A stretch of DNA of 64,000 bases from positions 5,520 through 69,519 of the forward strand of contig JAJYFA010000001.1 of assembly GCA_021790995.1 (NCBI GenBank), given 5' to 3'. The translations under genes were made by a program, and so were the position numbers. The notes under the pieces are model-generated. The model was given only the letters and a program-made list of their open reading frames with translations, ran no database searches and was not told the DNA's origin. The DNA comes from Acidobacteriota bacterium. GTDB lineage: Bacteria > Acidobacteriota > Terriglobia > Terriglobales > Acidobacteriaceae. Positions 1 through 64,000 of this stretch are shown here, piece by piece; position 1 is the stretch's first letter, and each line of letters begins with the position of its first letter.

Positions 1-189
1 TGTGTAAAGTCCTTCGCGTTTGCCCAAATTGTACCAATCTGCTCCCAGGAAGCTACGCTCCCGCAAGTGGCTGCACACGCAATCGCCGCACGATTCGGAA
101 AACTTCGATTCGTCTGTTCGTGCAACCACCTGCGCCATGACTAGCCTCTTGCTGCGCAGTGCGGGTGTAGACACGATTGATAGCGAGGC

Positions 190-2196
190 TCAGGGCAGGC
201 GCATTTCACCGGTCGGCTGGAATGCAATTCCCGCCACCGCGGCGCCGGAAGCAAGCACGTCTCTCATGCGGACCGGGTTTGCTCCGCCGCGAACTGCTGC
301 CTGCTCCAGCAGAAGTAACGCCACTGCCGGCTCCGTACCGGCTCGCAAGCGAAATATCCACGGAATGTCAGCGGACGTAAGGGACTTGTCGTCGCTCAAA
401 GCAACCACCGGAACAAAGCATTTCAACGCCAACTGCTCGGAAAGGTGGCTCGCGTCCCGGTCCAGGGCCACGATCGCCACGGCGTGTTCATCCATCAGAG
501 CGTGGACCAGTTGTGTGGAGGCCGCACCCCAGTTCTGCTTGCTATCGATCGGCAGCAGGGTCCATTGTTTTCCGTTGCGGGCGCTGTGCCGCAGCACTGA
601 CTGAACCTCGCGGGACTTAACGGCCTCCGCGGCTTGTGGCCCAAAGACAACCACGCGCACCTGTTCTGCCGGCGCGGCGAGAAACGACGGTGGAGCAAGA
701 CCGACTCCATCTTCGCCTACGCGCGCGTAGGGCACAATCGCCCCTGACGCGTTCGTCGATGCGTGCTGCACTGCGGGCCGCTCGCTCATCGGCTGCAACC
801 GATAAGTGACCGCGCCGTTGTGCACCGTGCCGATGTACATGGGCGACACGTTTTTCTGATTGGGATCGAAGGTCATGTGGGCCGTGACGCCGTCGTACTC
901 CCGGACATTATCAAGCGCGTCCTGAATGCGCACGCGATTCAAACCTGCCTTGCAGATCGAGTCCAGCAGGATATTCATCGCGTCGTAGGCGAGCGAAGCG
1001 AACTGATCGGGCTTTTCGTGGAAGCGGGTCTCGAAACGCTGGTTGAAGTCAATCCAGCGCGGATCGTTGCGCGTCGGGTCGTAGGGGAAGACGGCCTCAA
1101 AGCCCTCGGCGGCTGGGCCAGCTTTTGCAAGAAGCTCAGGCCCCAGCGTGCGATAGGAGCCGAAGACTCGCTGTTTCATGCCCATGGCGCGCATCTGTTT
1201 CAGGATCATTGCGGCGGGAGCTTCGTCGGTCCAGAGCACGATGGCGTCGGCGCGCGATTCCTGAATGATGCGCAACTGACGCGAGAAATCTGTATCGCTG
1301 GCGAAAAACTTTTGCTCGATCACCACGGGATGGCCGAGCCGGCGCGAGGCTGCGCGAAATTTTGGAACGCCCATGCGGCCGTAGCGGTTGTTGATACGCA
1401 GGATAGCAACGCGCTTGAGGCCGAGATCCGTGTAAATGCGGCGCGCCAGCGTGTAGCACTGCACGCGATCATCCTGCAGATCGGTGAAGTACCAGGGTAT
1501 GGAGGTTTCTGGAATGGTGGGATCGGTGGAGGCCGAATTGACAATAGGAATCTCAGCCTTCAACGCTACACGTAGCATGATGTGCGTCGATTCGGAACTG
1601 ATGGAGCCGAAGATCGCCCATGCCTTGTCGTCGTAGATGAGCTTGACGGCTACATCGGAGGCCGAGCCCCAGATAGCGGGATCGGTAGGCCGGTGGCTGC
1701 CTGCGACCGCGCTGGCCTGCCAGTTGTTGTAGTCGCCACGCAAGACGAGCTTATAGGGGATGCCGTTGTAACCGCCGCGGGCATCGGCTTCGTCCACCGC
1801 CATCTGCGCGCCTTGCAACATGCGCCGGCCAAAGACGTAGTCCGGGTCCCTCGGGTCAACGGGCGCAACAAAACCAACGCGCACCTCCTTCAAGCCGCTA
1901 GGATCGGGCGTGTCCCGGCCGGGACCATTCCAGATCGTTGGCTGGAGGTAGTTGAAGTAGTACGGAGTGATGAACTTGGCGTAAGGGCGCATGTCCTTCG
2001 GCTCGCCCGCATAGGGATCGGCAGTCCACGCGCGCTCCGGACCCGGCGGATGAGCGCCGCACTGGCATTTGGATCTCTGCTCGTCCCTGGCCCGAGCCGG
2101 TTGCGTCTTCGGCTGCTGGCACAAAACCGTGGCTGCGCCGCCCACGGCGCAGATGCAGGCTGCAGTCAACCACCACCCTTTGCGCATGGCCATCAC
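190..2196 (-). CDS. Periplasmic substrate-binding protein of ABC-transporter type (type-1 PBP, Leu/Ile/Val-binding-like) with an extra C-terminal PBP-like half
   Basis: 668-aa ORF with signal-like N-terminus WWLTAACICAVGGAATVLC. The blocks VGFVAPVDP..GAQMAVDEADARGGYNGIPYKLVLRGD and RVAILRINNRYG are typical of LivK-like binding proteins. The GTG at 2196 overlaps the stop of the upstream RidA gene; ATG alternatives lie at 2193 and 2187. Confidence 0.75.
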   Translation of the reverse strand: MMAMRKGWWLTAACICAVGGAATVLCQQPKTQPARARDEQRSKCQCGAHPPGPERAWTADPYAGEPKDMRPYAKFITPYYFNYLQPTIWNGPGRDTPDPSGLKEVRVGFVAPVDPRDPDYVFGRRMLQGAQMAVDEADARGGYNGIPYKLVLRGDYNNWQASAVAGSHRPTDPAIWGSASDVAVKLIYDDKAWAIFGSISSESTHIMLRVALKAEIPIVNSASTDPTIPETSIPWYFTDLQDDRVQCYTLARRIYTDLGLKRVAILRINNRYGRMGVPKFRAASRRLGHPVVIEQKFFASDTDFSRQLRIIQESRADAIVLWTDEAPAAMILKQMRAMGMKQRVFGSYRTLGPELLAKAGPAAEGFEAVFPYDPTRNDPRWIDFNQRFETRFHEKPDQFASLAYDAMNILLDSICKAGLNRVRIQDALDNVREYDGVTAHMTFDPNQKNVSPMYIGTVHNGAVTYRLQPMSERPAVQHASTNASGAIVPYARVGEDGVGLAPPSFLAAPAEQVRVVVFGPQAAEAVKSREVQSVLRHSARNGKQWTLLPIDSKQNWGAASTQLVHALMDEHAVAIVALDRDASHLSEQLALKCFVPVVALSDDKSLTSADIPWIFRLRAGTEPAVALLLLEQAAVRGGANPVRMRDVLASGAAVAGIAFQPTGEMRLP

Positions 2197-2693
2197 TCCT
2201 TGCCGCTGTCCCTTTTGTTGCGGAACATGGCGATGGCCTCGATCTCGATCAACAACTCAGGGCGGCAGAGAATCGCCTGAATGCCGGTTGAGGCGGGCAG
2301 TGGATCGAGCCCCTGTTCCTTGAAAAATGCGGTGCGCTCTTCGTTGAACGCCTCGTAGTCGCGCTCAATATCGCGCAGGTAGCAGGTGGTGCGCACGATG
2401 TCATGCCATGTGCAGCCTTCGCTGGCCAGTAAGCCGGTGATGTTGGCAAGCGTGCGCCGCATCTGGGCGCGAAAGTCGCCGATGTGCACACTTTGCCCGT
2501 TCTCGTCGATCGAGGCTGTGCCCGAGATCAGGAGAATCGTCACTTCGCCGATGTCGATCCTCATGCCACGCGAAAACGAGCTAGGCTTGCCGTAGCAGTA
2601 GGCTTCGTTCAGCACGTTGTGATTGGTGATGGCCCGCTTTTCGATCGGGGCGTGGGCGATGGTTTCAAGGATTTCAGCAAGTGCGTTCATCAC
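2193..2693 (-). CDS. RidA/YjgF/TdcF-family reactive-intermediate deaminase-like protein
   Basis: 166-aa ORF. The stretch ISGTASIDENG...FRAQMRRTLANITGLLASEG..WHDIVRTTCYLRDI...ASTGIQA..CRPELLIEIEAIA matches the YjgF/RidA fold signature. It overlaps the next gene by 4 nt. Confidence 0.85.
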   Translation of the reverse strand: MMNALAEILETIAHAPIEKRAITNHNVLNEAYCYGKPSSFSRGMRIDIGEVTILLISGTASIDENGQSVHIGDFRAQMRRTLANITGLLASEGCTWHDIVRTTCYLRDIERDYEAFNEERTAFFKEQGLDPLPASTGIQAILCRPELLIEIEAIAMFRNKRDSGKE

Positions 2694-2724
2694 GATGACT
2701 CCTTTGAAGATTTCTCAAAACGTT

Positions 2725-3858
2725 CTATCGTTGGCGAATTCCGTGGCTCAGCCCCTTCGCCGTTGCGACCCAGATGTCGTCGCCCTGGAAGTCGATGCCG
2801 AGAATGTAATTGTTAGCGGGCGCGGTTGTGACGGGGATATGGGCCACGTTGCCATGGGCATCCCGGACCCACATCTCCGGCTTGCCCGTGGCGAGCGAGG
2901 GTGTATAAACAGCCCAGTTGACGCCATCGTAGTAAGCCAGGCCCTTGTCGGTGCAGAACCAGGCATGATTCGCATCGACGCCCTTCACAAAATTCGTAAA
3001 GTTCGACGGCAGGCCACTGTCTTTGGTGAGGAAGTTATGCCAGTAACGGCCGTCGTAGCGGCTATCACCGAAATAGGTCGATGCCCACACGATGTTGCCG
3101 ACATAGCTGACCGACGAGACGATGTCGTGAACCAGTCCCTGATTCTTGAAGAGGACCAATTCGGTTTCGTCGTCAGGATCGGCGTACATGTCCCATCGGC
3201 CGGTCTTTTGGGTCAGTTCCAGCAAACCGCTGCCCCACACGGCGAAGTAGACTTTGTCGGGCTGCGCAGAAACGCCGTACACCCAGATCTCGCGCATAGG
3301 CGTATTGCGCTCGTTATAGAGCGACCACTGACCGGTTTGCAGATTAAGCCGGCCGGCGCCGGCAGCCGTGGCGACCCACACGTTCCCGCCTTCAACGGAG
3401 ACGCCATAGACGATATCGTTGCTGAGGCCGGAGTTGAACTGGTTGTAGCTGTCGATGCGTCCGGCAGAGATGCGGCTTAGTCCACCCATGGTGCCGGCCC
3501 ACACATCGCCGGTGCGCTTGTCGAGTGACAGCGAAAGCACAGCGCGGTGCGCCAGGCCGTCTTTCGTGTTGAAGGTCTTCCATTTGCCATTCTCATAAAG
3601 CCCCAGCCCGTCGTCGGTACCGGCCCAGATGCGGTCGCCATCCACCAGCACTGCGTAGACGTGATTGTCGGGCAGGCCGTTGGCGGTGGTGAAGTTCTCG
3701 AAACGGAAGCGAGGCATCCGCGGAACAGCCGAGGTCAAAGCGGCCTGGCGCCTGGCCTTCGGCTGCTGCGCGCAGGTGGCCGGAATGACGAGCGCATATG
3801 CAACCGCAACGGCTGCAAGCGCCCACGCCCAGATGCTGTTCTTCCCGCTCTTTTTCAT
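2725..3858 (-). CDS. Secreted beta-propeller protein built of two-component-regulator propeller (Reg_prop) repeats, with no kinase module
   Basis: 377 aa with signal peptide MKKSGKNSIWAWALAAVAVAYALVIPATCAQ. Repeats of the form NFTTANGLPDNHVYAVLVDGDRIWAGTDDGLGLYENGKW / FNTKDGLAH..VWAGTMGGLSRI resemble the periplasmic repeats of the two kinases in this window. Its start overlaps the upstream stop (3855-3858). Confidence 0.75.
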   Translation of the reverse strand: MKKSGKNSIWAWALAAVAVAYALVIPATCAQQPKARRQAALTSAVPRMPRFRFENFTTANGLPDNHVYAVLVDGDRIWAGTDDGLGLYENGKWKTFNTKDGLAHRAVLSLSLDKRTGDVWAGTMGGLSRISAGRIDSYNQFNSGLSNDIVYGVSVEGGNVWVATAAGAGRLNLQTGQWSLYNERNTPMREIWVYGVSAQPDKVYFAVWGSGLLELTQKTGRWDMYADPDDETELVLFKNQGLVHDIVSSVSYVGNIVWASTYFGDSRYDGRYWHNFLTKDSGLPSNFTNFVKGVDANHAWFCTDKGLAYYDGVNWAVYTPSLATGKPEMWVRDAHGNVAHIPVTTAPANNYILGIDFQGDDIWVATAKGLSHGIRQR

Positions 3859-5897
3859 CGCGTCCTCAGATATTCGATGAGGTCGTTGAGCTCATCTTTC
3901 GTAAGGTCGTTGGTACGTCCGTGCTTGTCGCCGGGGTTATAGATGGTCCAGATCTCTTCCAGGGTGCGCGCCGATCCGTCATGCAGGTAGGGCCCGGTGA
4001 GCGCAATGTTCGTCAACTGCGGTGTATCGAAGAGTCCGGAATCGTCGGTGGGCTTCTTTGTGCCCACATCGAAGGATTTTTGATCTGTGCCTAGCGGTCC
4101 GCTGTGGCAATAGTTGCAGCGGTTGGCGAGCGGAATGGGATAGCCGAACTTATCCTTCGTCCGTTCGAAGAGTTCCTTGCCGCGTTCCTGTGCCGTAGTG
4201 AGTTCGCCTGAGGCCATCCGCCAGCGGTTGGGCCGCGCAGGCAGGCTCAGAATGTAGCCGACCAGATCGGCCAGCGTGACATCGTCATACGTCTCCGAGC
4301 GCCAGAAATACTTCTCCGTGCGTGGGCCGCATTCGGTGGGCACATCGGGATTGCCGCCGTTCCACTTATAAGGCGCCGTATCCCGGATGTCCTCTAAAAG
4401 CCGGTTGTCGACAATATTGCGCCCGAAGCCATCCGGCTCCAGATCCCATTCCAACCCGTCGAAAGTGGAATCGATGTGGCAGTTGGCGCAGCCGATCTGA
4501 CCCTGGAAGGAGTAGCGCGCCGTATAGAACGTCTGCTCGCCGCGGCGCAGCGCCACAACCTGTTTGCGCATGCTCAGATCCATCGGCGAGTCCTGCCGAT
4601 GGCGTTCGTCGATATGGCACTGAGAGCACCGGGGCTTGCCATTGGGCCGGTCGTTGACCGCGGAGAAGATACGATCGCTGAATTGCATCGACCAGAGCTG
4701 ACGTGAACCGGCGAGCAGAATCGTGGAGATGATGCGATCGGTGCGGGTATCGATCACGCTGATCGAATCGTCGAGCCGGTTGGCGACCAGGAGCCTGCGG
4801 CCGTCGGGGGTGAGGGTTGCGCCGCGCGGATCGTGCCCGACGGGGATGCGCGCAATCACATAGTTGGCGCTGGCGGCAAGATCTTCTGCATAGGGTCCGC
4901 GGTGCGTGCGGAGATAGCGCAGCAGATGAGGCACATCGATGGCGAGGACGGCCTCCGAGCCGCCACAGGTGACAAACATCCGAGACTTGTCGGGTGTGAT
5001 GGCCACGCCGAAAGGACGCGCGGAGTAGCGATCGAGTTCGTCGAGAGGAATCTCCACCGATTTGCCGCCCACATCCGCGCCAAAGAGCGTCAGTGTGTCG
5101 ACGAAGGCTCCGCCGTGCTCCAGGTGCGCCAGCGGAACAAGGTTTTTCGGATGCAGTTCGGCCGCCGCGCCCAGCCGGCCGTCGGCGGAGATGGCCACGT
5201 GAAAAACGCCGGCGATACCGTGGAGCGGGATGCGATCGACCACTTCGGCGCGCGCGGTGTCTATGACCGTGATCTCCGACTCGGGCGGAGTGCGCTCGGG
5301 GCCCGGATTCGGGTAGATGTGCGTGACGTAAAGACGCTGGCCCTCCGCAGAAGGCGTAATATAACTGGCGCCGCGCCCGGCCAGCAGACGCTTCACCTCT
5401 GCGCCGGTGTGCGCATCGAGCACGGCTACATCGTCGGAGATGCGATTGGCGACAAACAGGTATTTACCCGCCCGATCCTCGACCACGCTCGATGGCTCCG
5501 CGCCCACTCTCCAGGTAGCAATCACGTCGAGGGCCTGCGTGTCGATCACCGAAACGGTGTCGTCCCAGGAGTTGGCGACAAAAAGCCTGCGGCCATGGGC
5601 CGAGAGCGAGAATCCGCGTGGCGAGTGGCCAACCACGATGCTCTTGATGGGTACATAGGTTACGGCGTTCAGTACACGCACCTCGTCACTCTGGCTGGCC
5701 AGCACGTAAAGCTGCGTCCCATCGTGAGAAAACAGCATTTCTACAGGCGAGGCATAGTTCAGAATCTCGCCGGATTCGCCGGCAGCATCCACGCGCGCCG
5801 TACTGTTCCACGCAGAGGCGCAAAAAAACGTCGCAGCCAGCGCGGCCAGGCAGGCGCCTGCGCTTGTCCTGAACCGGCTGATGGCGAACCGCCTCAT
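3855..5897 (-). CDS. Fusion of an N-terminal YVTN-type beta-propeller with a C-terminal dihaem cytochrome c peroxidase/MauG-like domain
   Basis: 680 aa with a signal-like N-terminus. Propeller repeats include LFVANSWDDTVSVIDTQ, LFVANRISDDVAVLDAHTG and LLVANRLDDSISVIDTRT. There are three CXXCH motifs (CSQCH, CANCH, CNYCH). The CCP C-terminal signature FDTPQLTNIALTGPYLHDGSARTLEEIW is present. Confidence 0.8.
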   Translation of the reverse strand: MRRFAISRFRTSAGACLAALAATFFCASAWNSTARVDAAGESGEILNYASPVEMLFSHDGTQLYVLASQSDEVRVLNAVTYVPIKSIVVGHSPRGFSLSAHGRRLFVANSWDDTVSVIDTQALDVIATWRVGAEPSSVVEDRAGKYLFVANRISDDVAVLDAHTGAEVKRLLAGRGASYITPSAEGQRLYVTHIYPNPGPERTPPESEITVIDTARAEVVDRIPLHGIAGVFHVAISADGRLGAAAELHPKNLVPLAHLEHGGAFVDTLTLFGADVGGKSVEIPLDELDRYSARPFGVAITPDKSRMFVTCGGSEAVLAIDVPHLLRYLRTHRGPYAEDLAASANYVIARIPVGHDPRGATLTPDGRRLLVANRLDDSISVIDTRTDRIISTILLAGSRQLWSMQFSDRIFSAVNDRPNGKPRCSQCHIDERHRQDSPMDLSMRKQVVALRRGEQTFYTARYSFQGQIGCANCHIDSTFDGLEWDLEPDGFGRNIVDNRLLEDIRDTAPYKWNGGNPDVPTECGPRTEKYFWRSETYDDVTLADLVGYILSLPARPNRWRMASGELTTAQERGKELFERTKDKFGYPIPLANRCNYCHSGPLGTDQKSFDVGTKKPTDDSGLFDTPQLTNIALTGPYLHDGSARTLEEIWTIYNPGDKHGRTNDLTKDELNDLIEYLRTR

Positions 5898-7693
5898 TGC
5901 GGCTCCTCCACCGTAAGAACACGGTCCACACCCACATTTTCGAGCGTTTGCACGCGCCCGCTCGGCCAGCGAACCGTCAGCTTGTCGATGATATCGGCCG
6001 CACCAAGCCCAAAGTGCAATCGGCCGTCATTCTCGGAGAGATAGCCGGAACTGGCAACGCGCTCCGCGGTCCATCGACTGCCGCCGGACAGCACTTCAAC
6101 CCGGGCGCCGATGCCGTCGCGGTTGCTCTTTGCAGCGGCGCCGGGAGCCCTGCCGTGATCGCCGGCGCGCATCGCGCCTACCAGCTTCAGGTCAATCCAG
6201 TGGCCTGTGCCGGTAGAAACATTCTGAAGCAGCTTGCCTTCCGCGCCAAGATTGACCATGAATGCGCCAACTTTGCCGTTGTTCTGGTAGTCGGCGAAAC
6301 ATGCCCCGCGCGCCACCGTGCGGTCGCTTAGCACCTGCCCCGCCTGGCGCGAATCGTCCTCGAACTTTCCGTTGCCGAGGCCGCGAAAGAGTGTGTGCTC
6401 CATCGGGATGAGATGAATCAGCCCGCCGTGGAAGACGAGAATGTCCAGCTCACCGTCATTGTCGAAGTCGTAGACTCCTGAACTCCAGCTCACGTACTGC
6501 GCATCAGTCTGTGAGATGCCGGCGGGTGCGGTGACATCGTCAAAACCCTTCCAGTCGTATTTTGCAACCGGCGCTCCAGGCTGCGGAGCGCCCAGGTTCT
6601 CGAGAAAGCGGTTGTAGCTGCCATCCGTCACCCACAGGTCCAGCACACCGCGGTGCCAGAAATCGGCCGCCACCGGCCCCATGGACGAAGTTGCTTCGCC
6701 ATCCTGCCCGTAGGCCGATCCGGTGTCGTTGGCAATCTCTTCGAAGGTTCCATCGTGCTTGTTATGAAAAAGAAAGTTCTGGATGCTGTCGTTGGTGACG
6801 TAGATATCGTCCCAGCCGTCGTTATCGAAGTCTGCCGCGGTGACGCCCATGGTGCGGCCAATATAAGCGCCGATGCCTGCTTTATCCGTCACATCGGTGA
6901 AGGTTCCGTCGCAATTGTTGTGGAACAACCTGTTGGTTTCACCCGCATAGTCGAGCGGCCCCGGATAGTTATCGGCGGCATAGAATGCGCGATAGGTGGG
7001 ATCGAACTTTACATAGCGGCCGACGAGCAAATCGAGGCAGCCATCCCTGTCGTAGTCGAGCCAGGTGGAGCTGATGGCCCAGCCGTCGACCTTGATGCCG
7101 GCCTTGGCGGTTACGTCGGTAAAGTGGCCGTTGCCGTCGTTATGGTAGAGAACCACCTTGCCGAAGCCGGTCACCAGCAGGTCTTCGTTGCCGTCATTGT
7201 CGTAATCGCCCGCGGTGGCGGCGATGGAATACATGTTGGGATCGAGACCTGATTCTGCCGTTACGTCAGTGAAATGGCCGTTGCCGTCGTTACGATAGAG
7301 ATAGTTGTGCGGCGGCGGATTGGGCTTCTCCTTGAGCGGATACGGATGCATTGAATCGGCGAGGGGACGGCCGTTCACAACATAGAGCGAAGGCCGGCCG
7401 GAGTTGTTGTAGTCGAACCAGACACAGCCTGCGCCGGTGCCCTCGAGCAGCGAACCCAGTTTGGCTGAGCCGAAGCTGTGCACAAAATGGATGCCGGAGT
7501 CCCCGGTTGCGTCCTCGAAGCGGATCGTTGCGTGAGGCGGCGATGGCGCCTCAGCGGACTTCGTTTGCGTTACGGATGGCGCGTTTTGTGCGGAGGGCTG
7601 CCCGGAAGGCGCGCACGACGAAGACAGCGGCGCGCCGGATTGCGCCGCCGCAACCGAAACTGTGCTCAAAAAGAACAGAAGACCAAGGCGCAT
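5894..7693 (-). CDS. CRTAC1-family protein (FG-GAP/VCBS repeats plus ASPIC/UnbV C-terminal domain), paralog 1
   Basis: I trimmed the track ORF (to 7897) to the ATG at 7693, which gives signal peptide MRLGLLFFLSTVSVAAAQS and sits 1 nt after the upstream stop. Repeats include GDYDNDGNEDLLVTGFGKVVLYHNDGNGHFTDVT and FDNDGWDDIYVTND. The UnbV_ASPIC-like tail is RDGIGARVEVLSGG..SSGYLSENDGRLHFGLG....VRWPSGRVQTL. Confidence 0.85.
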   Translation of the reverse strand: MRLGLLFFLSTVSVAAAQSGAPLSSSCAPSGQPSAQNAPSVTQTKSAEAPSPPHATIRFEDATGDSGIHFVHSFGSAKLGSLLEGTGAGCVWFDYNNSGRPSLYVVNGRPLADSMHPYPLKEKPNPPPHNYLYRNDGNGHFTDVTAESGLDPNMYSIAATAGDYDNDGNEDLLVTGFGKVVLYHNDGNGHFTDVTAKAGIKVDGWAISSTWLDYDRDGCLDLLVGRYVKFDPTYRAFYAADNYPGPLDYAGETNRLFHNNCDGTFTDVTDKAGIGAYIGRTMGVTAADFDNDGWDDIYVTNDSIQNFLFHNKHDGTFEEIANDTGSAYGQDGEATSSMGPVAADFWHRGVLDLWVTDGSYNRFLENLGAPQPGAPVAKYDWKGFDDVTAPAGISQTDAQYVSWSSGVYDFDNDGELDILVFHGGLIHLIPMEHTLFRGLGNGKFEDDSRQAGQVLSDRTVARGACFADYQNNGKVGAFMVNLGAEGKLLQNVSTGTGHWIDLKLVGAMRAGDHGRAPGAAAKSNRDGIGARVEVLSGGSRWTAERVASSGYLSENDGRLHFGLGAADIIDKLTVRWPSGRVQTLENVGVDRVLTVEEPQ

Positions 7694-7694
7694 C

Positions 7695-9107
7695 TCAGTT
7701 CCCCTCCTGTCCTGCACCGCGAGATTTGACCGGCTTCGGCGGGACGGTGAGGTCGACAGGCGTCGTGGTGTGCAACAGCACAGCCGGCACGCGGTTTTCC
7801 GCTGCGCGCTCAGGCCCGGTGTGGCAGCCAACGCAGATGCGCTGCTCGCCGCCGCGCGCCCAGAACCAGCCGCGCTCGCGCCGCACCACCGCGCCATCCC
7901 GATTCAGCAAGGTGAAACGAATGGGCGTGTCGCCCGGAACCTTCACGAAAAACGATCCATCCCGCTCCACGGGCGCCGTGCCCATCGAAATTGCCTTTCC
8001 GTTCGCATCCTGCATCTCAAGCCTCACCGATGCGGACGCGGTCTTCAGATCGCCTTCGCGAGACAGACGCGAATCAAAGGCCAGCAAGTTGGCGTAGTTC
8101 CAAGGGTGTAGCCCTGAAGGATGACGATTGGGCCGTTCCCTGGGAGTCACAGGCGCCGGCTCGACGAGATCCATGCCCTGTTTCGCAAATTCGGGCTTCA
8201 TGGTTGGCGCACCCGGCCTCCATAAACGGATCGCATAATGCTCGTCCGCTGCCGCTCGTACGCTCACCAGCCAGGCATCCGCGGCGATCTCAGCAATAGC
8301 GCCCGCGTACTCGCCGCGCGGCGCGGCCACCGGCGTCTCATGAGCCAGCGGAGAAGTGAAACGCGCGAGCGACGTGCCGTGGGTGAAGATCGTGTCACCG
8401 GAGCTCAATTGCGTTCCGCCCCAGCGTGCGCGGCCGTGATCGCAGCGGTAAGACTCCACCCCGGAACCGTCGGCGTAAACCAGGTACAGCTCCGGGGTCG
8501 AGCTCCGCCCAAGAGGAAAACCAGCCTCAAACAAAATGCGCCCATCCTGCAAAACCGCATCTGGAAACGCACTGGCGTGAAGATGCGAGAGCGGCAGAAA
8601 ACCGGGGTCGGCCGTGGGATTGCGCGGTGGGTTTTTCTGCGGGCGGCCATCGTCGGAGGAATCGAGATCGAATCCACTGGGAGTCCGCTGGGCCCAGACT
8701 AACCGGCCGCCGGGAAGATACAACGGGCGCTCGGCATCCGTTGCGGTCGTAACCACGCGTCGCACGGATCGGTCCTGAAGGTTCAGTTCCCAGATTTGCC
8801 ACGGATCGCTGGCGATTTTCTTGCCTGCAAACAGTACCGACTTGCCGTCGTAGGAGACATCGGCATCGGCTGAAGCAGCAAAGTCCGGAACCAGAGGCTC
8901 CGCCTTGCGGTTGTGAACCAGCAGCAGATGCGCGCCGGATGGGAAACGCTCCTCGCCGCGCAACTCGGCAAGCGGCTTATAGACAGGCGCGGAAGTGACA
9001 ATGAAATCCACACCCGGCGCCTGTTGCGGCGTGGGTGCGAAGCCACACAACGCAATCAAGACAAGCAGTGCGGCGCCCGTAGCAAGCATCAGGAGTCCTG
9101 CTCTCAT
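7695..9107 (-). CDS. Exported HzsA-related protein: TolB/PD40-like propeller region, hydrazine-synthase-alpha-like Ig/middle domain, single C-terminal CXXCH
   Basis: 470 aa with signal/anchor [51 protein letters not shown] is TolB-like. The C-terminal block [71 protein letters not shown] matches my memory of the family annotated 'HzsA-related protein' (Pfam HZS_alpha). The domain call was not verified by search. Confidence 0.55.
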
Positions 9108-9994
9108 CCTGTCACCGCCTCCAGGACTTGCTTGTCAGTTGTCCGAAGGCCGCGCGGCTCCCGCGCGCGAGCTGCGATCCAGGGCTCAAGATCGGCCATC
9201 ATTGCGTCGAATTCCGCAAAGTCCAGGGATTGCTCGCCGTCGCTCCACGCTGTGTCAGGATCGGGATGCACCTCGACGATCAGCCCGTCGGCGCCGGCTG
9301 CCACGCCGATGCGCGCCAGAGCAGGAACCAGTGCGCGATGCCCGGCCGCATGGCTGGGATCGGCGATTACGGGGAGGTGCGTCACCTGCTTGAGCAGTGC
9401 GATGCCCGCCGCGTCAAAGGTGTTGCGCATGGCGGTTTCAAAGGTGCGAATGCCGCGTTCGCACAGAATGACCCAGGGATTGCCATAGTCCAGAACGACC
9501 TGTGCCGAATGCAGAAAGTCTGCGAGGGTCGCCACCATGCCGCGCTTGAGCAGGATCGGACGTCCGGACCGGGCAGCGGCTTCAAGCAGCGCGTAGTTCT
9601 CCATATTGCGCGAGCCGATCTGCAAAACATCGGAGTATTCGGCCACAAGCGCCACGTCTGTTTCCGACATCACCTCGGTCACAACCGCCAGCCCCGTGGC
9701 TTCGCGCGCGTGGGCGAGCAGCTTCAGCCCAGCCAGGCCCAGGCCCTGAAATGCATAGGGAGAACTGCGCGGCTTGAATGCGCCGCCGCGGAGCATTCGC
9801 GCTCCACCTCGGCGCACATGATGGGCCGTGGCCATGATCTGACCTTCCGTTTCCACCGAGCACGGCCCGGCGATAGTGATAAATTCATCTCCGCCCAGAA
9901 AAAAATCGCGCACCGGTACCCGCGTCCGCTGGTCGAATGCGCCCAGCAGAACATCGGGACTCTCAGCAAACTGCTGCCGCCGGCTTTCGCGCAC
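9104..9994 (-). CDS. aroF: 3-deoxy-7-phosphoheptulonate (DAHP) synthase, class I-beta
   Basis: 296 aa. Motifs [48 protein letters not shown] and ADPSHAAG are those of the DAHPS I-beta/KDO8PS family. Its stop overlaps the start of the HzsA-related gene (9104-9107). Confidence 0.9.
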
Positions 9995-10060
9995 GCAGAG
10001 AACTCCCTCCGACCTCCATCTCTATTGGGGAAGCGCCAGTTTAGCGTGATTGCGATCCCG

Positions 10061-10085
10061 GCGCCTCCACCGAAAGGTGGAGCGC
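10061..10085 (-). other. GC-rich stem-loop between the amidase stop and the aroF start
   Basis: gcgcctccacc-gaaa-ggtggagcgc forms an 11-bp stem with one bulge and a tetraloop, lying 5-29 nt downstream of the amidase stop at 10090. No U-tract follows on the minus strand, so it may be a processing or attenuating structure rather than a classic terminator. Confidence 0.3.
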
Positions 10086-10089
10086 TGAA

Positions 10090-11499
10090 TCAGGGAAACA
10101 CGATGGCAGGGGGACGGTACCCGAATGCGGCATCGACAACAGCGGCTATGCCCAGTGCTGTCTCGTCTTCAAAGGGCCGAGCCGCAATCTGCACGCCGAC
10201 AGGCAGACCCTCCGGCGAGCGGCCGACGGGGACCACCGCTGCCGGAGCGCCCAGTGTGTTGAACCACTGCGTATAGCGAACCGCATCAAGATAGGCAACA
10301 GAAGCGCCGTCGATCGTCCAGCGGCGCTCTCCGTGGCGGAATGCCGGAATAGCGGCTACCGGACACAGCAGGACCGGATACTCCTTCATCTCTGCAAGCA
10401 TCTTTGAGCGCAGCAGATCCATTTCGGCCCAGGCATTGAGCAGTTCCGCGGCCGTGAGCGAGCCTGAGGCTTCGGCGATCATCAGAAACTCGGTGAAGAT
10501 GGGGCTGAGCTGCTCGCGCCTGCCGCGAATCTCCGGCTCATAGAACATGGCCCCGCACTGCACAAAGAATGTCCACCAAAGCTTGCGCAACGGCTCGAGC
10601 GCGCGCGGCCGGAACGGTTCCACGCAAAAGCCGGCGCCGCGCAGCGCAGCCGCCGCGGCATTCACCGCGGCGCGCGTCTCTGGCGTTACAGGAACCAGGC
10701 CATCATCCTCGAAGAGGCCGATGCGCTGGGAGCGCAACTCATCCAGGCTGCGCTCTCGATACGGAAGCGGAGGACTTGCAGGATCGAGCGTGTCCTGGCC
10801 GCAGAGCGCGCGGAAGAGCAGCGTGACATCGGCAGCGGTGCGCGCCATGGGCCCGATGGCGCCGAGCGTGGAGAACGGCCCCACGCACGGCGGCAGATGG
10901 CCGCGCCCCGGAATCCGGCCTGGCGTGGGCTTGAGCGAGCAGATGCCCGTAAAGTGCGCCGGAACGCGCACCGACCCCCCGCTATCGCTGCCCAACCCGC
11001 CCGCCGACATCCCCGCGGCAATCGCCGCCGACTCGCCTCCGCTCGACCCGCCGGGCGAGCGATCCAGATCCCACGGGTTGTGGACGCGCCCATACAGCAG
11101 GTTCGCGGTTTCGTAGGCCATCAGGAATTCAGGGCAATTCGTCGTGCCCAGAATCAATGCTCCCGCCGCGCGCAGCCGCGCGACGACAACCGCGTCCTCG
11201 ACCGGCACATCGCCCTTGTGCAGCAGGCTGCCGATCTCACAGCGACAGCCCCTGGTCGCAATCGACGATTTGACCGTGACCGGCAGGCCGTGCAGCGGAC
11301 CACGTGGTTCCGGCGCCGCGTCGAGCCGCTGCGCCTCTTTGCGCACGCGGCCTGCGTCGAAGTCGGCGAAGACGTTCAGTTGCGGATTCAGCCGCTCGAT
11401 CTGGAGGATATGCGCTTCGGCCAGCTCGGTCACGGTAACTTGGCCTATGCGCACCAACTCGATCTGTTTCGTCGCCGGGGCCAGAACGAGATCGCTCAT
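10090..11499 (-). CDS. Amidase (amidase-signature family, GatA-like)
   Basis: 469 aa with the canonical AS signature GGSSGGESAAIAAGMSAGGLGSDSGGSVRVPA. Its start overlaps the upstream stop (11496-11499). Confidence 0.9.
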   Translation of the reverse strand: MSDLVLAPATKQIELVRIGQVTVTELAEAHILQIERLNPQLNVFADFDAGRVRKEAQRLDAAPEPRGPLHGLPVTVKSSIATRGCRCEIGSLLHKGDVPVEDAVVVARLRAAGALILGTTNCPEFLMAYETANLLYGRVHNPWDLDRSPGGSSGGESAAIAAGMSAGGLGSDSGGSVRVPAHFTGICSLKPTPGRIPGRGHLPPCVGPFSTLGAIGPMARTAADVTLLFRALCGQDTLDPASPPLPYRERSLDELRSQRIGLFEDDGLVPVTPETRAAVNAAAAALRGAGFCVEPFRPRALEPLRKLWWTFFVQCGAMFYEPEIRGRREQLSPIFTEFLMIAEASGSLTAAELLNAWAEMDLLRSKMLAEMKEYPVLLCPVAAIPAFRHGERRWTIDGASVAYLDAVRYTQWFNTLGAPAAVVPVGRSPEGLPVGVQIAARPFEDETALGIAAVVDAAFGYRPPAIVFP

Positions 11500-14400
11500 G
11501 GTTGCATGCCCTGTGTCGCGCTACGCGGCAGATCGCCGCTCGGCGTCGAGGGCAACGGCTGGTAGTCGAAGTAGTGCAAGCCCTCCGGATCACCTGAGTT
11601 GAAACGGTCGTTCCAGTTCAACCGGTAGTCGAGCTCTGCTGCACTGGCAGGGTGTTCTTCTTTGGGATAAGGGTAGGCGCTCATTCCATGGAATGGCATC
11701 TGCGCCACGGTAAATGGCGAGGCGTCCCACCAATCCATATCTTTCACGAATCCGTTGGCGTAGAAGAAGTAATCACGCTTCCAGTGCGCAGGCAACGAAG
11801 GCAGTGCAGACGCGTCGAACTCGGCCGCAATGCCTTCGCCGCTGCCGAAAATCGCAAACCGATTGTCGACGCCTTTGAGAAGCGAGGTGACATCGCCAAA
11901 GTGCGTATAGCTGCCGCGCTCACTCTGAAAAGGGCCCGTCAGGCTCACGAGGTTGTAGTCGTAGGTGAGATCGCCGGGGCTGGCGAGGTCGATCTCCTTC
12001 GGGTAGCCGCGGAAGTGCAGGGTCGCCGTAGCCAGCGGAACCTCGGTGGCGCGCGCTTCGGCGTTCGCGCTTTGATCAATCAGCGCCTGATCCCAGTAAA
12101 TTTGCAGGTTCGTCATCAGGCGGATACGGCGCGTGCCCGCGGGCAGCTTGCCGGTCAGGTCCATCACGATCGTCCGCTCCAGTCCGGCCGGGAATCCCGC
12201 ATCGCCCGTGACTCGCTTCCAGGTTCCGTCAGGCAGCGCGGCCTCGACATAGGGCGGAATCTCCTTGATGCCCGCCTGCCAGGCAGCATAGAGCGAGGTG
12301 GCGCTGAAGTAGTTTACGTAGCCGGTCATCAGCAGCCGCAGCGGAGCATGAGAATCGATCGCGCCCAGGTCAAGCGTGAGCGCGTGCAGATCGGCAAATC
12401 CGTCATAAGGAAGTGGATGAAAACCGCTCGCAAACACATGATCGCGGCGGCTGAGCTGGTCGAGCACGTCGCGCCCGTCGCCGTCCCAGGCGCCGATGGG
12501 CAACCGCACGCCCTTGCTGGCCACGACGCGGCCCGAGGCAAACGGCGGACTGTCGAGGAACCGCTCGTCGGGGTTTACCTCAACGTCCTCGGGATGGTCG
12601 ACCGCAACCATGCGGAGCTGGTCGATATAGTTCACCTCTTCCATGGGCTCCATGAAGCGCACACTGATCCTGCCGTTCACCAGCGCCACATCGCTGCCGT
12701 CCACCTTCACCCATTCGCCGGGATTGGGGATGTTGCGCCGTGTGGGCGTGAACCAGTGCCCAACCACGGCCGCACCGATCACGTCGGTAACGAATTCGTA
12801 ACGGCGCCCGTTCCACACAAACAGGACCGGGCAGGAGCTGCCCCGCCGGTCGGCCTCTTTCATCGCGATGACCTGCTGGTGCGGAAGATCGATCTCGTCT
12901 TGAAGCACGCCTGTGGGCCACAGGATGCGCAACAGATCGATTCCCGGCGCCTGTCCCAGACCCACAAGAATCTGCGGCGGCGCCTGCGTCCGATAGCCCG
13001 ACGCGCCCGCCAGTTCCCACTTCTGCCAGAGTCCGTCGGCAAACACTTCTACCTTTACGCCCAGTGCTGTCTTGTTGTCGGCCAGACCGCCCAGATCGAG
13101 GCGCACGAAGTGGTTCTTGTTGGCGCCCATATTGCGCAGCAGCACCGGCGGAGCATTTTTCTGAATCACGATCAAATCGGGCGCGCCATCGCCCACCACT
13201 TCAGCGGCAACCAGCCCGCGCGGCGCAGTGAGCCGTATGCGGTCAAAACCCAGCGCGTGGCTCACGTCTTCAAACGTGCCGTCGCCGCGATTGCGGAAGA
13301 CACGCACCCGCGGACCCGCTCTGGTCTGCACAATGGCCGCGAGATCAATCCATCCGTCGTTGTCGATATCGATGGGCGCGAGGCCCCAGCCGCGGGTAGC
13401 GCCCTTGAGCGGCAGCGCGACACGCTCGAAGCGCCGCCCGACTCCGTCCGGCCCTGCAACGTTGCGCCACAGCGTCAATCCCGGCGCGCCGCGATGCGTC
13501 ACGGCGATATCCATCCAGCCGTCTTTGTTGTAGTCGAGAACGGTAATGCCCTCGGTCGGCGGCAGCTGGGCGTCTTCGTAAAGCGGCTGCGCGGGATACT
13601 TGCCCTCGCGCGGGTTCACATAAATCACGGGCGCCGAACCGCTGCCTGTCACCGCCAGATCCACGGCCCGGTCGTTATTGAAGTCGGTCAGAATCGCCGC
13701 TTCAGTTTTGCCGCTTCCGCCCAAGCCCGTCGGTTCCGTTTGTTCAGTGAAGGTACCGTTGCCGTTGTTGCGCCACAACACGTCCGGCTCGCCGCCGGAC
13801 GGGAGCGGCGCTCCGGTCAGGAATAAATCGAGATCGCCGTCGTGGTCGTAATCCACAAAGGTGATGCCCGTGGGCCGGTTACGCGGCACAATGCCCGACC
13901 GCGCGGTGACATCCTGGAAATGTCCGTGCCCAAGGTTCCGAAACAGGAGCACGCGATCGTTCATGGCCACAGCCAGATCGTTGAGTCCATCGCTGTCAAA
14001 ATCGCCTACGGCGCATGCCGCAGCGTGGCCACTGGCCTTGAGCCCCGCTGCCTCGGCATCCCATTCGGAGAATTTTCCGCCGCCGGTATTGTGCAGCACG
14101 CGGATGGCCTGCTTGCCCGACTGCATCAACACCAGATCCATCTGGCCCGAACCGGTAGCGTCAATCATGCAGGCGCCGCCCGTGGTCGTGAATGCGGGTA
14201 CGGAGGCTGCTGCAATCAAAGGCTGCGCCACGAGCCGCACCGGGATCATCGCACGCTCAATTGTCTCTGGCTCTGCAACAGTATTGACTGTCGAATAGTG
14301 CCCTTGCTCTCCATAGGCCAACCCCAGCGCCGACGAGATCTTGGTGCTTGTCAGGTGTTGAAACCTCGCAAAGTGTTTCCTGGCATCCGGCGTGTCGCCC

Positions 14401-14933
14401 ATGCGTTGCAGAGAACGTGCCAGCGCGAACTCTGCCGATGCGTGCAGCGGGTTGATGGTTAGCACCTTTTCGTAGATCGGAACTGACTTGTCAAACTCCC
14501 GCATGGCCTGATAGCAGACGCCCTCAAAGTAAAGCGAGTCCGCGTCTCTTGGGTCAATGCTTGCCGCCTTCTGGAAGCTGGCCAGCGCGGCGGTAAAATC
14601 GGCGTCCGCATGTTGCGCGAGACCCAGGTTGTACCACGCCTGCGCACTATTGGGATCGAGTGTGATTGCCCGTTCGAGCGCCTTCCTGGCTCCGTCCAGC
14701 TTCTGCAGCGTGAGCAGCGCGATACCCTCGTTGATGGCGGCCTGCGCCAGGCTGGGATCTTTTTTGAACGCGGCGGCAAAATCGTCAGCCGCGCGCTGGG
14801 TAAACTGCTGGCTCATCAGCGCCACGCCGCGATTATTGAGGCGGATCGCTTCGCGATCGAAGCGCGGCTGCGCGCCGCAAAGCGCCGCAGCTCCTGACAT
14901 AGCGAGGAGTATCCATCCCCAGCCGCTTCTCAT
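11496..14933 (-). CDS. Large secreted TPR + FG-GAP/VCBS + ASPIC/UnbV (CRTAC1-type) protein with a ~447-aa uncharacterised C-terminal module, paralog 2
   Basis: I trimmed the track ORF (to 15164) to the ATG at 14933, giving signal peptide MRSGWGWILLAMSGAAALCGAQ; ATG 14969 is the alternative. It has N-terminal TPRs (AWYNLGLAQHADADFTAALASFQKAASIDPRDADS), FG-GAP repeats (GDFDSDGLNDLAV, DYDHDGDLDLFLTG, DIDNDGWIDLAAI) and an UnbV-like block (ALGVKVEVFADG..ASGYRTQ). The tail begins SSCPVLFVWNGRRYEFVTDVIG. Confidence 0.85.
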   Translation of the reverse strand: MRSGWGWILLAMSGAAALCGAQPRFDREAIRLNNRGVALMSQQFTQRAADDFAAAFKKDPSLAQAAINEGIALLTLQKLDGARKALERAITLDPNSAQAWYNLGLAQHADADFTAALASFQKAASIDPRDADSLYFEGVCYQAMREFDKSVPIYEKVLTINPLHASAEFALARSLQRMGDTPDARKHFARFQHLTSTKISSALGLAYGEQGHYSTVNTVAEPETIERAMIPVRLVAQPLIAAASVPAFTTTGGACMIDATGSGQMDLVLMQSGKQAIRVLHNTGGGKFSEWDAEAAGLKASGHAAACAVGDFDSDGLNDLAVAMNDRVLLFRNLGHGHFQDVTARSGIVPRNRPTGITFVDYDHDGDLDLFLTGAPLPSGGEPDVLWRNNGNGTFTEQTEPTGLGGSGKTEAAILTDFNNDRAVDLAVTGSGSAPVIYVNPREGKYPAQPLYEDAQLPPTEGITVLDYNKDGWMDIAVTHRGAPGLTLWRNVAGPDGVGRRFERVALPLKGATRGWGLAPIDIDNDGWIDLAAIVQTRAGPRVRVFRNRGDGTFEDVSHALGFDRIRLTAPRGLVAAEVVGDGAPDLIVIQKNAPPVLLRNMGANKNHFVRLDLGGLADNKTALGVKVEVFADGLWQKWELAGASGYRTQAPPQILVGLGQAPGIDLLRILWPTGVLQDEIDLPHQQVIAMKEADRRGSSCPVLFVWNGRRYEFVTDVIGAAVVGHWFTPTRRNIPNPGEWVKVDGSDVALVNGRISVRFMEPMEEVNYIDQLRMVAVDHPEDVEVNPDERFLDSPPFASGRVVASKGVRLPIGAWDGDGRDVLDQLSRRDHVFASGFHPLPYDGFADLHALTLDLGAIDSHAPLRLLMTGYVNYFSATSLYAAWQAGIKEIPPYVEAALPDGTWKRVTGDAGFPAGLERTIVMDLTGKLPAGTRRIRLMTNLQIYWDQALIDQSANAEARATEVPLATATLHFRGYPKEIDLASPGDLTYDYNLVSLTGPFQSERGSYTHFGDVTSLLKGVDNRFAIFGSGEGIAAEFDASALPSLPAHWKRDYFFYANGFVKDMDWWDASPFTVAQMPFHGMSAYPYPKEEHPASAAELDYRLNWNDRFNSGDPEGLHYFDYQPLPSTPSGDLPRSATQGMQP

Positions 14934-15004
14934 CGTCTTCACATTCACCTGAATACTTCTCCCTCGCATGGAACTCACCAGTATACGGAAACGCTCACCG
15001 TGCC

Positions 15005-16174
15005 ATGGCCGCGCCAGCGCAGGGCAAATGCGGCCACCGCGCGTCCGCAATTTATACTGCGGCTGTGGTTCCATCGCTCGATTGCATCGATTGGCGTGAT
15101 TTTCTTTGGCGTCCGCTCTTCTCGCAGCCATCGCCGCAGATTCTGGATTCTTTTGCGGATACACCGCTTCTCATCACTGGCGCAGGCGGCTCCATCGGTT
15201 CCGCGCTGGCGCTGCGCCTGGCGCGCACAGGCCCATCCCTCATGGTGCTGCTCGATGCCAGCGAAAACCATCTTCACCGGCTTCAGCAGGCGCTCGATGA
15301 AGCAGGCGCGGCGGCTTGCGCGGAGTTTGTCCTCGGCAGCGCCGGCGATCCGGCAACCCTTGATCAAATTTTCTTGGCGCACCGCCCGCGCATCGTCTAC
15401 CACGCTGCCGCGCATAAGCATGTTCCCTTGCTCGAACGGCAGCCGTTTGCCGCCATTGCCAACAACGTATTCGCGACGGAGCAGCTTCTCTCCGCCGCGA
15501 CACGGCATGGCGCGCGCGTGGTTTTACTTTCCACCGATAAAGCCGTTCAGCCCGCGTCTGTGATGGGAGCAACCAAAAGAGCCGCCGAAGAGATGGCGCT
15601 CGACAGCGATGGGATCGTGCTGCGGCTGGCGAATGTGCTGACCTCAAGCGGAGGCGTGACCGAAATCTTCGCGCGGCAGGCTCTGCGCGGCGATCCGTTG
15701 ACGGTCACCGATCCGGCGGCGCGCCGCTATTTCCTCACCATGGCGGAAGCCGTGAATCTTCTGCTCGCGGCAGGGCGCATCGCAATGAGCGACGGTTCAA
15801 ATGCGCTGCTGGTCCCGGATCTGGCAACCGACCACAGCATCGCTGAGCTGGCTGTCTTCATCGCGCATGTATTGGCTCCCGGCCGTGAACCCGCAGTCCA
15901 ATTCACCGGCCTGCGTCCCGGCGAAAAGCTCACGGAGCGGCTCCGGGACGACGGCGAGCGATTGAGCCAGGCAACGGACGGGCTGCTTACGATTCATTCG
16001 TCCCGCTCCAGTCCCTCTGACCTGGCAAACCGCCTCAGGTCACTGCGGACGGCCCACAGCCGGCGCGACCTTACCGCTGCGCTGGCGCAGCTCCGCGCGC
16101 TGGCTCCCGGTTTTCTTCCCAGCGAAACCGTGCAAGCCCTGACGCAAGAGAACGCTCAGTGGGTGAACGCATGA
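15005..16174 (+). CDS. CapD/PglF/WbpM-type nucleotide-sugar 4,6-dehydratase catalytic domain, lacking the N-terminal membrane domain
   Basis: 389 aa. The stretch IDWRDFLWRP...LLITGAGGSIGSALA...YHAAAHKHVPLLE...VLLSTDKAV.PASVMGATKRAAE is the long-type (TGAGGSIG) CapD family signature. Its stop overlaps the next start (ATGA at 16171-16174). Confidence 0.8.
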   Translation: MAAPAQGKCGHRASAIYTAAVVPSLDCIDWRDFLWRPLFSQPSPQILDSFADTPLLITGAGGSIGSALALRLARTGPSLMVLLDASENHLHRLQQALDEAGAAACAEFVLGSAGDPATLDQIFLAHRPRIVYHAAAHKHVPLLERQPFAAIANNVFATEQLLSAATRHGARVVLLSTDKAVQPASVMGATKRAAEEMALDSDGIVLRLANVLTSSGGVTEIFARQALRGDPLTVTDPAARRYFLTMAEAVNLLLAAGRIAMSDGSNALLVPDLATDHSIAELAVFIAHVLAPGREPAVQFTGLRPGEKLTERLRDDGERLSQATDGLLTIHSSRSSPSDLANRLRSLRTAHSRRDLTAALAQLRALAPGFLPSETVQALTQENAQWVNA

Positions 16175-17376
16175 GCGGCGTGTCCGCAACATCGGCAACG
16201 CGCCGCGTCGGTGTCGTAACCACGTCGCGAGCCGACTATAGCCATCTCTATTGGCCATTGCGCGAGCTTGCCACGTGCCCGCGGATCGAGCTGGGCGTCT
16301 TCGCGCTCGGGCCTCACCTGGCGCCGCGGTTCGGCAACACGGTGGCCGAAATCGAGCGCGATGGATTTCCGCTGAGGGCGCGCATCGAGTGCCTCCTCAA
16401 CTCCGACAGCGACACGGGCATGGCGAAGACCATCGGCGTGGCGATTCTTGGCCTCGCCGATGCGCTTACCGCATGGCGGCCCGATCTCCTGCTGCTCATC
16501 GCCGATCGCTACGAGATGCTCGCTCCGGCCGCAGCGGCGGTTGCGCTGCGCATCCCCATCGCCCACATCGAGGGCGGCGAAGTGAGCCAGGGCGCCATCG
16601 ACGACCAGGTGCGCAACGCTCTGACCAAGCTCGCGCACGTACACTTCACTTCGACAGAAACCGCGCGGCGCCGCGTGATCGCCATGGGGGAAGAGCCGTG
16701 GCGCGTGCATCGCGCTGGAGCGCCCTCGCTCGACCATCTGCGCCGCTCCACACTGCTCGATCGCGCGGCGCTGGAGACACGGCTCGGCATGCAATTTACG
16801 CACCCCACGATCATCGCCGCATGGCACCCCGTCACCATCCTGCGCGATACCAACGCCGAGGCCGACGCCTTTTTTGCTGCTCTCGAACAGGCGCCAGGGC
16901 AGTTGATTTTCGTTTATCCGAACTCCGACGCGGGAGGCCTCGCTCTCATCGAGCGGGCACATGCGCTTGCGGCGCGGCGCGCACACACCCATGTCTTCGT
17001 CAATCTCGATCCAATCGCTTACTGGAGCCTTCTTCGCCAGGCCGATGCGCTCATAGGAAATTCGTCGAGCGGCATTATGGAGGCGGCGTCCTTGGCATTG
17101 CCTGCGGTCAACGCCGGCATGCGCCAGCAGGGCCGCGAGCGTGCGCGCAATGTCATCGACGCGCCTGCCGAGCCTGCGGCAATCGTTGCGGCGCTTGAGC
17201 GCGCTCTCGATCCTGCGTTTCGCGCGAGCCTGGCCTGCATGGCCAATCCTTACGGCGATGGAACCGCGGCTGAAACGATCGCCCGCGTGCTGACGACAAT
17301 CCCGCTTGAAGGATTGCTCATCAAGCAGCCGGTACCTTTAGCGTGCGTTTCCGATACGCCCCAGGAGCAGCCATGA
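16171..17376 (+). CDS. neuC: UDP-N-acetylglucosamine 2-epimerase, hydrolysing type (NeuC/LegG-like)
   Basis: The ATG at 16171 overlaps the upstream TGA. The motifs VGVVTTSRADYSHLYWPL, IAHIEGGEVSQGAIDDQVRNALTKLAHVHF, FVYPNSDAGG and IGNSSSGIMEA are typical of NeuC-type epimerases. Confidence 0.8.
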   Translation: MSGVSATSATRRVGVVTTSRADYSHLYWPLRELATCPRIELGVFALGPHLAPRFGNTVAEIERDGFPLRARIECLLNSDSDTGMAKTIGVAILGLADALTAWRPDLLLLIADRYEMLAPAAAAVALRIPIAHIEGGEVSQGAIDDQVRNALTKLAHVHFTSTETARRRVIAMGEEPWRVHRAGAPSLDHLRRSTLLDRAALETRLGMQFTHPTIIAAWHPVTILRDTNAEADAFFAALEQAPGQLIFVYPNSDAGGLALIERAHALAARRAHTHVFVNLDPIAYWSLLRQADALIGNSSSGIMEAASLALPAVNAGMRQQGRERARNVIDAPAEPAAIVAALERALDPAFRASLACMANPYGDGTAAETIARVLTTIPLEGLLIKQPVPLACVSDTPQEQP

Positions 17377-18488
17377 GCGTGCGCATTCCTCTCTCCGCGC
17401 CCGATATTACCGAGGCCGAGATCGCGGCTGTCACCGCAGTCTTGCGCACGTCCCGCCTGAGCCTGGGCCCGGAGCTTGCGGCCTTTGAATCGGAATTGGC
17501 CGCTTATCACGGCGTAGAAGATGCGGTCGTCGTCAGCTCCGGCACAGCCGCACTGCATCTCGCGCTGCTCACGCTGGGCATTGGCGCTGGGGACGAAGTG
17601 ATTGTTCCCTCATTTGCCTTTGTGGCTGTGGCGAACACCGTGCTTCAAGCGGGCGCGCAGCCGGTCTTTGCGGAGATCGATCCGCTCACGCTCAATCTCG
17701 ATCCGGCGGCCGTGGAGCGGGCAATTGGCCCGCGCACACGCGCCATCATCGTCGTGCACACCTTCGGCGTACCTGCGGAGATGGATGCGCTTTGCGAGCT
17801 GGCGAGGAAGCATCGGCTTGCGCTCATCGAGGATGCTTGCGAGGCCATCGGCGCGCGCTTCAACGGGCGCAGAGCGGGCAGCTTCGGCGATCTCGCGGTC
17901 CTGGGTTTTTATCCCAACAAACAGATGACGACGGGCGAAGGTGGGGCTGTGCTCGCCCGCGATCCGGCATATGCCGCGCGTCTGCGCCGGCTCAGGAACC
18001 AGGGCCGCGACGCGGACGCCGATTGGCTCGACCACGCCGAACCGGGATATAACTACCGTCTTGCAGAACTGGCCTGCGCGCTGGGCCGCGTGCAACTGCG
18101 CCGGATCGACGAATTGCTGGCGCGGCGCAGAGAGGCAGCCGAGCGCTATAACACGCTGCTCGATGGAATCCGTGGACTGGAGCGCCCGCCGCTCGCGCTG
18201 GCGCGCCGTGAGATCAGTTGGTTTGTCTACGTGGTTCGCCTGCCTGAAGGCGTGGATCGCAGCCGTGTACAGGCCACGCTTGCGGAAAATGGCATCGCCT
18301 CAGGGCGCTATTTTGCGCCCATCCACCAGCAGCCGGCATGGCGCGCCCGCGGCGGCGCGGAGCATTTGCCGCTCACTGAAAGCATCGCGCGGCGCACTCT
18401 GGCGCTGCCCTTTTTCAACCGCGTCACAGACGAACAGCAGCAGGAGGTCGCGGCCGCGCTGCGCACGGCGATTGCGCGCGCCATGTAA
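17373..18488 (+). CDS. DegT/DnrJ/EryC1/StrS-family PLP-dependent sugar aminotransferase
   Basis: The ATG at 17373 overlaps the upstream TGA. IPLSAPDITEAEI, VSSGTAALHLALL and FYPNKQMTTGEGGAV (PLP lysine context) match the family. Confidence 0.9.
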   Translation: MSVRIPLSAPDITEAEIAAVTAVLRTSRLSLGPELAAFESELAAYHGVEDAVVVSSGTAALHLALLTLGIGAGDEVIVPSFAFVAVANTVLQAGAQPVFAEIDPLTLNLDPAAVERAIGPRTRAIIVVHTFGVPAEMDALCELARKHRLALIEDACEAIGARFNGRRAGSFGDLAVLGFYPNKQMTTGEGGAVLARDPAYAARLRRLRNQGRDADADWLDHAEPGYNYRLAELACALGRVQLRRIDELLARRREAAERYNTLLDGIRGLERPPLALARREISWFVYVVRLPEGVDRSRVQATLAENGIASGRYFAPIHQQPAWRARGGAEHLPLTESIARRTLALPFFNRVTDEQQQEVAAALRTAIARAM

Positions 18489-18490
18489 CG

Positions 18491-18551
18491 CGACGGTACT
18501 CCGGCAGAATCACTTTGAACCCACTTGCCCTGCCTTTTCGGGGGCTTTTCA
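18491..18551. repeat. Copy A of a ~60-bp repeat (inverted relative to copy B at 29041-29100); possible solo IS-end remnant
   Basis: The reverse complement tgaaaagcccccgaaaaggcagggcaagtgggttcaaagtgattctgccggagtaccgtcg aligns with 29041-29100 at about 54 of 60 positions, with one 1-nt gap. It starts 3 nt after the DegT stop. Confidence 0.8.
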
Positions 18552-18736
18552 GTGAGCGTTACGTCAATCTCAGGCCCTGCGAAGATTGTGGGACTTGATT
18601 TTGCGGGGCAACGGTCCGAGCTTTCTGGGCAAGCTTCCACCGATTAGGCATCCTGGCTGCAAAAAGATTTCCGTCTCAGCTTCAAGGCAACGAGCCTGTT
18701 ATACTTCTGGGGCAGTTCGATCGGGGAGGACTCACG

Positions 18737-19258
18737 ATGCAGTTGCAGACGATGACAAGAGTGATGACCTGCGCGGCCGTCATGGTCGTGCTGGGGGCGT
18801 CAGGCTGGGCAAGTGCTCAATCTGGCGCGAATACTGTGCTGAAGCCGGCTGAGCTCCAAAAGCTGTTCCCGGCAACTGTGTATTACGACGGGCAAAGCGC
18901 GCCAGTGCAGTTGCGCAATTCCGCAGGCGTCAAGTTCACCGATGGGCATTACATGCTGGCCAGCCTGGTTGACACCAGCGGTTATTCCTCCGGATTGGCG
19001 GCCAAGTATCAGGGCTATCTGATCGCTGAAGTTCCACTGAAGATCGGTGGCAAGCTTTTGCCCGCAGGCGCCTACGGCTTTGGTTTTCTGGGTGGCGGCA
19101 GGTTTCTGGTGACCGACTTGGGTGGCCACGATGTGCTCACGGCGCAGTCGGTGACGGACACCGCCATGAGCCGGCCCCGTCCCATGCAGGTGACCGTCGA
19201 TGCTAGCCGTGGCTTCCGCCTTTATGCGGGTCGCAGCTACGTGCATTTCAGCCGGTAA
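18737..19258 (+). CDS. Small secreted protein of unknown function (paralog of 22929-23465)
   Basis: 173 aa. The RBS ggggagga lies 8 nt upstream of the ATG. Signal peptide is MTCAAVMVVLGASGWASAQS. The core SGYSSGLAAKYQGYLIAEVPLKIGGKLLPAGAYGFGF aligns with AGYSADGKYSHYLIVQVPVRIGGIALKPGEYAFGW in the paralog. Confidence 0.7.
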   Translation: MQLQTMTRVMTCAAVMVVLGASGWASAQSGANTVLKPAELQKLFPATVYYDGQSAPVQLRNSAGVKFTDGHYMLASLVDTSGYSSGLAAKYQGYLIAEVPLKIGGKLLPAGAYGFGFLGGGRFLVTDLGGHDVLTAQSVTDTAMSRPRPMQVTVDASRGFRLYAGRSYVHFSR

Positions 19259-19270
19259 GACAAAATAGCC

Positions 19271-22200
19271 GTGAGCCTCTGCCGGCCCGGTTTCCGCGAT
19301 GCGCGTTGCGTGTGGGGATCTGGAGGCAGAGGGCTGTTTGGAGTCACAATCCAGCGCATCGTTATCCCCGTGCTTCTTTGCTGGGCAGTAGCCGCTATTG
19401 CTCTTGAGCCTTCCACGCCTCTTGCGAACTATGGTCGGCAGGCATGGTCCATGGAAAACGGCCTGCCACAGAATACGGTCCAGGCTTTGGCGCAGACCCG
19501 GGATGGATTTCTGTGGCTGGGCACGGAAGCCGGACTGATCCGTTTTGACGGTGTAAAGTTCCAAATCTTCGATCGCAATTCCAATCCGGCCTTGCCGGGC
19601 ACTGATATTCGCGCGTTGCTTGCGACGCGCGGCGGTGCCCTTTGGATTGGGACAGACGCTGGATTGGCACGGTGGAAGGGCGGATCGGCTCGCGTGTTTA
19701 CGGCGAACGACGGGCTGCCTGACAACGGCATTGTAGCTTTGGATGAGGATGCCAGTGGGACGCTTGAGGTGTGGACGGAGCAGGGCGCGGTTCGGATGGT
19801 GGGTGATCGCTTTGTTCCCTTGACTGGAGGTGCGATTCCTCCGACGGCGCTCCCTGCGCCGGGACAGTACCCCGGAGTCACACTATTTGAAGCGCAGATG
19901 CCGAACGGGATCTCGCTGACAGGCGATCGAAGCGTTCTGCATCTTGCTTCGAGCAGAAAGGCGGCAGGCGTGGCAACTCGCCTGGCCGTGGGCAGGGAAC
20001 TTCCCGGCACACGGATACAGGCAGTTCTGGCCGACCGCGAAGGCGCGCTCTGGATTGGCACCAACGCGGGTCTCGTGCGGTGGACGAATGGCAAAGTCGA
20101 GCGCTTTCCCTTTACCGATCCGCTGTCCACGGCATCGATTTTGGCGCTGAAGGAAGACCGCGAGGGAGATCTGTGGGTAGGGACTGAGACAGATGGTTTG
20201 GACATCCTGCGCGATCAGCGATTCCACACACTGGATACGCGGGAGGGACTCTCTTCCGACCGCATCACCACCGTCGTGGAAGACGCGGCTGGGTCGCTGT
20301 GGGTGGGGACGCAGTCAGATGGAGTGAATGTTCTCAGGCGTGGCGCAGGCTCGGCGGAGTGGCGCGTCACGCGCACCCTTACGGTAGCGAACGGCCTGGC
20401 GAGCAACGTGATCCTGTCGCTGGCGGCGGCGCCAAATGGCGATGTTTGGGTGGGCACGCCCGATGGTTTGAACCGGATTCACGGCGGCCACGTGGACACG
20501 TTTACCTCGGCCGATGGATTGCCCGACGATTTTATTCGTTCGTTGCTTGTTGATTCCGATGGGTCGCTCTGGGTCGGCACGCGGCGCGGATTAACGCACT
20601 GGGAGACCGGCAAGAGTGGGCCAAAGAACTTTATCTACGGCGCGCGCATGGAAACTTATACGCACGCGAACGGACTAGGCAGCGACCTGGTGGGCGCCAT
20701 GGCGCGCGATGCGGGCGGCAAGCTTTGGGTGGCGACCTTGGCTGGGCTCTCGCAACTCGACCGCCATACAATCTCCAACTTCACCACCGCGAACGGACTT
20801 TCAAGCAACGTGGTGACGGCGCTTTTGCCGCGTAGTGACGGAACGCTGTTGATCGGCACGCAGGATCACGGATGGGAGGTGTGGGACGGCCGGAAGTTCT
20901 CCCGCGCGATGCGTGACGGCCTGGAACAGACCACCATTTACGCCATCCTGGACGATGGCGAAGGGCATCTTTGGTTTGCCACAGGCAACGGCATTGCGCG
21001 CTGCGATTGTCGCGCGATCGGGGGGAAGGATCGCGCGCAGGGCCTTTCCCATTCCATGGAGTTCGGCACGGCCGATGGGCTGCGCAGCCGCGAGACGGCA
21101 ACCAACAGCCACCCTTCGGCCTGGCGATCGCGCGCGGGGACTCTTTGGTTTGCCACCCCAAAGGGACTGGTGGAAGTGGATCCCGCACACTTTCCTGTCA
21201 ACACGATTCCGCCCGAGGTGGCTCTGGAAAGGTTCGCGGTCGACGATGTGGCCCAGCCATTGCATGGAGCAGGCTCCTGGTTGAAGGTGCGGGCGGGACG
21301 TGTGCATTTCGAGTTTGACTACGCAGGACTGAGTTTTGTCGCGCCGCAAAAGGTGCGCTACCGCTACATGCTCCAGGGCTTCGACCGCGGCTGGACCGAG
21401 GCCGGCGCGCGCCGCGCTGCATATTACACGAATATTCCGCCCGGCCGATACACATTCCGGGTGCAGGCGGCCAACAACGACGGAGTGTGGAGTACGGCCG
21501 ATGCCGAGCTCAGCTTCGAGTTGCGCCCGCACTTCTATCAGACTCTCTGGTTCTATCTGTTGCTGCTGGCAGCCGGAACAGGAGCGGTTATGTTTGTGTG
21601 GAGGCTTCGGCTGGGGCGCGCCCAGCGGGAGTTTCAGGCGGTATTGGCGGAGCGCAGCCGGATCGCGCGGGAGATCCACGATACGCTGGCGCAGGGTTAT
21701 GCAGGCGTATCGGTCCAGTTGGAGGTTCTTGCCGAACTGTTGCGCCAGCACAAAATGGCAGACGCCGCGAAGCAATTAGATAAGGCCCGCGAGCATGTGC
21801 GGCACGGGCTGGCGGATGCGCGGCAATCAATCTGGGCATTGCGCACCCAGGATCCGGGCGAAGATACGCTGCCGGTGAAGCTGCGGCGCATCGTGGATGC
21901 AGCTGGGGTCAACGGACTGATTTCGCACTTCAACCTGTTTGGAGCGTACCGGCCTCTACCGGTCGAGATGGAGCGCGAATTACTGCGCGTGGCGCAGGAA
22001 GCCATTCATAATGTGAAGAAGCATGCCAGCGCCGGCGATATCTGGGTTCATTTGGAGTACGGGCCTGAGGCGATCGTGCTGGAAGTCAGAGATAACGGAC
22101 GGGGCGGCGCGATGGAGTCTGCCGCGGAGTCCGGACGGACACAGTTTGGACTCGTGGGCATGAGGGAGCGTGCGGCAACGATCGGAGCCATATTGGAAGT

Positions 22201-22288
22201 GCGAAGCGAAGCGGGCGAGGGAACGATGGTCCGTTTGCGCGCGCCAGCTCGTGGAGGAGCGCGTGAACAGGGGAGGAAAAAAGAGTGA
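19271..22288 (+). CDS. Sensor histidine kinase with periplasmic Reg_prop beta-propeller repeats and a Y_Y_Y domain, then HisKA_3 and HATPase_c
   Basis: 1005 aa with many repeats of the type ENGLPQNTVQALAQTRDGFLWLGTEAGLIRFDG. The Y_Y_Y block is VRYRYMLQGFDRGWTEAGARRAAYYTNIPPGRYTFRVQA. A TM segment is followed by the H-box RIAREIHDTLAQG and the ATPase region EVRDNGRG...FGLVGMRERA. The GTG start at 19271 is uncertain. Confidence 0.85.
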   Translation: MSLCRPGFRDARCVWGSGGRGLFGVTIQRIVIPVLLCWAVAAIALEPSTPLANYGRQAWSMENGLPQNTVQALAQTRDGFLWLGTEAGLIRFDGVKFQIFDRNSNPALPGTDIRALLATRGGALWIGTDAGLARWKGGSARVFTANDGLPDNGIVALDEDASGTLEVWTEQGAVRMVGDRFVPLTGGAIPPTALPAPGQYPGVTLFEAQMPNGISLTGDRSVLHLASSRKAAGVATRLAVGRELPGTRIQAVLADREGALWIGTNAGLVRWTNGKVERFPFTDPLSTASILALKEDREGDLWVGTETDGLDILRDQRFHTLDTREGLSSDRITTVVEDAAGSLWVGTQSDGVNVLRRGAGSAEWRVTRTLTVANGLASNVILSLAAAPNGDVWVGTPDGLNRIHGGHVDTFTSADGLPDDFIRSLLVDSDGSLWVGTRRGLTHWETGKSGPKNFIYGARMETYTHANGLGSDLVGAMARDAGGKLWVATLAGLSQLDRHTISNFTTANGLSSNVVTALLPRSDGTLLIGTQDHGWEVWDGRKFSRAMRDGLEQTTIYAILDDGEGHLWFATGNGIARCDCRAIGGKDRAQGLSHSMEFGTADGLRSRETATNSHPSAWRSRAGTLWFATPKGLVEVDPAHFPVNTIPPEVALERFAVDDVAQPLHGAGSWLKVRAGRVHFEFDYAGLSFVAPQKVRYRYMLQGFDRGWTEAGARRAAYYTNIPPGRYTFRVQAANNDGVWSTADAELSFELRPHFYQTLWFYLLLLAAGTGAVMFVWRLRLGRAQREFQAVLAERSRIAREIHDTLAQGYAGVSVQLEVLAELLRQHKMADAAKQLDKAREHVRHGLADARQSIWALRTQDPGEDTLPVKLRRIVDAAGVNGLISHFNLFGAYRPLPVEMERELLRVAQEAIHNVKKHASAGDIWVHLEYGPEAIVLEVRDNGRGGAMESAAESGRTQFGLVGMRERAATIGAILEVRSEAGEGTMVRLRAPARGGAREQGRKKE

Positions 22289-22932
22289 CAACGGAATCGA
22301 TCCGTGTACTGATCGTCGAAGACCATAATGTGGTTCGCGAGGGATTGGTGGCGCTGCTGAGGGTGGCAAGCGGTTTGGTGGTGGTGGGCGAAGCCGCGGA
22401 CGGCGTGGAGGCTATCGCGCAGTTTCGCAGGTGCCAGCCTGACATCACGCTGATTGACCTGCGGCTGCCTAGACTGAGCGGCGTGGACGTGATCGAGCGC
22501 ATCCGCATGGAGACGCCTCAGGCCCGGTTCATCGTGCTGACGACCTACGACGGCGACGAGGATATTTACCGTGCTCTGAAGGCAGGCGCGCGGGCGTATC
22601 TGCTGAAAGGAATGACCAGCGAGGATCTCATTAGCACTATCCACGCAGTCCATGCGGGCAAATCGCATATTCCCCCGGCCATCGCCGAGCGGCTGGCCGA
22701 GCGCATGGGCGCGCAGGATCTGACTCCGCGGGAGTTTGACGTGCTGGAACACATCGTCGGCGGCAACAGCAACAAGGAGATTGCAACTGCGCTGGGAGTC
22801 TCCGAGGCGACGGTGAAGACGCACATCAACAGTCTGCTGGGCAAGCTGGGTGTGACGGACCGGACGCAGGCGGCCACGGCGGCCATTCAGCGCGGTATTG
22901 TTCCGCTCGAATCGTTGAAGAGGCTCAAATGA
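22285..22932 (+). CDS. NarL/LuxR-family response regulator (REC + LuxR HTH)
   Basis: 215 aa with a GTGA overlap with the kinase stop. Contains IRVLIVEDHNVVREGL, PDITLIDLRLP and the HTH LTPREFDVLEHIVGGNSNKEIATALGVSEATVKTHINSLLGKLGV. Confidence 0.9.
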   Translation: MTTESIRVLIVEDHNVVREGLVALLRVASGLVVVGEAADGVEAIAQFRRCQPDITLIDLRLPRLSGVDVIERIRMETPQARFIVLTTYDGDEDIYRALKAGARAYLLKGMTSEDLISTIHAVHAGKSHIPPAIAERLAERMGAQDLTPREFDVLEHIVGGNSNKEIATALGVSEATVKTHINSLLGKLGVTDRTQAATAAIQRGIVPLESLKRLK

Positions 22933-23465
22933 CAACTGGGAGCAGGGTGAAAAGCGCATTGTGGTGCGGAGCTTTTCTGTGGGTGGCGGCGCTGCCGGCG
23001 CCGGCGCTGAAATCGGCCTGGCGGCAGGCTGCGCCGGCGGAACTCCAATCGGTGCTGCCAGCGCGAGCGCCTGTCCAGAGCGAACACATCGAGACGGAGA
23101 TGCGCACGGCCTCGGGAATTGTGGACGAGCGTGGACGTTTTATTGCCGGCGTTGTCCTGATCACGGCGGGCTACTCAGCAGACGGCAAGTACTCCCACTA
23201 TCTGATCGTGCAGGTGCCTGTGCGCATCGGGGGCATCGCTCTCAAGCCCGGTGAGTACGCGTTCGGCTGGACCCGTAGCGACAACGGCGAGACGCTGAAA
23301 GTGCACTTCAATGTGGCTGCGACGGGCGCGCTGGTGGGCACGACCGAGGCGCACAGAATCCCCGGTTCAAACCGTGTGGAGAGCCTGCACATCTGGCCAC
23401 CAGACGACAAGCCTCTCGTCCAGATCGGAAGGTTTGGGATCCCTTACAAGCTGGGTGACAGATAA
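22929..23465 (+). CDS. Small secreted protein of unknown function (paralog of 18737-19258)
   Basis: 178 aa. An ATGA overlap with the regulator stop suggests translational coupling. It has a signal-like N-terminus and clear homology to the 18737 product (see that entry). Confidence 0.7.
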   Translation: MTTGSRVKSALWCGAFLWVAALPAPALKSAWRQAAPAELQSVLPARAPVQSEHIETEMRTASGIVDERGRFIAGVVLITAGYSADGKYSHYLIVQVPVRIGGIALKPGEYAFGWTRSDNGETLKVHFNVAATGALVGTTEAHRIPGSNRVESLHIWPPDDKPLVQIGRFGIPYKLGDR

Positions 23466-23536
23466 CCGCACGGCCAATCCGGTCTCCACCTTTCGGTCGA
23501 TCCTGCTTTTCATTCTGTCCTCGTATACTTGCTGCG

Positions 23537-25435
23537 ATGCTTCTTCCCCTGCGTGCTTCCCTTTTGTTTGGCCTGATCCTGACGAGCGCCCCTGTGCTGC
23601 TTTTATTACAGGTGGCCGATTCCGCTCCCGCATTCGGCCAATCGGTCTCGTCCGCAGATCAGTCTGCCCAGTCGCCGGCAACCGGCGGCGAGGCGACGGG
23701 CCCTCCGCGTCCGGCCCAGTTTGACGAGCAGCACCGGCCGATCACCGCGGGAGGTTTTGTGACGAGCGGGCCGGTGATCTTCGAAGACATCTCCGAGAAG
23801 GCCGGGATCACGCACTGGACCCACAAGATGGGCACCAAAGAAAAGAAGTACATCGTTGAGACCAACGGCTCGGGAGTCTGCCTGATCGACTACGACAACG
23901 ACGGCTGGCTCGACATTTACCTCGTCAACGGCTCGACCTTCGATGCGCTGGACGGCAAGGAGACGCCGCCGCACGCCGCGCTGTTTCACAACAACCACGA
24001 CGGCACGTTCACCGATGTCAGCGCCAAGGCCGGCGTCACCAACGACCGCTGGGGATTTGGCTGCGCCGTAGCCGATTACGACAACGACGGCTGGCCGGAT
24101 CTCTACGTAACCAACTGGGGCAAGAACCGTCTTTATCACAACAACCATGACGGCACGTTCACCGACGTTGCCGAAAAGGCTGGAGTGACACTAGGCAACT
24201 GGTCCACTGGCGCCACCTGGGGCGACTACGACGGCGATGGACGGCTCGATCTGTTCGTGCCCGGCTACGTGCACTTCGACCGAAACAATTTGCCCTCGGG
24301 TGGCGCCAACGGCGTTCCGGATACGTTTTGCACCTTCCGCGGCGTCGAGGTGAACTGCGGGCCGCGCGGTCTGAAGGGCGAGCCGGATCATCTCTTCCAT
24401 AACAACGGCGACGGCACCTTCACCGACGTGAGCCAGAAGGCCGGCGTGGCCGACAACCCCGGCTACTATGGGCTGAGTTCCTTGTTTGTCGACATCAACA
24501 ATGACGGCAAGGTCGACCTTCTCGTGGCCAACGACTCGACACCCAACTACCTTTACATCAACAAGGGCGACGGGACCTTCGACGACGTGAGCTACCCGTC
24601 GGGCTATGCCGTTGACGAGGCGGGACACGAGACCGCTTCCATGGGGATTGCGGCCGGCGACTTTGAGAACAGCGGCATGGTCGACATCTTCAATACCACG
24701 TTTTCCGACGATTACAAGGTGCTCTATCGCAACGAGGGCGACGCCAACCTGACCGACATCAGCTTCCAGTTGGGGATCGCCGAGATTACAGTGCCATTTC
24801 TTGGATGGGGTGATGCGTTCCTGGACTACGATAACGACGGCTGGAAGGATCTGATGATGGCCGACGGACACGTGTACCCGCAGGTCGATCAGCACTCCTG
24901 GGGCACAAGCTGGGCTCAGCGGCCCATGCTGTTTCATAACATTGGAGGGAAAAAGCTTGAGCCGGTTCCGGCCGTCGAGGGCACCGGGCTTGCCGACGTG
25001 ATCTCCGGGCGCGGAATGGCAGTGGGCGATCTGTTCAACGACGGCAAGCTCGATGCCGTCATCAATGCGATCGACAGCCACCCGGTGCTGCTGCGCAACG
25101 TAAGTCCGGACCACAACCATTGGTTGGAGCTGAAGCTGATGGGCGGAACGAAGAGCCCGCGCGATGCGGTCGGCGCAACCGTGTATCTGACCGCGAGCGG
25201 CATGCGCCAGCGCGAAGATGTGCTGAGCGGAGGAAGCTACGGCTCGACAGGCGACCCGCGGCCACACTTTGGGCTCGGCCAGGCAACGAAGGTCGACGAC
25301 ATCGAAGTGCATTGGCCCAGCGGAAGCATCGAGCACTTCACCGTGCCGGGCGTGGATCGCATCGTAGCCATCACCGAAGGAACAGGAAAGCAGGCCGTAA
25401 GCCCAACGCCCGCAGCCAAGAAAGCGGCCAACTAA
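23537..25435 (+). CDS. CRTAC1-family protein (FG-GAP/VCBS + ASPIC/UnbV), paralog 3
   Basis: 632 aa with signal peptide MLLPLRASLLFGLILTSAPVLLLL. Repeats include DYDNDGWLDIYLVNG, FHNNHDGTFTDVSAKAGV (three times) and DYDGDGRLDLFVPG. The UnbV tail is RDAVGATVYLTASG..SGGSYGSTGDPRPHFGLG....VHWPSGSIE. Confidence 0.9.
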   Translation: MLLPLRASLLFGLILTSAPVLLLLQVADSAPAFGQSVSSADQSAQSPATGGEATGPPRPAQFDEQHRPITAGGFVTSGPVIFEDISEKAGITHWTHKMGTKEKKYIVETNGSGVCLIDYDNDGWLDIYLVNGSTFDALDGKETPPHAALFHNNHDGTFTDVSAKAGVTNDRWGFGCAVADYDNDGWPDLYVTNWGKNRLYHNNHDGTFTDVAEKAGVTLGNWSTGATWGDYDGDGRLDLFVPGYVHFDRNNLPSGGANGVPDTFCTFRGVEVNCGPRGLKGEPDHLFHNNGDGTFTDVSQKAGVADNPGYYGLSSLFVDINNDGKVDLLVANDSTPNYLYINKGDGTFDDVSYPSGYAVDEAGHETASMGIAAGDFENSGMVDIFNTTFSDDYKVLYRNEGDANLTDISFQLGIAEITVPFLGWGDAFLDYDNDGWKDLMMADGHVYPQVDQHSWGTSWAQRPMLFHNIGGKKLEPVPAVEGTGLADVISGRGMAVGDLFNDGKLDAVINAIDSHPVLLRNVSPDHNHWLELKLMGGTKSPRDAVGATVYLTASGMRQREDVLSGGSYGSTGDPRPHFGLGQATKVDDIEVHWPSGSIEHFTVPGVDRIVAITEGTGKQAVSPTPAAKKAAN

Positions 25436-26265
25436 AACAGCAGCCGCGTTGTAATTGCGATCCCGTGGTTGTACGTGTGGAAGCTGCTGGTTGCGATTTG
25501 CATGCCTCCGCCAACACAGAGACCGAGCCGCCCGTCAGTCTCACCGTGCCGGTGCTTGATGCTCAGCAGAAGTCCGGGAGTGGCGAAGGTCTGGTTTTTG
25601 CCGTCGTTCGGACCTCCGCTGAACCATGTGGAGTTGAGCTCGATCTCCGGCCAGAAATATTTGGCGAGATGAAGCTGGCCTGCGGTGTTCCACGCGATTG
25701 CCCGACCCAGCGTGGCCGTATCCTCGACCGGCAGGCTCGCGCCCAGCGTGGTTTGCACGTCGAATGGTCCGAAGCCCTTGCCGAATCCCAGATTCGGCGA
25801 GATAGTTGCGTCGGGACTGCCGTTTTTGTAACTTCCGGTGGGAATCGTAGACGCCAGAAACGCGCTCAGGACGTAATTCCCGTGCTCTGCATTGCCGGCG
25901 AGAGGACGATATTTGAGGACAAACGACATATCGCCCGCGCCGTTGGTAACGGTCGGCAAATTGTGCAGGCAATACGCCGGAAGATTCACGTCGACTTCCG
26001 TATTGGCAAATGGGATCAGGTTGAGACCTTTGCTCCCGTCGAGGCTCCATGTCTGTACGAGGTTCGTAGCGGTCTGGCGGATGAAGTCTATTCTGGCGAC
26101 CTGGATCAATCCGACATAGGTAGTGATGATAGGCGGCGGCCAGGCGGGTTGTCTGGCCTGCGTCGCGCTGGCACGCTGCTCCCAGCGCCCGGTGAAGCTG
26201 TTCTGCGCCGGGAGGTGCGGAGCCCATACAAGAAGTGGCAGTAACATGAGAGTCTTGCGCCGCAT
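25432..26265 (-). CDS. Putative small outer-membrane beta-barrel protein (MetA-pathway/transporter-like)
   Basis: I trimmed the ORF to the ATG at 26265, giving signal peptide MRRKTLMLLPLLVWAPHLPAQ. It shows an alternating hydrophobic pattern, aromatic-rich strands, and the terminal ...TTRLLF with a C-terminal Phe typical of OM barrels. Its stop overlaps the stop of the convergent CRTAC1 gene. The family call is from memory only. Confidence 0.5.
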   Translation of the reverse strand: MRRKTLMLLPLLVWAPHLPAQNSFTGRWEQRASATQARQPAWPPPIITTYVGLIQVARIDFIRQTATNLVQTWSLDGSKGLNLIPFANTEVDVNLPAYCLHNLPTVTNGAGDMSFVLKYRPLAGNAEHGNYVLSAFLASTIPTGSYKNGSPDATISPNLGFGKGFGPFDVQTTLGASLPVEDTATLGRAIAWNTAGQLHLAKYFWPEIELNSTWFSGGPNDGKNQTFATPGLLLSIKHRHGETDGRLGLCVGGGMQIATSSFHTYNHGIAITTRLLF

Positions 26266-26462
26266 GGTGACCTCGTCTAGGGAAAAAGCAAAGGAGCCAC
26301 TTGAGCATGACGGGCAGCCCGCGCAGCGCACAAGCAACTTTCGATGGAGATGGCGCTCCAACCACTGAGAAACACTGACGGCAACTCACGCGGGAGTGAG
26401 CCTGCCGCATCCCGCGAGCGGCATCAACCTATTGGTTGAGATTCATCCGCATCCAAAGCAGG

Positions 26463-28742
26463 ATGCCAGCGATCACTCAGGTCCATAGAATTGATGACGC
26501 GATGCTTCCCCGAGCTTCTGTCAACCAAAGTCTGCGCCTTTCAAGCGGTGTTCTGCTTGCTGCGGCACTCGTTTGCGTATTTGCCGCGTGGCGGCCGGCG
26601 CCAACCCGCGCGGCCGACAATCCGGCTGCGCAACGGGCGGCGTATTCTCAGGCGGTTTCCGCGCACTACAACTTTCCTTTTGGCGCCGGGAAGCCATTTC
26701 TTCCTTCGAACGCGACGACCGATACGGGCGAGTTCATCGATCCCAGGAGCTTTCCGACTGCGCAATATTGCGGCCACTGCCACCGGCAGGCCTATGCAGA
26801 ATGGCGCCAGAGCGTGCACGCCAATGCCTTCCGCAATCCCTGGTACCTGAAGAACGTCAACCTGCTGATCAAGGAGCGCGGAATTGAATACACGCGCCAC
26901 TGCGAAGGCTGCCACAATCCCATCGCACTGGTTTCGGGCGCGCTGACCACTGGTTCGACCATTGATCGTGCCTTCGATGCCGATGGCGTCACTTGCATGA
27001 CCTGCCACTCGATCCAAAAGATCAATCCGCGCGGCACCGGCAGCTATGTGATGGGAGTGCCTGCCGTGATGGTGGACGAAAACGGAAATCCCATCTACGG
27101 CGAAGTTTCCGACAGGGAGATTCTGGCGCATCTCGATCGCCACTCCAAAGCGGTGATGAAAGACTTCTATCGCACGAGCGAGTTCTGCGCTACATGCCAC
27201 AAAGCCGCATTGCCGCGCATGTTGAATCACTACAAGTGGCAGCGCGCGTTCACGGTCTACGACGAGTGGCAGCAGGCTTCGTTCTCCCGGCAGAATCCTC
27301 TTCCGTTCTATGTCAAGGATCAAGTCTCCAACTGCCAGACCTGCCACATGCCGAAGGAGAGCCTCACGCTCCAGGACTATGGCGCCGAGGACGGCAAGCT
27401 GGCCTCGCATCGCTGGCTGGGCGGCAATACACTGCTCTATAAGTACTACGGCTATGACGAGCAACTCGCAAAGGCCATAGACTTTCTGCGCAACGGCCCG
27501 CAAAAAATCGGGGTGCTGAACGTCGATCTGTTTGGCCTCCAGCGCAATAACGGCAAACCGATTGCTCCACTGGGCGGTAAGGCCTTCAAGATTGCCCCCG
27601 GAGACGTGCTGACGGTCTACGTTGTCATTCAGAACAAGGGGATCGGGCATACTCTCGTCCCCGAGCAACGCGACTTTTACGAGTGCTGGGTGGAGTTCGA
27701 GGCCAAGGACGCGGCAGGCCACACACTGATGCACTCGGGCGGACTGCTTCCCGACGGCTCCCTCGATCCCAGCGCTCACAGCTTCACCAACCGGCTCATC
27801 AACGATCGCGGCACACTCAACGATCTGCACCAGGTCTGGAAAACGCGCGTCGTCGCTTACAACAACACCATTGCCTCGGGCCGCTCGCAGATTGTGCGTT
27901 ATCGATTCAAGGTTCCGGGCGACGCGACCGGGCCGATCTCGATCACTGCGAAGGTCAATTACCGCCGTTTCAACCAGCATTTCATCGACTTTGTCTTCGG
28001 CAAGCACTACGACATGCCGGTGGTGGAGATAGCTGCGCGCACGCGTACGCTGGCCTTGGGCGCCAATGCCGCCGCGCCGCCCGACCCGGCAGACAATCCG
28101 GAGTGGATGCGCTGGAACAACTACGGCGTCGGATTGCTCGACGCGCAGCAGTATGCCGAGAGTGCGCGCGCCTTCGAGCGTGTGGTTCGGTTGCGGCCGG
28201 ACTACGCCGACGCATACACCAACGTGGCTATCGCCGACTACTCATGGCAGCGCTACGGCGATGCGCGGACCCATCTCGAAAAGGCTCTGCGTCTGGCTCC
28301 GCACAATGCCCGCGCACTGTACTATCTGGCGCTGATCGAGCGCATTCAGGGCCATCCCGACGCTGCGATCGCCGATCTGTTGGAAGTGATTACGCAATTT
28401 CCACGCTCGCGCGACGCACACCGCGAACTAGGCTTCTCGTTTTATCAGCAGCATAAGTATCAGGAAGCGCGTGCGGAGTATGAGGAAGTGCAAGCGATCG
28501 ATCCCGACGATCTCTCCGCCCATTACATTCTTTCCATCGTCTATCGGCGTCTGGGAATGAGAGACAAAGCCGCGCGCGAAGCCGCGGACTTCGCGGATCA
28601 AAAGGACGATCCTACCGCGAATTTTTACGCCCTGGAATTTCTGCGCAAGCATCCTGAAGTGACGGCAGAGAGCGTGCCCTGGCATATTCACAGCAACGTG
28701 GAGACGGATCGCGCGGGACGCGGAGACGGAAGCGGTCAATGA
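26463..28742 (+). CDS. Pentahaem c-type cytochrome (c554/multihaem-like N-terminal region) fused to C-terminal TPR repeats
   Basis: Five CXXCH motifs are present (CGHCH, CEGCH, CMTCH, CATCH, CQTCH). The hydrophobic anchor is LSSGVLLAAALVCVFAAW. C-terminal TPRs include AYTNVAIADYSWQRYGDARTHLEKALRLAPHNARALYYLA. The start is ambiguous among TTG 26436, ATG 26463 and ATG 26502. Confidence 0.8.
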   Translation: MPAITQVHRIDDAMLPRASVNQSLRLSSGVLLAAALVCVFAAWRPAPTRAADNPAAQRAAYSQAVSAHYNFPFGAGKPFLPSNATTDTGEFIDPRSFPTAQYCGHCHRQAYAEWRQSVHANAFRNPWYLKNVNLLIKERGIEYTRHCEGCHNPIALVSGALTTGSTIDRAFDADGVTCMTCHSIQKINPRGTGSYVMGVPAVMVDENGNPIYGEVSDREILAHLDRHSKAVMKDFYRTSEFCATCHKAALPRMLNHYKWQRAFTVYDEWQQASFSRQNPLPFYVKDQVSNCQTCHMPKESLTLQDYGAEDGKLASHRWLGGNTLLYKYYGYDEQLAKAIDFLRNGPQKIGVLNVDLFGLQRNNGKPIAPLGGKAFKIAPGDVLTVYVVIQNKGIGHTLVPEQRDFYECWVEFEAKDAAGHTLMHSGGLLPDGSLDPSAHSFTNRLINDRGTLNDLHQVWKTRVVAYNNTIASGRSQIVRYRFKVPGDATGPISITAKVNYRRFNQHFIDFVFGKHYDMPVVEIAARTRTLALGANAAAPPDPADNPEWMRWNNYGVGLLDAQQYAESARAFERVVRLRPDYADAYTNVAIADYSWQRYGDARTHLEKALRLAPHNARALYYLALIERIQGHPDAAIADLLEVITQFPRSRDAHRELGFSFYQQHKYQEARAEYEEVQAIDPDDLSAHYILSIVYRRLGMRDKAAREAADFADQKDDPTANFYALEFLRKHPEVTAESVPWHIHSNVETDRAGRGDGSGQ

Positions 28743-29083
28743 AACTCCGGCTGCCGATAGCCCTCTTGCTTGTGGTCTGCTCGTCGCTCGCGTTTGCTTT
28801 CTCGCGCAAGCAGCGCGCGCGCGGCGCTACGGTCTTCGAGGTGAGCGGATGCCAGCATTGCCACACCATCCACCATGTCGGCGGGCATAAGGGCCCCGAT
28901 CTCTCCGGCGTGGGAAGACGGAGATCGAAGACGGAGATTCGGCGGCAGATTGTCTACGGCGGCAAGGGTATGCCGGCCTTTGGACAGGTTCTGGAGACGG
29001 ACGAGATTAGCGATCTGATTGTCTACCTGCATGCATGCCGTGAAAAGCCCTCGAAAACGGCAGTGCAAGTGGGTTCAAAGTGA
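28739..29083 (+). CDS. Monohaem class-I cytochrome c
   Basis: 114 aa with an ATGA overlap with the upstream gene and signal peptide MKLRLPIALLLVVCSSLAFA. Haem site is CQHCH and the Met-ligand context is GGKGMPAF. The last 14 codons and the stop lie inside repeat copy B. Confidence 0.8.
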   Translation: MKLRLPIALLLVVCSSLAFAFSRKQRARGATVFEVSGCQHCHTIHHVGGHKGPDLSGVGRRRSKTEIRRQIVYGGKGMPAFGQVLETDEISDLIVYLHACREKPSKTAVQVGSK

Positions 29084-29260
29084 TTCTCTCGGAGTACACT
29101 CTCTTCCAATACAAGATGAGCCTGAAGGGCCGTCATGCTGGGTAGTGAACATCCGCATGGACGGCGCAGAGAAGCTGAGTTTGGAGGCGATAGGCCGGTT
29201 TGTTGCAGGTAGAGAGGATATCCGGTTTGAGGCCGAAGACCGCCGGCAACTCGATGTCTC
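29041..29260 (+). mobile_element. Degenerate IS remnant: repeat copy B (29041-29100) followed by a ~33-codon transposase N-terminal fragment
   Basis: 29041-29100 is ~90% identical to the reverse complement of 18491-18551. The ATG at 29157 opens MDGAEKLSLEAIGRFVAGREDIRFEAEDRRQL. From memory this resembles the N-termini of integrase-type (ISNCY/IS1202-like) transposases, whose pattern is LSLEEIRAFLE..E.I.F....R. The reading frame then decays before the convergent GH53 stop. The family is not verifiable here. Confidence 0.4.
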
Positions 29261-29282
29261 CTCCGGGTGCGCAGCTTGTGTG

Positions 29283-32200
29283 TCAATCGACAGTGACGGC
29301 AATCTGAGCCGTCTGTGTGACGCCTGCGGTTGAGCCGGCCGCTGTAATAGTTACGGTTCCGGTGACAGGCTGTTGTCCTGAACCGCCGCCGCTGCCGCCG
29401 CCACAGGCAGTAAAGCCGGCCGCCGTGGCCAGCAGAAGCAGTACAAGCAACAGACGCCGGAAGGCGGCAAGGCGCACAAGTCGCTTGCGGTCATATCCCC
29501 CCAGAAGCAGAATGGCTCCTGCCGGCAGCCAGCAAAGAGAGATGCCGTCGAAGCTGCGGCGCGCGTGGCGGGGAATCGGACGAAGCAGCGCCATGGTCGA
29601 GGATGACGTGATGGTTACCGTGCCCGTGAGCGCGGCGCTCGACCCGTTGAATGTGTAGGACGTGGGCGAGAAGGAGCAGGACAAGCCGGCGAGCGTCGAG
29701 GAGCAACTCATGGTGGCCGTGCCTTGATAGGCGCCTTCCGGCGTCAGGGTGAGCGAGATGCTTCCGTTCCCGCCGCTGGCCAGCGTGAGGCTATTCTGGT
29801 TTGCTGAGAGCGTAAAGTCAGGCTCTGTGACCAGAAAGACAAGGGATGTGGATGCCGCGAAGTCGGCATTGGCTGCATAAGCAGCGGTGATCGAGTCGGC
29901 TCCCGGAGACAAAGTTCCGGTGTAGGTGGCAACGCCGCCGGCGTTCAACGCGGCGCTGCCCAACTGCGTGGCGCCGCTCAGGAAGCTCACCGTTCCCGAC
30001 GGCGTAATGGTGGAGGATGAGGTTACGGTTGCGGTGAGTGTGACGTTCTGGCCTGGATTCACGGTGGCGGCAGACGCGGTGAGTACGGTTGTGGTCGGCG
30101 CGGTGGTGACGGTCAGTGTTCCCGGTGTAAGAACGAATGTATAGTTAGCCGCGGCCAGCGTGCCCGTTGTAATGCCAATGCTGTATGTTCCCGGCGCAGA
30201 GGTGGTGACCGCGGTGGTTGAGAGGACCGGCGCGCCAGTTACAACGGACTGCGGATCGCCGTTGACGAAGCCGGTGATGATATACGCGAACGCCGGATTC
30301 GCCACTCCGTAGATGCGCGAGGCGTTCTGCGCGGTGACTGCGAGAGTTGCCTTTGTCACGCTTAGGCTTGCAGTGGTGCTGGCGAGTCCGGCGGCAGAGG
30401 CCGTGAGCGTGTAGCTTCCCGTGGCGGAAAGCGTGACGCCGCTTAGGTCGAAGCTGGCTACTCCGTTCGTGCTGGACGCGGTGAGGTTATCGGTGTAGCT
30501 GTTTGGCCCGGTGATCCGCAGCGTCACGCTTGTGGAAGGAGCGAGCACCAAGGAGCCGGAGTTGTCGAGTACGTTCACCTGGACCGTGCCCAGTGTTGCG
30601 CCATAGGTCGCGGTCGAGGGCGTGCCGGAGGCAAAGCTCAACTGCGACGCTGTGGCTGCTTCCGTGATATGCATAGGAATAATCTGCCAGAGCTGCGTCT
30701 TATCCGCGGGCGTGATCCAGTCGATGCTGGTGCTGGAAGGCGCTTCCTGTTCGACTCCGCCGGCAGCGGCGGCCAGAACCAGGCCGCTCGCTTTGTTCAC
30801 CAGTGTATAGTCGCCGTTGCCGGCGGTGACGAGGTTCCACTCCTGCGAGGCCGTTCCTGCTGCGGCATCCTTCAGCGCAACGGCGCTGCCCGCGGTCGTG
30901 GTTCCGGAGTTATCGAGGACTAGCGCCGTTGTGCCCTGCGCAGCGCCGAGGTTGGCAATCTGCAGGTAGCCGTCGCCATTGCTGGTGATGGACCACTGCT
31001 GGCCCAGGGTTGCTCCACCGTCGCCGGCCGCCGTGCCCAGCGGAGTACCGGTGGCGGTGGCGAGGCCGGCCGTGCCCAGAATCTCCCCGGTCGCTACGTT
31101 GACCAGTGCATAGGCTAGCGTCGGATCGATTTTGCCGCCCAGCGCGTCGGCGCCGCTGAGAATGGCCGCATAGTTGGTTGCCGTGGAAAGTGATGTCCCC
31201 GAGGTGTCGGCATTATCGAAGAGCGTCAGGCCGTTCCACACATAGGTGCCGTCGGTACGCCCATCGCCGTTGGTAAACCCGCCGCCGTTGCTGGTTGTGT
31301 TCACACCCTCCGGATCCCAGTACTCCATGCCCATGCCCAGATTGCCCGGCAGGCCCTTCAGCACGGTGTTCAGGTCAATCAAAAATTGCCGCTGTCCGGC
31401 AACTGTGGCCGGATACCAGGGATCGTTGGAATCGAAGCCATTCTCGTAGTGTTCGCCCGCTTCGATCAGAAAGATCGGAACGCCCAAAGAATTGGCGGCG
31501 GTCGTCAGCACACTTTGCTCTACCGGCTGGTTGTTTGGATTGGAAGCCGCGGCCTGCGCCGAGGTGAGGGGGCCGTGATAGATGGGGTAGTAACTCTGGC
31601 AGACGGCGTCGAATGGAATGGAGTTGTTCTTCGCCTCAGTGAAGAAACTCGTCAGATTCCAGGCCGGCGTGACGTGAATGCAGCGAAGCGGCGGCGGAAT
31701 GGCCGGGCCAAGCGTTGTGTCCGAGGCTGCATCCAGCACCGCCTGCATTGCTTTCTGCTCTACGGCGGCGAAGTTGCTGAAGCTGGTTCCGGGTGAAGCC
31801 AGGGAGCCGAAGAAGCCCGTATCCACCTCGTTGCCGATGGTTACCATATCGACCATCACTCCCGCCGAGCGATAGGCCTCCACCTCGGCCTTCACATAGT
31901 TGTAGACATCGGTTTCGAGTTCTGAGAGTGAGTCCGAGGACCACGCTCCGGGAGTGGCCGAAGAGGAACCGCCGTCAAAGAAGAGCGTAAGCTCGACAGA
32001 CATGCCCAACTGTTTGGCGCGTTTGGCCAGGTCCAGATCGGCGTCGTCGGTCTCTGCGTAGCAGCCGTTGCCGGAGCAGGTGGCCGGCACGGCGCTGGCT
32101 CCATCCAGAGTAAGAGTTTGGTAGGGCGGTGCAGAGGTCGGGCGGATGCGGACCATATTCACGCCGTGATTTTTCAGCATCTGAAGCAAGTCCTGCGTCT

Positions 32201-32873
32201 GACCTGCATCCTGCCACCAGGGAAGATTCGCGGAGAGCCGATCGGCCTCCTGCTTTTCGAGCAGGGCATTATCCACGCCGCGGAAGAAGACGGGCCGCAG
32301 CAGCCACTGCTGGCTTTGCGTGGGCGCGGCCGAGGCCGCGGTCTGATTCAACGCGGCGCCGGCCGATGCTGAGCCGCCGGTTACATCCAGCGCCAGCCCC
32401 GTTCCCTGATTGGTCAGCGCCGCATAGCCGTTGCTGGTGGCTGTCAGCGTCCATTGCTGCGTGGCCTTTGCCGGCGCACAGGTATTTTGCACGGTTGCCG
32501 TTGCCCCGCTGCTGGTTGCACTGTCGAGGCAGAGCCCGTTGGACAGATTGCTGATGGCCCAGTTTCCGCCTGGCAGATGCGTCAGAGCCCAGCGCTGGGT
32601 AAGGCTGGTAAAGCTGCGGTCCTCAAGAACAACCGCCGCGCCGGGCGTGGTTGAGCCGCCGTCCAGATCCGCCTGCAATCCTGAAAGCTGATTGATGAGA
32701 AAGTAGGTTTCCCCGTTGATCGGGCTGGCATCCGCGGGCTCCGTGGGTTGTTGCGCGCGTGCCGCAGCGGGCAACAGAACGGCGGCCGCCATCAGCGAGC
32801 GAACTACGCAGGCAGAGAGAGGGCGCAAGAAGAGTCGCGGCGTCTGCGGTGTGGATGCATGGCGGGAAGGCAT
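29283..32873 (-). CDS. Multidomain GH53 endo-beta-1,4-galactanase with two ricin-type (CBM13-like) lectin domains, MBG/Ig-like repeats and an unusual C-terminal TM hairpin
   Basis: I trimmed the ORF to the ATG at 32873, giving signal peptide ..RLFLRPLSACVVRSLMAAAVLLPAAARAQ. Ricin-like QxW blocks are QRWAL, QQWTL, QQWLL, QQWSI and QEWNL. GH53-like catalytic blocks are HGVNMVRIR, VDMVTIGNEVDTG, FLIEAGEHY and GMGMEYWDP. An MBG-like block is RIYGVANPAFAYIITGFVNGD...GTYSIG...ANYTFVLTPGTLTV. Ig-like repeats follow. Confidence 0.75.
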   Translation of the reverse strand: MPSRHASTPQTPRLFLRPLSACVVRSLMAAAVLLPAAARAQQPTEPADASPINGETYFLINQLSGLQADLDGGSTTPGAAVVLEDRSFTSLTQRWALTHLPGGNWAISNLSNGLCLDSATSSGATATVQNTCAPAKATQQWTLTATSNGYAALTNQGTGLALDVTGGSASAGAALNQTAASAAPTQSQQWLLRPVFFRGVDNALLEKQEADRLSANLPWWQDAGQTQDLLQMLKNHGVNMVRIRPTSAPPYQTLTLDGASAVPATCSGNGCYAETDDADLDLAKRAKQLGMSVELTLFFDGGSSSATPGAWSSDSLSELETDVYNYVKAEVEAYRSAGVMVDMVTIGNEVDTGFFGSLASPGTSFSNFAAVEQKAMQAVLDAASDTTLGPAIPPPLRCIHVTPAWNLTSFFTEAKNNSIPFDAVCQSYYPIYHGPLTSAQAAASNPNNQPVEQSVLTTAANSLGVPIFLIEAGEHYENGFDSNDPWYPATVAGQRQFLIDLNTVLKGLPGNLGMGMEYWDPEGVNTTSNGGGFTNGDGRTDGTYVWNGLTLFDNADTSGTSLSTATNYAAILSGADALGGKIDPTLAYALVNVATGEILGTAGLATATGTPLGTAAGDGGATLGQQWSITSNGDGYLQIANLGAAQGTTALVLDNSGTTTAGSAVALKDAAAGTASQEWNLVTAGNGDYTLVNKASGLVLAAAAGGVEQEAPSSTSIDWITPADKTQLWQIIPMHITEAATASQLSFASGTPSTATYGATLGTVQVNVLDNSGSLVLAPSTSVTLRITGPNSYTDNLTASSTNGVASFDLSGVTLSATGSYTLTASAAGLASTTASLSVTKATLAVTAQNASRIYGVANPAFAYIITGFVNGDPQSVVTGAPVLSTTAVTTSAPGTYSIGITTGTLAAANYTFVLTPGTLTVTTAPTTTVLTASAATVNPGQNVTLTATVTSSSTITPSGTVSFLSGATQLGSAALNAGGVATYTGTLSPGADSITAAYAANADFAASTSLVFLVTEPDFTLSANQNSLTLASGGNGSISLTLTPEGAYQGTATMSCSSTLAGLSCSFSPTSYTFNGSSAALTGTVTITSSSTMALLRPIPRHARRSFDGISLCWLPAGAILLLGGYDRKRLVRLAAFRRLLLVLLLLATAAGFTACGGGSGGGSGQQPVTGTVTITAAGSTAGVTQTAQIAVTVD

Positions 32874-32995
32874 GGGATTTCCTTTGTGCGGACGATGGAT
32901 GTGCGCAGACACATTCCTCTGTTCCAGTTGCTGAACGCAACGGAAGGGGCGCATTTCTGTGCGATTGTGAGGATACGAGCGTAAGTCAGGAACCG

Positions 32996-33015
32996 CATCC
33001 GACAAAAGGCGGATT
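32996..33015. promoter_or_regulatory. Candidate operator, copy 3 of the 20-bp palindrome AATCCG(A/C)CTTTTGTCGGAT(T/G)
   Basis: catccgacaaaaggcggatt; its reverse complement aatccgccttttgtcggatg matches 44411-44430 at 18/20. It lies 123-142 nt upstream of the GH53 ATG in the GH53/TBDR divergent region. Confidence 0.55.
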
Positions 33016-33186
33016 GGAGGGCAGGGAGCCGGATGCCGAGCGCATTTTGCCGCCGATGGACACGCGGCTGAAAAGCATGCAGCAAGCCGCTTGAGCCACA
33101 GAAGATGAGGCTAGAGAACCCGAGCTCAAAACCGGCAATCGTAAGAATACAAGAGATTTATTGCGGCCGCGCGAAAAATGAGGCAC

Positions 33187-33206
33187 AATCCGACTTTAGT
33201 TGGATG
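33187..33206. promoter_or_regulatory. Candidate operator, copy 1 of the 20-bp palindrome
   Basis: aatccgactttagttggatg matches 44411-44430 at 17/20. It lies 70-89 nt upstream of the TBDR GTG at 33276. It overlaps a possible promoter: TTGCGG at 33161-33166, a 17-nt spacer, and CACAAT at 33184-33189. Confidence 0.55.
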
Positions 33207-33275
33207 TATGTGCTAACACAGGAGAATACGCTCCTGGACGTGTTGAATTTTCTTTTTTGGGGAGGACATTGAAGC

Positions 33276-36200
33276 GTGAAAACGAATACAGTTCGATGGA
33301 TTGCCGCACTGGTGGTGACCCTTGCTGTTTCCGTGGCCTACGACGCCTACGGCCAGAACGCGAATTCAGGAGAGATCAAGGGACTGGTGACGGATTCCTC
33401 GGGTGCGGTGATTCCGGGAGCTTCCGTTACGATCCTGGATATCGGCACAGGGATCACGACAAAGACCCAAACCAACAATGCGGGTCTATACGATGTGCCG
33501 TCGTTGCTTACCGGCCAGTACAAGATCACTTTCAGTGCCCCGGGCTTCAGGGATGAGGTGCGGAATGGCATTACGCTGCAGGTGGCTACGATTGCGGTGA
33601 ATGCCCGCCTGCAGATTGGCCAGGCCTCGCAGCAGGTGGTGGTGACGGCAGAGGTCCCCTTGCTGCAAACAGAAGATTCGGCGCAGCACCTGGATCTCGA
33701 TGCCAAGGCGGTGCAGAACGCTCCCATCGTGGGCGGCGTCTGGTACAACGAACTCACCAATGAACTGCCCGGTGTGAACGGCGGCGGTGGCCAGGATGCT
33801 TCAGGGCAGGGAATTGGCGTAAACGGCACCGAGGGTTATTCGGGCACCTTTCTGATCGATGGTTCGATTGCCCAGCAGCCTCGCGATGCCAACGCTAGCG
33901 ACAACTATCCTCCGCCCGACGCCATCGGCGAGGTGAACATGCAGACCAGCAACTTCGGCGCGCAGTACGGGAACGGCGTGGCCGCGTTCAATGTGCTCAT
34001 CAAGAGCGGCACCAACAAATTTCACGGCTCGCTCTTCGAGTTCGATCAGAACGACGCGTTCAACGCAAGGAGTTATTTTGACCGGCCCCCGCTCATCGTT
34101 GCGCCGCTACACTGGAATGAATATGGCGGAAGCGTGGGCGGCCCCATCGTCAAGGACAAGCTGTTCTTCTTTTTCACGTTCCAGAACAATCCCAATACGT
34201 CTTCGGCGGTTTATACGACGACCGTGCCCACGCAAGGACAGAATGGGACGACCAACATGAATACCGGCTGCTTCCCTGGACCGGTGAAGAATCCCAACAC
34301 CGGGACGAACTATCCAGGCAATTGCATCAACACGGCGCTTGACCCGATCGCAGTCAACATTCAGAAGTACTATCCCGCGCCTAATTTTCTGCAATCGGGC
34401 AGCAATCCTTATTTGAACAACTACACGGCAGTTGCGGGCAGTCCAACTACTTCCAGATGGTATGTAGCAAAGGTGGACTATACGCCCACGCCGAAGCATC
34501 GCCTGTCGGCATCGTATATGTATTTCCCTATCAGCCTCGATTACAACGTCGACCAGTTCTGCTCGCTGGGTTTCGATTGCACCATAGGGAACAATTACAA
34601 CGAGGACGGCCAGGTTACGGATGTGTGGACGATCAACGATTCGATGGTGAACGAAGCCCGCATCGGCGGCGTGCGCGAGGTGGATAAGTATATTCCGCCG
34701 ACCTACGGCAAGGGCTATCCAACGACCATCGGCCTGGAGCCTACCTACGGAACAGACGCCCCTGCGGATATCTTTCCCGGCATTACGGTGAACAGCGGCG
34801 GAGGCGTTGGCGGAATAGGAATCAACGGCGGCATCCATGCGGTTCTGGCCGACGGGGCGCTTGTGGAATCGGATGTCTTCACACTGATCAAGGGACGGCA
34901 CACCATCAGGATGGGCGGTGAGTTCGACAAGAGCTACCAGAACTACACCGGCTGGGGCGACGTAAGTTCCGGTAACTTTGTCTTCAGCGGCGTATCGAGC
35001 GGCGTTCCCTATGCCGATTTTCTGCTGGGCGAGGTGTACGGCTGGTACGTATACGAGTATCCGGAGACAGGAGCGCGGATGTGGAACATGGGCGCTTTTG
35101 TCCAGGACGACTTTCAAGTTATGCAGAACCTGACCCTGAACCTTGGCTTCCGCTATCAGCGTCAAGGCGGATGGGGCGAGTCGCAGAATCGATGGGGCAC
35201 TTTCAGCCCCTCGGTGGTCAACACCGGCCAGTATGCGCCGCCAGGAACTCTCGGCGCCATGGTCTACGGTGGCCAGGACGGACGCAACACCATTCAGGAC
35301 GGCGTCAACCAGTGGGTGCCCCGCATCGGCTTCTCGTGGTCGCCGGCGCCGAAGTGGGCGGTTCGCGCCAGCTACGGAATCTCCGATCAGCCTTGGTCTG
35401 TAGATCCTTATACGGCGGCCTATGGAATCGGCTTGAATCCAAACGGGAGTAAGGGGTATGGCAACTCCGCGGCGTTTCTGCTCAAGAACGGACCCGGCCC
35501 CGGAGCCGTTGCTTTTCCCACGCTGGCGAATCTATCCAACTCGCAGTACAACTATGATGATGTGAACTATTATCCTCGGAAGCGGCAGAGCGCTTACTAT
35601 CAGGAAACGCTTTTGTCGGTACAACATGAACTGCCGCTGCAGATGCTGGTAGACGCCAGCTACGTGTTCACCAAGGGAACCCACCTGGGCTTTACTCGGG
35701 ACATCAACCAGGTCCCGGAGAGCCTGCTGTCCGGATACGGGACGAAATATACGAGTTGCTACAACGATCCGAGCGCGTACCCACTGTTTTGCTCCATCGA
35801 GGGGGCGTTCTTTGACGGCTACTCGAATTACAACGCGCTGCAATTGCGGGTTGAAAAGCGCACCTCGTATGGTCTGAACTTCATGTTTAACTATGCGTGG
35901 TCCAAGAGCATGGATACGGGCACGGGTTCGGGCAACAACGCGACTGCCGACGTGTGGCAGAACGCATTCGATGTGCCGGCCAATTACAGCCTGTCCGAAC
36001 TGGACATGAGAAACTCCATCAACGGACAAGCAACCTACGAGCTACCCTTTGGCGCCGGGAAGAGGCACGTGCTGCACGGTGTCACCAACGAAGTCCTGGG
36101 CGGCTGGCGTGCAACCGGCATCTTCCAGATCCACAGCGGCATTCCTTTCACGGCAAGAACCTCGGACAATGGCACGGACAACAGCGGCTCTGAGGCAACC

Positions 36201-36569
36201 CAGGGCGGCAGCGGCTATTCGTGGCTGCCCAATGTTGTGGCGAGCCCATCAGTGTCCAGCCCGTCGGTCAACGAATGGTTCAACCCGAGCGCATTTGCCA
36301 CTCCGGCGACCGGATCCTTTGGCAACGAGCGGCGCAACATGCTTATCGGGCCCAACTGGCGCGATCTGGACCTGAGCCTGGGCAAGTCCTTTCAGTTGAT
36401 TAAGGGAATGAATCTGGAAATTCGGGCGGATTCGTTCAATGCGTTCAACCACCCGAACTTCTCGCAGCCAAACACCTCGACGGGAACGGGTGTAGTGGGA
36501 GGCGGAGTGATTACCAGCACCGCCGCCGGCGGGCGCGATATTCAGTTGGGAGGCCGCCTGACCTTCTAA
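33276..36569 (+). CDS. TonB-dependent outer-membrane receptor with N-terminal carboxypeptidase-regulatory-like domain (SusC-like role), copy 1
   Basis: 1097 aa. The RBS ggggagga lies 9 nt upstream of the GTG. Signal peptide is MKTNTVRWIAALVVTLAVSVAYDAYGQ. The CarboxypepD_reg block is GEIKGLVTDSSGAVIPGASVTILDIGTGITTKTQTNNAGLYDVPSLLTGQYKITFSAPGF. The protein ends ...LGGRLTF with a terminal Phe. Confidence 0.9.
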   Translation: MKTNTVRWIAALVVTLAVSVAYDAYGQNANSGEIKGLVTDSSGAVIPGASVTILDIGTGITTKTQTNNAGLYDVPSLLTGQYKITFSAPGFRDEVRNGITLQVATIAVNARLQIGQASQQVVVTAEVPLLQTEDSAQHLDLDAKAVQNAPIVGGVWYNELTNELPGVNGGGGQDASGQGIGVNGTEGYSGTFLIDGSIAQQPRDANASDNYPPPDAIGEVNMQTSNFGAQYGNGVAAFNVLIKSGTNKFHGSLFEFDQNDAFNARSYFDRPPLIVAPLHWNEYGGSVGGPIVKDKLFFFFTFQNNPNTSSAVYTTTVPTQGQNGTTNMNTGCFPGPVKNPNTGTNYPGNCINTALDPIAVNIQKYYPAPNFLQSGSNPYLNNYTAVAGSPTTSRWYVAKVDYTPTPKHRLSASYMYFPISLDYNVDQFCSLGFDCTIGNNYNEDGQVTDVWTINDSMVNEARIGGVREVDKYIPPTYGKGYPTTIGLEPTYGTDAPADIFPGITVNSGGGVGGIGINGGIHAVLADGALVESDVFTLIKGRHTIRMGGEFDKSYQNYTGWGDVSSGNFVFSGVSSGVPYADFLLGEVYGWYVYEYPETGARMWNMGAFVQDDFQVMQNLTLNLGFRYQRQGGWGESQNRWGTFSPSVVNTGQYAPPGTLGAMVYGGQDGRNTIQDGVNQWVPRIGFSWSPAPKWAVRASYGISDQPWSVDPYTAAYGIGLNPNGSKGYGNSAAFLLKNGPGPGAVAFPTLANLSNSQYNYDDVNYYPRKRQSAYYQETLLSVQHELPLQMLVDASYVFTKGTHLGFTRDINQVPESLLSGYGTKYTSCYNDPSAYPLFCSIEGAFFDGYSNYNALQLRVEKRTSYGLNFMFNYAWSKSMDTGTGSGNNATADVWQNAFDVPANYSLSELDMRNSINGQATYELPFGAGKRHVLHGVTNEVLGGWRATGIFQIHSGIPFTARTSDNGTDNSGSEATQGGSGYSWLPNVVASPSVSSPSVNEWFNPSAFATPATGSFGNERRNMLIGPNWRDLDLSLGKSFQLIKGMNLEIRADSFNAFNHPNFSQPNTSTGTGVVGGGVITSTAAGGRDIQLGGRLTF

Positions 36570-36588
36570 CCGAGATGTATCGGCAACA

Positions 36589-36648
36589 GCAAACCGGGAT
36601 GTGCGTGGGCGCAGGGATGTGCCCCACATCCCGGTTTGCTTCTATTTT
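36589..36648 (+). terminator. Rho-independent terminator after TBDR copy 1
   Basis: gcaaaccgggatgtg (36589-36603) pairs perfectly with cacatcccggtttgc (36625-36639), a 15-bp stem. It is followed by ttctatttt. Confidence 0.7.
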
Positions 36649-36820
36649 GCCGGCGCAAACCTTAGCGCCATGTAGCTTACAATCACCTGGACAGGCCTTT
36701 CCTATGCGTTCCCGCACCGATCGAGACAAGCGTGAGTCCCCGATTCCCGAAGCGACGATCTCGACCCTAGATCCTTGTTTAATCCAGGGTGAGAGTGCGT
36801 GCTCTGTTGCCGCGCACGGT

Positions 36821-38032
36821 ATGTCGCGCATCCGCAAAGCGCCGGCCGCGATCTTTGCCCGGCTGCTTTGCATGGTTTTTGCAGCGCCGCTGCTCAGTGC
36901 GCAATCTGCTGCGCCCAGCGCGGCCCTGCGGGCGGATCTTGAGCGCGGACAAGCCGCCTTGCAGGCAAAGAACAACGCGCAGGCAGCGGAAGCGTTCCGC
37001 GCCGCGCTTGAACTGGACCCGCGCAATGTGGAGGCTCATGCCAACCTTGGGGCGATAGCCTTCTTCCAGGGAGACTGCCCAGCCGCGGAGCATGAGCTGC
37101 GCAGCGCGCTGCAATCCGCCCCCACACTGATCAAAGCGCAGGCGCTCATCGCCATCTGCGAGAAGCGCACAGGCAGTCGCGCGGCGCAGGCTGATATGGA
37201 GAGCGCCTTCGCCAAATTGAAGGATCCCAAGCTGCGCGTGCAAGTGGGCGTGGAACTGGCAGATCTCTACTATCAGAATGGCGACCTGGACCATACGCTT
37301 CCAGTGGTGCATGAGCTGGTGGCACTGGATCCGGACAATGTGGATCTGCTCTTTTTTGCGCAGCGTATCTACTCTGAGCTGGCAGACGACACCATGAATA
37401 AACTGGCGCTGCTGGCTCCAAACTCCGCGCGTATGCAGCAGTTGATCGCCGAGCGCCTGATCAATGGCGGTGATCTGCAGGGAGCAGTAGATCACTATCG
37501 CAAGGCTCTGGCGGAGGACCCGCGCCTGCCAGGGGTGCGTTTTGAACTGGCCGAAGCAATTCTTGAGGGCTCCAATGGACCCGGCGCGCAGGCGGCGGCA
37601 TTGCAGGAGTTGGATGCCGCCGTGAAGGCAGATGGAGACAGCCCCGGCATTGAATGTGCCTTCGGTCGCATCGCCCTGCTGCGAGGCAAAAACGATGAGG
37701 CCTATACCCATTTTGAACGCGCTTACCGGATGGACCCCAATAATGTTCAGGCGCAGCTTGGGTTGGGCAAGATTCTTTCAGACGAGAATAAGCCAGAGGA
37801 GGCATTGCGCTATCTGCGCCAGGCCGTCGCTGCTGACCCGATGAACGCGAGCGCGCATTATCGGCTGGCCCGCGTTTACCATGCGCTGCATTTTGCAGAC
37901 AAGGAGCGCGAACAAATCAAGTTGTATCAGGAGATTCGCCAGGCCGATGATCGTGTGGCGCAGTTGTACGGCCAGATGAATCGCAAGCCGGAGCCGCAGG
38001 ACGCCATGCCCGGCGAAGAACAGCCGCAATGA
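36821..38032 (+). CDS. Secreted TPR-repeat protein (paralog of 54200-55546)
   Basis: I trimmed the ORF to the ATG at 36821, giving signal peptide MSRIRKAPAAIFARLLCMVFAAPLLSAQS. It is TPR-rich throughout. The C-terminal YRLARVYHALHFADKEREQIKLYQEIR parallels YKLAQIFRKLHDQKQAQAALDHFLQMR in the paralog. Its stop overlaps the kinase start. Confidence 0.8.
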   Translation: MSRIRKAPAAIFARLLCMVFAAPLLSAQSAAPSAALRADLERGQAALQAKNNAQAAEAFRAALELDPRNVEAHANLGAIAFFQGDCPAAEHELRSALQSAPTLIKAQALIAICEKRTGSRAAQADMESAFAKLKDPKLRVQVGVELADLYYQNGDLDHTLPVVHELVALDPDNVDLLFFAQRIYSELADDTMNKLALLAPNSARMQQLIAERLINGGDLQGAVDHYRKALAEDPRLPGVRFELAEAILEGSNGPGAQAAALQELDAAVKADGDSPGIECAFGRIALLRGKNDEAYTHFERAYRMDPNNVQAQLGLGKILSDENKPEEALRYLRQAVAADPMNASAHYRLARVYHALHFADKEREQIKLYQEIRQADDRVAQLYGQMNRKPEPQDAMPGEEQPQ

Positions 38033-41000
38033 GGATTTGGCGATCCGTGGTGCGGAGCGAGTGCGATTTTGTGCGCGGCGGCGCGCGGGCGGAGCGATGG
38101 CTGCCTGGCTTGTGCAGTCTGATTGTCGCGGCATGCATGGCGTACTCTGCGTATGCTTCCGCGCCCTCCGGTTTTACAACCAAGGTTTGGCAAACCCAGG
38201 ACGGGCTGCCGGAACAGACCGTGCAGGCCTTTGCGCAGACTCCCGACCATTATTTATGGATAGGAACGACTGGCGGCCTGTTGCGCTTTGATGGGGTACA
38301 CCTGACCGTCTTTGATGACGAGAACACGCCTGCCCTGACAGGAAATAGTGTCTTTTCGCTGATGGTGTCGAGCGACGGCAGCCTATGGATTGGCACCGAA
38401 GGAGGCGGCCTGCTGCGCTACGCCGGCGGCAGGTTTCATGCCTACGGGATCAAGGATGGGTTGAGCGATGGATTTGTCCGCGCCTTGCTGCAGGATCGTC
38501 AGGGAACCATTTGGGTCGGTACAGATAATGGTTTGCTGCGTTTTGCCGCGGGACGGTTCGAGCGCATCGACGGGGTAAATGGGACACCTGCCATTGCCGT
38601 CCATGCCATTGCCCAGGATCACAGCGGGGGGTTGTGGGTAGGCGGCTCGCGCCTTCTGCGCTTTAGCGGCGATTCCGCGCACGAATATCATTTGGGCGGC
38701 AGCGCCAGTCAGAATCGTGTCAAATCGATTCTTGAAACGTCGGATCACACTGTTTGGGTGGGCACTGTTTCAGGCTTGTACAGGCTGCGCGCGGGCAGAA
38801 AAGCCTTCGAGCGCGTTCCGGGTATTCAGGGCACGGTGCGGGTACTGCGGCAAACGACCGACGGGGCTTTGTGGATTGGCATGATCGGTGAAGGCATCCG
38901 CACCATCCGCGGCGCGGAATCGGTGGCCATGAGCGCCCCTGACGCATTGCCCAGCAATACGGTGCTGAATATCTTTGAGGACGACGAGCGCAACATCTGG
39001 ATTGGCACCCAGGCCGGCATGGTGCGCCTCACGAGCACGCCGACGCGCATTTTTCCCCTGCCCAAGGATGTCGACTCCGACTTCGGCACCATCTTTGCCG
39101 ATCGCGACGGAACGCTTTGGGTAGTCTCCATGGATGTCTTTCGCATGCGTGACGGCGTGATCCGGCCGTACACATTTCCCGGCCTCGGCCGCGTGCCCGT
39201 GCGTAATGTGTTTCGTGACCGTGCAGGCGCGCTGTGGATCGGCACCGATGGCGAGGGCATCATCCGCATGGATAAGGGGAAAAATCTCTGGATGACAAGC
39301 AAGAATGGGCTGGTGAATAATTTCATCCGCGCCATACTGCAGAGCCGTGACGGAAGCATGTGGATCGCAACCGACGAGGGGGTGAGCCACTGGACCTCGC
39401 ATGGGTTCATCAATTACCGCATGCTCGACGGACTGTCGTACTTCAGCACCCGGGCGCTGCTCGAGGACCGCAACGGCGATCTGTGGATCGGCACGGATCG
39501 CGGTTTGAACCGCCTGCACAACGGCGTGTTCGTCCACGATGCGGCCACCGAAGGGCTAAGCCAGAAGAAGGTATGGGCCATCCATGAAGACAAGGACGGG
39601 GGAATATGGTTCGGCACGCGCGATGATGGGCTGTACCGTTGGAAGCAGGGCAAGCTGACCCATTACACAACGGATCAGGGCTTGGCGAGCAACAGCATCT
39701 ATCAGATCCTCGAAGATGCCAGGGGCGGCTTCTGGATCAGCGGACCAAACGGAATTTCACTGCTCAACCGGCACGAGCTGGATGCCGCTGCCGATCATCC
39801 ATCGCAGCATCTGGCGCTTACGTTTTATGGCATCTCCAATGAAGTGAATGCGGCCCAGATCTACGGCGGCAGGCAGCCGTCCGGCTGTCTCGATGCACAG
39901 GGAGAGGTCTGGTTTCCCACCAATCGCGGCCCGCTGCACATTCTCAAAGTGAGTGCGCAGAGTCTACCCCTGCCCCCGGTTGTGATCCACGATGTGCTGG
40001 TAAATGGACGGCCTGTGCCTGTCAACTCGCCCGTAGTGATCAAGCCCGGCAACAGCCGCCTGGAAATTGCCTACGCGCCTATCCTTCTGCGCTCGCAGGA
40101 CGGCGTGCGCTTTCGTTATCAGCTACAGGGTTTTGACGCCAACTGGATCGATGCCGGCACGCGCCGCGTTGTGTCGTACACCAATCTGCCTGCCGGCAAA
40201 TACACCTTCCGCGTGGCTGCGTTCGAGGTGAATAACCCGAAAGCTATCTCGCAAGCTGCCTTGGCCATCGTGCAACAGCCGCACTTTTACCGCACGCCGT
40301 GGTTCATAGTCTCCTGCGTTCTGCTGCTGGCGGCCATCGTTCTGGGCATCTATCGATTCAGGCTGTGGCAGATCAAGATGCGCTTTGAAGCGGTTCTGGA
40401 CGAACGCGGGCGACTGGCGCGCGAGATGCATGATACGGTCATTCAGGGATGCGTAAGTGTCTCTGCGCTGATGGAGGCGCTCTCCAGCGTCAACCAGGGT
40501 GGCGATCCATTGACGCAGAACCTGGTGGAGCATGCGCGCACCCAACTGCGGAGCACGATTGATGAAGCCCGCGAGGCGGTGTGGGACCTTCGTTGTGACA
40601 AAGCCGCTGAAAACTCCTTTGGACCGGCCCTGCAGCGGATGGCAGAGCAGATCGTCATGGAGTCGGGCATTCCGATCAGTTGCGAGCTGACGGGTAAGCC
40701 GTTCGTGCTCAATCAATTTGCGACGCATGAGCTGCTAATGATGGCAAGAGAAGCAGTCTATAACGCCGTGCTCCACGCCAAACCCGGCAGAATTGAAGTG
40801 CACGCCTGTTTTTCCCGTAACGGCCTGACTCTGGAGGTGCGTGACGACGGTTCGGGCTTCGACCCCGCAGCCATTCGTGCACACAAGGACCATCATTATG
40901 GACTGGTCGGCATGCGGGAGCGGGTGCAGTCCGTCGGCGGGCGCTTTCTCCTGCGAAGCGCCGCAGGCAAGGGAACGGAAATCCAAATCCAGATTCCGCG

Positions 41001-41040
41001 CAAGGTTTCAATTGCGCGAAACGTAATGCAGAGTGCCTGA
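38029..41040 (+). CDS. Sensor histidine kinase with Reg_prop propeller + Y_Y_Y sensor, HisKA_3 and HATPase_c (paralog of 19271-22288)
   Basis: 1003 aa with an ATGA overlap with the TPR gene. A representative repeat is QDGLPEQTVQAFAQTPDHYLWIGTTGGLLRFDG. The Y_Y_Y block is VRFRYQLQGFDANWIDAGTRRVVSYTNLPAGKYTFRVAA. The H-box is RLAREMHDTVIQG and the ATPase region is EVRDDGSGF...YGLVGMRERV. Confidence 0.9.
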   Translation: MRIWRSVVRSECDFVRGGARAERWLPGLCSLIVAACMAYSAYASAPSGFTTKVWQTQDGLPEQTVQAFAQTPDHYLWIGTTGGLLRFDGVHLTVFDDENTPALTGNSVFSLMVSSDGSLWIGTEGGGLLRYAGGRFHAYGIKDGLSDGFVRALLQDRQGTIWVGTDNGLLRFAAGRFERIDGVNGTPAIAVHAIAQDHSGGLWVGGSRLLRFSGDSAHEYHLGGSASQNRVKSILETSDHTVWVGTVSGLYRLRAGRKAFERVPGIQGTVRVLRQTTDGALWIGMIGEGIRTIRGAESVAMSAPDALPSNTVLNIFEDDERNIWIGTQAGMVRLTSTPTRIFPLPKDVDSDFGTIFADRDGTLWVVSMDVFRMRDGVIRPYTFPGLGRVPVRNVFRDRAGALWIGTDGEGIIRMDKGKNLWMTSKNGLVNNFIRAILQSRDGSMWIATDEGVSHWTSHGFINYRMLDGLSYFSTRALLEDRNGDLWIGTDRGLNRLHNGVFVHDAATEGLSQKKVWAIHEDKDGGIWFGTRDDGLYRWKQGKLTHYTTDQGLASNSIYQILEDARGGFWISGPNGISLLNRHELDAAADHPSQHLALTFYGISNEVNAAQIYGGRQPSGCLDAQGEVWFPTNRGPLHILKVSAQSLPLPPVVIHDVLVNGRPVPVNSPVVIKPGNSRLEIAYAPILLRSQDGVRFRYQLQGFDANWIDAGTRRVVSYTNLPAGKYTFRVAAFEVNNPKAISQAALAIVQQPHFYRTPWFIVSCVLLLAAIVLGIYRFRLWQIKMRFEAVLDERGRLAREMHDTVIQGCVSVSALMEALSSVNQGGDPLTQNLVEHARTQLRSTIDEAREAVWDLRCDKAAENSFGPALQRMAEQIVMESGIPISCELTGKPFVLNQFATHELLMMAREAVYNAVLHAKPGRIEVHACFSRNGLTLEVRDDGSGFDPAAIRAHKDHHYGLVGMRERVQSVGGRFLLRSAAGKGTEIQIQIPRKVSIARNVMQSA

Positions 41041-41042
41041 AC

Positions 41043-41687
41043 ATGGATGAGCAGAAACAAATAAAGGTGCTGATTGTCGATGACCATCCGATTATGCGCA
41101 TCGGCATTGCGGCTATCATCAATGCCCGCGCCGACATGGTAACGGTGGCTGAGGCCGGAAGCGGGGAGAGCGCCGTGGACTTGTTTGAGAAGTATCGTCC
41201 GGATATCACCCTCATGGATCTGCGCCTGCCCGGGATCAGCGGCGTTGAAACCATTCGCAGGATCCGCGCGCGGCATCCGGAGGCTTGTTTTGTGGTGCTC
41301 ACCACCTACGAGGGCGACGAGGACATTTATCAGGCGCTGGAAGCCGGGGCGCGCGCGTACGTCATCAAAGGCATGCAGCATGAGGCGCTGGTGGATGCTT
41401 TGCGCCGGGTGTATGCAGGCGGCCGCTTTCTTCCCTCGCCGGTCTCGCGCGCCCTGGCTGCGCGCACCCCGGATTCGGACCTGAGCGCACGCGAGCGGGA
41501 GGTCCTGCAACTGCTGGCGCAGGGCGAAAGCAACAAGAGGATCGCATTCCTGCTGGGCATAACGGAGGCGACCGTCAAGTGTCACGTTAGTGTGATCCTG
41601 ATGCGGCTGCAGGTGGAAGATCGCACGCAGGCCGTGGTGGCGGCTCTGCAGCGCGGACTGGTTCACCTGCCGCGCGAAGCGCACTAA
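41043..41687 (+). CDS. NarL/LuxR-family response regulator (paralog of 22285-22932)
   Basis: 214 aa. Contains IKVLIVDDHPIMRIGI, PDITLMDLRLPGISG and the HTH LSAREREVLQLLAQGESNKRIAFLLGITEATVKCHVSVILMRLQV. Confidence 0.9.
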   Translation: MDEQKQIKVLIVDDHPIMRIGIAAIINARADMVTVAEAGSGESAVDLFEKYRPDITLMDLRLPGISGVETIRRIRARHPEACFVVLTTYEGDEDIYQALEAGARAYVIKGMQHEALVDALRRVYAGGRFLPSPVSRALAARTPDSDLSAREREVLQLLAQGESNKRIAFLLGITEATVKCHVSVILMRLQVEDRTQAVVAALQRGLVHLPREAH

Positions 41688-41731
41688 CCGCGGTCGGTTG
41701 TCAGTATCCCTTGCTGCTCAATGCGAAGCCC

Positions 41732-44371
41732 CTATGCTTCCATGGTGTTCAGGAGCAAGCTGGCAGAGCGCAGATTGGGCGAGGATGCAGTAATCCTGAC
41801 TGCCCCGGCCCGTGCGGTGGCTTGTACGATCGCCAGGCACATTCCGTTGAATGCTTGCCGGTGAGCGCCCTTGTAGCCCTCGTGGCTGAAGGGGTTGCCG
41901 TTGTCCACGCCGATCAACCTGCCTTCACCCTCCACCGCAAACGCGATCTCGTTCTCTGCAAGGGGGACCATGCGGCCCTGTTCATCCAGAACCTGTACAA
42001 CGAGATGAGAGACATCGCGCCGATCCGCGGCAAGGATCATCCGGTCTGCCGATAGCGCAATCGCAACCGGAGAGCCGGTGGTCGCTACTGCGGCGGTAGA
42101 GACCACGCTGCCGTTCTTAACGGCAACAGCTTTCAACTCCCCAGGCTCGTAGGGAACATCCCACGACAGATGCAGGTCGGCAGTGGTTCTGAGAGTCTTT
42201 GCGCGCGCAGGGAAGTTGCCATAAGTTCCTTCCATGCCGATGCGCGGAAACTCATATCCCTTTACGCCGAAGGATTTGCCGTTCAGGAAAAGCTCCACGG
42301 TATCGCAATTGGTGTAGCAGGTCACAGGAATGACCTGTCCTTCTTTCCCCTGCCAGTTCCAGTGCGGAAACAGATGCAGCATGGGCTTGGCCGCCCACTG
42401 GCTCTGATAGAAGTAGAAGCTGTCTTTCTTGAATCCGCAGGTGTCGATGGCGCCGCACAGGGAGCTCTTCATGGGCCAGAATGCCTCGCCGAGATAATCG
42501 ATGCCCGTCCACATGAAGTCTCCGGCGACATAATCGCGGGAGCCGACAAACTTCCATAGCTGCTCTACGTCGATGTTCAGATTCTGCTGGAGAAGCATCA
42601 TGTGCCGCGGCGCCCGCTCTGCGGAGGCAAGCAGGCTGCTATAGTCGCCGCGGATACCGCCCATGCCTACGCTTTCCGTGCCGATGACGCGGCGCATGGG
42701 AAATGCGGCGTGGTCGATGCTGTAGTAGAGCTCCGCCCGTTCATGCCAGCGGTCCACGTAGTTGTAGCCCACGATATCCAGCTCGGCAAGGAACTCCGGG
42801 CGGACGCGATTGGAGAGCGGGTCGGAGGCAATGCGGTCGCAGGCCGCGGTTACCGGCCGCGTGGGATCTTCGCGGTGAAAGATATTGAGCAGTCCGCGCA
42901 GAGTCTGCGCTCCGTCGGGCGCGGACTGATCGCCAATCTCGTTGCCGGCGCTCCAAAGAATGATCGAAGGATGATTGCGGTCGCGGTGCAGAAAATTGGT
43001 CAGGTCACGCTCGTGCCACTCATCGAAGTACAGGCTGTAGCCATAGCGAATCTGCTCTTTGGGAACCTTCCACTCATCGAAGGCCTCGGCCATGACCAGA
43101 AAGCCCATCCTGTCGCACAGATCCAGAAACTCGGTTGCAAAGGGATTATGGCTGGTGCGAATTGCATTGCAGCCCATCTCGCGCAAAGTCTCCAGCCGGC
43201 GCTCCCACACGCGCTCTGGAACCGCCGCGCCCATGCAGCCGGCTTCATGGTGAATGCACACCCCATTCAGCTTGATGTGCTCTCCATTCAGTTGAAAGCC
43301 GCGATCCGCATCGAAGACGGCATCGCGGATTCCGATGGGCGTGTCATATACGTCCACCACGCGGCCCGATTCGCGCACCGTGTTGCGCACCGTGTAGAGA
43401 TAGGGACTGACAGGCGACCACAGGCTGGGCTTCTCCAAAGTCATCTGCTGCACGAACTCAAAGCTGTCATTTGCTTCCACGTTTTGCACGTTGACCGTGC
43501 TTTGAACTGTCTTTCCATCGCGATCGAGAATGGCTGTCATGAGCGTGCATTGTGCCGCGCCTCTACCTCCGTTGGCAATCCGGGTTCGTATTTCGACCGC
43601 AGCGGCATCCTTTGACACGCGCGGGCAGAACACAAACGTTCCCCATTGCGCCACGCGGAGGGGATGCGTGACCTGCAGCCAGGTATGCCGGTAGATGCCG
43701 GACCCGGAGTACCAGCGACAGTTGGTCTGGCGCGAGTTATCCACGCGCACCGCCACCACATTTTCGCCGCCGAAGTTCAGGCGCCCCGTGAGTTCATAGA
43801 AGAAGGGAACGTAGCCATAGGGGCGCAGACCGAGAGAGTGGCCGTTGATCCATACCTCGCTGTTCTGGTAGACGCCGTCGAGTTGGAGCGTGACGATCCT
43901 GTCGCGATACGCCGCGGGCACATGAAATCTCTTGCGATACCACCCGATTCCCGTGGGCATATAGCCCCCCGGACCGCTGGACGCTGCGTCCTCATCCATA
44001 GGCCCCTCGATGCTCCAGTCATGGGGCAGATTCACATCGCGCCACCCTCCGTCAACAAAGTCCTGCAGATGTGCATTTGCGGCGTCGCCTTTCATAAACT
44101 TCCATTGGAAGTCAAAGCTCTGCCTGATCCTTTCTGCAGCGACATCGCCGGCCAGCAAGTATTCCATCGGGCGAAGATACGGAGCCGCGGTTGCCAGCGC
44201 CGCGCCGCAGGCGGCTTGGGTCAGCACTTCGCGCCGGCTAAAAAGCAGGCCGGATGTTTGACTTGCACTCGACAGGAGAGCTTTTCCGTGGCCCATTCTT
44301 GATGTACGATCCTTCCCGCTGGCGAAAGCAAACCGCATGTGTGGAAATGAGTTGTTCTGCGACAAAGACAC
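41732..44371 (-). CDS. Glycoside hydrolase family 2 (beta-galactosidase-like)
   Basis: GH2 blocks are WRDVNLPHDWSIEG, GIGWYRKRF, LQLDGVYQNSEVWINGHSLG, NAIRTSHNP and NHPSIILWSAGNEIGD. A Tat-like SRREVLTQAACGAALATAAP suggests the real start may be ATG 44338 or 44296 rather than 44371. Confidence 0.85.
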   Translation of the reverse strand: MSLSQNNSFPHMRFAFASGKDRTSRMGHGKALLSSASQTSGLLFSRREVLTQAACGAALATAAPYLRPMEYLLAGDVAAERIRQSFDFQWKFMKGDAANAHLQDFVDGGWRDVNLPHDWSIEGPMDEDAASSGPGGYMPTGIGWYRKRFHVPAAYRDRIVTLQLDGVYQNSEVWINGHSLGLRPYGYVPFFYELTGRLNFGGENVVAVRVDNSRQTNCRWYSGSGIYRHTWLQVTHPLRVAQWGTFVFCPRVSKDAAAVEIRTRIANGGRGAAQCTLMTAILDRDGKTVQSTVNVQNVEANDSFEFVQQMTLEKPSLWSPVSPYLYTVRNTVRESGRVVDVYDTPIGIRDAVFDADRGFQLNGEHIKLNGVCIHHEAGCMGAAVPERVWERRLETLREMGCNAIRTSHNPFATEFLDLCDRMGFLVMAEAFDEWKVPKEQIRYGYSLYFDEWHERDLTNFLHRDRNHPSIILWSAGNEIGDQSAPDGAQTLRGLLNIFHREDPTRPVTAACDRIASDPLSNRVRPEFLAELDIVGYNYVDRWHERAELYYSIDHAAFPMRRVIGTESVGMGGIRGDYSSLLASAERAPRHMMLLQQNLNIDVEQLWKFVGSRDYVAGDFMWTGIDYLGEAFWPMKSSLCGAIDTCGFKKDSFYFYQSQWAAKPMLHLFPHWNWQGKEGQVIPVTCYTNCDTVELFLNGKSFGVKGYEFPRIGMEGTYGNFPARAKTLRTTADLHLSWDVPYEPGELKAVAVKNGSVVSTAAVATTGSPVAIALSADRMILAADRRDVSHLVVQVLDEQGRMVPLAENEIAFAVEGEGRLIGVDNGNPFSHEGYKGAHRQAFNGMCLAIVQATARAGAVRITASSPNLRSASLLLNTMEA

Positions 44372-44410
44372 TTCTACTTAATGAATTCGAACACATACCA
44401 ACTCCCGTGA

Positions 44411-44430
44411 AATCCGACTTTTGTCGGATT
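44411..44430. promoter_or_regulatory. Candidate operator, copy 2 (the most symmetric) of the 20-bp palindrome
   Basis: aatccgacttttgtcggatt has perfect 8-bp arms around a 4-nt centre. It sits in the divergent region between GH2 (minus strand) and the GH-A enzyme (plus strand, ATG 44540). Confidence 0.55.
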
Positions 44431-44539
44431 GATGCCGCAGATTGATGGTATAGAGTGGCTGCGGAGAACAGATGGAAGAAAATTTGTCCGGAAATTTCCG
44501 GCGGATGGGATTTCAGCCCCTGCCGCAGAAGGAAATCAC

Positions 44540-46657
44540 ATGCGTATTGCTCTGGTTGCTGCTCTCACACTCGCCGCTGGCGGACTGACATTGCAATCAC
44601 GCGCTCAAAGCGCCGGCGATATGGTTCCCTTCAGCGTGGATTACCAGCGTGCGCTGCAGGCGCGCTCGCCGGTGGATGTGTCATTCCTTCTCGACGCTCC
44701 GGCGGGCAGGCATGGCTTCCTGAAGGTCGTCAACGGCCACCTGGCAACGGGCGATGGACAGCGCATTCGCCTATGGGGCGTCAATATCACTGACTGGGCC
44801 AAGGGATCGCGGCAGATTCCCGCAAAGAAGGATGCCGCCTTTTGGGCGGCCACACTGGCGCGCTTCGGCGTGAATTGCGTGCGCTTCCAGTTTCTTGACC
44901 TGGAGGCGCCGCGCGGTCTGATTGCCGCTGGCCGTCCCGATACGCGCAGCCTCGATCCCGAGCAGCTCGATCGTGAGGACTATTTCATCGCGCAGTTGGA
45001 GAAACGCGGCATCTATATTGACTTCAACCTTCTGGTCGGCCGGCCATTCAAGGCGGGTGATGGCGTGGAGGACGCCAATCTGCTCCACGGGGGCGCCAAG
45101 GGAACTTCGCTCTTCGATCGCCGCATGATCGAGATGCAAAAGGAGTACGCGCGGCAACTGCTGACGCACCGCAATCCCTACACCGGGCTTAACTATACCG
45201 ATGATCCTGCGGTGGGCCTGGTGGAGATCAATAACGAAAATGCGCTCAACATCGGCTTCCGCCCTCCTTCACCGTTTTATGGCAAGGAGCTGACGGAGAT
45301 GTACAACCTGTGGCTCGCGGCGCACAGAACGCCGGCGCAGATTGCCCGGTTGCGCGCGATTGCCGGCGCATCGGGCGATCAGGCTGAAGTGCCGCTCATG
45401 TTCTGGCGAGGCCAGGCCGCTTCAGCGCCTCCCGAGCGGTTCTACGCGGAGGCTGAGTTTTACAACGACACGCAGCGCAACTACTTTGCAGAGATGCAAA
45501 ACTACCTCGAGCAGACGCTCGGCTTGCATGCGCTGGTGATTGCCACTGCCGATCACAGCCACTCCGGCAGCGGCTATCCGATTCTAATGGCGACCATCGG
45601 CAGTGACGTCGTCGATGGGCACACGTATTGGGAACACCCGGAAATGTACGTGCGCAAATCGCCAATGGTGGATGATCCATCCAACTCCACAGTCGTTGAG
45701 CTCTCCCGTTCCGCTATTGCAGGCAAACCATACACGGTCAGCGAGGTAAACAATCCCTTTCCGAATGATTTCGACAGCGAGGGAATTCCAATTCTGGCGG
45801 CGTATGGCGCAATGCAGGACTGGGACGCGATCCTCTGGTACACCTTCGAACCCAAGCAGGACACGGCTTGGAAGCCATATATTGGCGATCCATTTGATAT
45901 TTCTCAGGATCCAGTGAGGATGTCTGAACTGGCGGCAGGCGCGCTGCTCTTTCTGCGCGGCGATGTCGAGAAGGCGCAGCGTGTTATCGCGCGCTCGTAC
46001 ACACAGCAGCAAGTCTTCGACAGCATGTTGCTCCCATCCGCTGAGCGTCCATATTTCACTCCTGGATTTCCGTTGCAGTTGCCCCTTGAGCATGAGATGC
46101 GCATCTCTTCCTTCACTGGACCGCCCACGCAGAGATTCGCACAGTCTGCCATGCCTGATCCGATCCGCTCTGATACCGGGCAACTGGCCTGGTACCACTC
46201 CGCGCCAGGGGCTGGGATGGTGACTGTCGATTCTCCAAGAACGCAAGCCCTGATCGGATTTGTCCGCGCTCATGCGCAGACAGACAGCAATCTGGCCGCT
46301 GCGGTGGAGAACAAATTCTGCGTGCTTCAACTCAGCTCGCTGGAGGCGAAGCCTATTGCCAATGCCTCCAAGCTATTGTTGATTGCCGGCAGCCGGGTGG
46401 AGAATACCGGCCAGCGCTGGAACTCAGCGAATACCGACGTGACGCAGTGGGGCGTAACGCCTACCTTGATGGAACCGGTGCGTGGAACCTTGCTGCTGCG
46501 TCATATGTCGCCGGCGCGCGCTGTCTCCTTGCAGGCCATGGATGGAGCCGGACAGCCGCTTGGTCCTCCAGTCGCTGCCATCCGTACCGCAGCAGGGTGG
46601 AAGATGCCGCTCGGCAATACAGTGACAACATGGTACGAAGTGACTGTGACACGATAG
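44540..46657 (+). CDS. Secreted clan GH-A (TIM-barrel, GH5-like) glycoside hydrolase; family not assignable by eye
   Basis: I trimmed the ORF to the ATG at 44540, giving signal peptide MRIALVAALTLAAGGLTLQSRAQS. The stretch RIRLWGVNITDW...FGVNCVRFQFLD....DPAVGLVEINNENAL contains the NE acid/base motif of clan GH-A. The locus context is glycosidases. Confidence 0.55.
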   Translation: MRIALVAALTLAAGGLTLQSRAQSAGDMVPFSVDYQRALQARSPVDVSFLLDAPAGRHGFLKVVNGHLATGDGQRIRLWGVNITDWAKGSRQIPAKKDAAFWAATLARFGVNCVRFQFLDLEAPRGLIAAGRPDTRSLDPEQLDREDYFIAQLEKRGIYIDFNLLVGRPFKAGDGVEDANLLHGGAKGTSLFDRRMIEMQKEYARQLLTHRNPYTGLNYTDDPAVGLVEINNENALNIGFRPPSPFYGKELTEMYNLWLAAHRTPAQIARLRAIAGASGDQAEVPLMFWRGQAASAPPERFYAEAEFYNDTQRNYFAEMQNYLEQTLGLHALVIATADHSHSGSGYPILMATIGSDVVDGHTYWEHPEMYVRKSPMVDDPSNSTVVELSRSAIAGKPYTVSEVNNPFPNDFDSEGIPILAAYGAMQDWDAILWYTFEPKQDTAWKPYIGDPFDISQDPVRMSELAAGALLFLRGDVEKAQRVIARSYTQQQVFDSMLLPSAERPYFTPGFPLQLPLEHEMRISSFTGPPTQRFAQSAMPDPIRSDTGQLAWYHSAPGAGMVTVDSPRTQALIGFVRAHAQTDSNLAAAVENKFCVLQLSSLEAKPIANASKLLLIAGSRVENTGQRWNSANTDVTQWGVTPTLMEPVRGTLLLRHMSPARAVSLQAMDGAGQPLGPPVAAIRTAAGWKMPLGNTVTTWYEVTVTR

Positions 46658-46750
46658 GCTGCCTCATCCAGCGATGCCTCGCCGAGGAGCTAAGCACGAT
46701 CTGAAGTGCATCTTGAGGACGCGGCTTCACTGCTGTGTCTGTACTGCGAT

Positions 46751-47797
46751 CTACTTCAATTCTCCGGTTGTGCCGAGAGCCGCGCGTGGCCAGCCATTCA
46801 GCCAGGTCAACGTTGAGATCTGCAGCGCCGGTTTGCCGGTTTTAGCGTCGTAAGCGTGGAAGACGATCAGGTCGCCCTCAGGCCGCTGGAGGATCGACTC
46901 GCCGCCGGGCCCCAGCCAACGGCGGTTCGCCGTGAGCAGTTCGGTTCCGCCGCCCTGCAGCATGGGCTTGCCGGAAGCGTCCAAGTATGGCCCGGTCACG
47001 TGTGTGGTGCGGCCAACCATGATGCGATAGGTGCTTTTGACGCCGCGGCAACAAAGGTCGAAGGAAACGAACAAGTAGTAATACCCTCCGTGACGCACGA
47101 CAAACGGCGCCTCGATCGCCTGCCAGTCAGGAGGCAGCCCGGGCGCGGCGGGATCTGCGTCTGCAGGTTTCACGCGCGCGGCCAGCGCATATAACTTTGG
47201 ATGCGCTGGGTCGACCTTGCCGGTTCTGGCATCGATGCGGCGCATCTTGATCCCGCTCCAGAAGCTGCCAAAGCTCAGCCATGGACGGCCTTTTTCGTCG
47301 AGGACGATGTTTGGGTCGATCGCGTTGAAGTCGTCTGCTGCGGATGAGGCGAGAACCAGACCTTCATCCTTCCAATGATAGGCAGGGCTTGCGGGATCAA
47401 GCGTTACGTTCGTGGCCAGTGCGATGCCGGAGGTGTTGACCCCAAATGCAGAGTACGCATAGTAGAGATGATACAAGCCGTGAAAGTAGGAGATATCGGG
47501 CGCCCAGAGTTCCCTGGTACGAGGACTTATCTTTTGAATCCAATCGGGAATCCGGTCGAAGACGTGTCCGCAGAGTTTCCAGTCGGACAGATTTTTTGAG
47601 CAACGCACGGCCAATTGCCCGCCGCCGGGAGCGAATCCAGTGGCAAAGACATAGTATGTGCCGTTTTCACGCGCGATCGAAGGATCGTGAGTCATGGCGT
47701 AATCCCCGGTGAGATGAATCGCCTGGGGCGACTGACAAACGAGAATCGGTGTCAGCGCAAGAACAAGCACGGTTGCAGAAAAGCGGGTCCACAGCAT
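46751..47797 (-). CDS. Glycoside hydrolase family 43 (endo-alpha-1,5-arabinanase-like)
   Basis: I trimmed the ORF to the ATG at 47797, giving signal peptide MLWTRFSATVLVLALTPILVCQ. GH43 blocks are HDPSIARENGTYYVFATG, LWAPDISYFHGLYHLYYA, IDPNIVLDEKGRPWLSFGSFWSGI and IEAPFVVRHGGYYYLFVSFDLCC. Confidence 0.85.
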   Translation of the reverse strand: MLWTRFSATVLVLALTPILVCQSPQAIHLTGDYAMTHDPSIARENGTYYVFATGFAPGGGQLAVRCSKNLSDWKLCGHVFDRIPDWIQKISPRTRELWAPDISYFHGLYHLYYAYSAFGVNTSGIALATNVTLDPASPAYHWKDEGLVLASSAADDFNAIDPNIVLDEKGRPWLSFGSFWSGIKMRRIDARTGKVDPAHPKLYALAARVKPADADPAAPGLPPDWQAIEAPFVVRHGGYYYLFVSFDLCCRGVKSTYRIMVGRTTHVTGPYLDASGKPMLQGGGTELLTANRRWLGPGGESILQRPEGDLIVFHAYDAKTGKPALQISTLTWLNGWPRAALGTTGELK

Positions 47798-48074
47798 TTG
47801 AGTAGCTCCAATCAAGCATGAAGAGACGAAATTTCAGGGCACGATACTCGCAACGACTTGCAGCGCAAAACTGCTCGATACCGTAGGCTCCACTTCCAGC
47901 GCGGTGCACGAGTCTCGGGCGCCGATATTCTGTCGATATATGTTCCGGCGGTGGTGCGTAGCAGCGAACCGCGGAGTGACAGGAGTTTTTGTGCATTCTG
48001 CCCTTTGAGATAATCGACAATTTGCGCGGCACACTACGCGAGAGGCGTGAGATCGGTGGAGAAGATTCTCGCGG

Positions 48075-49772
48075 TTATGGGGCAGCTTCAATATAAGGCC
48101 AGCCGTCAGAGGTAAAGCTCAGCGGGTTGATGCCTACGGTGGGCGTTCCGTTGTTGTTTCCGTCGTAGTAGTGATAGACAAGGGTGGGCTGCGATCCGGT
48201 TCCGTCGGTACCGGTATCGGTGAAGACGCTGGCCCCGCCGGGTCCGTAGATGTTGCCGTGTGAACTGATCAGGATGGTGCCGCCTCCAGAGGTCAGCGCG
48301 ATTCCGCCGCGATCCACGAACGGCCCCGTTGGCGAAGTGGAACGGCCTACAATCTCCCGATAAGTGCTGGAGGTTCCCTGGCAGCAGACATTGATCGGCG
48401 CGAAGTAGTAGTAATATTGCGTGCCGTTGAAGACGTAGGGATAGATGAACGGCCCCTCTTCGCCTGCACTGCGATAGGCAACCTTGGTCCAGGTGGATGT
48501 GTCGGTGGAAACAGGAAAGCCGACAGCGGACCCGGACTTTGCGGAGGACGGGGTTTCGAGTTGCAGGACGCGAATGCCGTCCGACCACGAGCCAAATACG
48601 AGCCACCAGTTGCCGTTCGCATCGACGAAAGGCGCCGGATCAATCGCATTCCACGTCGTACCTGCGGTGAATCCCCAGGGATTCGGAGAGGGCACCGCAC
48701 GGGTAGCGTTGGTCCACGAGGTGACGACGTAGCCGTCGTCATTCCACGGTCCGTTAGGCGTCGTGCTCGTGGCCAGGCCGATGACGGCCTCGGCGCCGGT
48801 CGAAGGCTCATACGGAATTGCGTAGTACAGGTAGTATGTGCCGTCGGCATAGAGCAGACTGGGTGCCCAGACATCGATGTTCTTGCCGTTGTTGTCCGAT
48901 GGCGGTGTCTGCAGTCCATTCCAGGAACTGAAATCCGGCCCAATGATCGGGCAGTGGTTATCGTCGATTAGCCAGTAGGTACCCTCGGCTGCATTGCAAG
49001 CGCCATAAGGCGTGCTCGCCGTGGTATACGTGAACGTGCTTCCGTCGGTCGAGTAAGCCAGCGTCTGGTGGGTACCGTAGAGCCAGTAATAGTGCGTCGC
49101 CGGGTCTTGCAGCATGTAGGGGTCGTGAACGTAGATCCCTGTTCCTGTAACTGCTTTCGGAGCGGGGTAGGCGGCATTGCCCGTGTCGGTAATCTTCCAC
49201 TCCTGACACGCACAGCCTGGGCCAGAGGAATTGCGCTCCCCCTGATCGATGGTTGCCGAGGTGGAAGTTCCGGAGTTGGCAACCTCCAGATATAGACTAC
49301 TGTTGCCGTTGCGAATCAGGTAATTGCCGTCCGTGAGCTTATAGAAGAGCCAGAGGTGATCTTGGGTTCCGTTGTCTGAGTACTGCAGAACCTGCGCGCC
49401 TGCGGATGTGGAGGCGTTGAGAACGCCCAGCACCTGATGAGTCAACATGTTTTCAATGTTGTAATCTCCGTTGCCCATGGGCATAAAATGCCAGTCGCTA
49501 TCGCTGGTGGTCGTACTGGATGCTTCCTGGACGACGTAGGCTCCGGCCGTCTGACTCTGCCCGGAGATGCCGAGCACCATGCTGCTGACGGCATTGGTCA
49601 ATGTGTATTGGTTAGAGTCGCCGACCGTGGTCTCTGTGCCCATGTCATAAGTCTGTCCATTGCTGCCGCTGCCGCCTGTTCCTCCACCCGAAGCGCCGCC
49701 GCCGCAGCCGGAGGCCGCCCATGCCATCAAGGCGGCGATCAGCGCCGCCGCTAATGAGAATCGCAAGATCAT
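48075..49772 (-). CDS. Lipoprotein with ricin-type lectin (CBM13-like) domain and GH43 catalytic domain
   Basis: 565 aa. The lipobox is LMAWAASGC followed by a Gly/Ser linker. Ricin-like blocks are VLQYSDNGTQDHLWLF and CQEWKI. GH43 blocks are VHDPYMLQD..YYWLYGT, VWAPSLLYADGTYYLYYA, IDPAPFVDANGNWWLVFGSWSDGI and GPFIYPYVFNGTQYYYYFAPINVCC. Confidence 0.85.
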   Translation of the reverse strand: MILRFSLAAALIAALMAWAASGCGGGASGGGTGGSGSNGQTYDMGTETTVGDSNQYTLTNAVSSMVLGISGQSQTAGAYVVQEASSTTTSDSDWHFMPMGNGDYNIENMLTHQVLGVLNASTSAGAQVLQYSDNGTQDHLWLFYKLTDGNYLIRNGNSSLYLEVANSGTSTSATIDQGERNSSGPGCACQEWKITDTGNAAYPAPKAVTGTGIYVHDPYMLQDPATHYYWLYGTHQTLAYSTDGSTFTYTTASTPYGACNAAEGTYWLIDDNHCPIIGPDFSSWNGLQTPPSDNNGKNIDVWAPSLLYADGTYYLYYAIPYEPSTGAEAVIGLATSTTPNGPWNDDGYVVTSWTNATRAVPSPNPWGFTAGTTWNAIDPAPFVDANGNWWLVFGSWSDGIRVLQLETPSSAKSGSAVGFPVSTDTSTWTKVAYRSAGEEGPFIYPYVFNGTQYYYYFAPINVCCQGTSSTYREIVGRSTSPTGPFVDRGGIALTSGGGTILISSHGNIYGPGGASVFTDTGTDGTGSQPTLVYHYYDGNNNGTPTVGINPLSFTSDGWPYIEAAP

Positions 49773-49919
49773 AATTGAGGTGTCCTGTCTGACGATGAAT
49801 TAGATTTTGAACGCATCTCCGGCGTTCTTGAGAACCCGCCTGGAGAGTGCAGCATGGTCATAGTGAGTGGTCACTGCGCCGGTTATCGACCCTGCCCGAC
49901 CGGCTAAAGCTCTATCATC

Positions 49920-49952
49920 CCATCCTTTCCGCTGAAAGCGCGGAAAGGATGG
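49920..49952. repeat. Perfect 13-bp-stem inverted repeat in the TBDR2/GH43-ricin intergenic region
   Basis: ccatcctttccgc (49920-49932), loop tgaaagc, gcggaaaggatgg (49940-49952). No U-tract follows on either strand. It lies 76-108 nt downstream of the TBDR2 stop and about 150 nt upstream of the lipoprotein start. Confidence 0.6.
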
Positions 49953-50027
49953 AGTACGGAGCTTTGGCCGCGATGGGCAGGACCGACAAGGTTGCATTTC
50001 AAAAACAACATATGGAGCGAACCGCAA

Positions 50028-53000
50028 TCAGAAGTTGAACTTCAGCCTGAATTGCGAGGTTCTTGCTCCCGCCATGTCGCCGCCGATCTGTCCATCGGTC
50101 AATCCGCCGACGGCCATGTTCGAAACCGGCCGGGCCCAGTAGTGGCGGTTGAATACGTTGAACATATCGGCGCGGAATTCGATATTCATACTTCTGGGCA
50201 TGCCAAAGGTTTTGACCAGGCCCATGTCTTCGCTTTCCCACGGAATCCAGCGAATATCCGCGGAGTTGCGCGGCATGTCACCGAACTGCCACGGATTGCC
50301 CTGCCCCGATGCGCCCACTCCGTTCGGATCGCGGTCCTGGAAGAGGTTCGGATCGTAGAAAGCATTGCAGTTAAAGTAGCCGGTCGCGCACGCCGAGGCA
50401 TACGTCGTTGAGTTGAAGTTGAGAGGATTCTTGAACGCGGCGTTCTTAACAGGCTGTCCTGTGACGCGATTGAAACGAACGCTGGAGTTCTTTCCCGGAA
50501 TGCCGGTGGCGCCAAAGATGCTCATGGGCTGGCCGCTCTCGTAGTGCAGAATGCCGCTGTAGCTCCAGCCTCCAATCAGCGTATCTACCAGACGCGAATC
50601 ACTGCCGAGAAACTTCTTGCCCCTGCCAATCGGCAGTTCGTAGATGTAACTCACTGCAAGGTTGTTGGGCGTATCTTCGCTGCTGACACACTTTTCTGCG
50701 CGCAGGTTTTCAGGATTCTGCACCGCGCCGCCGTTTTGCAGCGTGCTCCAGTAGGGCTGAATCACGTCGGCATCGGTGAGCGTCTTCGAGAAGGTGTACG
50801 ATGCCAGAATGTTCAGGCCGTTGCTGAATCGCTTGTCGAGTCTTGCCTCAAGCGCTTCATAGGTGGACTGTCCCAGGTTCTGCAGATAGCTGTCCATGTT
50901 GATGTAGCCAATCTGCGGGAAGGGACGCAGCGCCTGCGAGATGGGCTCGTTGATCGGCCAGGTGCAGGTGGGTGGTCCTGCCGGACAACTGAAGTTGGAG
51001 TAGGGCTCTATCGAATTGACACCGAAGCCGCCCTCGGCATTCGGCGGGTAATAGGCCCAATAATTCAACCAATCGCCTAACTGCATGTACTTATCCGGCA
51101 AGTCGTTGTAGAAATCGAGCATGGCGTGCAGATGCGTGGCGTGATTGCCCATATAGCCTAAGGTGACGGTGGTGTTCTGGCTGACCGCATACTGCGCTTC
51201 GAGAGCCCAGTTTTCCACCATAGCCGGGCGCCCGTTACTTTTCGCGATGTAGTCTGCGGAGATGCTGCTACCATCCAACTGGTTGGGATTCAGATCCGGA
51301 GTTGTCGGCAGAGAGCCGAGTCCATTGTCCAGCGGCACGCCGTCGAGCGGATCGGCGGTGAACAAGGCATTCTGAACGGTAAAACCCTGCGCTGTGCCCT
51401 GCCCATAGTCGGCATAGACCAGCGGTCCATAGTAAATGCCGGCGCTGCCGCGCAGCACGGTCTTGCTGGTGAGCACAGGTGGTTCCCACGCGAAACCGAC
51501 GCGCGGCTCGAAATCTTTCCTCCAAACCGATCCCCAGGTCTCGTTCACGCTGCCGTTGCGTCCCGGACCCTTACCGGCAAAGACCAGAGCGCCAAGAGCC
51601 TGCCCGTACGGTCCACCATTCGTTGCCGCATCGATCATGCTCGGATCCCAGATCGACGTATCGCCCAGGGCTTCGTGACGCGGCGTCTCGTAGCTCCAGC
51701 GCACGCCGTAGTTGACGTTCAAGTGCGGGTTTACCTTCCAGTTATCCCCCGCAAACAGCGCGCCATAATGCGATAGCCAGCGCGGCGCGTGCAAGTCGTT
51801 AAGGTTGGAAGCCAGACCGGTTTCGCCGATCAGAAAGGCAGCAAAGCCATTGCCATCCTCTCCCCAGAAGTCCTCGTCCGATGCGGTCTGGTTGGGCCAG
51901 AACTGGAAGCAGCCGGCATTGCCCGAGCAGGTTCCACCAATGTGGCTGACCCAGGAGTATTGGTGATACTGCGCTTCTCCGCCGAATATGAAACTGTGCG
52001 CGCCGTACTGCCAGTGGAGCACGTTATTCACCGCGACGGTGTTGTCCACATCGGTCGAATCCTCCTGTTGGCCAAAACCTCCAAAGGTGAATCCGATGAA
52101 CTGGAAGACCGGAAAGTCATTGCTGAATCCGTTGGCAATGCCGAACTGCTGATCCCAGTCCGTCCCCATCTGCGAGGCCTTCGATTTGTTGATGTTGTTG
52201 GAGCGGTTGCCGCCTACGGTAAGGGCGTTGACCAGATTTGGAGCAGGCATCCAGGTCCAGCCTGCACGCAGATAGGAACCTCTTTGGTCGATCGTTCCGC
52301 AGCAGGTCTGAATCGGCGGCGGCAGATTGGAGTTACCGCCCGTGTCGGTATTCTCTCGAAATTGCAGAAATGCCCAAACCTTGTTTTTTTCGCCAACGTT
52401 CTGGTCGAAACGTACGCTGTAGGCTGTGTTTTCGGTCGTGCCGCGGGAACCGGGACCGTTGTACACGTAGTTGTAAACGCTGCTGCCGGCGACTTCCTGT
52501 TGCGCCAGGGGCATCAGGTATTTGTTCACAAACATGCTTGCGATGCTGCTTGAACGGTTGATCGGAATCTTGTTGGTCGGCATTCCTGAAACGGCATACT
52601 TGCCCGCCGATCCGGTGACTGTCTGTCCGAAACCGGCATAACGGCAGGGTATGGTCGTATTGTCGTACTGCGGATCCATGATTTCGCCTGGGTATACCGT
52701 TTCGCCGCAGGGCGATTTGCCCAGCGGCGTCGAGCCGAGCAGCGACGAGAAATCATAGAATTGGCCATCGCTGCCCAATTCGGCAGGTGTCGGCAGAAGA
52801 CTCGTAATCGGTCCGCCATAGCTCTGATGCCACTGTTCGAAGTTGAAAAAGAAAAAGCTCTTGTTGTGGCCGTTGTAGAGAGCCGGAATGCGTATCGGGC
52901 CTCCGGCATTGGCTCCATAATCGGCCTTGGTATCCGCCGGCTTCACAAGCTGTTCTGCACGCGCGGCTCCCGTCTGCTCAAAAGCCTTTCCTTTCTGAAA

Positions 53001-53861
53001 CCAGTCGAGCGCGTCAAATGCGGCGTTTTTGTAGAACATGTACGCCGTGCCGTGATAGTCGTTGGTGCCGCCTCGGGTATTGAAGTTGGTCAAACCGCCC
53101 GTGGTGCGGCCTTCGGAGACGGGAAGGTTGGCGATGCTGATGTGAAATTCATAAATCGCCTCCATGGAGGGATTGACGATGCCAAAACTATTTGAGCCGT
53201 TTTCTTCACGGTTCGTCGTAATGCCGTCCAGCAGAAAGTCGGTACCCATCTCCTGACCGCCGGCGATTTTGATTGTGTCGGTGCCTGCCGACGACTGGCC
53301 AAAACCGGCCACGCCGGGAGCCAGGAAGGCAAGTGCCTCGGGAGAACGGAAGCCAGCCACTGACAGAGGCAGTTTGTCCACCTGTTCGGGAGAGAAATTG
53401 GCGTCGATCTCAGAGGAATCGGTTTCAAGCCCCGATTCACCTGCCACCACATTGATGGTGGTCGTCGCCGCGCCAACTGCAAGGCTGACATTGAAGCCGG
53501 TTGTGGCGCCAACCGCAATCGTCAGGTCGCGATTGACCACAGTCTTAAAGCCCGTAGCCGTTACCGTTACTTCGTACCTTCCAGGACGGACTGCCGGCAG
53601 GCTGTAATACCCACTTGCTACGCTTACGGTCGAGTAGGCTGTCCCCGTATTGACTCCAGTGATCTCGATTTTCGCGCCCGGCACCGATTTGCCTGCCGGG
53701 TCGAGTATGGTTCCCGCGAGGGCTCCGGTATCCAGTTGGGCCAATGCCGTTGTGGGGATGCCCACAAGCAGGCTCAACAATAGCGCGCACAGCCATGTGC
53801 GTGCTGTGGACCGCCGCTGCGGTTTGCAGAATGCGCGCCTGTGATTTCCAAACCGTGTCAT
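50028..53861 (-). CDS. TonB-dependent outer-membrane receptor with carboxypeptidase-regulatory-like domain, copy 2
   Basis: I trimmed the ORF to the ATG at 53861 (RBS ggaggg), giving signal region ..ARTWLCALLLSLLVGIPTTALAQ. The CarboxypepD_reg block is GALAGTILDPAGKSVPGAKIEITGVNTGTAYSTVSVASGYYSLPAVRPGRYEVTVTATGF. The protein ends ...FRLKFNF. Confidence 0.9.
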   Translation of the reverse strand: MTRFGNHRRAFCKPQRRSTARTWLCALLLSLLVGIPTTALAQLDTGALAGTILDPAGKSVPGAKIEITGVNTGTAYSTVSVASGYYSLPAVRPGRYEVTVTATGFKTVVNRDLTIAVGATTGFNVSLAVGAATTTINVVAGESGLETDSSEIDANFSPEQVDKLPLSVAGFRSPEALAFLAPGVAGFGQSSAGTDTIKIAGGQEMGTDFLLDGITTNREENGSNSFGIVNPSMEAIYEFHISIANLPVSEGRTTGGLTNFNTRGGTNDYHGTAYMFYKNAAFDALDWFQKGKAFEQTGAARAEQLVKPADTKADYGANAGGPIRIPALYNGHNKSFFFFNFEQWHQSYGGPITSLLPTPAELGSDGQFYDFSSLLGSTPLGKSPCGETVYPGEIMDPQYDNTTIPCRYAGFGQTVTGSAGKYAVSGMPTNKIPINRSSSIASMFVNKYLMPLAQQEVAGSSVYNYVYNGPGSRGTTENTAYSVRFDQNVGEKNKVWAFLQFRENTDTGGNSNLPPPIQTCCGTIDQRGSYLRAGWTWMPAPNLVNALTVGGNRSNNINKSKASQMGTDWDQQFGIANGFSNDFPVFQFIGFTFGGFGQQEDSTDVDNTVAVNNVLHWQYGAHSFIFGGEAQYHQYSWVSHIGGTCSGNAGCFQFWPNQTASDEDFWGEDGNGFAAFLIGETGLASNLNDLHAPRWLSHYGALFAGDNWKVNPHLNVNYGVRWSYETPRHEALGDTSIWDPSMIDAATNGGPYGQALGALVFAGKGPGRNGSVNETWGSVWRKDFEPRVGFAWEPPVLTSKTVLRGSAGIYYGPLVYADYGQGTAQGFTVQNALFTADPLDGVPLDNGLGSLPTTPDLNPNQLDGSSISADYIAKSNGRPAMVENWALEAQYAVSQNTTVTLGYMGNHATHLHAMLDFYNDLPDKYMQLGDWLNYWAYYPPNAEGGFGVNSIEPYSNFSCPAGPPTCTWPINEPISQALRPFPQIGYINMDSYLQNLGQSTYEALEARLDKRFSNGLNILASYTFSKTLTDADVIQPYWSTLQNGGAVQNPENLRAEKCVSSEDTPNNLAVSYIYELPIGRGKKFLGSDSRLVDTLIGGWSYSGILHYESGQPMSIFGATGIPGKNSSVRFNRVTGQPVKNAAFKNPLNFNSTTYASACATGYFNCNAFYDPNLFQDRDPNGVGASGQGNPWQFGDMPRNSADIRWIPWESEDMGLVKTFGMPRSMNIEFRADMFNVFNRHYWARPVSNMAVGGLTDGQIGGDMAGARTSQFRLKFNF

Positions 53862-54199
53862 ATGCAAATTCCCTCCAGTTCTATGGCCTCCGGTCGGGGT
53901 CTTCTCCCGTGGAGCTTGATTTTTTGCCGCCATCGTTACTGTGGCGCCATTTACTTCAGCGCAAACCCAAAGCAGGCGGCTGATTGCATCGGGTTGCTAC
54001 GCTCTCCGCTCAGTCCAAATGTTGTTGAGTGTCTCCGTCATGTACCCTCGGCAGATGTACCGGATTGTGCAGGAGCGCGCCGGCCTGGTAAACGCTTACC
54101 CATCTGCCGCCTGAACGCCCCTTCGTCTTCGTGTCGCATTGCCCATCTCCTCCCGCCGCCTTCCACGCCGAGCGGCTGTCGCCTCAAGCCCCAACTCGT

Positions 54200-55546
54200 T
54201 CATGGGGTATTTGCTGTCATCGAAACTCGTTCCGGATCTGCCACTGGCAGCTCCGTGCGTTTACGCACCATGTTCGCAGTGAAGCTGTCTCGCCGCGTCT
54301 GGTGCTCGCTCCGCATCTGCAGGAAATGATCGAGCGCAGCCTGTGCCTGTTTCTGGTCGTGCAGCTTGCGGAAAATCTGCGCCAATTTGTAATAGGAACT
54401 CATGGCGCGGTCGTTCGCCGGATCGGCGGCAATAGCCTGGTCGAACTCGCGGACGGCGTCTTGGAGTTCTCCCATCTTTGCCAGTCCATCGCCGAGATAG
54501 TAGTGGGCATCGCTCAGACCGGGATCCGCTTTTAGTGCCTGCCGAAGAAGCTGAACGCCCTCGGCAGGGTTCTGGTTGAGCACCAACAGGCTGCCGAGCT
54601 TATATATCGAGGAAACTGCGTAGGGATCGATATCGAGTTCCTCCTGGTAAAGCACGGCGGCCTTGTCCAGTTGCCCGACAACCCAGTATTGGTCGGCCAG
54701 CGATTCGTGGAGACCCGGCTGCCGAGGAGCCATCTTCACCGCAACCTCCAGCTCGCTGATGGCCTCTTGATTGCGATTGGCCTGCGCGTAGGCATCGGCC
54801 AGCACCTGATGCACACGCACCGAGTCGCGGTCGAGCTGGAACATCTCGGCATACGACGCATTCGCCACGCGGTAGTAGGCCCGTCCGCGTTGATAAAGAA
54901 TATCGATGTTCTTAGGGTCGAGGGCATAGGCTTTGTCGAGCGCTACAATCGCCCGCTGCGGATCGTTTTCAGCCAGCAGGCTGATGCCCAGCCACAAATA
55001 GGCGTTGGCGCCGCCCGGGTCGATCGCGGTCTCGCGCTCCAGCCGCTTCTCGGCTTCCTCGAATCGGTTCTGGCGGTAGGCGATAATACCCAGAAAGAGA
55101 TTGGTGCCGCGTAGTTGGGGCTTCAAGTTCAGGGCCTTTTCCAGGGCAGCGCGAGCCTTGTCCAGGTGGCCCGCCTGGAACAACGCGAGACCCAAGTTGA
55201 GATGGCCTTCGGCAAAGGCGGGAGTGGACCGCGTGACAGTGGTGTAGGCTTGGATTGCCGCGCTGAAATTGCCTGCCGCCATGGCTTCGCCGCCTTGTTG
55301 CATGGCTTGGCGAATGTTTTGATCCGTTGCCGCCTGCGCAAAGACCAGATGCCCTATTCCCAGAACAGCAGCGCCAAAGGCAAAGAGTAAACTCCTGCGC
55401 AGACATCTCTGCAGCGGCTCCTTTGCCTTGGGAACCTTTGAGTCGGGGTCGGACTGGATGAATGGCAGATGGATAAACTGGCTCCCGGGTGCGCTCGATT
55501 CAGCCCGACTTGCGCATGCTGGACGAAATCTGCATACCCCTATCAA
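54200..55546 (-). CDS. Secreted TPR-repeat protein (paralog of 36821-38032)
   Basis: 448-aa ORF opening with TTG. The signal-like RRSLLFAFGAAVLGIGHLVFAQA only begins around residue 50, so the true start is uncertain. TPRs run throughout, and the C-terminal helix is homologous to that of the 36821 product. Confidence 0.7.
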   Translation of the reverse strand: MIGVCRFRPACASRAESSAPGSQFIHLPFIQSDPDSKVPKAKEPLQRCLRRSLLFAFGAAVLGIGHLVFAQAATDQNIRQAMQQGGEAMAAGNFSAAIQAYTTVTRSTPAFAEGHLNLGLALFQAGHLDKARAALEKALNLKPQLRGTNLFLGIIAYRQNRFEEAEKRLERETAIDPGGANAYLWLGISLLAENDPQRAIVALDKAYALDPKNIDILYQRGRAYYRVANASYAEMFQLDRDSVRVHQVLADAYAQANRNQEAISELEVAVKMAPRQPGLHESLADQYWVVGQLDKAAVLYQEELDIDPYAVSSIYKLGSLLVLNQNPAEGVQLLRQALKADPGLSDAHYYLGDGLAKMGELQDAVREFDQAIAADPANDRAMSSYYKLAQIFRKLHDQKQAQAALDHFLQMRSEHQTRRDSFTANMVRKRTELPVADPERVSMTANTP

Positions 55547-55607
55547 AAATCACCAAGATTCAATCACCACTTGCCCTCATTTGTCACGCTCTTAACAGCT
55601 TTGCGGC

Positions 55608-55695
55608 ACGTTAAGCGGGCAACTTATTTATCCTCAGGTTCTTATACGAAGTTGCCGAGAAGGACGCCGATACAAAACCAGGACGTTAAGCGGGC
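55608..55695. promoter_or_regulatory. Two exact 13-bp direct repeats ACGTTAAGCGGGC in a divergent promoter region
   Basis: The copies lie at 55608-55620 and 55683-55695, spaced 75 bp start to start. They sit between the TPR gene (minus strand) and the wHTH-TolB_N-TPR gene (plus strand). Confidence 0.4.
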
Positions 55696-55752
55696 CAAAA
55701 TTCGCAATTTGACCGGTGGTATAGTAGGGAACTGGAGAGGAAATGGGACAGG

Positions 55753-57732
55753 ATGCCGACAGCGGGAAAATCCGCGCTTCGGGAACCCGAGATGCTAGGC
55801 CCGGATCGGGCAGCGCAGGTCCGTCAACATCTCGAGGATGTATTGGCGAGCCACGCGTTTGCAGGCAGTAAGCGCACCCAGGATTTTCTCCGCCTGATCG
55901 TCGGGCACGCTCTCCACAGCGAGACTGACCTTCTTCGGGAACGCATGATCGGGGCGGAGATGTTCGGCCGCCCTGTCGGCTATGACACCGGGAACGACTC
56001 CATCGTGCGCGTTCGAGCAAACGAAGTTCGAAAAAAACTTCATCAATACTATAGCGAACTGATAGGTGGGGGGCCTGCGGTTAAGATTGAGCTGCCCAGC
56101 GGCTCCTATGTCCCCAGGTTCATCTTTGAACCCGTTGAGGCGGCGCCGGCGCCGCAGCAGAACGCTGCTGTCTCCGCGCCTGTTGAGCAGCCGACACGAA
56201 CCCCCAATGCTGCCGCCGGCTTTGCTGCCTCCATACACAACCACCGGCGCGCCCTGCGCTTTGCCGCAGGTGCGGCGCTCGCTCTTATGCTGCTGGCCAC
56301 GACAGGCTACGTTATCTTCAACAGATGGCAGGGCAGCTCAAATTCTCAGACGGGGCTGCGCTCCATTGCCATCCTGCCCCTAGCGAATCTTTCCGGCGAA
56401 CCCCAGCAGGACTATTTTGCCGACGGAATTACGGAGGAGCTGATCAACGATCTTGGTCAGGTTTCAAACCTTCGCGTCATTTCACTCACGTCTTCATTGA
56501 GCTACAAGGGAACGCATAAGAATCTTCCGGAGATTGCGCGTGAGCTGAACGTGCAGGGCGTGGTCGAGGGGGGTGTCCTGCGCGATGGCAATCAGGTTCG
56601 CATCAGTGTTCAGTTGATCGACGTTAGAAAAGACAGGCCTGTCTGGGCGCACACTTACATCCGCGATCTTACCAGCGTCCTGGCGTGGCAGGGAGAGGTC
56701 GCACGCGCCATCGCCGATGAGATCAGCGTCGATGTGACTCCGCAGGAGCAGGCCCTTCTCGCCCACAAAGCCACAATCGATCCCAAGGCGCAGGATCTCT
56801 ACTTGCATGGAGTTCTCATGCGCAACAAGGATGACTGCAAGAGCGCGATCGAGTATTTTAACCGTGCCATCGAAGTTGCTCCCGGCTACGCCCAGGCGCA
56901 TTCGGCCCTTGCCACCTGTTACGGCATGCTCGGCGAGTCCGGTCGCATGACCTACGCTGATGCGCTGACACAGCAAAAGGCTGAGGCGCTCAAGGCCATC
57001 GAGCTGGATAATTCCCTGTCTGAAGCTCACGCGGAACTCGCCAATACAGCCATGACGCGCGATTGGGACTGGCAGACAGCGGACGCTGAATTTCGCAGCG
57101 CGCTCGCTCTGAACCCCAATTCGGCAACAAACCACGAGAAATACGCCTTCTACCTGGTGCGCACGGGACGTCCGAAAGAGGCTATGGCTGAGATCGAGCG
57201 TAGCGTAGATCTCGATCCGATCTCCAGCAGCACCCTCCATGCCGAGGGATTCATCTACTATTTTGCTCGCCAATACGATCGTGCCCTTGCGGTGACCCGC
57301 ACCGCCCGCGGGCTCGGGATCAACCTTGCCGACTGGAGTTTTCTTAAGGGCGATATCTACACCGAGATGGGCAGGTATTCTGAATCGATCGCGGCATTCA
57401 TCAAGTCCGGTAGCGGCCCTTATTCCCTTGGTCATCTCGGCAACGTCTACGCGCGCGCGGGCAAAAGGCACGAAGCATTGCAGGTCATTGCGCGTCTTCA
57501 GCAGGACGTTCAGAAAAACGGAGTAGGGCGATATGAGATTGCGCTGGTTTACGCGGGTTTGGGCGACAAAAAGAGTGCTTTCCAGTGGCTTGAGAATGCC
57601 TATCGCGCCCATGACGTAGGTCTCGTCTACCTTGCCGTCGACCCTTGCCTCGATCCCTTGCGCAGCGATCCGCGCTTTGACGGCCTGCTCAAGGCGGTCG
57701 GACTCCAGGCTGCGCAGGCGGCAGGCAAATGA
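55753..57732 (+). CDS. Membrane-anchored protein with winged-helix-like N-terminal module, TolB-N-like domain and C-terminal TPRs (putative one-component regulator)
   Basis: 659 aa. The N-terminal LEDVLASHAFAGSKRTQDFLRLIV......MIGAEMFGRPVGYDTGNDSIVRVRANEVRKKLHQYY...IELPSGSYVPRF is a recurrent acidobacterial regulatory module. The TM segment is ALRFAAGAALALMLLATTGYVIF. SIAILPLANLSGEPQQDYFADGITEELINDLGQVSNLRVIS is TolB_N-like. TPRs follow. Confidence 0.7.
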   Translation: MPTAGKSALREPEMLGPDRAAQVRQHLEDVLASHAFAGSKRTQDFLRLIVGHALHSETDLLRERMIGAEMFGRPVGYDTGNDSIVRVRANEVRKKLHQYYSELIGGGPAVKIELPSGSYVPRFIFEPVEAAPAPQQNAAVSAPVEQPTRTPNAAAGFAASIHNHRRALRFAAGAALALMLLATTGYVIFNRWQGSSNSQTGLRSIAILPLANLSGEPQQDYFADGITEELINDLGQVSNLRVISLTSSLSYKGTHKNLPEIARELNVQGVVEGGVLRDGNQVRISVQLIDVRKDRPVWAHTYIRDLTSVLAWQGEVARAIADEISVDVTPQEQALLAHKATIDPKAQDLYLHGVLMRNKDDCKSAIEYFNRAIEVAPGYAQAHSALATCYGMLGESGRMTYADALTQQKAEALKAIELDNSLSEAHAELANTAMTRDWDWQTADAEFRSALALNPNSATNHEKYAFYLVRTGRPKEAMAEIERSVDLDPISSSTLHAEGFIYYFARQYDRALAVTRTARGLGINLADWSFLKGDIYTEMGRYSESIAAFIKSGSGPYSLGHLGNVYARAGKRHEALQVIARLQQDVQKNGVGRYEIALVYAGLGDKKSAFQWLENAYRAHDVGLVYLAVDPCLDPLRSDPRFDGLLKAVGLQAAQAAGK

Positions 57733-57739
57733 TTCCTAT

Positions 57740-57964
57740 ATGGCAGGAGGCGTTGTCCTGAATCAGAATCGCTCCTTGCCGGCGGTACCGCAGAGCGAGT
57801 TGTTCGAGGAATCCGAGGTACGTGCCGGCATTGAAGACGGTGTCCTGGCGGTAGTCGAACCGTGTGCGCCAAGGTTCGATGGTGCCGAAAATCTTCACAC
57901 TTTTGCGTTTTCCGGTTACGGGGATTTCCGGTGGACGCCCGACGCGGCTCGGGCGGAATGCGCT
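57740..57964 (-). pseudogene. IS630/Tc1-mariner-family DDE transposase fragment (about 75 internal codons, truncated at both ends)
   Basis: The minus-strand frame reads SAFRPSRVGRPPEIPVTGKRKSVKIFGTIEPWRTRFDYRQDTVFNAGTYLGFLEQLALRYRRQGAILIQDNASCH. This is the IS630 core up to the second catalytic D (DNAS.H). It has no start codon and an upstream in-frame stop, and similarity ends at the stop of the neighbouring gene. Confidence 0.7.
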
Positions 57965-58062
57965 TCAAAAGAAGCGATGGAATCCGCTGACTGATCGAGA
58001 CCAGATTACCCCAGCTTTTGCGTGCGGCGCGAGAGTTGGGGCAATCGCTTTAAGACGCTTTC

Positions 58063-59496
58063 TTACTGCAACTTGTAGGGCGTTTCCGGCTGGGAAACTG
58101 CATCAGGAACCTTCGGCAGCTCTGCCGGGTCGATCGCGGCCGCGCCCGCCAGTCCCACGCCCGTCACATTCGAGATGCTCAGAAGCGGCCCTTCAAGACC
58201 TGTCAGCTTCACGTTGTGAATCACCACATTCTTCATGTTCGCAAGCTCTATTCCGTGTTTGCATGATCCCGTAACGCTGGTGAGTGAGAAGCCTACCAGC
58301 GGCTTGCGCGGATGAATCTCTGTGGCCTTTACAAGCAGAGGCAGGTCGGTGACGCGAATGTTCGAGAAGTGAAACTCGCGGAAGAGCGGAATGCCCGCGT
58401 CGCCGGGAACGGGAAATTCGTCCTGCTTGCCGCTGTTCAGATTGTTGATGCGCAGGAATCCCTGCCTCGCGCCCGAGGCTTCAAAGCCATTGACCACGAT
58501 GTTCTCGACAAACGCACCGCGCCCCGGGCGGCTCTTGATGTAAATGGCGTGGCTGCGCGCGCTCAGGCACTTGCATTGCTCAATGACGACGTTGCGGATA
58601 CCCGCCGAGGTCTCACTGCCGATGCCGATGCAGGCGAAGTACCTGTCACTGAAGGTGCAGTTTGAGATGCGCACATTTTCGCACGGGCGATTGATCGTGT
58701 TCCCTTCTTCGCCCCGGCCCGACTTGAGCGAGATACAGTCGTCGCTGGTCTCGAAGGTGCAGCCGTCTATGGTGACGTTGCGGCAGGAGTCCACGTCGAT
58801 GCCATCGGCGCCGCTATGGAAGACAACATTTTTGAACGTCACATTCTCGCAGTAAACAGGATGTGTGGACCACATGCCGGTCTGGATGGTGACGCAGTCT
58901 TCGACGCGCACATTGCGGCAGTTGGTGAACTCGATCAGCGCGGGCAGTCGCATCCGGGTTGTTCGTTCCACACGGCCGCGGATGGCGTCGCTGGCAACGA
59001 TCCGGCCCGGACCCACGATGCCGATATTCTCGGCGTCCGCGGCGGAGATGAGCGCGCCGTAGCCCTTGATCCAGCGGCCTTCCCAGCGCACCTCGGCGAT
59101 TGGGTAGTCGGCCATGCTCCCTGAGCCGAGCAGGCTGGCGCCATCCTCAAGACGCAGCGTGACATTGCTGCGCAGCGCGAGTGCCCCGGTCGCATAATCG
59201 CCTGCGGGAACCACGACCTCGCCGCCGCCCAGCACCGAGCAGCGCTCGATGGCAAGTTGCAGCGCCACGGTGTCGCTGGTTTTTCCGTCGCCGGTTGCGC
59301 CCAGATCCTTCACGTTGAGCGTTACCTTTGGTCCGGCCGCCGGCTTCGCGGAGGCGTGCGCGGCTCGGGACTGCACCGGTTGCGCGAGTCCAAGACTGGC
59401 CAATCCCGCTGCAACTGGTCCCGCCGCAACAGGCGCTGCAACGGCTCCGCGCACCGCCGATTTCAGAAACTCTCTTCTGTTTGCCAATGTGCTCAT
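58063..59496 (-). CDS. Glycoside hydrolase family 28 (polygalacturonase/rhamnogalacturonase-like, right-handed beta-helix) with Tat signal
   Basis: 477 aa with Tat motif MSTLANRREFLKSAV. Contains VKDLGATGDGKTSDTVALQLAIE and the GH28 active-site region SGADGIDVDSCRNVTIDGCTFETSDDCISLKSGRG...RISNC. Confidence 0.85.
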   Translation of the reverse strand: MSTLANRREFLKSAVRGAVAAPVAAGPVAAGLASLGLAQPVQSRAAHASAKPAAGPKVTLNVKDLGATGDGKTSDTVALQLAIERCSVLGGGEVVVPAGDYATGALALRSNVTLRLEDGASLLGSGSMADYPIAEVRWEGRWIKGYGALISAADAENIGIVGPGRIVASDAIRGRVERTTRMRLPALIEFTNCRNVRVEDCVTIQTGMWSTHPVYCENVTFKNVVFHSGADGIDVDSCRNVTIDGCTFETSDDCISLKSGRGEEGNTINRPCENVRISNCTFSDRYFACIGIGSETSAGIRNVVIEQCKCLSARSHAIYIKSRPGRGAFVENIVVNGFEASGARQGFLRINNLNSGKQDEFPVPGDAGIPLFREFHFSNIRVTDLPLLVKATEIHPRKPLVGFSLTSVTGSCKHGIELANMKNVVIHNVKLTGLEGPLLSISNVTGVGLAGAAAIDPAELPKVPDAVSQPETPYKLQ

Positions 59497-60049
59497 CGTC
59501 TCAGATCCCCCAAGTCATAAAGACGAATGCCACGTTCCTAAAGCCGCAAAGGCTCGCAGCCTGGCCAAGGAGTCTGCCGAAAGACCTTGAGGCCGCTTGC
59601 AAGATTCGCCACTCTGCGTTGCCGATCGTTTCCTGCTTTCGGCGCATACTCTTTTTACGGCACTCGAATCAAACCCGAGTGCGTATTTGCATCCACGAAC
59701 CACGGTCCACCGGTTTACTGATCACTGACCACTGTCATTTGCTCCTAACCCCAATGCCATCAGGATTCTGGCTGCAAACCACTGAAAGGAGAGAATTTGC
59801 CTCATTTAGCTCTCGCTAAGGCCAAGAAAACAAGGAGCTTCTATACAGAAACCGTAGGGGGGGGCGCCCTGTTCCACGGATAAAGTAGCCTCACGATGAG
59901 GCTATTCGACAACCTGTGAAGCCGCCCCTTTCAGGGCCAATCTTTCGCCCCCGGCCGTCTCTCCAACATTCCGAGGGGGTAAACCTGCTGGTCCCAAAGC
60001 GTTACCAGACGCATTTTCATCGTTGCAAAGCGAGCAAAAGGCTTTTAAG

Positions 60050-61660
60050 ATGCGTCAATTGAAGGAAATGTCTCTCACTGTCTCAAACACGCCTGGATCG
60101 AAGCTCGCAGCAGCCCCGGCAGCGCTGCGCCTGCGTGTGGGCAAGCTGTGCATCGCAGTCCAGGGAACGGACCAGAAGGAGCTTTTTTCGCGCGCTACAT
60201 CCGCGCTTAATGACTCTATTTTCATTGAGTTCCGTCTCGACAGCCTGGCGAAGCCGGCGGCTGCGCTGCCCGACCTCAAGGCATTTCTCGCCCGTCACCG
60301 CGAGGTAACCGCCATCGCCACCTGCCGCCGCAAAGCCTTTGGTGGCAACTTCACAGGTTCGCTCAGCTCTGAGATCGAGATTCTTGAGAAGGCCGCCACA
60401 CTGGGCTGTCATATCGTCGATCTCGAGGTCGAGTCGGCCGAACAAGCCACCCGGCCGCAACTAGCCCGGTTCCGCGCCACTCTCCGTGCTGCCGGAACCG
60501 CTCTCCTGATCAGTTCCCACGACTTCAGCCGCACGCGTCGCCCCGACGGCCTGATCCAGACCGCCCAGCGCATCGTCGCCTTCGAACCGGAGTTCGTGAA
60601 AGTCGTCTCGACCGCACGCAGCCTCTCCGACAACCTCTCCGTGCTGCGCATGGTCGAGGACCAGTCGCTCAATTCACATATGGTGGGCATTGCCATGGGC
60701 GAGGAGGGACTGATCAGCCGCGTGCTCAGTCCACGGGCTGGCGCCGTGTTCACCTTCGCCTCAGCGGCCGAGGGAGCCGAAACCGCTCCCGGCCAGGTTT
60801 CTGCGCGCACCCTTCTGGATGTCTACCGTTTGGAGCAACTCGACCAGGCTACGCGCATCTACGGGGTCGCGGGCAATCCCATCGCACACTCGCTTTCGCC
60901 CCTCATGCACGTCACGGCGTTTCGGCGTGAAAACCTGAATGCCGTCATGTTGCCGCTCAAGGCGCGCTCGGTCGACGATCTGCTCACCGTGATCCGCGAG
61001 CTTCCGCTGGTTGGCGTGGCCGTGACCATGCCGCTCAAGCAGGAGGTGCTGCCCCACCTGGCCAACATGGACCCGCTCACGGCGAAGATCGGCGCGTGCA
61101 ACACGCTGCGCACGGGCGCGGACGGCAAGCTCTATGGTTTCAACACCGACGTGGCCGGCGTGGTACGGCCGCTCGAACGGCGCATGAAGCTCAAGGGCGC
61201 GCGCATTCTCGTGCTGGGCGCCGGGGGCGCGGCACGGGCCGCTGTCTTCGGGCTGGTAGAGCAGGGCGCAGAAGTCTACGTCGTCAACCGCACCCACGAA
61301 AAGGCCGTGGCTCTGGCGCGCAAGGCCAAGGCGCACGTCCTTAAGCAAAACGCACTCGCCAAGCAGCATTTTGACGCCATCGTCAATACCACTCCCTGCG
61401 GCATGACCGGCATCAAACAGCAGTTGCCGATCAACGAGGACGAGCTTAACGCTTCGCTGGTCTTCGACATGGTCTACACGCCGATTGAGACCCCGCTGCT
61501 CCAGCTTGCCAGGGCGCGCGGACTCACCGTCGTCAGCGGCGTGGAAATGTTCGTGCAGCAGGGCGCGCGGCAGTTCGAGATCTGGACCGGCAAACCGGCG
61601 CCGGAAAACGAGATGCTGCGCGTGGTTGAGCTCGAACTTCGCCGCCGCGCGCAATCCTAG
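60050..61660 (+). CDS. aroDE: Bifunctional 3-dehydroquinate dehydratase (type I) / shikimate 5-dehydrogenase
   Basis: The N-terminal half is AroD-like (IEFRLDSL..., HIVDLEVE, LISSHDF, FVKVVSTA). The C-terminal half is AroE-like (YGVAGNPIAHSLSPLMH, GVAVTMPLK, NTD, VLGAGGAARA). The start is ambiguous among ATG 60050, ATG 60068 and TTG 60023. Confidence 0.85.
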   Translation: MRQLKEMSLTVSNTPGSKLAAAPAALRLRVGKLCIAVQGTDQKELFSRATSALNDSIFIEFRLDSLAKPAAALPDLKAFLARHREVTAIATCRRKAFGGNFTGSLSSEIEILEKAATLGCHIVDLEVESAEQATRPQLARFRATLRAAGTALLISSHDFSRTRRPDGLIQTAQRIVAFEPEFVKVVSTARSLSDNLSVLRMVEDQSLNSHMVGIAMGEEGLISRVLSPRAGAVFTFASAAEGAETAPGQVSARTLLDVYRLEQLDQATRIYGVAGNPIAHSLSPLMHVTAFRRENLNAVMLPLKARSVDDLLTVIRELPLVGVAVTMPLKQEVLPHLANMDPLTAKIGACNTLRTGADGKLYGFNTDVAGVVRPLERRMKLKGARILVLGAGGAARAAVFGLVEQGAEVYVVNRTHEKAVALARKAKAHVLKQNALAKQHFDAIVNTTPCGMTGIKQQLPINEDELNASLVFDMVYTPIETPLLQLARARGLTVVSGVEMFVQQGARQFEIWTGKPAPENEMLRVVELELRRRAQS

Positions 61661-61714
61661 CCCCGCTGGCTCTGCTGCTTCTTCCGCGCCAATCTTGTGC
61701 TCGGAGGCACTTTC

Positions 61715-62710
61715 ATGCGCGCCGCCGTCTTCGATTCCACGTCCGCAACCTCACCCGGCGCCTGGCTTTCGCTCGAAGAGACTCCGCGGCCTGAGATCGG
61801 ACCCGGTGAAGTGCTGCTCAAGATTCTCGCCTGCGGTGTCTGCCGCACCGATTTGCACATCGTCGAACGCGACCTTGCGCCCATTCAGCCGCGCCTCATC
61901 CCCGGCCATCAGATCGTGGGAGAAGTGATAGAAGGCGCAACCGCGGCCCTCCCCGCCGGAACGCGCGTGGGTGTCTCCTGGATGGGAGGCGTCGACGGCG
62001 ATTGCTGGTTCTGCCGCCATGGCATGGAAAATCTCTGCGATCGCCCTGTCTTTACTGGCTTTTCGGTGAACGGCGGCTACGCGGAGTTCGCGGTAGTGCG
62101 CGCCGATTTCGCCAACCCCCTGCCCGCTGGACTCGAACCGATCCACGCCGCGCCGCTGCTCTGCGCAGGCATCATCGGCTTCCGCAGCCTGCGTGTGGCC
62201 GGCGTCGAACGCGGCGAGCGCGTGGGCCTCTATGGCTTCGGCAGCTCCGCCTCCCTCGCCATTCGCGTTCTTCGCGCCTGGGGCTGCCAGGTTTATGTGG
62301 TGACGCGCGGCGAGCAGCACCGCAAGGCTGCCGAATCGCTCGGAGCCGAGTGGGTGGGCGGCGAGGACGCGAAGCCACCTGTCCCGCTCGATCGCGCCAT
62401 CACTTTCGCGCCCGCCGGCAAAGTTGTCGTGGATGCGCTCTCGGCGCTGCGCAAGGGCGGCGTGGCCGCCATCAACGCCATTCACCTCGACCAGGTGCCC
62501 GCCTTCGACTACGACCGCCTGCTCTGGGGTGAGCGCCAGTTGCGCAGCGTGGCCAACATGACGCGCCAGGACGCGCGCGACTTTCTCACTCTTGCGCGTG
62601 AACTCAATTTCCGCCCCGCCGCAGCCGTGTTTTCTCTCGATGAGGCCAACCGCGCTCTCGAAGCTGTGAAGCACGAAACCGCGGACGGCTCCGCGGTCAT
62701 TGTGCCATAG
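61715..62710 (+). CDS. Zinc-dependent alcohol dehydrogenase family (MDR) oxidoreductase
   Basis: The ATG at 61715 sits behind the RBS ggagg. Contains CGVCRTDLH, GHQIVGEV, the structural-zinc motif CWFCRHGMENLC, and the Rossmann motif GLYGFGSSA. Confidence 0.85.
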   Translation: MRAAVFDSTSATSPGAWLSLEETPRPEIGPGEVLLKILACGVCRTDLHIVERDLAPIQPRLIPGHQIVGEVIEGATAALPAGTRVGVSWMGGVDGDCWFCRHGMENLCDRPVFTGFSVNGGYAEFAVVRADFANPLPAGLEPIHAAPLLCAGIIGFRSLRVAGVERGERVGLYGFGSSASLAIRVLRAWGCQVYVVTRGEQHRKAAESLGAEWVGGEDAKPPVPLDRAITFAPAGKVVVDALSALRKGGVAAINAIHLDQVPAFDYDRLLWGERQLRSVANMTRQDARDFLTLARELNFRPAAAVFSLDEANRALEAVKHETADGSAVIVP

Positions 62711-62814
62711 AACGAGCGTGCATCAGCCTGCGTGCGCACGAAGTACCGGCGTGCTGGGTATTGAATCACACTGCTGGACGCTCAGCCGAATTGCTAACGC
62801 TTTCTGCTCTTGCA

Positions 62815-64000
62815 CTACTTCACGAACTTCCGCGCCCTCTCGTTCGCTCTCTTTGCCAAATGTTTCTTGCCGGACTCTTGTTTGGTCGCAATTGGCGCCA
62901 TGTCGGGCCCGATGCGTTCGACGCGCGTGTCGACCATCTGATAGCTGATGGTGCGTGGAGTCACGGGCCGGGTAATGCTGGTTGCGGGATCGGTGGCAAC
63001 GCTGGTGCCGTTGGCAATTTCGAAACTGAAGGCGGGAACCATGCCGCGCGCTGTCTCTTGCGTAAAGACGCGCACGGGCAGGTAGCCCTGAATGGGACGC
63101 AGGCGAAATGCAGTCTCGTAGCGGTGGTGCTTCAGGCTCCAGGTGAAGACGCGCACCTGGTCGAAGTCATAGGGCAAGCCGTTGGTGGGCGTCGACAGCG
63201 CCATCAAGTACTCGGGGATCTCGTGATTTGCGAGGTCGGGGTCAGGGTCGTTTACTTTCTTCAACACCCACGCGCCCACGATGCGCTGGCCCTCGGCATA
63301 TTGCGCCACGTCGTCGGGCACGTCCACATCCAGACGGCTCGCGAGCAGCCAGCCCACATGACCCTGTGCGTCGCGCGCCAGCCACCAGTCGTCCATCTCG
63401 GGCGGTGCGGTCTCTTCCGCGGCCGCCGGAGTCCTGGCTGCGTCCGCTTCCCCCTGTGCGTTCGACGGTGCGCTCCCGCCTGCTTTGGCTGGTCTCGCAG
63501 GTATCGATGGCGTCAGCGGCCTCTGGGTTTCTGCGGGCTTTCTGAACGCTGTCGCCCGCGCGAGGAGTTCTACTTTGCTATTGCCGGGGATCAGATAGAA
63601 TCGCGGCGTTTTGCGGCCGGGGCTCAGGTGCATGGCAAGGTCGTCGATCAGGATTCCCTTGGCCGCCACCGGCGTGTTCCTGGTTTCCGCGGCCAGCTTC
63701 ACGAACCCCTGGTAGGTTTGCTCGTCGATTGTGGCCAGCTCTTCGATCCAGCCGATCTGCTGCTTGTCTGTCTCGACTTTGAGGAAGCGCCGCCGGCGCT
63801 CCAGAACCTGGAGCGGCTGCCCGTTGATGACCTGGCAAACGCGCGTTGAGACCGGCGCCACACGGTCATGAAGATAGATGGGCCGCACCGTCGACACGTA
63901 GACCATCTCGCGTGGCTTTTGGTGAAAGCGGTTGCAGCCGGAGGCCCAAAAAGCCAGACACAATGCCACCAGAAGGGCGGCAAAAACGGTTCCGAAGCGC
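62815..64000 (-). CDS. Lipoprotein with bacterial SH3-like domains (5' end probably beyond the window)
   Basis: The frame stays open upstream of the GTG at 63969 to the window edge (..[22 protein letters not shown], a lipobox). SH3-like blocks are [35 protein letters not shown] and [14 protein letters not shown]. Confidence 0.65.

Follow-up and report, generated by a model that had tools for sequence, protein, structure and literature searches.

The four translationally coupled genes at 2725-9107 of the window (the whole 64,000-nucleotide stretch of DNA analysed, in which all positions are counted) encode genuine, though remote, homologues of each subunit of anammox hydrazine synthase (alpha, beta and gamma), as judged by sequence, profile and fold searches. 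Their products are most likely a periplasmic multi-haem redox complex, and on balance we favor the view that it has the ancestry, and probably the architecture, of hydrazine synthase without being one. Hydrazine synthase was long regarded as an enzyme without relatives. Clusters composed of an alpha gene, a CRTAC1 gene and a fused beta-gamma gene were reported outside anammox bacteria in December 2025 by Hagglund et al. (2025; Genome Biol Evol, PMC12758564), who concluded that they are not hydrazine synthases, and the locus is therefore a further member of a known, uncharacterised kind. A sequence-only reading of this DNA had described the combination of modules as one without known function; that much stands, but the combination itself had already been described in that paper. 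The features referred to below are as follows.

11496-14969, minus strand: large exported protein with TPR, FG-GAP and UnbV_ASPIC domains, peripheral (Pfam)
10090-11499, minus strand: amidase-signature enzyme, cytoplasmic, peripheral (Pfam Amidase, 344 bits)
9104-9994, minus strand: type I-beta DAHP synthase, cytoplasmic, a peripheral and lineage-specific neighbor (NCBIfam NF006421, 382.6 bits, cut-off 335)
7695-9107, minus strand: HzsA (alpha) homologue with signal/anchor, TolB-like propeller and HZS_alpha middle domain (Pfam, PDB, Foldseek)
7821-7835, minus strand: haem-alphaI-type motif CVGCH of alpha, residues 425-429, followed by TGPERA (alignment to 5c2v_A)
5894-7693, minus strand: CRTAC1-family protein with signal peptide, FG-GAP/VCBS propeller and C-terminal UnbV_ASPIC (Pfam, PDB)
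3855-5897, minus strand: fused HzsB-HzsC (beta-gamma) homologue with three CXXCH motifs (PDB, NCBIfam, Foldseek)
4713-5756, minus strand: seven-bladed YVTN-type propeller of beta-gamma, HzsB-like, residues about 48-395 (confident part of the AF2 model, fold of 5c2v_B)
4560-4706, minus strand: linker insert of ~46 residues within residues 398-446, with the extra haem motif CSQCH (alignments of relatives)
4614-4628, minus strand: CSQCH, residues 424-428 of beta-gamma (CXXCH motif)
3858-4559, minus strand: HzsC-like dihaem domain (alignment to 5c2v_C and seven homologues)
4476-4490, minus strand: CANCH, residues 470-474 of beta-gamma (CXXCH motif)
4362-4364, minus strand: Trp512 of beta-gamma (aligns with gamma-His144)
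4329-4331, minus strand: Cys523 of beta-gamma (aligns with gamma-Cys165)
4104-4118, minus strand: CNYCH, residues 594-598 of beta-gamma (CXXCH motif)
2725-3858, minus strand: exported stand-alone Reg_prop beta-propeller (Pfam Reg_prop, 4a2l)
2193-2693, minus strand: Rid (YjgF/L-PSP) family protein, 166 residues, cytoplasmic (Pfam Ribonuc_L-PSP, 68.6 bits)
190-2196, minus strand: exported 668-residue protein with a Leu/Ile/Val-type solute-binding domain (Pfam Peripla_BP_6, 160 bits)

The minus-strand reading frames at 7695-9107 (470 residues), 5894-7693 (599 residues, counted from the Met ahead of the signal peptide), 3855-5897 (680 residues) and 2725-3858 (377 residues) follow one another directly. 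The alpha/CRTAC1 junction reads TGA-G-ATG, leaving a 1-nt gap (7693/7695), and the CRTAC1/beta-gamma and beta-gamma/Reg_prop junctions are ATGA overlaps at 5894-5897 and 3855-3858, respectively. Inspection of the reading frames, the junctions and the N-termini, all four of which are signal-peptide-like, bears out the proposal of four consecutive exported genes joined by overlaps or a 1-nt gap, and adds a fourth coupled junction that had been missed, where the DAHP-synthase gene overlaps the alpha start (ATGA at 9104-9107). Promoter and terminator scans gave signals at or below chance level, and an Rfam search of bases 1-17000 at E<=1 returned no match. The genome had been called Acidobacteria-like, and the closest genome locus is indeed that of a Terracidiphilus sp. 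MAG, at 90% identity.

The C-terminal block of the alpha homologue, which had been assigned to the HZS_alpha or "HzsA-related" family, is matched by HZS_alpha (PF18582) at 63.2 bits (E 3.4e-17, gathering score 26.6) across residues 374-429, ending at CVGCH, and the TolB-like region named alongside it is recovered by both profile and fold matches to TolB. HzsA (5c2v_A) is the sole significant sequence match in the PDB; a single-sequence search gives an E-value of 7.9e-10 and a profile search 3.3e-21, over two stretches. The NCBIfam hydrazine_alpha model gives 50.1 bits (cut-off 800). The protein contains one CXXCH, ends 41 residues beyond it and has 470 residues compared with 782 in the PDB chain; the haem-alphaII (C-terminal bis-His) domain is absent. 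When aligned to 5c2v_A, in which the counterpart of the CVGCH region is CSGCHYGSYR, the segment RICSGCHYGSYR lacks a Tyr where HzsA has Tyr591, the proximal haem-alphaI ligand four residues past the CXXCH His, and so do all 14 family members aligned. Across 40 diverse alpha homologues C425, C428 and H429 are invariant, and beyond the CXXCH His there is no conserved His and no conserved Met. The CXXCH His is therefore the sole conserved candidate iron ligand, consistent with an open alpha haem. The region around HzsA Cys303, which forms a zinc site with alpha-His587, was unaligned in every sequence and profile search, and this Cys is unconserved in homologues and in some anammox bacteria (PMC12758564).

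For the 3855-5897 product, Pfam reports YNCE, Lactonase and Cytochrom_D1 propellers together with CCP_MauG at 34.8 bits (cut-off 25.6), the latter confined to residues 593-650. In PDB sequence searches the protein aligns with the entire HzsB chain (5c2v_B; residues 14-352, E 1.9e-33) and with HzsC (5c2v_C; E 3.4e-23), in agreement with the suggested fusion of a YVTN propeller to a CCP/MauG-type dihaem domain, and the three CXXCH motifs that had been counted begin at residues 424, 470 and 594. The top named NCBIfam matches are "hydrazine synthase beta-gamma fusion" (hydrazine_BC), which ranks first at 173.1 bits (E 7.7e-51, cut-off 1250), hydrazine_beta (133.9 bits, cut-off 560) and hydrazine_gamma (85.5 bits, cut-off 625).

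Cys523, within TECGP, pairs with the Cys of RVCG in HzsC and is kept in all eight beta-gamma proteins compared; it is the putative counterpart of gamma-Cys165, an unusual additional Cys through which HzsC binds its catalytic haem (gammaI) by a third covalent bond, and such a bond is predicted here. In the same comparison (8/8) Trp occupies the place of gamma-His144, which lies between the haems. The position of gamma-Asp168, located over haem gammaI and the proposed proton donor in NO reduction (PMC12607021), is Thr in beta-gamma, with Glu528 adjoining it one position off, and two homologues have Ala there. The linker haem insert is present in 18 of 32 close relatives aligned, the window included (660-703 residues, three CXXCH), missing from the other 14 (627-636 residues) and found in none of seven more distant beta-gamma proteins examined. 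By alignment, then, close relatives differ in whether they carry the insert with the third haem, an observation that is new here.

Beta-gamma shares with the dihaem CCP/MauG/MbnH superfamily two c-type haems, an inter-haem Trp and a C-terminal PYLHDGS motif, and its C-terminal haem region matches MbnH (6e1c, E 1.3e-11; TIGR04039, 51.6 bits), CCP and MauG as well as HzsC. However, only this region aligns with the superfamily, whereas the catalytic-haem half, the N-terminal haem domain of residues 450-581, matches HzsC and neither CCP nor MauG. In addition, beta-gamma joins the dihaem domain to a propeller and is accompanied by an HzsA homologue. On these alignments beta-gamma belongs to dihaem CCP/MauG at the superfamily level only.

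AF2 models built from 31-32 close relatives were poor outside the propellers (pLDDT 60.6 and 60.9, and below 50 in the beta-gamma haem domain), and alpha was therefore judged by rank and E-value and beta-gamma by its propeller only. Foldseek places 5c2v_A first for alpha, followed by TolB, with low TM-scores for this poor model, and 5c2v_B is best for the beta-gamma propeller (E 2.7e-29, TM 0.86, rmsd 3.0 A, 348 columns). In the proposed fold comparison with Kuenenia hydrazine synthase, then, 5c2v_A and 5c2v_B are top-ranked, the former with a poor alpha model; the modelled beta-gamma haem domain was unusable.

The 5894-7693 product was correctly taken for a CRTAC1/ASPIC-UnbV protein, with Pfam matches to FG-GAP_3 (124 bits) and UnbV_ASPIC (83 bits) and a match to human CRTAC1 (9etn, E 1.9e-12); a literature search on CRTAC1/UnbV together with cytochromes returned nothing useful. 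The 2725-3858 product matches Reg_prop at 29.1 bits (cut-off 20.4) and 4a2l, the sensor propeller of a Bacteroides hybrid two-component kinase (BT4663), at E 1.4e-24, and has no Y_Y_Y domain, no kinase and no membrane segment past the signal peptide, in keeping with the kinase-less, sensor-type propeller proposed. It therefore shares its repeat type with the periplasmic Reg_prop sensor domains, but unlike the BT4663-type kinases it is a single propeller, kinase-less and translationally coupled to the beta-gamma gene. The window also holds two full-length Reg_prop kinases away from 2725-9107.

Taken over the four proteins, HZS_alpha, CCP_MauG, UnbV_ASPIC/FG-GAP and Reg_prop all score above their Pfam cut-offs, and the Pfam and PDB matches are far beyond chance. 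The central claim of the sequence-only reading, that a non-anammox genome holds the modules of all three hydrazine-synthase subunits, beta and gamma as one fusion, is supported by the matches to PF18582, to 5c2v_A, 5c2v_B and 5c2v_C, and to hydrazine_BC. HzsABC of Kuenenia stuttgartiensis (5c2v) shares with the locus the TolB-like propeller and haem middle domain of alpha, the seven-bladed propeller, the CCP-like dihaem domain with its third Cys, and gene adjacency, and beta and gamma are likewise fused in Scalindua HzsBC. In contrast, the cluster proteins are only about 15-26% identical to those of the anammox enzyme, alpha comes first, in reverse of the anammox gene order, neither the proximal Tyr591 nor the haem-alphaII domain is present, gamma-His144 is replaced by Trp, a CRTAC1 gene is interposed and a Reg_prop gene appended, and the host is a heterotroph from peat, anammox genes not being seen in the 64-kb window.

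The locus resembles the short-alpha clades II and III of Hagglund et al. As in their clusters, alpha lies upstream of the fused beta-gamma on one strand (7695-9107 and 3855-5897), Tyr591 is absent and Trp stands at gamma-His144. In clades I and II the FG-GAP/CRTAC1 gene is flanked by alpha and beta-gamma, as at 5894-7693, and in clade III it is upstream of alpha; a short alpha without haem alphaII and the last ~100 residues, like the 7695-9107 product, is found in clades II and III; and solute-binding-protein genes lie downstream of clade III clusters, as 190-2196 does here (PMC12758564). The extra haem motif of beta-gamma numbers none in clade II and one in clade III; 3855-5897 has one, but as an insert that varies among close relatives. 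Gamma-Cys165, reported for clade I in that paper, is conserved at this locus too, and the Mg-binding Glu of the beta blade-6 loop is not conserved in homologues (PMC12758564). The emphasis of the paper is on anaerobes of Planctomycetota and Desulfobacterota, with Paludibaculum the only acidobacterium named; within the portion of it available to us, Terracidiphilus figures in supplementary hit tables only, and the main text is without the terms Reg_prop, two-component, RidA, DAHP and amidase.

A scan of a one-genome-per-species collection with an alpha pattern built from a 14-sequence alignment found relatives in 552 stretches, and the family comprises more than 3,700 clusters of proteins when grouped at 90% identity. 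The nearest 80 loci, the ones listed, are nearly all labeled Terracidiphilus or Acidobacteriaceae MAGs, many with bog, fen or palsa isolate names, indicating that the cluster family is abundant in peatland Acidobacteriaceae, which is new here. Among 84 Acidobacteriaceae-type loci, beta-gamma is missing only at contig ends; CRTAC1 lies between alpha and beta-gamma in 82, and also in the distant loci L089 and L091, and Reg_prop directly follows beta-gamma in 75, as well as in L088, L089, L091 and L093. More distant gene contexts were sampled singly, by exact-protein look-ups, and in all eight with enough sequence (27-51% alpha identity, differing flanks) alpha and beta-gamma are adjacent. The anticipated co-occurrence of HzsA-related and propeller-CCP genes in related genomes is thus seen as adjacency in every locus with enough sequence. 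The order alpha, CRTAC1, beta-gamma, Reg_prop recurs at 41% and 31% alpha identity, and a clade III-like order is seen in L092. The Reg_prop propeller is therefore a conserved fourth gene of the cluster, also new here.

We propose that the alpha and beta-gamma proteins would assemble as in hydrazine synthase. Electrons may be taken up by a gammaII-like haem and, in this sub-lineage, by the linker haem, and Trp512 would then relay them to a gammaI-like haem, Cys-linked and with an open site, where a small oxidant would be reduced; NO is our first guess and H2O2 or O2 the second. The product could then travel to the open alpha haem and undergo a further step other than N-N bond formation there, with the CRTAC1 and Reg_prop propellers presumably acting as structural or ligand-binding subunits. 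Counting against such a complex, nothing in the window indicates a nitrogen-oxide pathway (no nir, nor or hao genes were seen among the reading frames examined in the 64 kb) and gamma-Asp168 is not strictly conserved. Since the inter-haem Trp and the CCP/MauG/MbnH-like C-terminal haem region suit peroxide chemistry equally well, the substrate is a guess, as are the N-oxide, hydroxylamine and peroxide put forward in the sequence-only reading.

Hydrazine synthase proper was rejected because the residue tests failed (Tyr591 and haem alphaII missing, gamma-His144 a Trp) and the NCBIfam equivalog scores lie far under their cut-offs. That the locus encodes hydrazine synthase itself, or some other enzyme forming N-N bonds, for a cryptic anammox-like step in peat Acidobacteria could conceivably be argued from the presence and coupling of all three subunit homologues and the conserved gamma-Cys165; yet the same residues, Tyr being absent from the Tyr591 position and its surroundings, and the scores (50 versus 800 for alpha, 173 versus 1250 for beta-gamma), together with the lack of any hydrazine dehydrogenase or HAO seen within the window, make it extremely improbable, and Hagglund et al. 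reached the same verdict for the family (PMC12758564). It is rather unlikely, in our estimate, that the four-gene module is a periplasmic enzyme of nitrogen-oxide or hydroxylamine turnover, widespread in peatland Acidobacteria, that has kept from hydrazine synthase a layout of two sites joined by a tunnel, along with a catalytic haem cross-linked to Cys. An oxidising enzyme like MauG, MbnH or CCP, driven by peroxide or O2, is a possibility to be taken seriously, if a doubtful one; here the dihaem gamma-like domain would share a high-valent state across the Trp and either oxidise residues of alpha, CRTAC1 or Reg_prop into a cofactor or metal site, or detoxify H2O2. MauG and MbnH genes adjoin the genes of their protein substrates, an arrangement that would suit this cluster, and the C-terminal haem region matches MbnH, CCPs and MauG. 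To our knowledge, however, a third haem-binding Cys is not a CCP/MauG feature, so that the conserved Cys523 points to HzsC, the only protein with which residues 450-581 align. Trp512 replaces gamma-His144 at the position of the catalytic Trp of CCP and MauG (PMC12758564). Other cluster types have a bicupin (L086) and an AhpC/TSA peroxiredoxin (L090) as neighbors, which would fit peroxide chemistry but are single observations.

The remaining alternative takes in the flanking genes, such that the nine-gene run (TPR-FG-GAP, amidase, DAHP synthase, alpha, CRTAC1, beta-gamma, Reg_prop, Rid and solute-binding protein) would be one organic-nitrogen or aromatic pathway, with the haem complex as its periplasmic step and the amidase and Rid protein releasing ammonia in the cytoplasm. 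The nine-gene order is kept in about 70 of the 84 loci, in L088 (51% identity) and in L093; the ATGA overlap couples DAHP synthase to alpha, and the two genes are still adjacent at 48% identity, the DAHP synthase adjoining alpha in 77 of the 84 loci and in L085, L088 and L093. A 69%-identical Rid copy lies behind a second type of alpha/beta-gamma pair (L086), and the solute-binding genes downstream of clade III clusters (PMC12758564) also fit. However, synteny extends beyond the run to the divergently transcribed sugar-nucleotide genes (44-52 of 62 loci), so that much of the conservation of the run reflects relatedness alone, and we downgraded the pathway on this account. Moreover, DAHP synthase, amidase and solute-binding protein are absent from L086, L087, L089 and L090, and the DAHP-synthase gene, whose product scores as an ordinary family enzyme and may be a housekeeping copy, is missing in 3 of the 84 loci. 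Amidase synteny is confined to Acidobacteriaceae-type loci. The TPR protein has ~1157 residues from the Met used by relatives (1151-1159 in L001-L004), and the 190-2196 product matches 4gnr at E 6.8e-25, with no transporter genes beside its gene. We regard a single nine-gene pathway as quite unlikely.

These non-anammox clusters are the nearest living relatives of hydrazine synthase, and with this locus the family is seen to extend beyond a few anaerobes. Terracidiphilus has cultured representatives, and the function of the family is therefore open to genetics and biochemistry. In acidic peat, NO arises by the chemical breakdown of nitrite. Were NO or hydroxylamine part of the chemistry, the cluster would matter for the nitrogen-gas fluxes of such peat, and should turnover of these compounds prove to be the function, the cluster would represent an unrecognised biological NO/NH2OH sink or converter there and would show what the ancestor of hydrazine synthase did. 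Should the chemistry instead be protein oxidation of the MauG kind, the evolution of hydrazine synthase would be seen in a different light.

Nine genes, all on the minus strand, occupy bases 190-14969 in a continuous run of window ORFs.

Genes of the run in order of transcription, all minus strand (Pfam assignments, except where a model score is given)
11496-14969, minus strand: exported protein with TPR, FG-GAP and UnbV_ASPIC domains
10090-11499, minus strand: amidase
9104-9994, minus strand: type I-beta DAHP synthase (NF006421, 382.6 bits against a cut-off of 335)
7695-9107, minus strand: 470-aa protein with an HZS_alpha domain (alpha)
5894-7693, minus strand: CRTAC1-type FG-GAP/UnbV_ASPIC protein
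3855-5897, minus strand: 680-aa propeller plus CCP_MauG protein (beta-gamma)
2725-3858, minus strand: Reg_prop propeller
2193-2693, minus strand: Rid/L-PSP protein
190-2196, minus strand: 668-aa protein with a Peripla_BP_6 domain

The sequence-only reading had described the four genes at 2725-9107 as coupled, and the ORFs, junctions and domain matches confirm this, with ATGA overlaps at 3855-3858 and 5894-5897 and TGA-G-ATG at 7693/7695. A further ATGA overlap that it did not list lies at 9104-9107, where the stop codon of the cytoplasmic DAHP synthase overlaps the start codon of alpha, whose product is exported. Signal-peptide-like N-termini are found on alpha, CRTAC1, beta-gamma, the Reg_prop propeller, the solute-binding protein and the large TPR protein, and inspection of the N-termini of the amidase, DAHP synthase and Rid protein revealed none. 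As read from their sequences, alpha, CRTAC1, beta-gamma and the Reg_prop propeller are predicted to be exported and their genes to be translationally coupled. In the solute-binding protein, Peripla_BP_6 covers residues about 120-465, leaving ~100 extra N-terminal and ~200 extra C-terminal residues that have no family match, and no transporter permease or ATPase genes adjoin it.

All three modules of hydrazine synthase (HZS) have homologues in this run. The HZS_alpha match of alpha is significant (63.2 bits, E 3.4e-17, gathering score 26.6), and the sole significant match of alpha among all PDB sequences is HzsA of Kuenenia stuttgartiensis (5c2v_A, E 7.9e-10), aligned in two stretches that correspond to the first propeller blades and to the middle domain up to the CXXCH. 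With a profile of 14 family members, the PDB match to HzsA improves to E 3.3e-21, followed by TolB at about 5e-7. The AF2 model of alpha is poor (pLDDT 60.6); nonetheless, its top PDB fold match is 5c2v_A (E 1.2e-12), again ahead of TolB. In the PDB sequence search, beta-gamma aligns with the whole chain of HzsB (E 1.9e-33) and with HzsC in two stretches (E 3.4e-23), and among named NCBIfam models it scores best against that of the hydrazine synthase beta-gamma fusion (173 bits, E 7.7e-51). Its predicted structure is confident in the propeller, which superimposes on 5c2v_B with a TM of 0.86 and an rmsd of 3.0 A, with other propellers well behind. The earlier reading was therefore right in recognising the three modules and the fusion of beta with gamma, and sequence, profile and fold matches support its view of these genes as an HZS parts list.

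Clusters of this kind were published in December 2025. Hagglund et al. 2025 (Genome Biol Evol 18:evaf244, PMC12758564) sought HZS homologues by sequence and structure and found, outside anammox bacteria, co-localised alpha and fused beta-gamma genes in four clades. Alpha is upstream of beta-gamma in clades I-III, and a CRTAC1/FG-GAP gene separates the two in clades I and II and precedes alpha in clade III. Short alphas without haem alphaII occur in clades II and III, extra beta-gamma haem motifs number zero in clade II and one in clade III, and solute-binding-protein genes are located downstream in clade III. The homologues have lost Tyr591 and carry Trp at gamma-His144, and the authors concluded that they are not hydrazine synthases and proposed no function (PMC12758564). 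The window locus fits these clusters, sharing the gene order of clades I and II (alpha upstream of beta-gamma, CRTAC1 between) and, with clades II and III, the short alpha and absence of haem alphaII; it also shares the loss of Tyr591 and the Trp at gamma-His144, and is another example, not a new system. Terracidiphilus beta-gamma proteins already appear among the entries of the supplementary hit tables of that paper, and the terms Reg_prop, two-component, RidA, DAHP and amidase are absent from its main text (PMC12758564). An earlier paper had already raised the idea of a broader enzyme family made up of hzs-like genes (PMC10732223).

Hydrazine synthase proper is ruled out for the 2725-9107 cluster by NCBIfam scores and by missing residues and a missing domain. 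The scores are far under the equivalog cut-offs for both alpha (50 against 800) and the beta-gamma fusion (173 against 1250). Alpha has a single CXXCH and terminates 41 residues beyond it, and therefore has no haem alphaII domain. Comparison of its 11-residue haem motif with the Kuenenia counterpart CSGCHYGSYR indicates that the proximal Tyr591 is absent, as it is in 14/14 aligned alpha relatives. In beta-gamma, Trp512 occupies the gamma-His144 position in all eight homologues compared, and gamma-Asp168, which has been proposed to donate the proton when HZS reduces NO (PMC12607021), is not strictly conserved among the homologues compared.

The catalytic haem of HzsC has an unusual third covalent link, to gamma-Cys165, and this Cys is kept, Cys523 matching it in every beta-gamma homologue compared. 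Judged by alignment, the haem motifs, the third Cys and the inter-haem Trp are conserved. Among 40 diverse alpha homologues, the CXXCH His is the sole conserved His and no Met is conserved, which suggests that the alpha haem has an open or exchangeable sixth position. Alpha residue 125 (alignment A3, column 215) is a Cys within the propeller motif DC[IV]RP in 34 of the 40, and Kuenenia HzsA also has Cys at this position (GTCRSP); the Acidobacteriaceae sub-lineage of the window has Ala in its place (TDAERP). The first CXXCH of beta-gamma, CSQCH (residues 424-428), sits in a ~46-residue insert at the boundary of the propeller and dihaem domain. Of 32 close relatives in the alignment, the window's own protein among them, 18 (660-703 aa) have this insert; it is missing in the other 14 (627-636 aa) and in 7/7 more distant homologues examined, and is therefore a recent, variable addition, plausibly contributing an extra electron-entry haem.

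At E<=1e-5, alpha has 3,747 relatives among 90% clusters and 2,547 among 50% representatives. A pattern scan for alpha in one genome per species gave 552 confirmed stretches, the nearest locus being 90% identical, and the best 80 of these are nearly all labelled Terracidiphilus or Acidobacteriaceae MAGs, many of them from peat, bog, fen or palsa. In these 80 loci, compared together with four metagenome contigs that are identical or nearly so, all nine genes stand in the same order where the contig allows; three related loci (L009, L074 and L083) lack the DAHP-synthase gene. Divergently transcribed sugar-nucleotide genes beyond the run are likewise syntenic (44-52 of 62 loci), and conservation of the nine genes therefore mostly reflects relatedness. 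The distant loci are the informative cases for linkage.

Gene order at distant loci, with alpha identity
alpha-CRTAC1-betagamma-RegProp: L089, 41%
alpha-CRTAC1-betagamma-RegProp: L091, 31%
CRTAC1-alpha-betagamma: L092, 27%
CarboxypepD_reg protein-alpha-betagamma: L087, 33%
CarboxypepD_reg protein-alpha-betagamma: L090, 39%
bicupin-alpha-betagamma-Rid: L086, Terracidiphilus MAG GCA_002307235.1, 8666-13871, 40-43%

Alpha and beta-gamma co-occur in related genomes and are adjacent also in the distant loci; this pair is the invariant core. Its conserved four-gene version adds CRTAC1 and the Reg_prop propeller, which are better conserved (60-79% identity) than alpha (40-47%). The DAHP synthase, amidase, TPR protein and solute-binding protein are lineage-specific neighbours; DAHP synthase and alpha are adjacent in L085 too (48% alpha identity), with a different upstream gene (PilZ). 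The Rid protein is found again at L086, a second, paralogous cluster type without a CRTAC1 or Reg_prop gene, where at 69% identity it is far better conserved than the accompanying haem proteins (beta-gamma 49%). In a third type (L087, 7942-13156; L090, 3543-8598), a 634-670-aa secreted protein of CarboxypepD_reg-like domains is encoded directly upstream of alpha and beta-gamma, and at L090 an AhpC/TSA peroxiredoxin gene lies just downstream on the opposite strand. Unchanged gene order is also seen in L073 and L080 (alpha genes 65-67% identical), the two of the best 80 loci with other labels, from MAGs named Rhizomicrobium sp. and Betaproteobacteria bacterium, and in L093, where the assembly's protein is labelled Bryobacteraceae; for these odd labels, binning errors are more likely than transfers.

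Elsewhere in the window, a second CRTAC1 paralogue (632 aa, 23537-25435, plus strand) is followed at 26436-28742 (plus strand) by a Cytochrome_C554-like protein of 768 aa, which has five CXXCH motifs and, at its C-terminus, TPR repeats. Because c554 domains are fused to clade I beta-gamma homologues (PMC12758564), the pentahaem protein encoded separately here could act in trans as an electron partner. Sensor kinases of full length (Reg_prop + Y_Y_Y + HisKA_3 + HATPase) are encoded at two places, 19271-22288 and 38029-41040 (both plus strand), the latter preceded by a TonB-type outer-membrane barrel (33276-36569) and then a TPR protein (36575-38032). Their Reg_prop repeat family, which is expanded in the source genome, also includes the kinase-less propeller at 2725-3858. 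A 1240-aa GH53 galactanase that carries ricin-type lectin and Ig-like domains (29283-33005, minus strand) and a GH2 glycosidase (41732-44371, minus strand) are consistent with a plant-polysaccharide-degrading peat heterotroph.

We propose that alpha and beta-gamma would form an HZS-like assembly with two open-site haems. Electrons would enter via the gammaII-like haem, with the linker haem as an added entry point in this sub-lineage, and would travel through Trp512 to reach the Cys-linked gammaI-like haem, where a small oxidant would be reduced to a product able to reach the alpha haem. We rank NO/hydroxylamine-type chemistry first for the putative complex, because in the gamma domain the half with the catalytic haem resembles HzsC only and retains its peculiar Cys. 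Peroxide-driven oxidation of the CCP/MauG/MbnH type ranks second, and is favoured by Trp512 between the haems, by the C-terminal haem region of the gamma-like domain, and by a bicupin and a peroxiredoxin encoded beside other cluster types.

To published knowledge of this family, the present analysis adds the Reg_prop propeller as a conserved fourth gene, the variability of the third haem of beta-gamma, the conservation of gamma-Cys165 in lineages with a short alpha, and the family's abundance among Acidobacteriaceae of peatlands.

Follow-up and report, generated by a model that had tools for sequence, protein, structure and literature searches.

Oar-type TonB-dependent transporters paired with exported TPR proteins in a SusD-less glycan-utilization locus of an acidobacterium

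RESULTS

Organization of the locus

The DNA analyzed here, which we call the window, is a 64-kb stretch from a soil/acid-mine acidobacterium, a member of the Acidobacteriaceae near Terracidiphilus. Thirteen genes tile the whole of positions 29283–59496. Pfam searches identified GH53, GH2, two GH43, and GH28 enzymes along with two Oar-type TonB-dependent transporters (TBDTs) with CarboxypepD_reg domains, confirming all of these assignments as made in the original prediction. No open reading frame of the region matched a SusD family in Pfam, also as predicted, and a SusC/SusD pair is absent from the 64-kb window, with neither a SusD nor a SusC-family member found using Pfam and NCBIfam. The region is a SusD-less glycan-utilization locus made of two juxtaposed modules plus the GH28 gene. 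The galactan module comprises the GH53 gene, a TBDT1-TPR1-kinase-regulator series, the GH2 gene, and a gene for a 742-amino-acid protein without a family match. The arabinan module comprises a membrane TPR regulator and a TPR2-TBDT2-GH43-GH43 string. The two modules are found apart in other genomes. Therefore, of the single pectic galactan/arabinan locus proposed originally, the SusD-less, TBDT-centered character and the two glycans stand, but the unity of the locus does not.

The galactanase is a secreted endo-β-1,4-galactanase (29283–33005, minus strand) with Ricin-B lectin repeats, GH53 (Pfam E 1.3e-40), MBG_2, and Big_3_5 domains. Translation probably begins at the ATG at 32873, which precedes a Sec signal, and the galactanase gene is the divergent neighbor of TBDT1 in most orthologous loci. 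The β-galactosidase-type enzyme (41732–44371, minus strand; Pfam GH2 domains) is conserved within the galactan module of orthologous loci and is likely periplasmic, as its N-terminus carries a Tat-like signal (SRREVL). The 742-amino-acid secreted protein (44429–46657, plus strand; probable start 44540) occurs in 24 loci and is co-conserved with GH53, GH2, and TBDT1. It had been called a GH-A enzyme; however, it has no Pfam or NCBIfam match and shows only faint similarity to GH5 (E 0.006; E 0.063 in a profile search). It is possibly an unclassified clan GH-A glycosidase.

Both GH43 enzymes are conserved downstream of TBDT2. One (46751–47815, minus strand; PF04616 E 3.9e-47) is of the arabinanase or arabinofuranosidase type. 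The other, GH43b (48075–49772, minus strand), directly follows TBDT2 and is a Ricin-B plus GH43 lipoprotein by Pfam and by its N-terminus, where a lipobox (AASG/C) precedes a Gly/Ser linker; it is likely tethered at the cell surface. The GH28 enzyme (58063–59496, minus strand; Pfam) is of the polygalacturonase/rhamnogalacturonase type with a Tat-like signal (NRREFL). It is missing from most orthologous loci and is a conserved member of neither module. No MFS, ABC, or SSF transporter was found by Pfam in 29283–59496, though some related loci have one nearby.

Two kinds of regulator are encoded. The sensor histidine kinase (38029–41040, plus strand) has periplasmic Reg_prop β-propellers and a Y_Y_Y domain, followed by HisKA_3 and HATPase domains (Pfam). 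It resembles the hybrid two-component systems (HTCS) but has no fused receiver or DNA-binding part; sensor and kinase form one protein, and the receiver lies in a separate NarL/LuxR-type response regulator (41043–41687, plus strand; Response_reg and GerE) whose pairwise distances co-vary with those of the kinase (r 0.94). The stop codon of TPR1 overlaps the kinase start by 4 bp (ATGA, 38029–38032), an arrangement that the window shares with its closest relative alone. The second regulator, overlooked in the original prediction, is a 659-amino-acid membrane-anchored TPR protein (55753–57732, plus strand) encoded divergently from TPR2. It has a cytoplasmic N-domain without a family assignment, one transmembrane helix, then a periplasmic TolB_N-like domain (E 9e-4) and TPRs, and its periplasmic part aligns with a Trans_reg_C protein. 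It is a probable ToxR/CadC-like one-component regulator, and its gene is conserved in the arabinan module, at every TPR2 locus.

The transporters are Oar-type

TBDT1 (33276–36569, plus strand; PF25183 E 1.5e-194, PF13620 E 7e-18) has a signal peptide, a CarboxypepD_reg N-terminal extension, a TonB-box-like QVVVTAE, and a large barrel. The TBDT2 reading frame extends to 53933, but translation likely begins at the ATG at 53861 (50028–53861, minus strand; PF25183 E 8.5e-155, and PF13620). The two are 28% identical and share the Oar-type architecture of CarboxypepD_reg plus a PF25183 barrel (OMP_b-brl_4), with a weak Plug match in TBDT1 and none in TBDT2. Neither matched SusC/RagA (TIGR04056) at E ≤ 0.01 in the NCBIfam scan.

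TPR1 and TPR2 are distant paralogs

As originally predicted, each TBDT has a same-strand neighbor encoding a signal-peptide-bearing TPR protein of about 400 amino acids; both were assigned from Pfam and synteny. TPR1 (36821–38032, plus strand; 403 amino acids) begins MSRIRK and carries a Sec/SPase-I signal (LLSA/QS). Its AlphaFold model (pLDDT 86.7) is all-helical, with about 10 hairpins and a long C-terminal helix followed by a disordered acidic tail. TPR2 (54200–55546, minus strand; AlphaFold pLDDT 85.3) is encoded by the first gene of its string. It has a signal-like segment (LVFAQA/AT), with the mature part beginning near 55330; its start codon is uncertain because there is no in-frame ATG near that segment. 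TPR proteins are abundant in this genome, with at least five within 64 kb.

The proposed paralogy of TPR1 and TPR2 was confirmed. They are 25% identical by BLASTP (E 8e-22), align in a profile-profile comparison over 343 collinear columns (99.7% probability, E 1.5e-26), and share the non-generic motifs LDPxNxDxL..R.Y, DSxRxxQxxAE, and PxxPGxHxEL. Cross-family HMM scores are about 98 bits, versus at most 55 bits for the window's other TPR proteins. We conclude from these sequence comparisons that they are distant paralogs, homologous end to end. Conservation is strong in each family (mean column identity, 55–58%), and a central segment that departs from the canonical TPR pattern contains numerous invariant polar residues.

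Sec/SPase-I signals ending in AQ or SQ were present in every TPR family member examined, and a conserved lipobox cysteine was found in none of 67 family members or 16 further neighbors. The TPR proteins are thus non-lipidated and apparently periplasmic. Neither matched a SusD family (SusD_RagB, SusD-like_2/3), Pfam listing TPR-type families only. In Foldseek searches of the PDB, the 50 best matches of each model contained no SusD; the structures retrieved were solenoids of the OGT, consensus-TPR, APC, and Tom70 types. Both models are confident, all-helical, and plain TPR solenoids resembling generic peptide-binding TPR scaffolds, and neither protein has a barrel domain. In NCBIfam, matches to AlgK/PgaA/BcsC-type models were generic and below cut-off (BcsC, 45.7 bits against a cut-off of 858; PgaA, 28 against 367), and those to the Tgl, PilW, BamD, and BepA models fell far short of theirs.

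The TBDT-TPR pairing recurs across genomes

The linkage was looked for in other genomes and found. A TBDT1 orthologue lies directly upstream of TPR1 in all 31 TPR1 loci, drawn from about 36 Acidobacteriaceae species, and TPR2 is directly followed by TBDT2 at every TPR2 locus examined in which the DNA extends that far. In an unbiased sample of 80 diverse Oar-type TBDT loci, 16 had an adjacent TPR family member; these were the only family matches in the sample, and each adjoined its TBDT directly and shared its strand. Among TBDTs at least 32% identical to TBDT1, 9 of the 11 informative ones have such a neighbor. Adjacency is kept across TBDTs 26–47% identical to TBDT1, in varied gene neighborhoods and in both gene orders. 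The pairing is real and general. About 80% of the sampled Oar-type TBDTs have no TPR family neighbor, so Oar-type transporters as a class do not generally require the TPR protein. Our search of the accessible literature turned up no account of such a pairing.

Elsewhere, paired loci encode GH30, GH16, GH116, GH35-like, GH31, and rhamnogalacturonase-like enzymes, and some are governed by cytoplasmic LacI repressors. An FG-GAP/ASPIC protein often comes next after the pair. Only 14 of 30 TPR1 loci have the kinase directly downstream, TPR1 remaining beside the TBDT in the others, and Reg_prop-type and ToxR-like regulators also flank TBDTs without a TPR neighbor.

Expression signals and co-evolution

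A GC-rich hairpin followed by a T-rich tract (36592–36636, plus strand; ΔG −33 kcal/mol) begins 23 nt past the TBDT1 stop and resembles a terminator or attenuator. It is unique in the window and has no Rfam family match. About 17 of 27 orthologous loci have a hairpin with a T-run at this position, as do 10 of 12 distant TBDT-to-TPR pairs; no terminator was found between TPR2 and TBDT2. In two metatranscriptomes, TBDT fragments were assembled and TPR fragments were not. Together with the hairpin, this suggests lower production of the TPR protein than of the transporter, which would suit a chaperone or catalytic accessory better than a scaffold docked 1:1. Given the hairpin and the overlap with the kinase, TPR1 probably shares a transcript with the kinase and regulator.

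Pairwise-distance matrices gave no sign of special TBDT-TPR co-evolution (TBDT1 versus TPR1, r 0.51, rho 0.28), while TPR1 distances correlated at 0.86–0.92 with those of GH53, GH2, and the 742-amino-acid protein. TBDT1 distances track the kinase and response regulator. The window TBDT1 shares 81% identity with that of one clade, yet the window TPR1 shares only 51% with the TPR1 of the same clade. TBDT1 therefore appears, from these sequence distances, to have been replaced while the TPR adjacency was kept.

DISCUSSION

Comparison with known systems

Like Bacteroidota polysaccharide utilization loci (PULs), which are built on a SusC/SusD core with hybrid two-component sensors, the locus sets a TBDT with a CarboxypepD_reg extension next to a dedicated helical-repeat accessory gene, appears to combine surface endo-enzymes (one a lipoprotein) with periplasmic exo-enzymes, uses a Reg_prop/YYY periplasmic sensor, and has one module per glycan. 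However, it lacks SusD and a SusC/RagA-family transporter, its accessory, probably periplasmic, is a canonical TPR solenoid with no lipid anchor that can be encoded on either side of the TBDT, and its sensor kinase is separate from the LuxR-type regulator. The CUT loci of Xanthomonas and Caulobacter are carbohydrate utilization loci containing TBDTs without SusD, and to our knowledge no TPR partner has been described for them. The region 29283–59496 shares with them a SusD-less cluster of TBDTs, glycoside hydrolases, and regulators in a non-Bacteroidota diderm; unlike them, it encodes no inner-membrane sugar transporter, and its transporters are Oar-type. Oar of Myxococcus xanthus likewise has a CarboxypepD_reg extension, a TonB box, and a large barrel, but is implicated in secretion of the protein PopC rather than glycan import, in a paper that does not mention a TPR partner (PMC6434023). 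Finally, the exopolysaccharide-export modules PgaA, AlgK-AlgE, BcsC, and PelB (PMC9384988) also tie a periplasmic TPR solenoid to a polysaccharide-passing outer-membrane β-barrel. These systems export rather than import, their TPR part either forms one chain with the barrel or is a lipoprotein, and they have no specific sequence relationship to the window TPR proteins, matches being below cut-off.

A possible role for the TPR proteins

Judging from signal peptides and family knowledge, the secreted GH53 galactanase and the lipoprotein GH43b would cleave pectic galactan and arabinan extracellularly, oligosaccharides would enter via both Oar-type TBDTs, and breakdown would be finished in the periplasm by the Tat-exported GH2 and GH28 enzymes, a GH43, and the 742-amino-acid protein. 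Expression would be controlled by periplasm-facing sensors, namely the Reg_prop/YYY kinase with its LuxR-type regulator and the ToxR-like TPR protein. We tentatively suggest that the TPR proteins are a periplasmic adaptor or scaffold dedicated to a clade of Oar-type TBDTs, a reading that we regard as quite possible but short of probable. The TPR protein would bind its cognate TBDT directly from the periplasmic side, at the N-terminal extension, plug, or TonB-box region, and there would receive the incoming oligosaccharide, hold periplasmic glycosidases, or both. It would thus be neither a SusD-like surface lid that captures glycan nor part of a signaling chain, but the import-direction counterpart of the TPR modules on export barrels (AlgK, PgaA, BcsC). 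In PgaA, the periplasmic TPR domain joined to the outer-membrane barrel binds polysaccharide and modulates a periplasmic glycoside hydrolase/deacetylase (PMC9384988). This precedent, the gene content and signal peptides, the anatomy of the TPR family, the conserved TBDT linkage, and the independence from substrate and regulator argue for an adaptor; the hairpin, the lack of a co-evolution signal, the roughly 80% of TBDTs without a TPR neighbor, and the sub-cut-off AlgK/PgaA/BcsC matches argue against one.

Several of the same observations would suit a biogenesis factor, a sub-stoichiometric periplasmic chaperone or pilotin-like aid to folding or insertion of the very large cognate barrel, although on balance we consider this unlikely. 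The TPR proteins Tgl, PilF/PilW, BamD, and BepA assist assembly of other outer-membrane proteins. Such a role fits a gene that invariably adjoins TBDTs of one particular clade and a product sent to the periplasm with no lipid anchor. It also fits the generic protein-binding fold, pairing irrespective of substrate and regulator type, the lower TPR expression implied by the hairpin, and a TBDT that could apparently be exchanged with no corresponding change in the TPR protein. However, most Oar-type TBDTs of the same architecture have no such neighbor, the pilotins Tgl and PilF/PilW are lipoproteins whereas the TPR1/TPR2 family is not, matches to the NCBIfam Tgl, PilW, BamD, and BepA models are far below their cut-offs, and TPR2 is first in its operon with no attenuator before TBDT2. 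Carriage by descent, with a general envelope TPR gene moving along with transporter genes and no functional coupling, would agree with the abundance of TPR genes, the likely separate transcription unit of TPR1, and the missing co-evolution signal. We give it very little credence, as adjacency persists at 26–47% TBDT identity, held for every match in the unbiased sample, and was retained when TBDT1 was apparently replaced.

The original prediction offered two roles, both of which we now think improbable. One was a SusD surrogate, reaching the cell surface to cap the transporter as a glycan-binding lid. SusC and SusD form 1:1 complexes, and the hairpin suggests unequal TBDT and TPR expression. 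The same-strand position beside a TBDT with a SusC-like extension in loci without SusD recalls such a pair, as does TPR1 following TBDT1 as susD follows susC, and the link of Oar-type TBDTs to protein export (PopC; PMC6434023) makes an unusual surface route conceivable. Its specifics found no support: TPR2 lies upstream of its TBDT, the TPR proteins lack the lipobox that GH43b of the same locus has, and these regular solenoids match SusD neither in Pfam nor in structure. The other was a signaling partner, relaying transporter occupancy or periplasmic oligosaccharide to the adjacent Reg_prop kinase or ToxR-like sensor. Each TPR gene in the window does have a TBDT on one side and a periplasm-sensing regulator on the other, the TPR1 gene runs into the kinase start and is separated from TBDT1 by the hairpin, the ToxR-like gene is invariably beside TPR2, and TBDT1 distances track kinase and regulator. 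This role is disfavored by the inconstant kinase adjacency, the rarity of the ATGA overlap, and the regulators found beside TPR-less TBDTs; the varied GH families and LacI repressors at paired loci also argue against it. Furthermore, by analogy with the hybrid two-component sensors of Bacteroides, Reg_prop/YYY sensors would bind oligosaccharide directly.

A broader reading, which we hold to be somewhat doubtful, is that a TBDT with a non-lipidated TPR protein forms a third, undescribed core architecture for glycan import beside SusC/SusD and the TBDT-only CUT loci, used by Acidobacteriota for many polysaccharides, with the TPR protein as obligate subunit or co-factor. In its boldest version, the Oar-type transporter would itself pass the TPR protein to the surface, a route with a precedent in protein export, where it would act as an analog of SusD.

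Few bacteria are more abundant in soil and peat than the Acidobacteriota, which have very many Oar-type TBDTs and take up plant and microbial glycans without SusD. A conserved TPR family locked to the transporter would be a concrete candidate component of this uptake and may be what partners the N-terminal extension of Oar-type transporters. The combination of TBDT and TPR, sometimes followed by the ASPIC protein, would offer a genomic marker for glycan loci in Acidobacteriota genomes, and the TPR family seems to be a previously undescribed partner of this transporter class.

Organization of the locus

Thirteen genes tile positions 29283–59496 of the window and make up two modules plus a GH28 gene. 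The galactan module contains a Ricin-B/GH53/MBG/Big_3 protein (29283–33005, −), the Oar-type TonB-dependent transporter TBDT1 (33276–36569, +), its secreted TPR neighbor TPR1 (36821–38032, +), a Reg_prop/Y_Y_Y/HisKA_3 sensor kinase (38029–41040, +), a receiver/LuxR response regulator (41043–41687, +), a GH2 enzyme (41732–44371, −), and a 742-aa protein without a family match (44429–46657, +). The arabinan module contains a GH43 enzyme (46751–47815, −), a Ricin-B/GH43 enzyme (GH43b; 48075–49772, −), TBDT2 (50028–53861, −), TPR2 (54200–55546, −), and a 659-aa membrane protein with TPRs (55753–57732, +), the last a third TPR protein that had been overlooked. No locus protein matched the SusD or SusC/RagA families, and the remainder of the window has no further TBDTs; the original prediction of gene content, of transporters adjoining TPR genes, and of a locus without SusD is thus borne out.

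The two modules are also separate elsewhere. TPR1 orthologues occur with a minus-strand GH53 gene beside TBDT1-TPR1, together with the kinase and regulator, GH2, and the 742-aa protein. The TPR2 set differs, consisting of the membrane TPR protein (−) beside TPR2-TBDT2-RicinB/GH43-GH43, and the two sets occupy unrelated neighborhoods in other genomes. In one related locus (L008), the membrane TPR protein, TPR2, and TBDT2 occur together with no glycosidase. GH28 (58063–59496, −) is a conserved member of neither set. A close relative of the source organism is Terracidiphilus sp. KM4311-13 (91% identity for TPR1), and near-identical DNA is present in mine-drainage, hot-spring, and sediment metagenomes.

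GH43b is a lipoprotein with a textbook lipobox (AASG|C) followed by a Gly/Ser-rich linker, pointing to an arabinanase tethered to the cell surface, as in Bacteroidota PULs. The 742-aa protein, previously called a GH-A enzyme, is unclassified and resembles GH5 only faintly. It is Sec-exported, lacks a Pfam or NCBIfam match, has 73% mean column identity across 7 orthologues, and is found alongside GH53, GH2, and TBDT1. A region with a faint GH5-like NE motif hints at a clan GH-A glycosidase, so far unclassified, in the galactan pathway; a profile search against the PDB did not strengthen this hint. The 659-aa protein has a cytoplasmic N-domain, a single transmembrane helix, and then a periplasmic TolB_N-like domain with TPRs. 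Its gene diverges from TPR2 and keeps this position in every TPR2 locus examined. The N-domain had no match in Pfam and PDB searches, which likewise gave no support to a winged helix read by eye. Judging from the periplasmic module and gene position alone, the protein is probably a ToxR/CadC-like one-component regulator.

Several neighboring genes were also of note. The genes just ahead of the locus encode a second pair of Reg_prop/YYY kinase and LuxR regulator (19271–22932, +), an FG-GAP/ASPIC protein (23537–25435, +), and a TPR-fused multihaem cytochrome c (26436–28742, +); a multihaem cytochrome likewise follows TPR1 in the related locus L004. A same-strand run of secreted beta-propeller genes (2725–9107, −) includes a Reg_prop-like protein, an FG-GAP/ASPIC protein, a YNCE-type propeller with a fused, di-haem peroxidase-like C-terminus, and a protein whose middle domain is hydrazine-synthase-alpha-like. 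Immediately after the locus is a bifunctional AroD-AroE (60023–61660, +), a fusion of type I 3-dehydroquinase and shikimate dehydrogenase.

TPR1 and TPR2 are distant paralogues

TPR1 starts at ATG 36821 with a Sec/SPase-I signal and ends in a stop that overlaps the ATG of the kinase gene. In TPR2 a signal-like segment is present, but the start region (55380–55546) offers no in-frame ATG or GTG near it. A well-placed AAGGAG...ATG lies in a different frame, and the sole canonical in-frame start, TTG 55546, gives a leader of ~65 residues before the predicted cleavage site. The stored gene call begins at an internal Met, without a signal peptide. This may stem from a frameshift or an error in the sequence, a non-canonical start codon, or a long leader.

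BLASTP identity between TPR1 and TPR2 is 25%, a figure that by itself says little when proteins consist of repeats. Each has a large set of ~400-aa orthologues at 55–90% identity, and mean column identities in the two families are 55–58%. The two family profiles align end to end over 343 columns (probability 99.7%, E 1.5e-26), share motifs outside the TPR consensus, and score ~98 bits across families versus at most 55 bits for the window's other TPR proteins. By these sequence comparisons, TPR1 and TPR2 are real, distant paralogues. A third homology search with the merged alignment returned only members already known. Giant multi-repeat TPR proteins dominated an exhaustive profile search, in which ~35 of the best 150 matches were single-stretch proteins of about 330–450 aa. 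None of these 150 was a TPR-TBDT fusion, and three matches of 676–1040 aa consisted of TPR only.

AlphaFold models of TPR1 (pLDDT 86.7) and TPR2 (pLDDT 85.3) show an all-helical solenoid: about ten hairpins, a long C-terminal helix, and an acidic tail that is disordered. In Foldseek searches of the PDB, the two models matched generic TPR solenoids of the peptide-binding kind, with no SusD among the top 50; a profile search against PDB sequences agreed, and NCBIfam matches were all far under their cut-offs. No conserved lipobox was seen in the family members examined, whose signals are of the SPase-I type and end in AQ or SQ. The suggestion that these proteins are SusD surrogates is therefore not upheld in its specifics, as there was no SusD match either. 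From signals and predicted fold, they are most likely soluble periplasmic protein-binding modules.

Linkage of the TPR gene to the transporter

In one genome per species, we found TPR1 orthologues at 36 loci, every one of them in Acidobacteriaceae. A TBDT1 orthologue lies directly upstream on the same strand in all 31 loci having upstream DNA. The kinase directly follows TPR1 in only 14 of 30 loci; an opposite-strand kinase paralogue takes that position in 4, and the kinase is absent there in 12.

Using a TBDT alignment, we also drew 80 diverse Oar-type TBDT loci from metagenomes, and the TPR-family HMM was then run against them. Sixteen had a family member, in every case (16/16) immediately adjoining the TBDT on the same strand. 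Among informative TBDTs with at least 32% identity to TBDT1, 9 of 11 had a TPR neighbor; of about 66 that were more distant, 7 did. The genes around sampled pairs are varied, including cytoplasmic LacI repressors, GH30, GH16, GH116, GH35-like, GH31, and rhamnogalacturonase-like enzymes, and an SSF transporter, and regulators of the window's types also flank TBDTs without TPR. The TPR gene is therefore an accessory of a transporter clade, independent of substrate and regulator type. This disfavors the earlier proposal of a periplasmic signaling partner, as do the inconstant kinase and the pairs governed by LacI.

We found no description of TBDT-TPR pairing in Acidobacteria in the searchable literature; the Oar paper (PMC6434023) does not mention TPR, and the Solibacter paper holds nothing relevant to the pairing. 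The CAZyme logic and SusD-less TBDT loci are of known kinds, and the transporter-locked TPR family appears to be undescribed there.

In several loci, the gene directly following a TBDT-TPR pair encodes an FG-GAP/UnbV_ASPIC (CRTAC1-like) protein. Examples in relatives are L053 11747–13597, L056 11507–13381, L077 8144–9892, L054 14830–16650, and L005 18216–20087. The window encodes three such proteins, at 5894–7897, 11496–15164 (fused to an N-terminal TPR array), and 23537–25435. Proteins of this type may form a third component that recurs in such glycan loci.

A hairpin between TBDT1 and TPR1

A strong, GC-rich hairpin (36592–36636, +; dG −33) followed by a T-rich tract begins 23 nt after the TBDT1 stop and is unique within the window. 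No Rfam family matched it or the rest of the region. About 17 of 27 orthologous loci have a hairpin with a T-run at this position, as do 10 of 12 distant TBDT→TPR pairs, with conserved position and variable stem sequence (L001, L004, L011–L019, L024, L026, L036, L039, L042, L049–L058, L077, L084, L116). None lies between TPR2 and TBDT2. The element looks like an intra-cluster terminator or attenuator setting the TBDT:TPR expression ratio, which suggests that the downstream TPR gene is expressed below its TBDT or from its own promoter. A sigma-70 promoter scan gave nothing useful. The RNA evidence comprises only tiny metatranscriptome contigs, which for the window fall in TBDT1 and the ToxR-like gene and for the related locus L013 in the TBDT; they are uninformative on operon structure.

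Possible roles of the TPR proteins

A mirror-tree test gave no sign of special co-evolution between TBDT1 and TPR1 (r only 0.51). TPR1 pairwise distances track those of GH53, GH2, and the 742-aa protein (r 0.86–0.92), and TBDT1 distances track the kinase and regulator (r 0.73–0.77). Along its entire length, the window's TBDT1 shares ~80% identity with a clade (L034, L035, L038, L040) in which TPR1, GH53, GH2, and the 742-aa protein are only 48–67% identical to the window's; relatives closer by those four proteins have a TBDT1 only 70–75% identical. This pattern suggests that the TBDT1 gene alone was replaced by recombination, without its TPR, which argues against a finely co-adapted interface.

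We tentatively read the TPR proteins as periplasmic adaptors or scaffolds dedicated to the transporter. The likeness to TPR modules of export barrels is one of architecture, by analogy; in PgaA, the TPR binds polymer and tunes a periplasmic hydrolase (PMC9384988). Both the hairpin between the two genes and the weak co-evolution favor the main rival, a sub-stoichiometric assembly factor, which we regard as unlikely. Less probable than either are a surface SusD-like lid, which fits poorly with a generic solenoid lacking a conserved lipobox and is very unlikely, and a signaling relay, made just as improbable by a gene that stays with the transporter whatever the regulator.

The analysis shows which genes are present, their targeting signals, families, fold class, and synteny, together with the hairpin; the proposed pathway is as follows. 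Extracellular GH53 and the lipoprotein GH43 would release oligosaccharides, which the two TBDTs would import. GH2, GH28, GH43, and perhaps the 742-aa protein would then break them down in the periplasm, and each module would be induced via periplasm-facing sensors.

Follow-up and report, generated by a model that had tools for sequence, protein, structure and literature searches.

A conserved 20-bp dyad as the predicted operator of a response regulator in a candidate galactan regulon of Acidobacteriaceae

Results and discussion

A 20-bp dyad with the consensus AATCCGAC-TTTn-GTCGGAT is present in three copies in the window, which is the whole 64-kb stretch of DNA, from a soil acidobacterium, that was analysed. 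The dyad is real and very probably marks the site where a neighbouring response regulator switches on genes for the degradation and uptake of galactan. Specifically, we regard the dyad as the likely operator for RR1, the NarL/LuxR-type response regulator encoded in this locus, and for its close relatives, and as likely to serve class II activation of a galactan regulon. Five observations bear on this reading: the sites exist, they are conserved and polar, they keep a fixed distance to a −10-like box, and they are associated in both directions with one regulator clade and with galactan-type enzymes.

Three copies of the dyad between genes

Predicted operator site 1 (32996..33015, minus strand) reads AATCCGCCTTTTGTCGGATG on its own strand and is oriented toward the gene for a GH53 enzyme. 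Predicted site 2 (33187..33206, plus strand; AATCCGACTTTAGTTGGATG) is oriented toward the operon of a TonB-dependent transporter (TBDR1). These two sites are 191 bp apart in opposite orientations, and both are located in the 402-bp gap between the GH53 and transporter genes. Predicted site 3 (44411..44430, plus strand; AATCCGACTTTTGTCGGATT) is a perfect 8+4+8 dyad in the middle of the 243-bp gap between a GH2 gene and the gene for an uncharacterised protein, GH-A, and would be common to the divergent promoters of these two genes. Each predicted promoter of the window has a single dyad. The original prediction had listed these three copies with pairwise identities of 17-18 of 20 positions, had placed all of them between genes (two in the GH53/TBDR gap and one in the GH2/GH-A gap), and had noted the absence of a copy upstream of the GH43/TBDR2 block and of GH28. 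The coordinates proved to be exact, and our scan of the window reproduced the identities, the intergenic locations, and the absence of a dyad upstream of both the GH43/TBDR2 block and GH28.

With up to three mismatches allowed, the window yields three matches, whereas each of 100 dinucleotide-preserving shuffles yields none, and a chance origin of the three copies is therefore excluded. The next-best position in the window carries four arm mismatches and is located within coding DNA. Isolated half-sites in coding DNA, at 26108 and 28128, were set aside as single copies rather than dyads.

Genes of the locus

The gene calls of the original prediction agree with Pfam; the GH-A protein, for which Pfam gives no match, starts at 44540 and not at 44541. 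The GH53 endo-beta-1,4-galactanase (29283..32873, minus strand) also carries ricin-type lectin, MBG, and Ig-like domains, and its start codon, the ATG at 32873, was picked by reading the sequence. On the other side of the gap, TBDR1 (33276..36569, plus strand) is an outer-membrane transporter with CarboxypepD_reg, Plug, and OMP_b-brl_4 domains by Pfam. The first gene 3ˊ of the transporter encodes a protein with TPR repeats (36575..38032, plus strand; Pfam), and this gene still adjoins TBDR1 orthologues in rearranged loci. It is followed by the sensor histidine kinase HK1 (38029..41040, plus strand), in which Pfam places periplasmic Reg_prop beta-propellers and Y_Y_Y ahead of HisKA_3 and HATPase_c. 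The sensor part of HK1 matches structures of Bacteroides hybrid two-component sensors (4a2l, E=1.5e-45; 3v9f, E=3.6e-38). The intergenic spacings along the genes for TBDR1, the TPR protein, HK1, and RR1 are 5, −4, and 2 bp, which is the structure of an operon.

The last gene of this operon encodes RR1 (41043..41687, plus strand), which is proposed to bind the dyad and has EATVKCHVSVIL as its recognition helix. Its Pfam domains are Response_reg (6e-28) and GerE (1.1e-18), and its best PDB matches are VraR, NarL, ChrA, and DevR/DosR (DosR 3c3w, E=3e-32). Beyond RR1 is a GH2 glycosidase, a probable beta-galactosidase by Pfam (41732..44296, minus strand), whose ATG at 44296 was likewise read from the sequence. 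Apart from RR1 and a second kinase/regulator pair, the regulator of which (RR2) is encoded at 22285-22932, no other DNA-binding proteins were found in the window.

The GH-A protein (44540..46657, plus strand) has 705 amino acids, and searches of Pfam, NCBIfam, and PDB sequences gave nothing significant for its identity. It has at least 2891 homologues, every one of which is named 'hypothetical', and it shows weak similarity to GH5 around an invariant N232-E233. An AlphaFold model built from 28 close homologues is poor (pLDDT 49), and searching for homologues a second time brought in no further diversity. With this low-confidence model, Foldseek matched clan GH-A enzymes exclusively, at low TM-scores, and these matches are suggestive only. 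A (beta/alpha)8 glycosidase of clan GH-A is the probable identity of the protein, and the placement of this uncharacterised family in a galactan context provides a lead for enzyme discovery.

Promoter geometry

A total of 107 sites were oriented by their T-run and anchored on the dyad for register statistics. Positions 3-5, 8-10, 13, and 17-19 are nearly invariant in the resulting logo, and the sites are polar, with the spacer TTTn. A −10-like TAnnnT begins 21-22 bp past the dyad in 95 of the 107 sites, starting at position 41 in 65 sites and at position 42 in 30, with 0-4 sites at any other register. No conserved −35 element was found across these sites, where information content is about 0.1 bit at positions 21-24. 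A generic sigma-70 promoter scan called no promoter in either intergenic region of the window, a result that fits promoters without a −35 box and is not independent support for them. The −10 box came to light only when the 107 sites were aligned on the dyad.

Each candidate promoter of the window can be described from this register. The predicted −10 box of the GH53 promoter, TATCCT (32970..32975, minus strand), occupies positions 41-46 from site 1 and would place the transcription start at about 32963. For the TBDR1-TPR-HK-RR operon, the register statistics point to TACGCT (33227..33232, plus strand) as the predicted −10 box, with an implied start at about 33239. Site 3 is flanked on both sides by mirror-image −10 boxes: a register scan predicts TAGAGT for GH-A (44451..44456, plus strand; start at about 44463), and its mirror image is a predicted extended −10, TGt-TCGAAT, for GH2 (44385..44393, minus strand; start at about 44378). 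The sequence GTGTT[CT]GAAT at positions 37-46 is kept in all 15 of 15 divergent GH2/GH-A loci, and a mirrored −10 box on the other side of the dyad is present in 31 sites. In the 'group B' loci, the T-run direction seemed to contradict the nearest annotated gene, and this apparent conflict was resolved by the mirror-image −10 boxes on both sides.

Judged from the −10 register, the centre of the dyad would be located at about −42 from the predicted transcription start. The polarity of the site and its fixed distance to the −10 box, together with the missing −35 element, argue for class II activation. The same location could also suit a repressor, since the dyad overlaps the place of a would-be −35 box and a dimer bound there, whether RR1 generally or its unphosphorylated form, might block that region, with induction as relief of repression. 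Some promoters indeed have a −35-like hexamer with four of six matches from dyad position 19 (TTGATG at site 3; TTCGCA in group B). However, the lack of a conserved −35 in 107 sites is typical of activator-dependent promoters, and the strict 21/22-bp distance and the polarity point to RNA polymerase contacts on one face of the helix, neither of which a roadblock needs. In addition, sites of the NarL/LuxR family at about −42 are classically activating (PMC4471428). We therefore regard repression as quite unlikely.

Co-occurrence of the dyad and the regulator

The association was examined from the regulator to the motif in 80 genome loci, with a dyad called at two or fewer arm mismatches; these loci were fetched by way of RR1, so this direction is biased and only the metagenome scan described below is independent. 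When the regulator is at least 72% identical to RR1, 40 of 43 loci contain the dyad, with 99 sites across 777 kb, and the other three show no site within the sequence available around them. The proportion falls to 4 of 13 loci at 63-72% identity and to 1 of 24 below 63% (one site in 428 kb). Gene order is shuffled between loci, yet the sites are found upstream of GH53, TBDR1, GH2, GH-A, and the kinase-regulator operon, and many are located directly 3ˊ of the regulator stop codon. Orthologous sites precede GH53 in L001-L004, L008, L009, L012, L014-L016, L018, and L056, and equivalents of site 2 are kept upstream of TBDR1 orthologues. In six loci where GH2 is missing, a gene for a GH35 beta-galactosidase is found behind the site.

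In the reverse direction, a metagenome scan for the exact motif gave 83 stretches with a GC content of at least 54%, and homologues of the locus genes are present on 64 of them. Among the 33 high-GC stretches of at least 8 kb, locus genes are found in 31 and a kinase or regulator in 22. The helix E[AS]TVK[CS]HVS[VT]IL is carried by 32 of 34 regulators near metagenome sites. The motif and the regulator clade thus co-occur in both directions across genomes.

Low-GC matches from the metagenome scan were rejected as unrelated, being hairpins that resemble terminators and a repeat in contigs with few ORFs. In 8 of 37 low-GC stretches, the identical 20-mer has a T-run behind it and resembles an intrinsic terminator.

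Such copies raise the question of whether the palindrome acts as a nucleic-acid hairpin, for example as a terminator, an attenuator, a REP-like repeat, or an RNA stability element, and site 3 could fold into a stem of 8 bp closed by a loop of 4 nt. However, arm changes are one-sided in 67 cases and two-sided in 3, indicating that the half-sites are conserved as sequence and not as base pairs, and perfect dyads make up only 14 of the 66 distinct sites. The window sites also lack the T-run of a terminator, and no terminator was called in either intergenic region. Rather, the sites are located upstream of predicted transcription starts and between divergent gene starts, and they have no Rfam match. 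We therefore rejected a hairpin function, which we consider extremely improbable, on three grounds: compensatory changes are scarce, the sites are in the wrong place for it, and Rfam gave no match.

The identity of the binder

The original prediction had described the dyad as an operator for a dimeric LuxR/NarL-type protein, and this description is strengthened by the conservation of half-sites as sequence and by the canonical NarL/VraR/DosR-like REC+GerE architecture of RR1. Its proposed compact regulon of GH53, TBDR1-TPR-HK-RR, GH2, and GH-A, in which the regulator would control its own operon, is also supported, since the sites stay upstream of these genes despite rearrangement and the search from motif to gene recovers the same set. 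The choice of the regulator at 41043-41687 as the binder is largely supported: the motif travels with RR1 orthologues and the reverse search leads to the same clade, but a paralogue class with the same helix also uses the operator. Specifically, regulators that are 67-70% identical to RR1 share its recognition helix, are paired with kinases 43-56% identical to HK1, and adjoin exact sites as well. Five loci with that same helix have only degenerate variants of the dyad. The operator therefore appears to be common to RR1 and at least one paralogous kinase/regulator class, so that its assignment to RR1 over a close paralogue within one genome is tentative.

A genuine operator might accordingly be bound by a factor encoded elsewhere, either a close paralogue of RR1 or a global carbohydrate regulator. 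Consistent with this alternative, same-helix paralogues with different kinases adjoin identical sites, and several of these regulators can be encoded by a single genome (L015 and L042 share a MAG, and so do L011 and L036). However, the sites track RR1 orthologues through rearrangements, often immediately after the regulator stop codon, and the only other DNA-binding protein of the window, the regulator of the second pair, has a different helix and a distinct dyad of its own. Overall, a binder encoded elsewhere is unlikely.

In the mechanism that we favour, with RR1 as the activator, the beta-propeller/Y_Y_Y domain of HK1 would sense a galactan-derived oligosaccharide in the periplasm, leading to phosphorylation of RR1. 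A dimer of RR1 would then bind AATCCGAC-TTTn-GTCGGAT with one HTH domain per 7-bp half-site, and the conserved Lys of the TVK motif may read the invariant C8/G13, as K182 of DosR does. As the dyad would be centred some 42 bp ahead of the start, over the position of the missing −35 box, the bound dimer would recruit RNA polymerase in class II fashion. RR1 would thereby turn on GH53, its own TBDR1-TPR-HK1-RR1 operon through positive autoregulation, GH2, and GH-A, with GH2 and GH-A driven from one common dyad between mirror-image −10 boxes. In this model, we infer the binding itself, the choice of activation over repression, the positions of the transcription starts, and the identity of the inducing sugar. 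The mechanism, in which a dimer of the NarL family acts at about −42, is textbook; the control element is ordinary in kind and unusually well defined here.

Comparison with known systems

The dyad resembles the DosR/DevR box at its core, as the central 10 bp of the dyad, GACTTTAGTC, are identical to the centre of the DosR consensus oligonucleotide TTAGGGACTTTAGTCCCCAA (PMC5999986). Both elements are 20-bp palindromes for a dimer of GerE-type HTH domains, a mode of binding that is predicted for the dyad. DosR K182 contacts A12/G13 (PMC5999986, PMC3177182), and this G13-contacting Lys, within TVK, is also present in RR1. In contrast, the outer half-site is ATCC here and AGGG/TGGG in DosR, and the base-contacting K179 and N183 of DosR are A and C in RR1, matching the change in the outer bases. 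Of the DosR consensus G4G5G6A7C8T9, only A7C8T9 and the centre are found in the dyad, in which positions 3-6 are TCCG and not GGGG (PMC3177182, PMC5999986 for DosR). DosR promoters always have two to four tandem boxes (PMC3177182), whereas one dyad is present per promoter here. The signal also differs, being hypoxia/NO in DosR and presumably a glycan here, as does the phylum (DosR is from Mycobacterium tuberculosis).

The lux box, a palindrome of 20 bp with its centre at −42.5, overlaps a poor or absent −35 and is bound by a LuxR-type HTH dimer (PMC4471428). The dyad is likewise a 20-bp inverted repeat, and with a predicted centre at about −42, estimated from the −10 register, and a dimer of this type as the proposed binder, it would have the same arrangement. 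However, the two sequences are unrelated, and RR1 would be controlled through phosphorylation of its receiver domain and not through a domain that binds acyl-homoserine lactones. RR1 is not a quorum-sensing LuxR protein, in that its N-terminus is a receiver domain rather than an autoinducer-binding domain, and the dyad would act in the manner of a lux box without being one. To our knowledge, a polar TTTn spacer and the use of one dyad for two mirror-image promoters are not features of the lux box.

The hybrid two-component systems of Bacteroides are single polypeptides with an AraC output. In the acidobacterial locus, separate genes instead encode the HisKA_3 kinase and the NarL-type regulator. 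Nevertheless, the gene content resembles that of the Bacteroides galactan locus BT4667-BT4673 with its hybrid two-component system (PMC5238430), and the same set of a GH53 endo-galactanase, a GH2 enzyme, an outer-membrane TonB-dependent transporter, and a periplasmic Reg_prop/Y_Y_Y sensor is present in both. The acidobacterial locus differs in that it has no SusD, with a TPR protein adjoining the transporter, and in that its transporter belongs to the acidobacterial CarboxypepD_reg/OMP_b-brl_4 type.

Implications and a second kinase/regulator pair

Acidobacteria belong to the most abundant bacteria of soils, and almost nothing is known of how they regulate the breakdown of plant polymers. Among the papers searched, there was no account of acidobacterial systems composed of a Reg_prop kinase and a LuxR-type regulator. 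The locus offers a concrete candidate for a beta-1,4-galactan regulon that includes GH53, GH2 or GH35, a TonB-dependent transporter with its TPR partner, and a sensor pair. This regulon comes with a defined predicted operator and predicted transcription starts that are conserved in dozens of uncultured genomes, and its motif grammar might serve the annotation of other acidobacterial glycan loci.

A broader and more tentative reading, which we regard as possible, is that split, HTCS-like pairs of a sensor kinase and a NarL-type regulator form an expanded family in Acidobacteriaceae and Bryobacterales and share one promoter grammar, with the half-site encoding the paralogue. The proposed grammar would consist of a 7-bp half-site, C-TTTn-G, a second half-site, 20-21 bp, TAnnnT, and an optional mirror promoter. 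In the corresponding code, ATCCGAC would specify RR1, variants such as ATCCTAC and ..GCCGAT would specify the paralogues with 67-70% identity, and CTCCACC would specify the second pair. If this is true, metagenomes alone could reveal which genes, among them members of uncharacterised enzyme families such as GH-A, make up the glycan regulons of soil Acidobacteria that have not been cultured. For the last of these half-sites the lead is weak, as two of three RR2-type loci (L070 and L073) show no CTCCACC motif within the sequence available. In the window itself, the dyad of the second pair is built from the CTCCACC half-site with the same grammar and is located right after the operon of that pair.

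A predicted operator in an acidobacterial galactan locus

The 20-bp dyad and the genes that it precedes constitute a predicted operator and a predicted regulon, a reading well supported by sequence comparisons. Three copies are present in the window, and their positions and sequences were confirmed as originally predicted: site 1 (32996-33015, −), site 2 (33187-33206, +) and site 3 (44411-44430, +). Site 3 is a perfect 8+4+8 dyad, from which sites 1 and 2 differ at two and three positions, respectively. A window search allowing up to three mismatches returned exactly these three matches, compared to none in 100 dinucleotide-preserving shuffles. When the arms alone were scored, the next-best window position had four mismatches and was coding. 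As the original prediction had stated, this search yielded no copy near GH28 or the GH43 block that includes the second transporter, TBDR2.

The proposed gene map was borne out by Pfam. It comprises a GH53 protein with ricin domains (29283-32873, −), a TonB-dependent transporter of the acidobacterial CarboxypepD_reg/OMP_b-brl_4 type (TBDR1; 33276-36569, +), a TPR protein (36575-38032, +), a Reg_prop/Y_Y_Y/HisKA_3 sensor kinase (HK1; 38029-41040, +), a REC+GerE response regulator (RR1; 41043-41687, +), a GH2 protein (41732-44296, −), and GH-A, a 705-aa protein without a family match (44540-46657, +). The four genes from TBDR1 to RR1 are spaced at 5, −4 and 2 bp; with site 2 upstream of them, RR1 is predicted to regulate its own operon positively. 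Apart from RR1, the 64 kb encode a single DNA-binding protein, the regulator (RR2) of a second kinase/regulator pair (19271-22932); RR2 is 50% identical to RR1 and has a different recognition helix.

Association of the dyad with regulator and genes

A scan for RR1 homologues, limited to one genome per species, yielded 80 loci that were taken with 10-kb flanks. The closest match (98%) is from a Terracidiphilus MAG, and the remaining loci are from Acidobacteriaceae and Bryobacterales, with other phyla represented at <60% identity. These loci were scanned for the arms ATCCGAC/GTCGGAT with up to two mismatches. Sites are present in 40 of 43 loci where RR1 identity is ≥72% (99 sites in 777 kb scanned), in 4 of 13 loci at 63-72% (six sites in 223 kb), and in 1 of 24 loci at <63% (428 kb), where the single site is coding and is without the T-rich spacer.

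Gene order varies among the loci. Some have GH2 after the regulator and on its strand; elsewhere the transporter operon lies in inverted orientation, or GH-A comes ahead of the kinase. The sites travel with the genes, residing upstream of GH53, TBDR1, GH2, GH-A and the kinase-regulator operon, and often directly 3′ of the regulator stop codon. Among loci where GH2 does not follow, six carry a GH35 beta-galactosidase behind the site. This non-orthologous replacement of GH2 argues that the common theme is the breakdown of beta-galactosides and galactan.

Because the 80 loci had been picked via the regulator, a reverse scan of metagenome contigs for AATCCGACTTTNGTCGGAT was made, which returned at least 120 stretches. 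Among the matches listed, 83 stretches have ≥54% GC, and 64 of these encode homologues of the window's locus genes. For the high-GC stretches of at least 8 kb, the matches listed include locus genes in 31 of 33 and the kinase or regulator in 22 of 33. The helix E[AS]TVK[CS]HVS[VT]IL is found in 32 of 34 nearby regulators among the matches listed. The 37 low-GC stretches among these matches have unrelated contexts, indicating that the bare 20-mer is non-diagnostic outside this lineage.

Several low-GC matches, located in AT-rich contigs, form a terminator-like hairpin followed by a T-run. In ORF-poor contigs of ~47% GC, the 20-mer falls within a repeated element, AATCCGACTTTCG[TC]CGGATTATACGG, often present in two copies ~145-170 bp apart. 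The unrelated low-GC loci include L082, L085, L100, L112, L129, L163 and L184, and further examples are L089, L092, L099, L107, L113, L124, L140 and L188.

Site architecture and promoter geometry

Alignment of 107 non-identical sites on the dyad gives the consensus A-A-T-C-C-G-A-C-T-T-T-n-G-T-C-G-G-A-T-(T/G), in which C8, G13 and positions 3-5, 9-10 and 17-19 are nearly invariant. Perfect dyads account for 14 of 66 distinct 20-mers, whose arm changes are one-sided in 67 cases and two-sided in three. This prevalence of one-sided changes indicates that the sequence of each half is selected rather than pairing. The window sites also have no T-run, terminator call or Rfam match, and on these combined grounds the hairpin reading was rejected in favour of a predicted protein-binding site.

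The TTTn spacer is not palindromic and so gives the site a polarity. With the T-run used to set the orientation, a −10-like TAnnnT begins at position 41 in 65 of the 107 sites and at position 42 in 30, with only 0-4 sites at any other register from 21 to 54. No conserved −35 was found across the aligned sites. Taking the start as ~7 nt past the −10, the dyad centre is predicted to lie near −42. Predicted −10 elements in the window are TATCCT for GH53 (32970-32975, −), TACGCT for the transporter operon (33227-33232, +) and TAGAGT for GH-A (44451-44456, +). Sites 1 and 2 are unidirectional and point apart.

A second box occurs at the mirror position on the A-rich side of 31 sites. It takes the form of an extended −10, gTGtT[CT]GAAT, in all 15 divergent GH2/GH-A loci, including TCGAAT in the window's GH2/GH-A gap (44385-44390, −). 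In the group B subset of loci, the A-rich side has TTCAAT, directed at a GH-A-like/kinase/regulator operon, and the T-rich side has TACCAT, directed at a small receiver-like ORF. With boxes on either side, one dyad appears to serve two back-to-back promoters.

The group B ORF stands alone (L022:4246-4716, −; equivalents in L019, L023-L025, L029 and L064), shares 25% identity with the receiver domain of RR1, has its N-terminal acidic pair replaced, and is absent from the window. An HD-GYP/GAF protein lies beyond it.

The predicted binding protein and its paralogues

RR1 is a typical NarL-family regulator whose best solved relatives are VraR, NarL, ChrA and DevR/DosR. The consensus oligonucleotide for DosR binding studies is TTAGGGACTTTAGTCCCCAA; its core contacts are made by K179, K182 and N183, with K182 hydrogen-bonding A12 and G13 (PMC5999986). 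The DevR C-terminal-domain dimer reads G4G5G6A7C8T9 per half (PMC3177182). The central GACTTTAGTC is common to the DosR consensus and the acidobacterial dyad. From a residue alignment based on the primer sequences of PMC5999986 and helix comparisons, we infer that RR1 retains the TVK lysine and that its two remaining contact residues are Ala and Cys, which fits the different outer bases of the dyad.

HK1 is homologous to Bacteroides hybrid two-component sensor domains in its periplasmic part (4a2l, E=1.5e-45) and to DesK/VraS in its kinase core. The predicted operator occurs with two or more classes of kinase (66-73% and 43-56% identity to HK1) whose regulators have the same helix, and two such regulators can co-occur in one MAG. 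Loci L040-L044 (~6720, ~60-3690) encode a helix identical to that of RR1 and have variant sites only, such as AATCCTACTTTCTGCCGATT, still with TATAGT at the right distance. Loci of paralogous or more distant regulators (L040-L044, L048/L049 and L057-L059) keep the succession of dyad, 20-21 bp and TAnnnT, with the variant half-sites AATCCTACTTTCTGCCGATT, GATCCTACTTTTGGCAGATG, GATCCTACTTTAGATGGATT and CATCTGACTTTAGTCAGAGT. Differences at position 6 and at positions 13-16 may serve to avoid cross-talk.

Relationship to known systems

The lux box, a 20-bp palindrome at −42.5 that acts in activation, provides a precedent (PMC4471428). The acidobacterial dyad is predicted to be alike in geometry, but RR1 is without an autoinducer domain and the dyad is thus not a member. 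It resembles the Dev box in its sequence core, although the outer half-site differs and Dev boxes are tandem whereas the acidobacterial boxes are single. The dyad therefore belongs to neither family. The Bacteroides galactan locus BT4667-BT4673 includes GH2, GH53, SusC/D/E and a hybrid sensor (PMC5238430). The acidobacterial locus is predicted to work alike, but its regulator is split and NarL-type, and it has no SusD. No description of this acidobacterial system turned up in the collection of papers that was searched. The system is of moderate interest, mainly as a way into acidobacterial glycan regulation and the unknown GH-A family.

A TPR-repeat protein adjoins each of the two CarboxypepD_reg/OMP_b-brl_4 transporters (33276-38032, +; 50028-55546, −), after TBDR1 and before TBDR2, and the TBDR1/TPR1 pairing is kept in rearranged loci. 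Speculatively, this pair may be an acidobacterial counterpart of SusC/SusD.

GH-A matches neither Pfam nor NCBIfam and belongs to a large family with at least 2891 members, every one annotated as 'hypothetical protein'. Residues N232-E233 and E402 do not vary. There is a weak resemblance to GH5 mannanases, and Foldseek on a low-confidence model returned clan GH-A enzymes only. Across many genomes GH-A is predicted to be co-regulated with GH53 and GH2, which makes this a candidate new family of galactan-active glycosidases.

A second dyad and neighbouring genes

A second dyad with the same grammar and the half-site CTCCACC occurs at 10064-10083 (−) and 23483-23502 (+), with TAAACT after the sequence GCTCCACCTTTCGGTGGAGG and TATACT after TCTCCACCTTTCGGTCGATC. 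One copy immediately follows the HK2-RR2-orf178 operon and is upstream of an FG-GAP/ASPIC gene (23537-25435); the other is upstream of a DAHP-synthase-like gene (9104-9994). The dyad was not found in the L070 and L073 loci. It is present at the same place in the syntenic L078 (RR2 82% identical), with copies at 11720, 14759 and 14849. This dyad is probably the operator of RR2.

A long minus-strand gene row (190-11499) encodes, among others, a periplasmic-binding-domain protein, an L-PSP (RidA) family protein, a Reg_prop protein, a YncE-like propeller with a CCP_MauG haem domain, an FG-GAP/ASPIC protein, a hydrazine-synthase-alpha-like middle-domain protein, a DAHP-synthase-family enzyme and an amidase.
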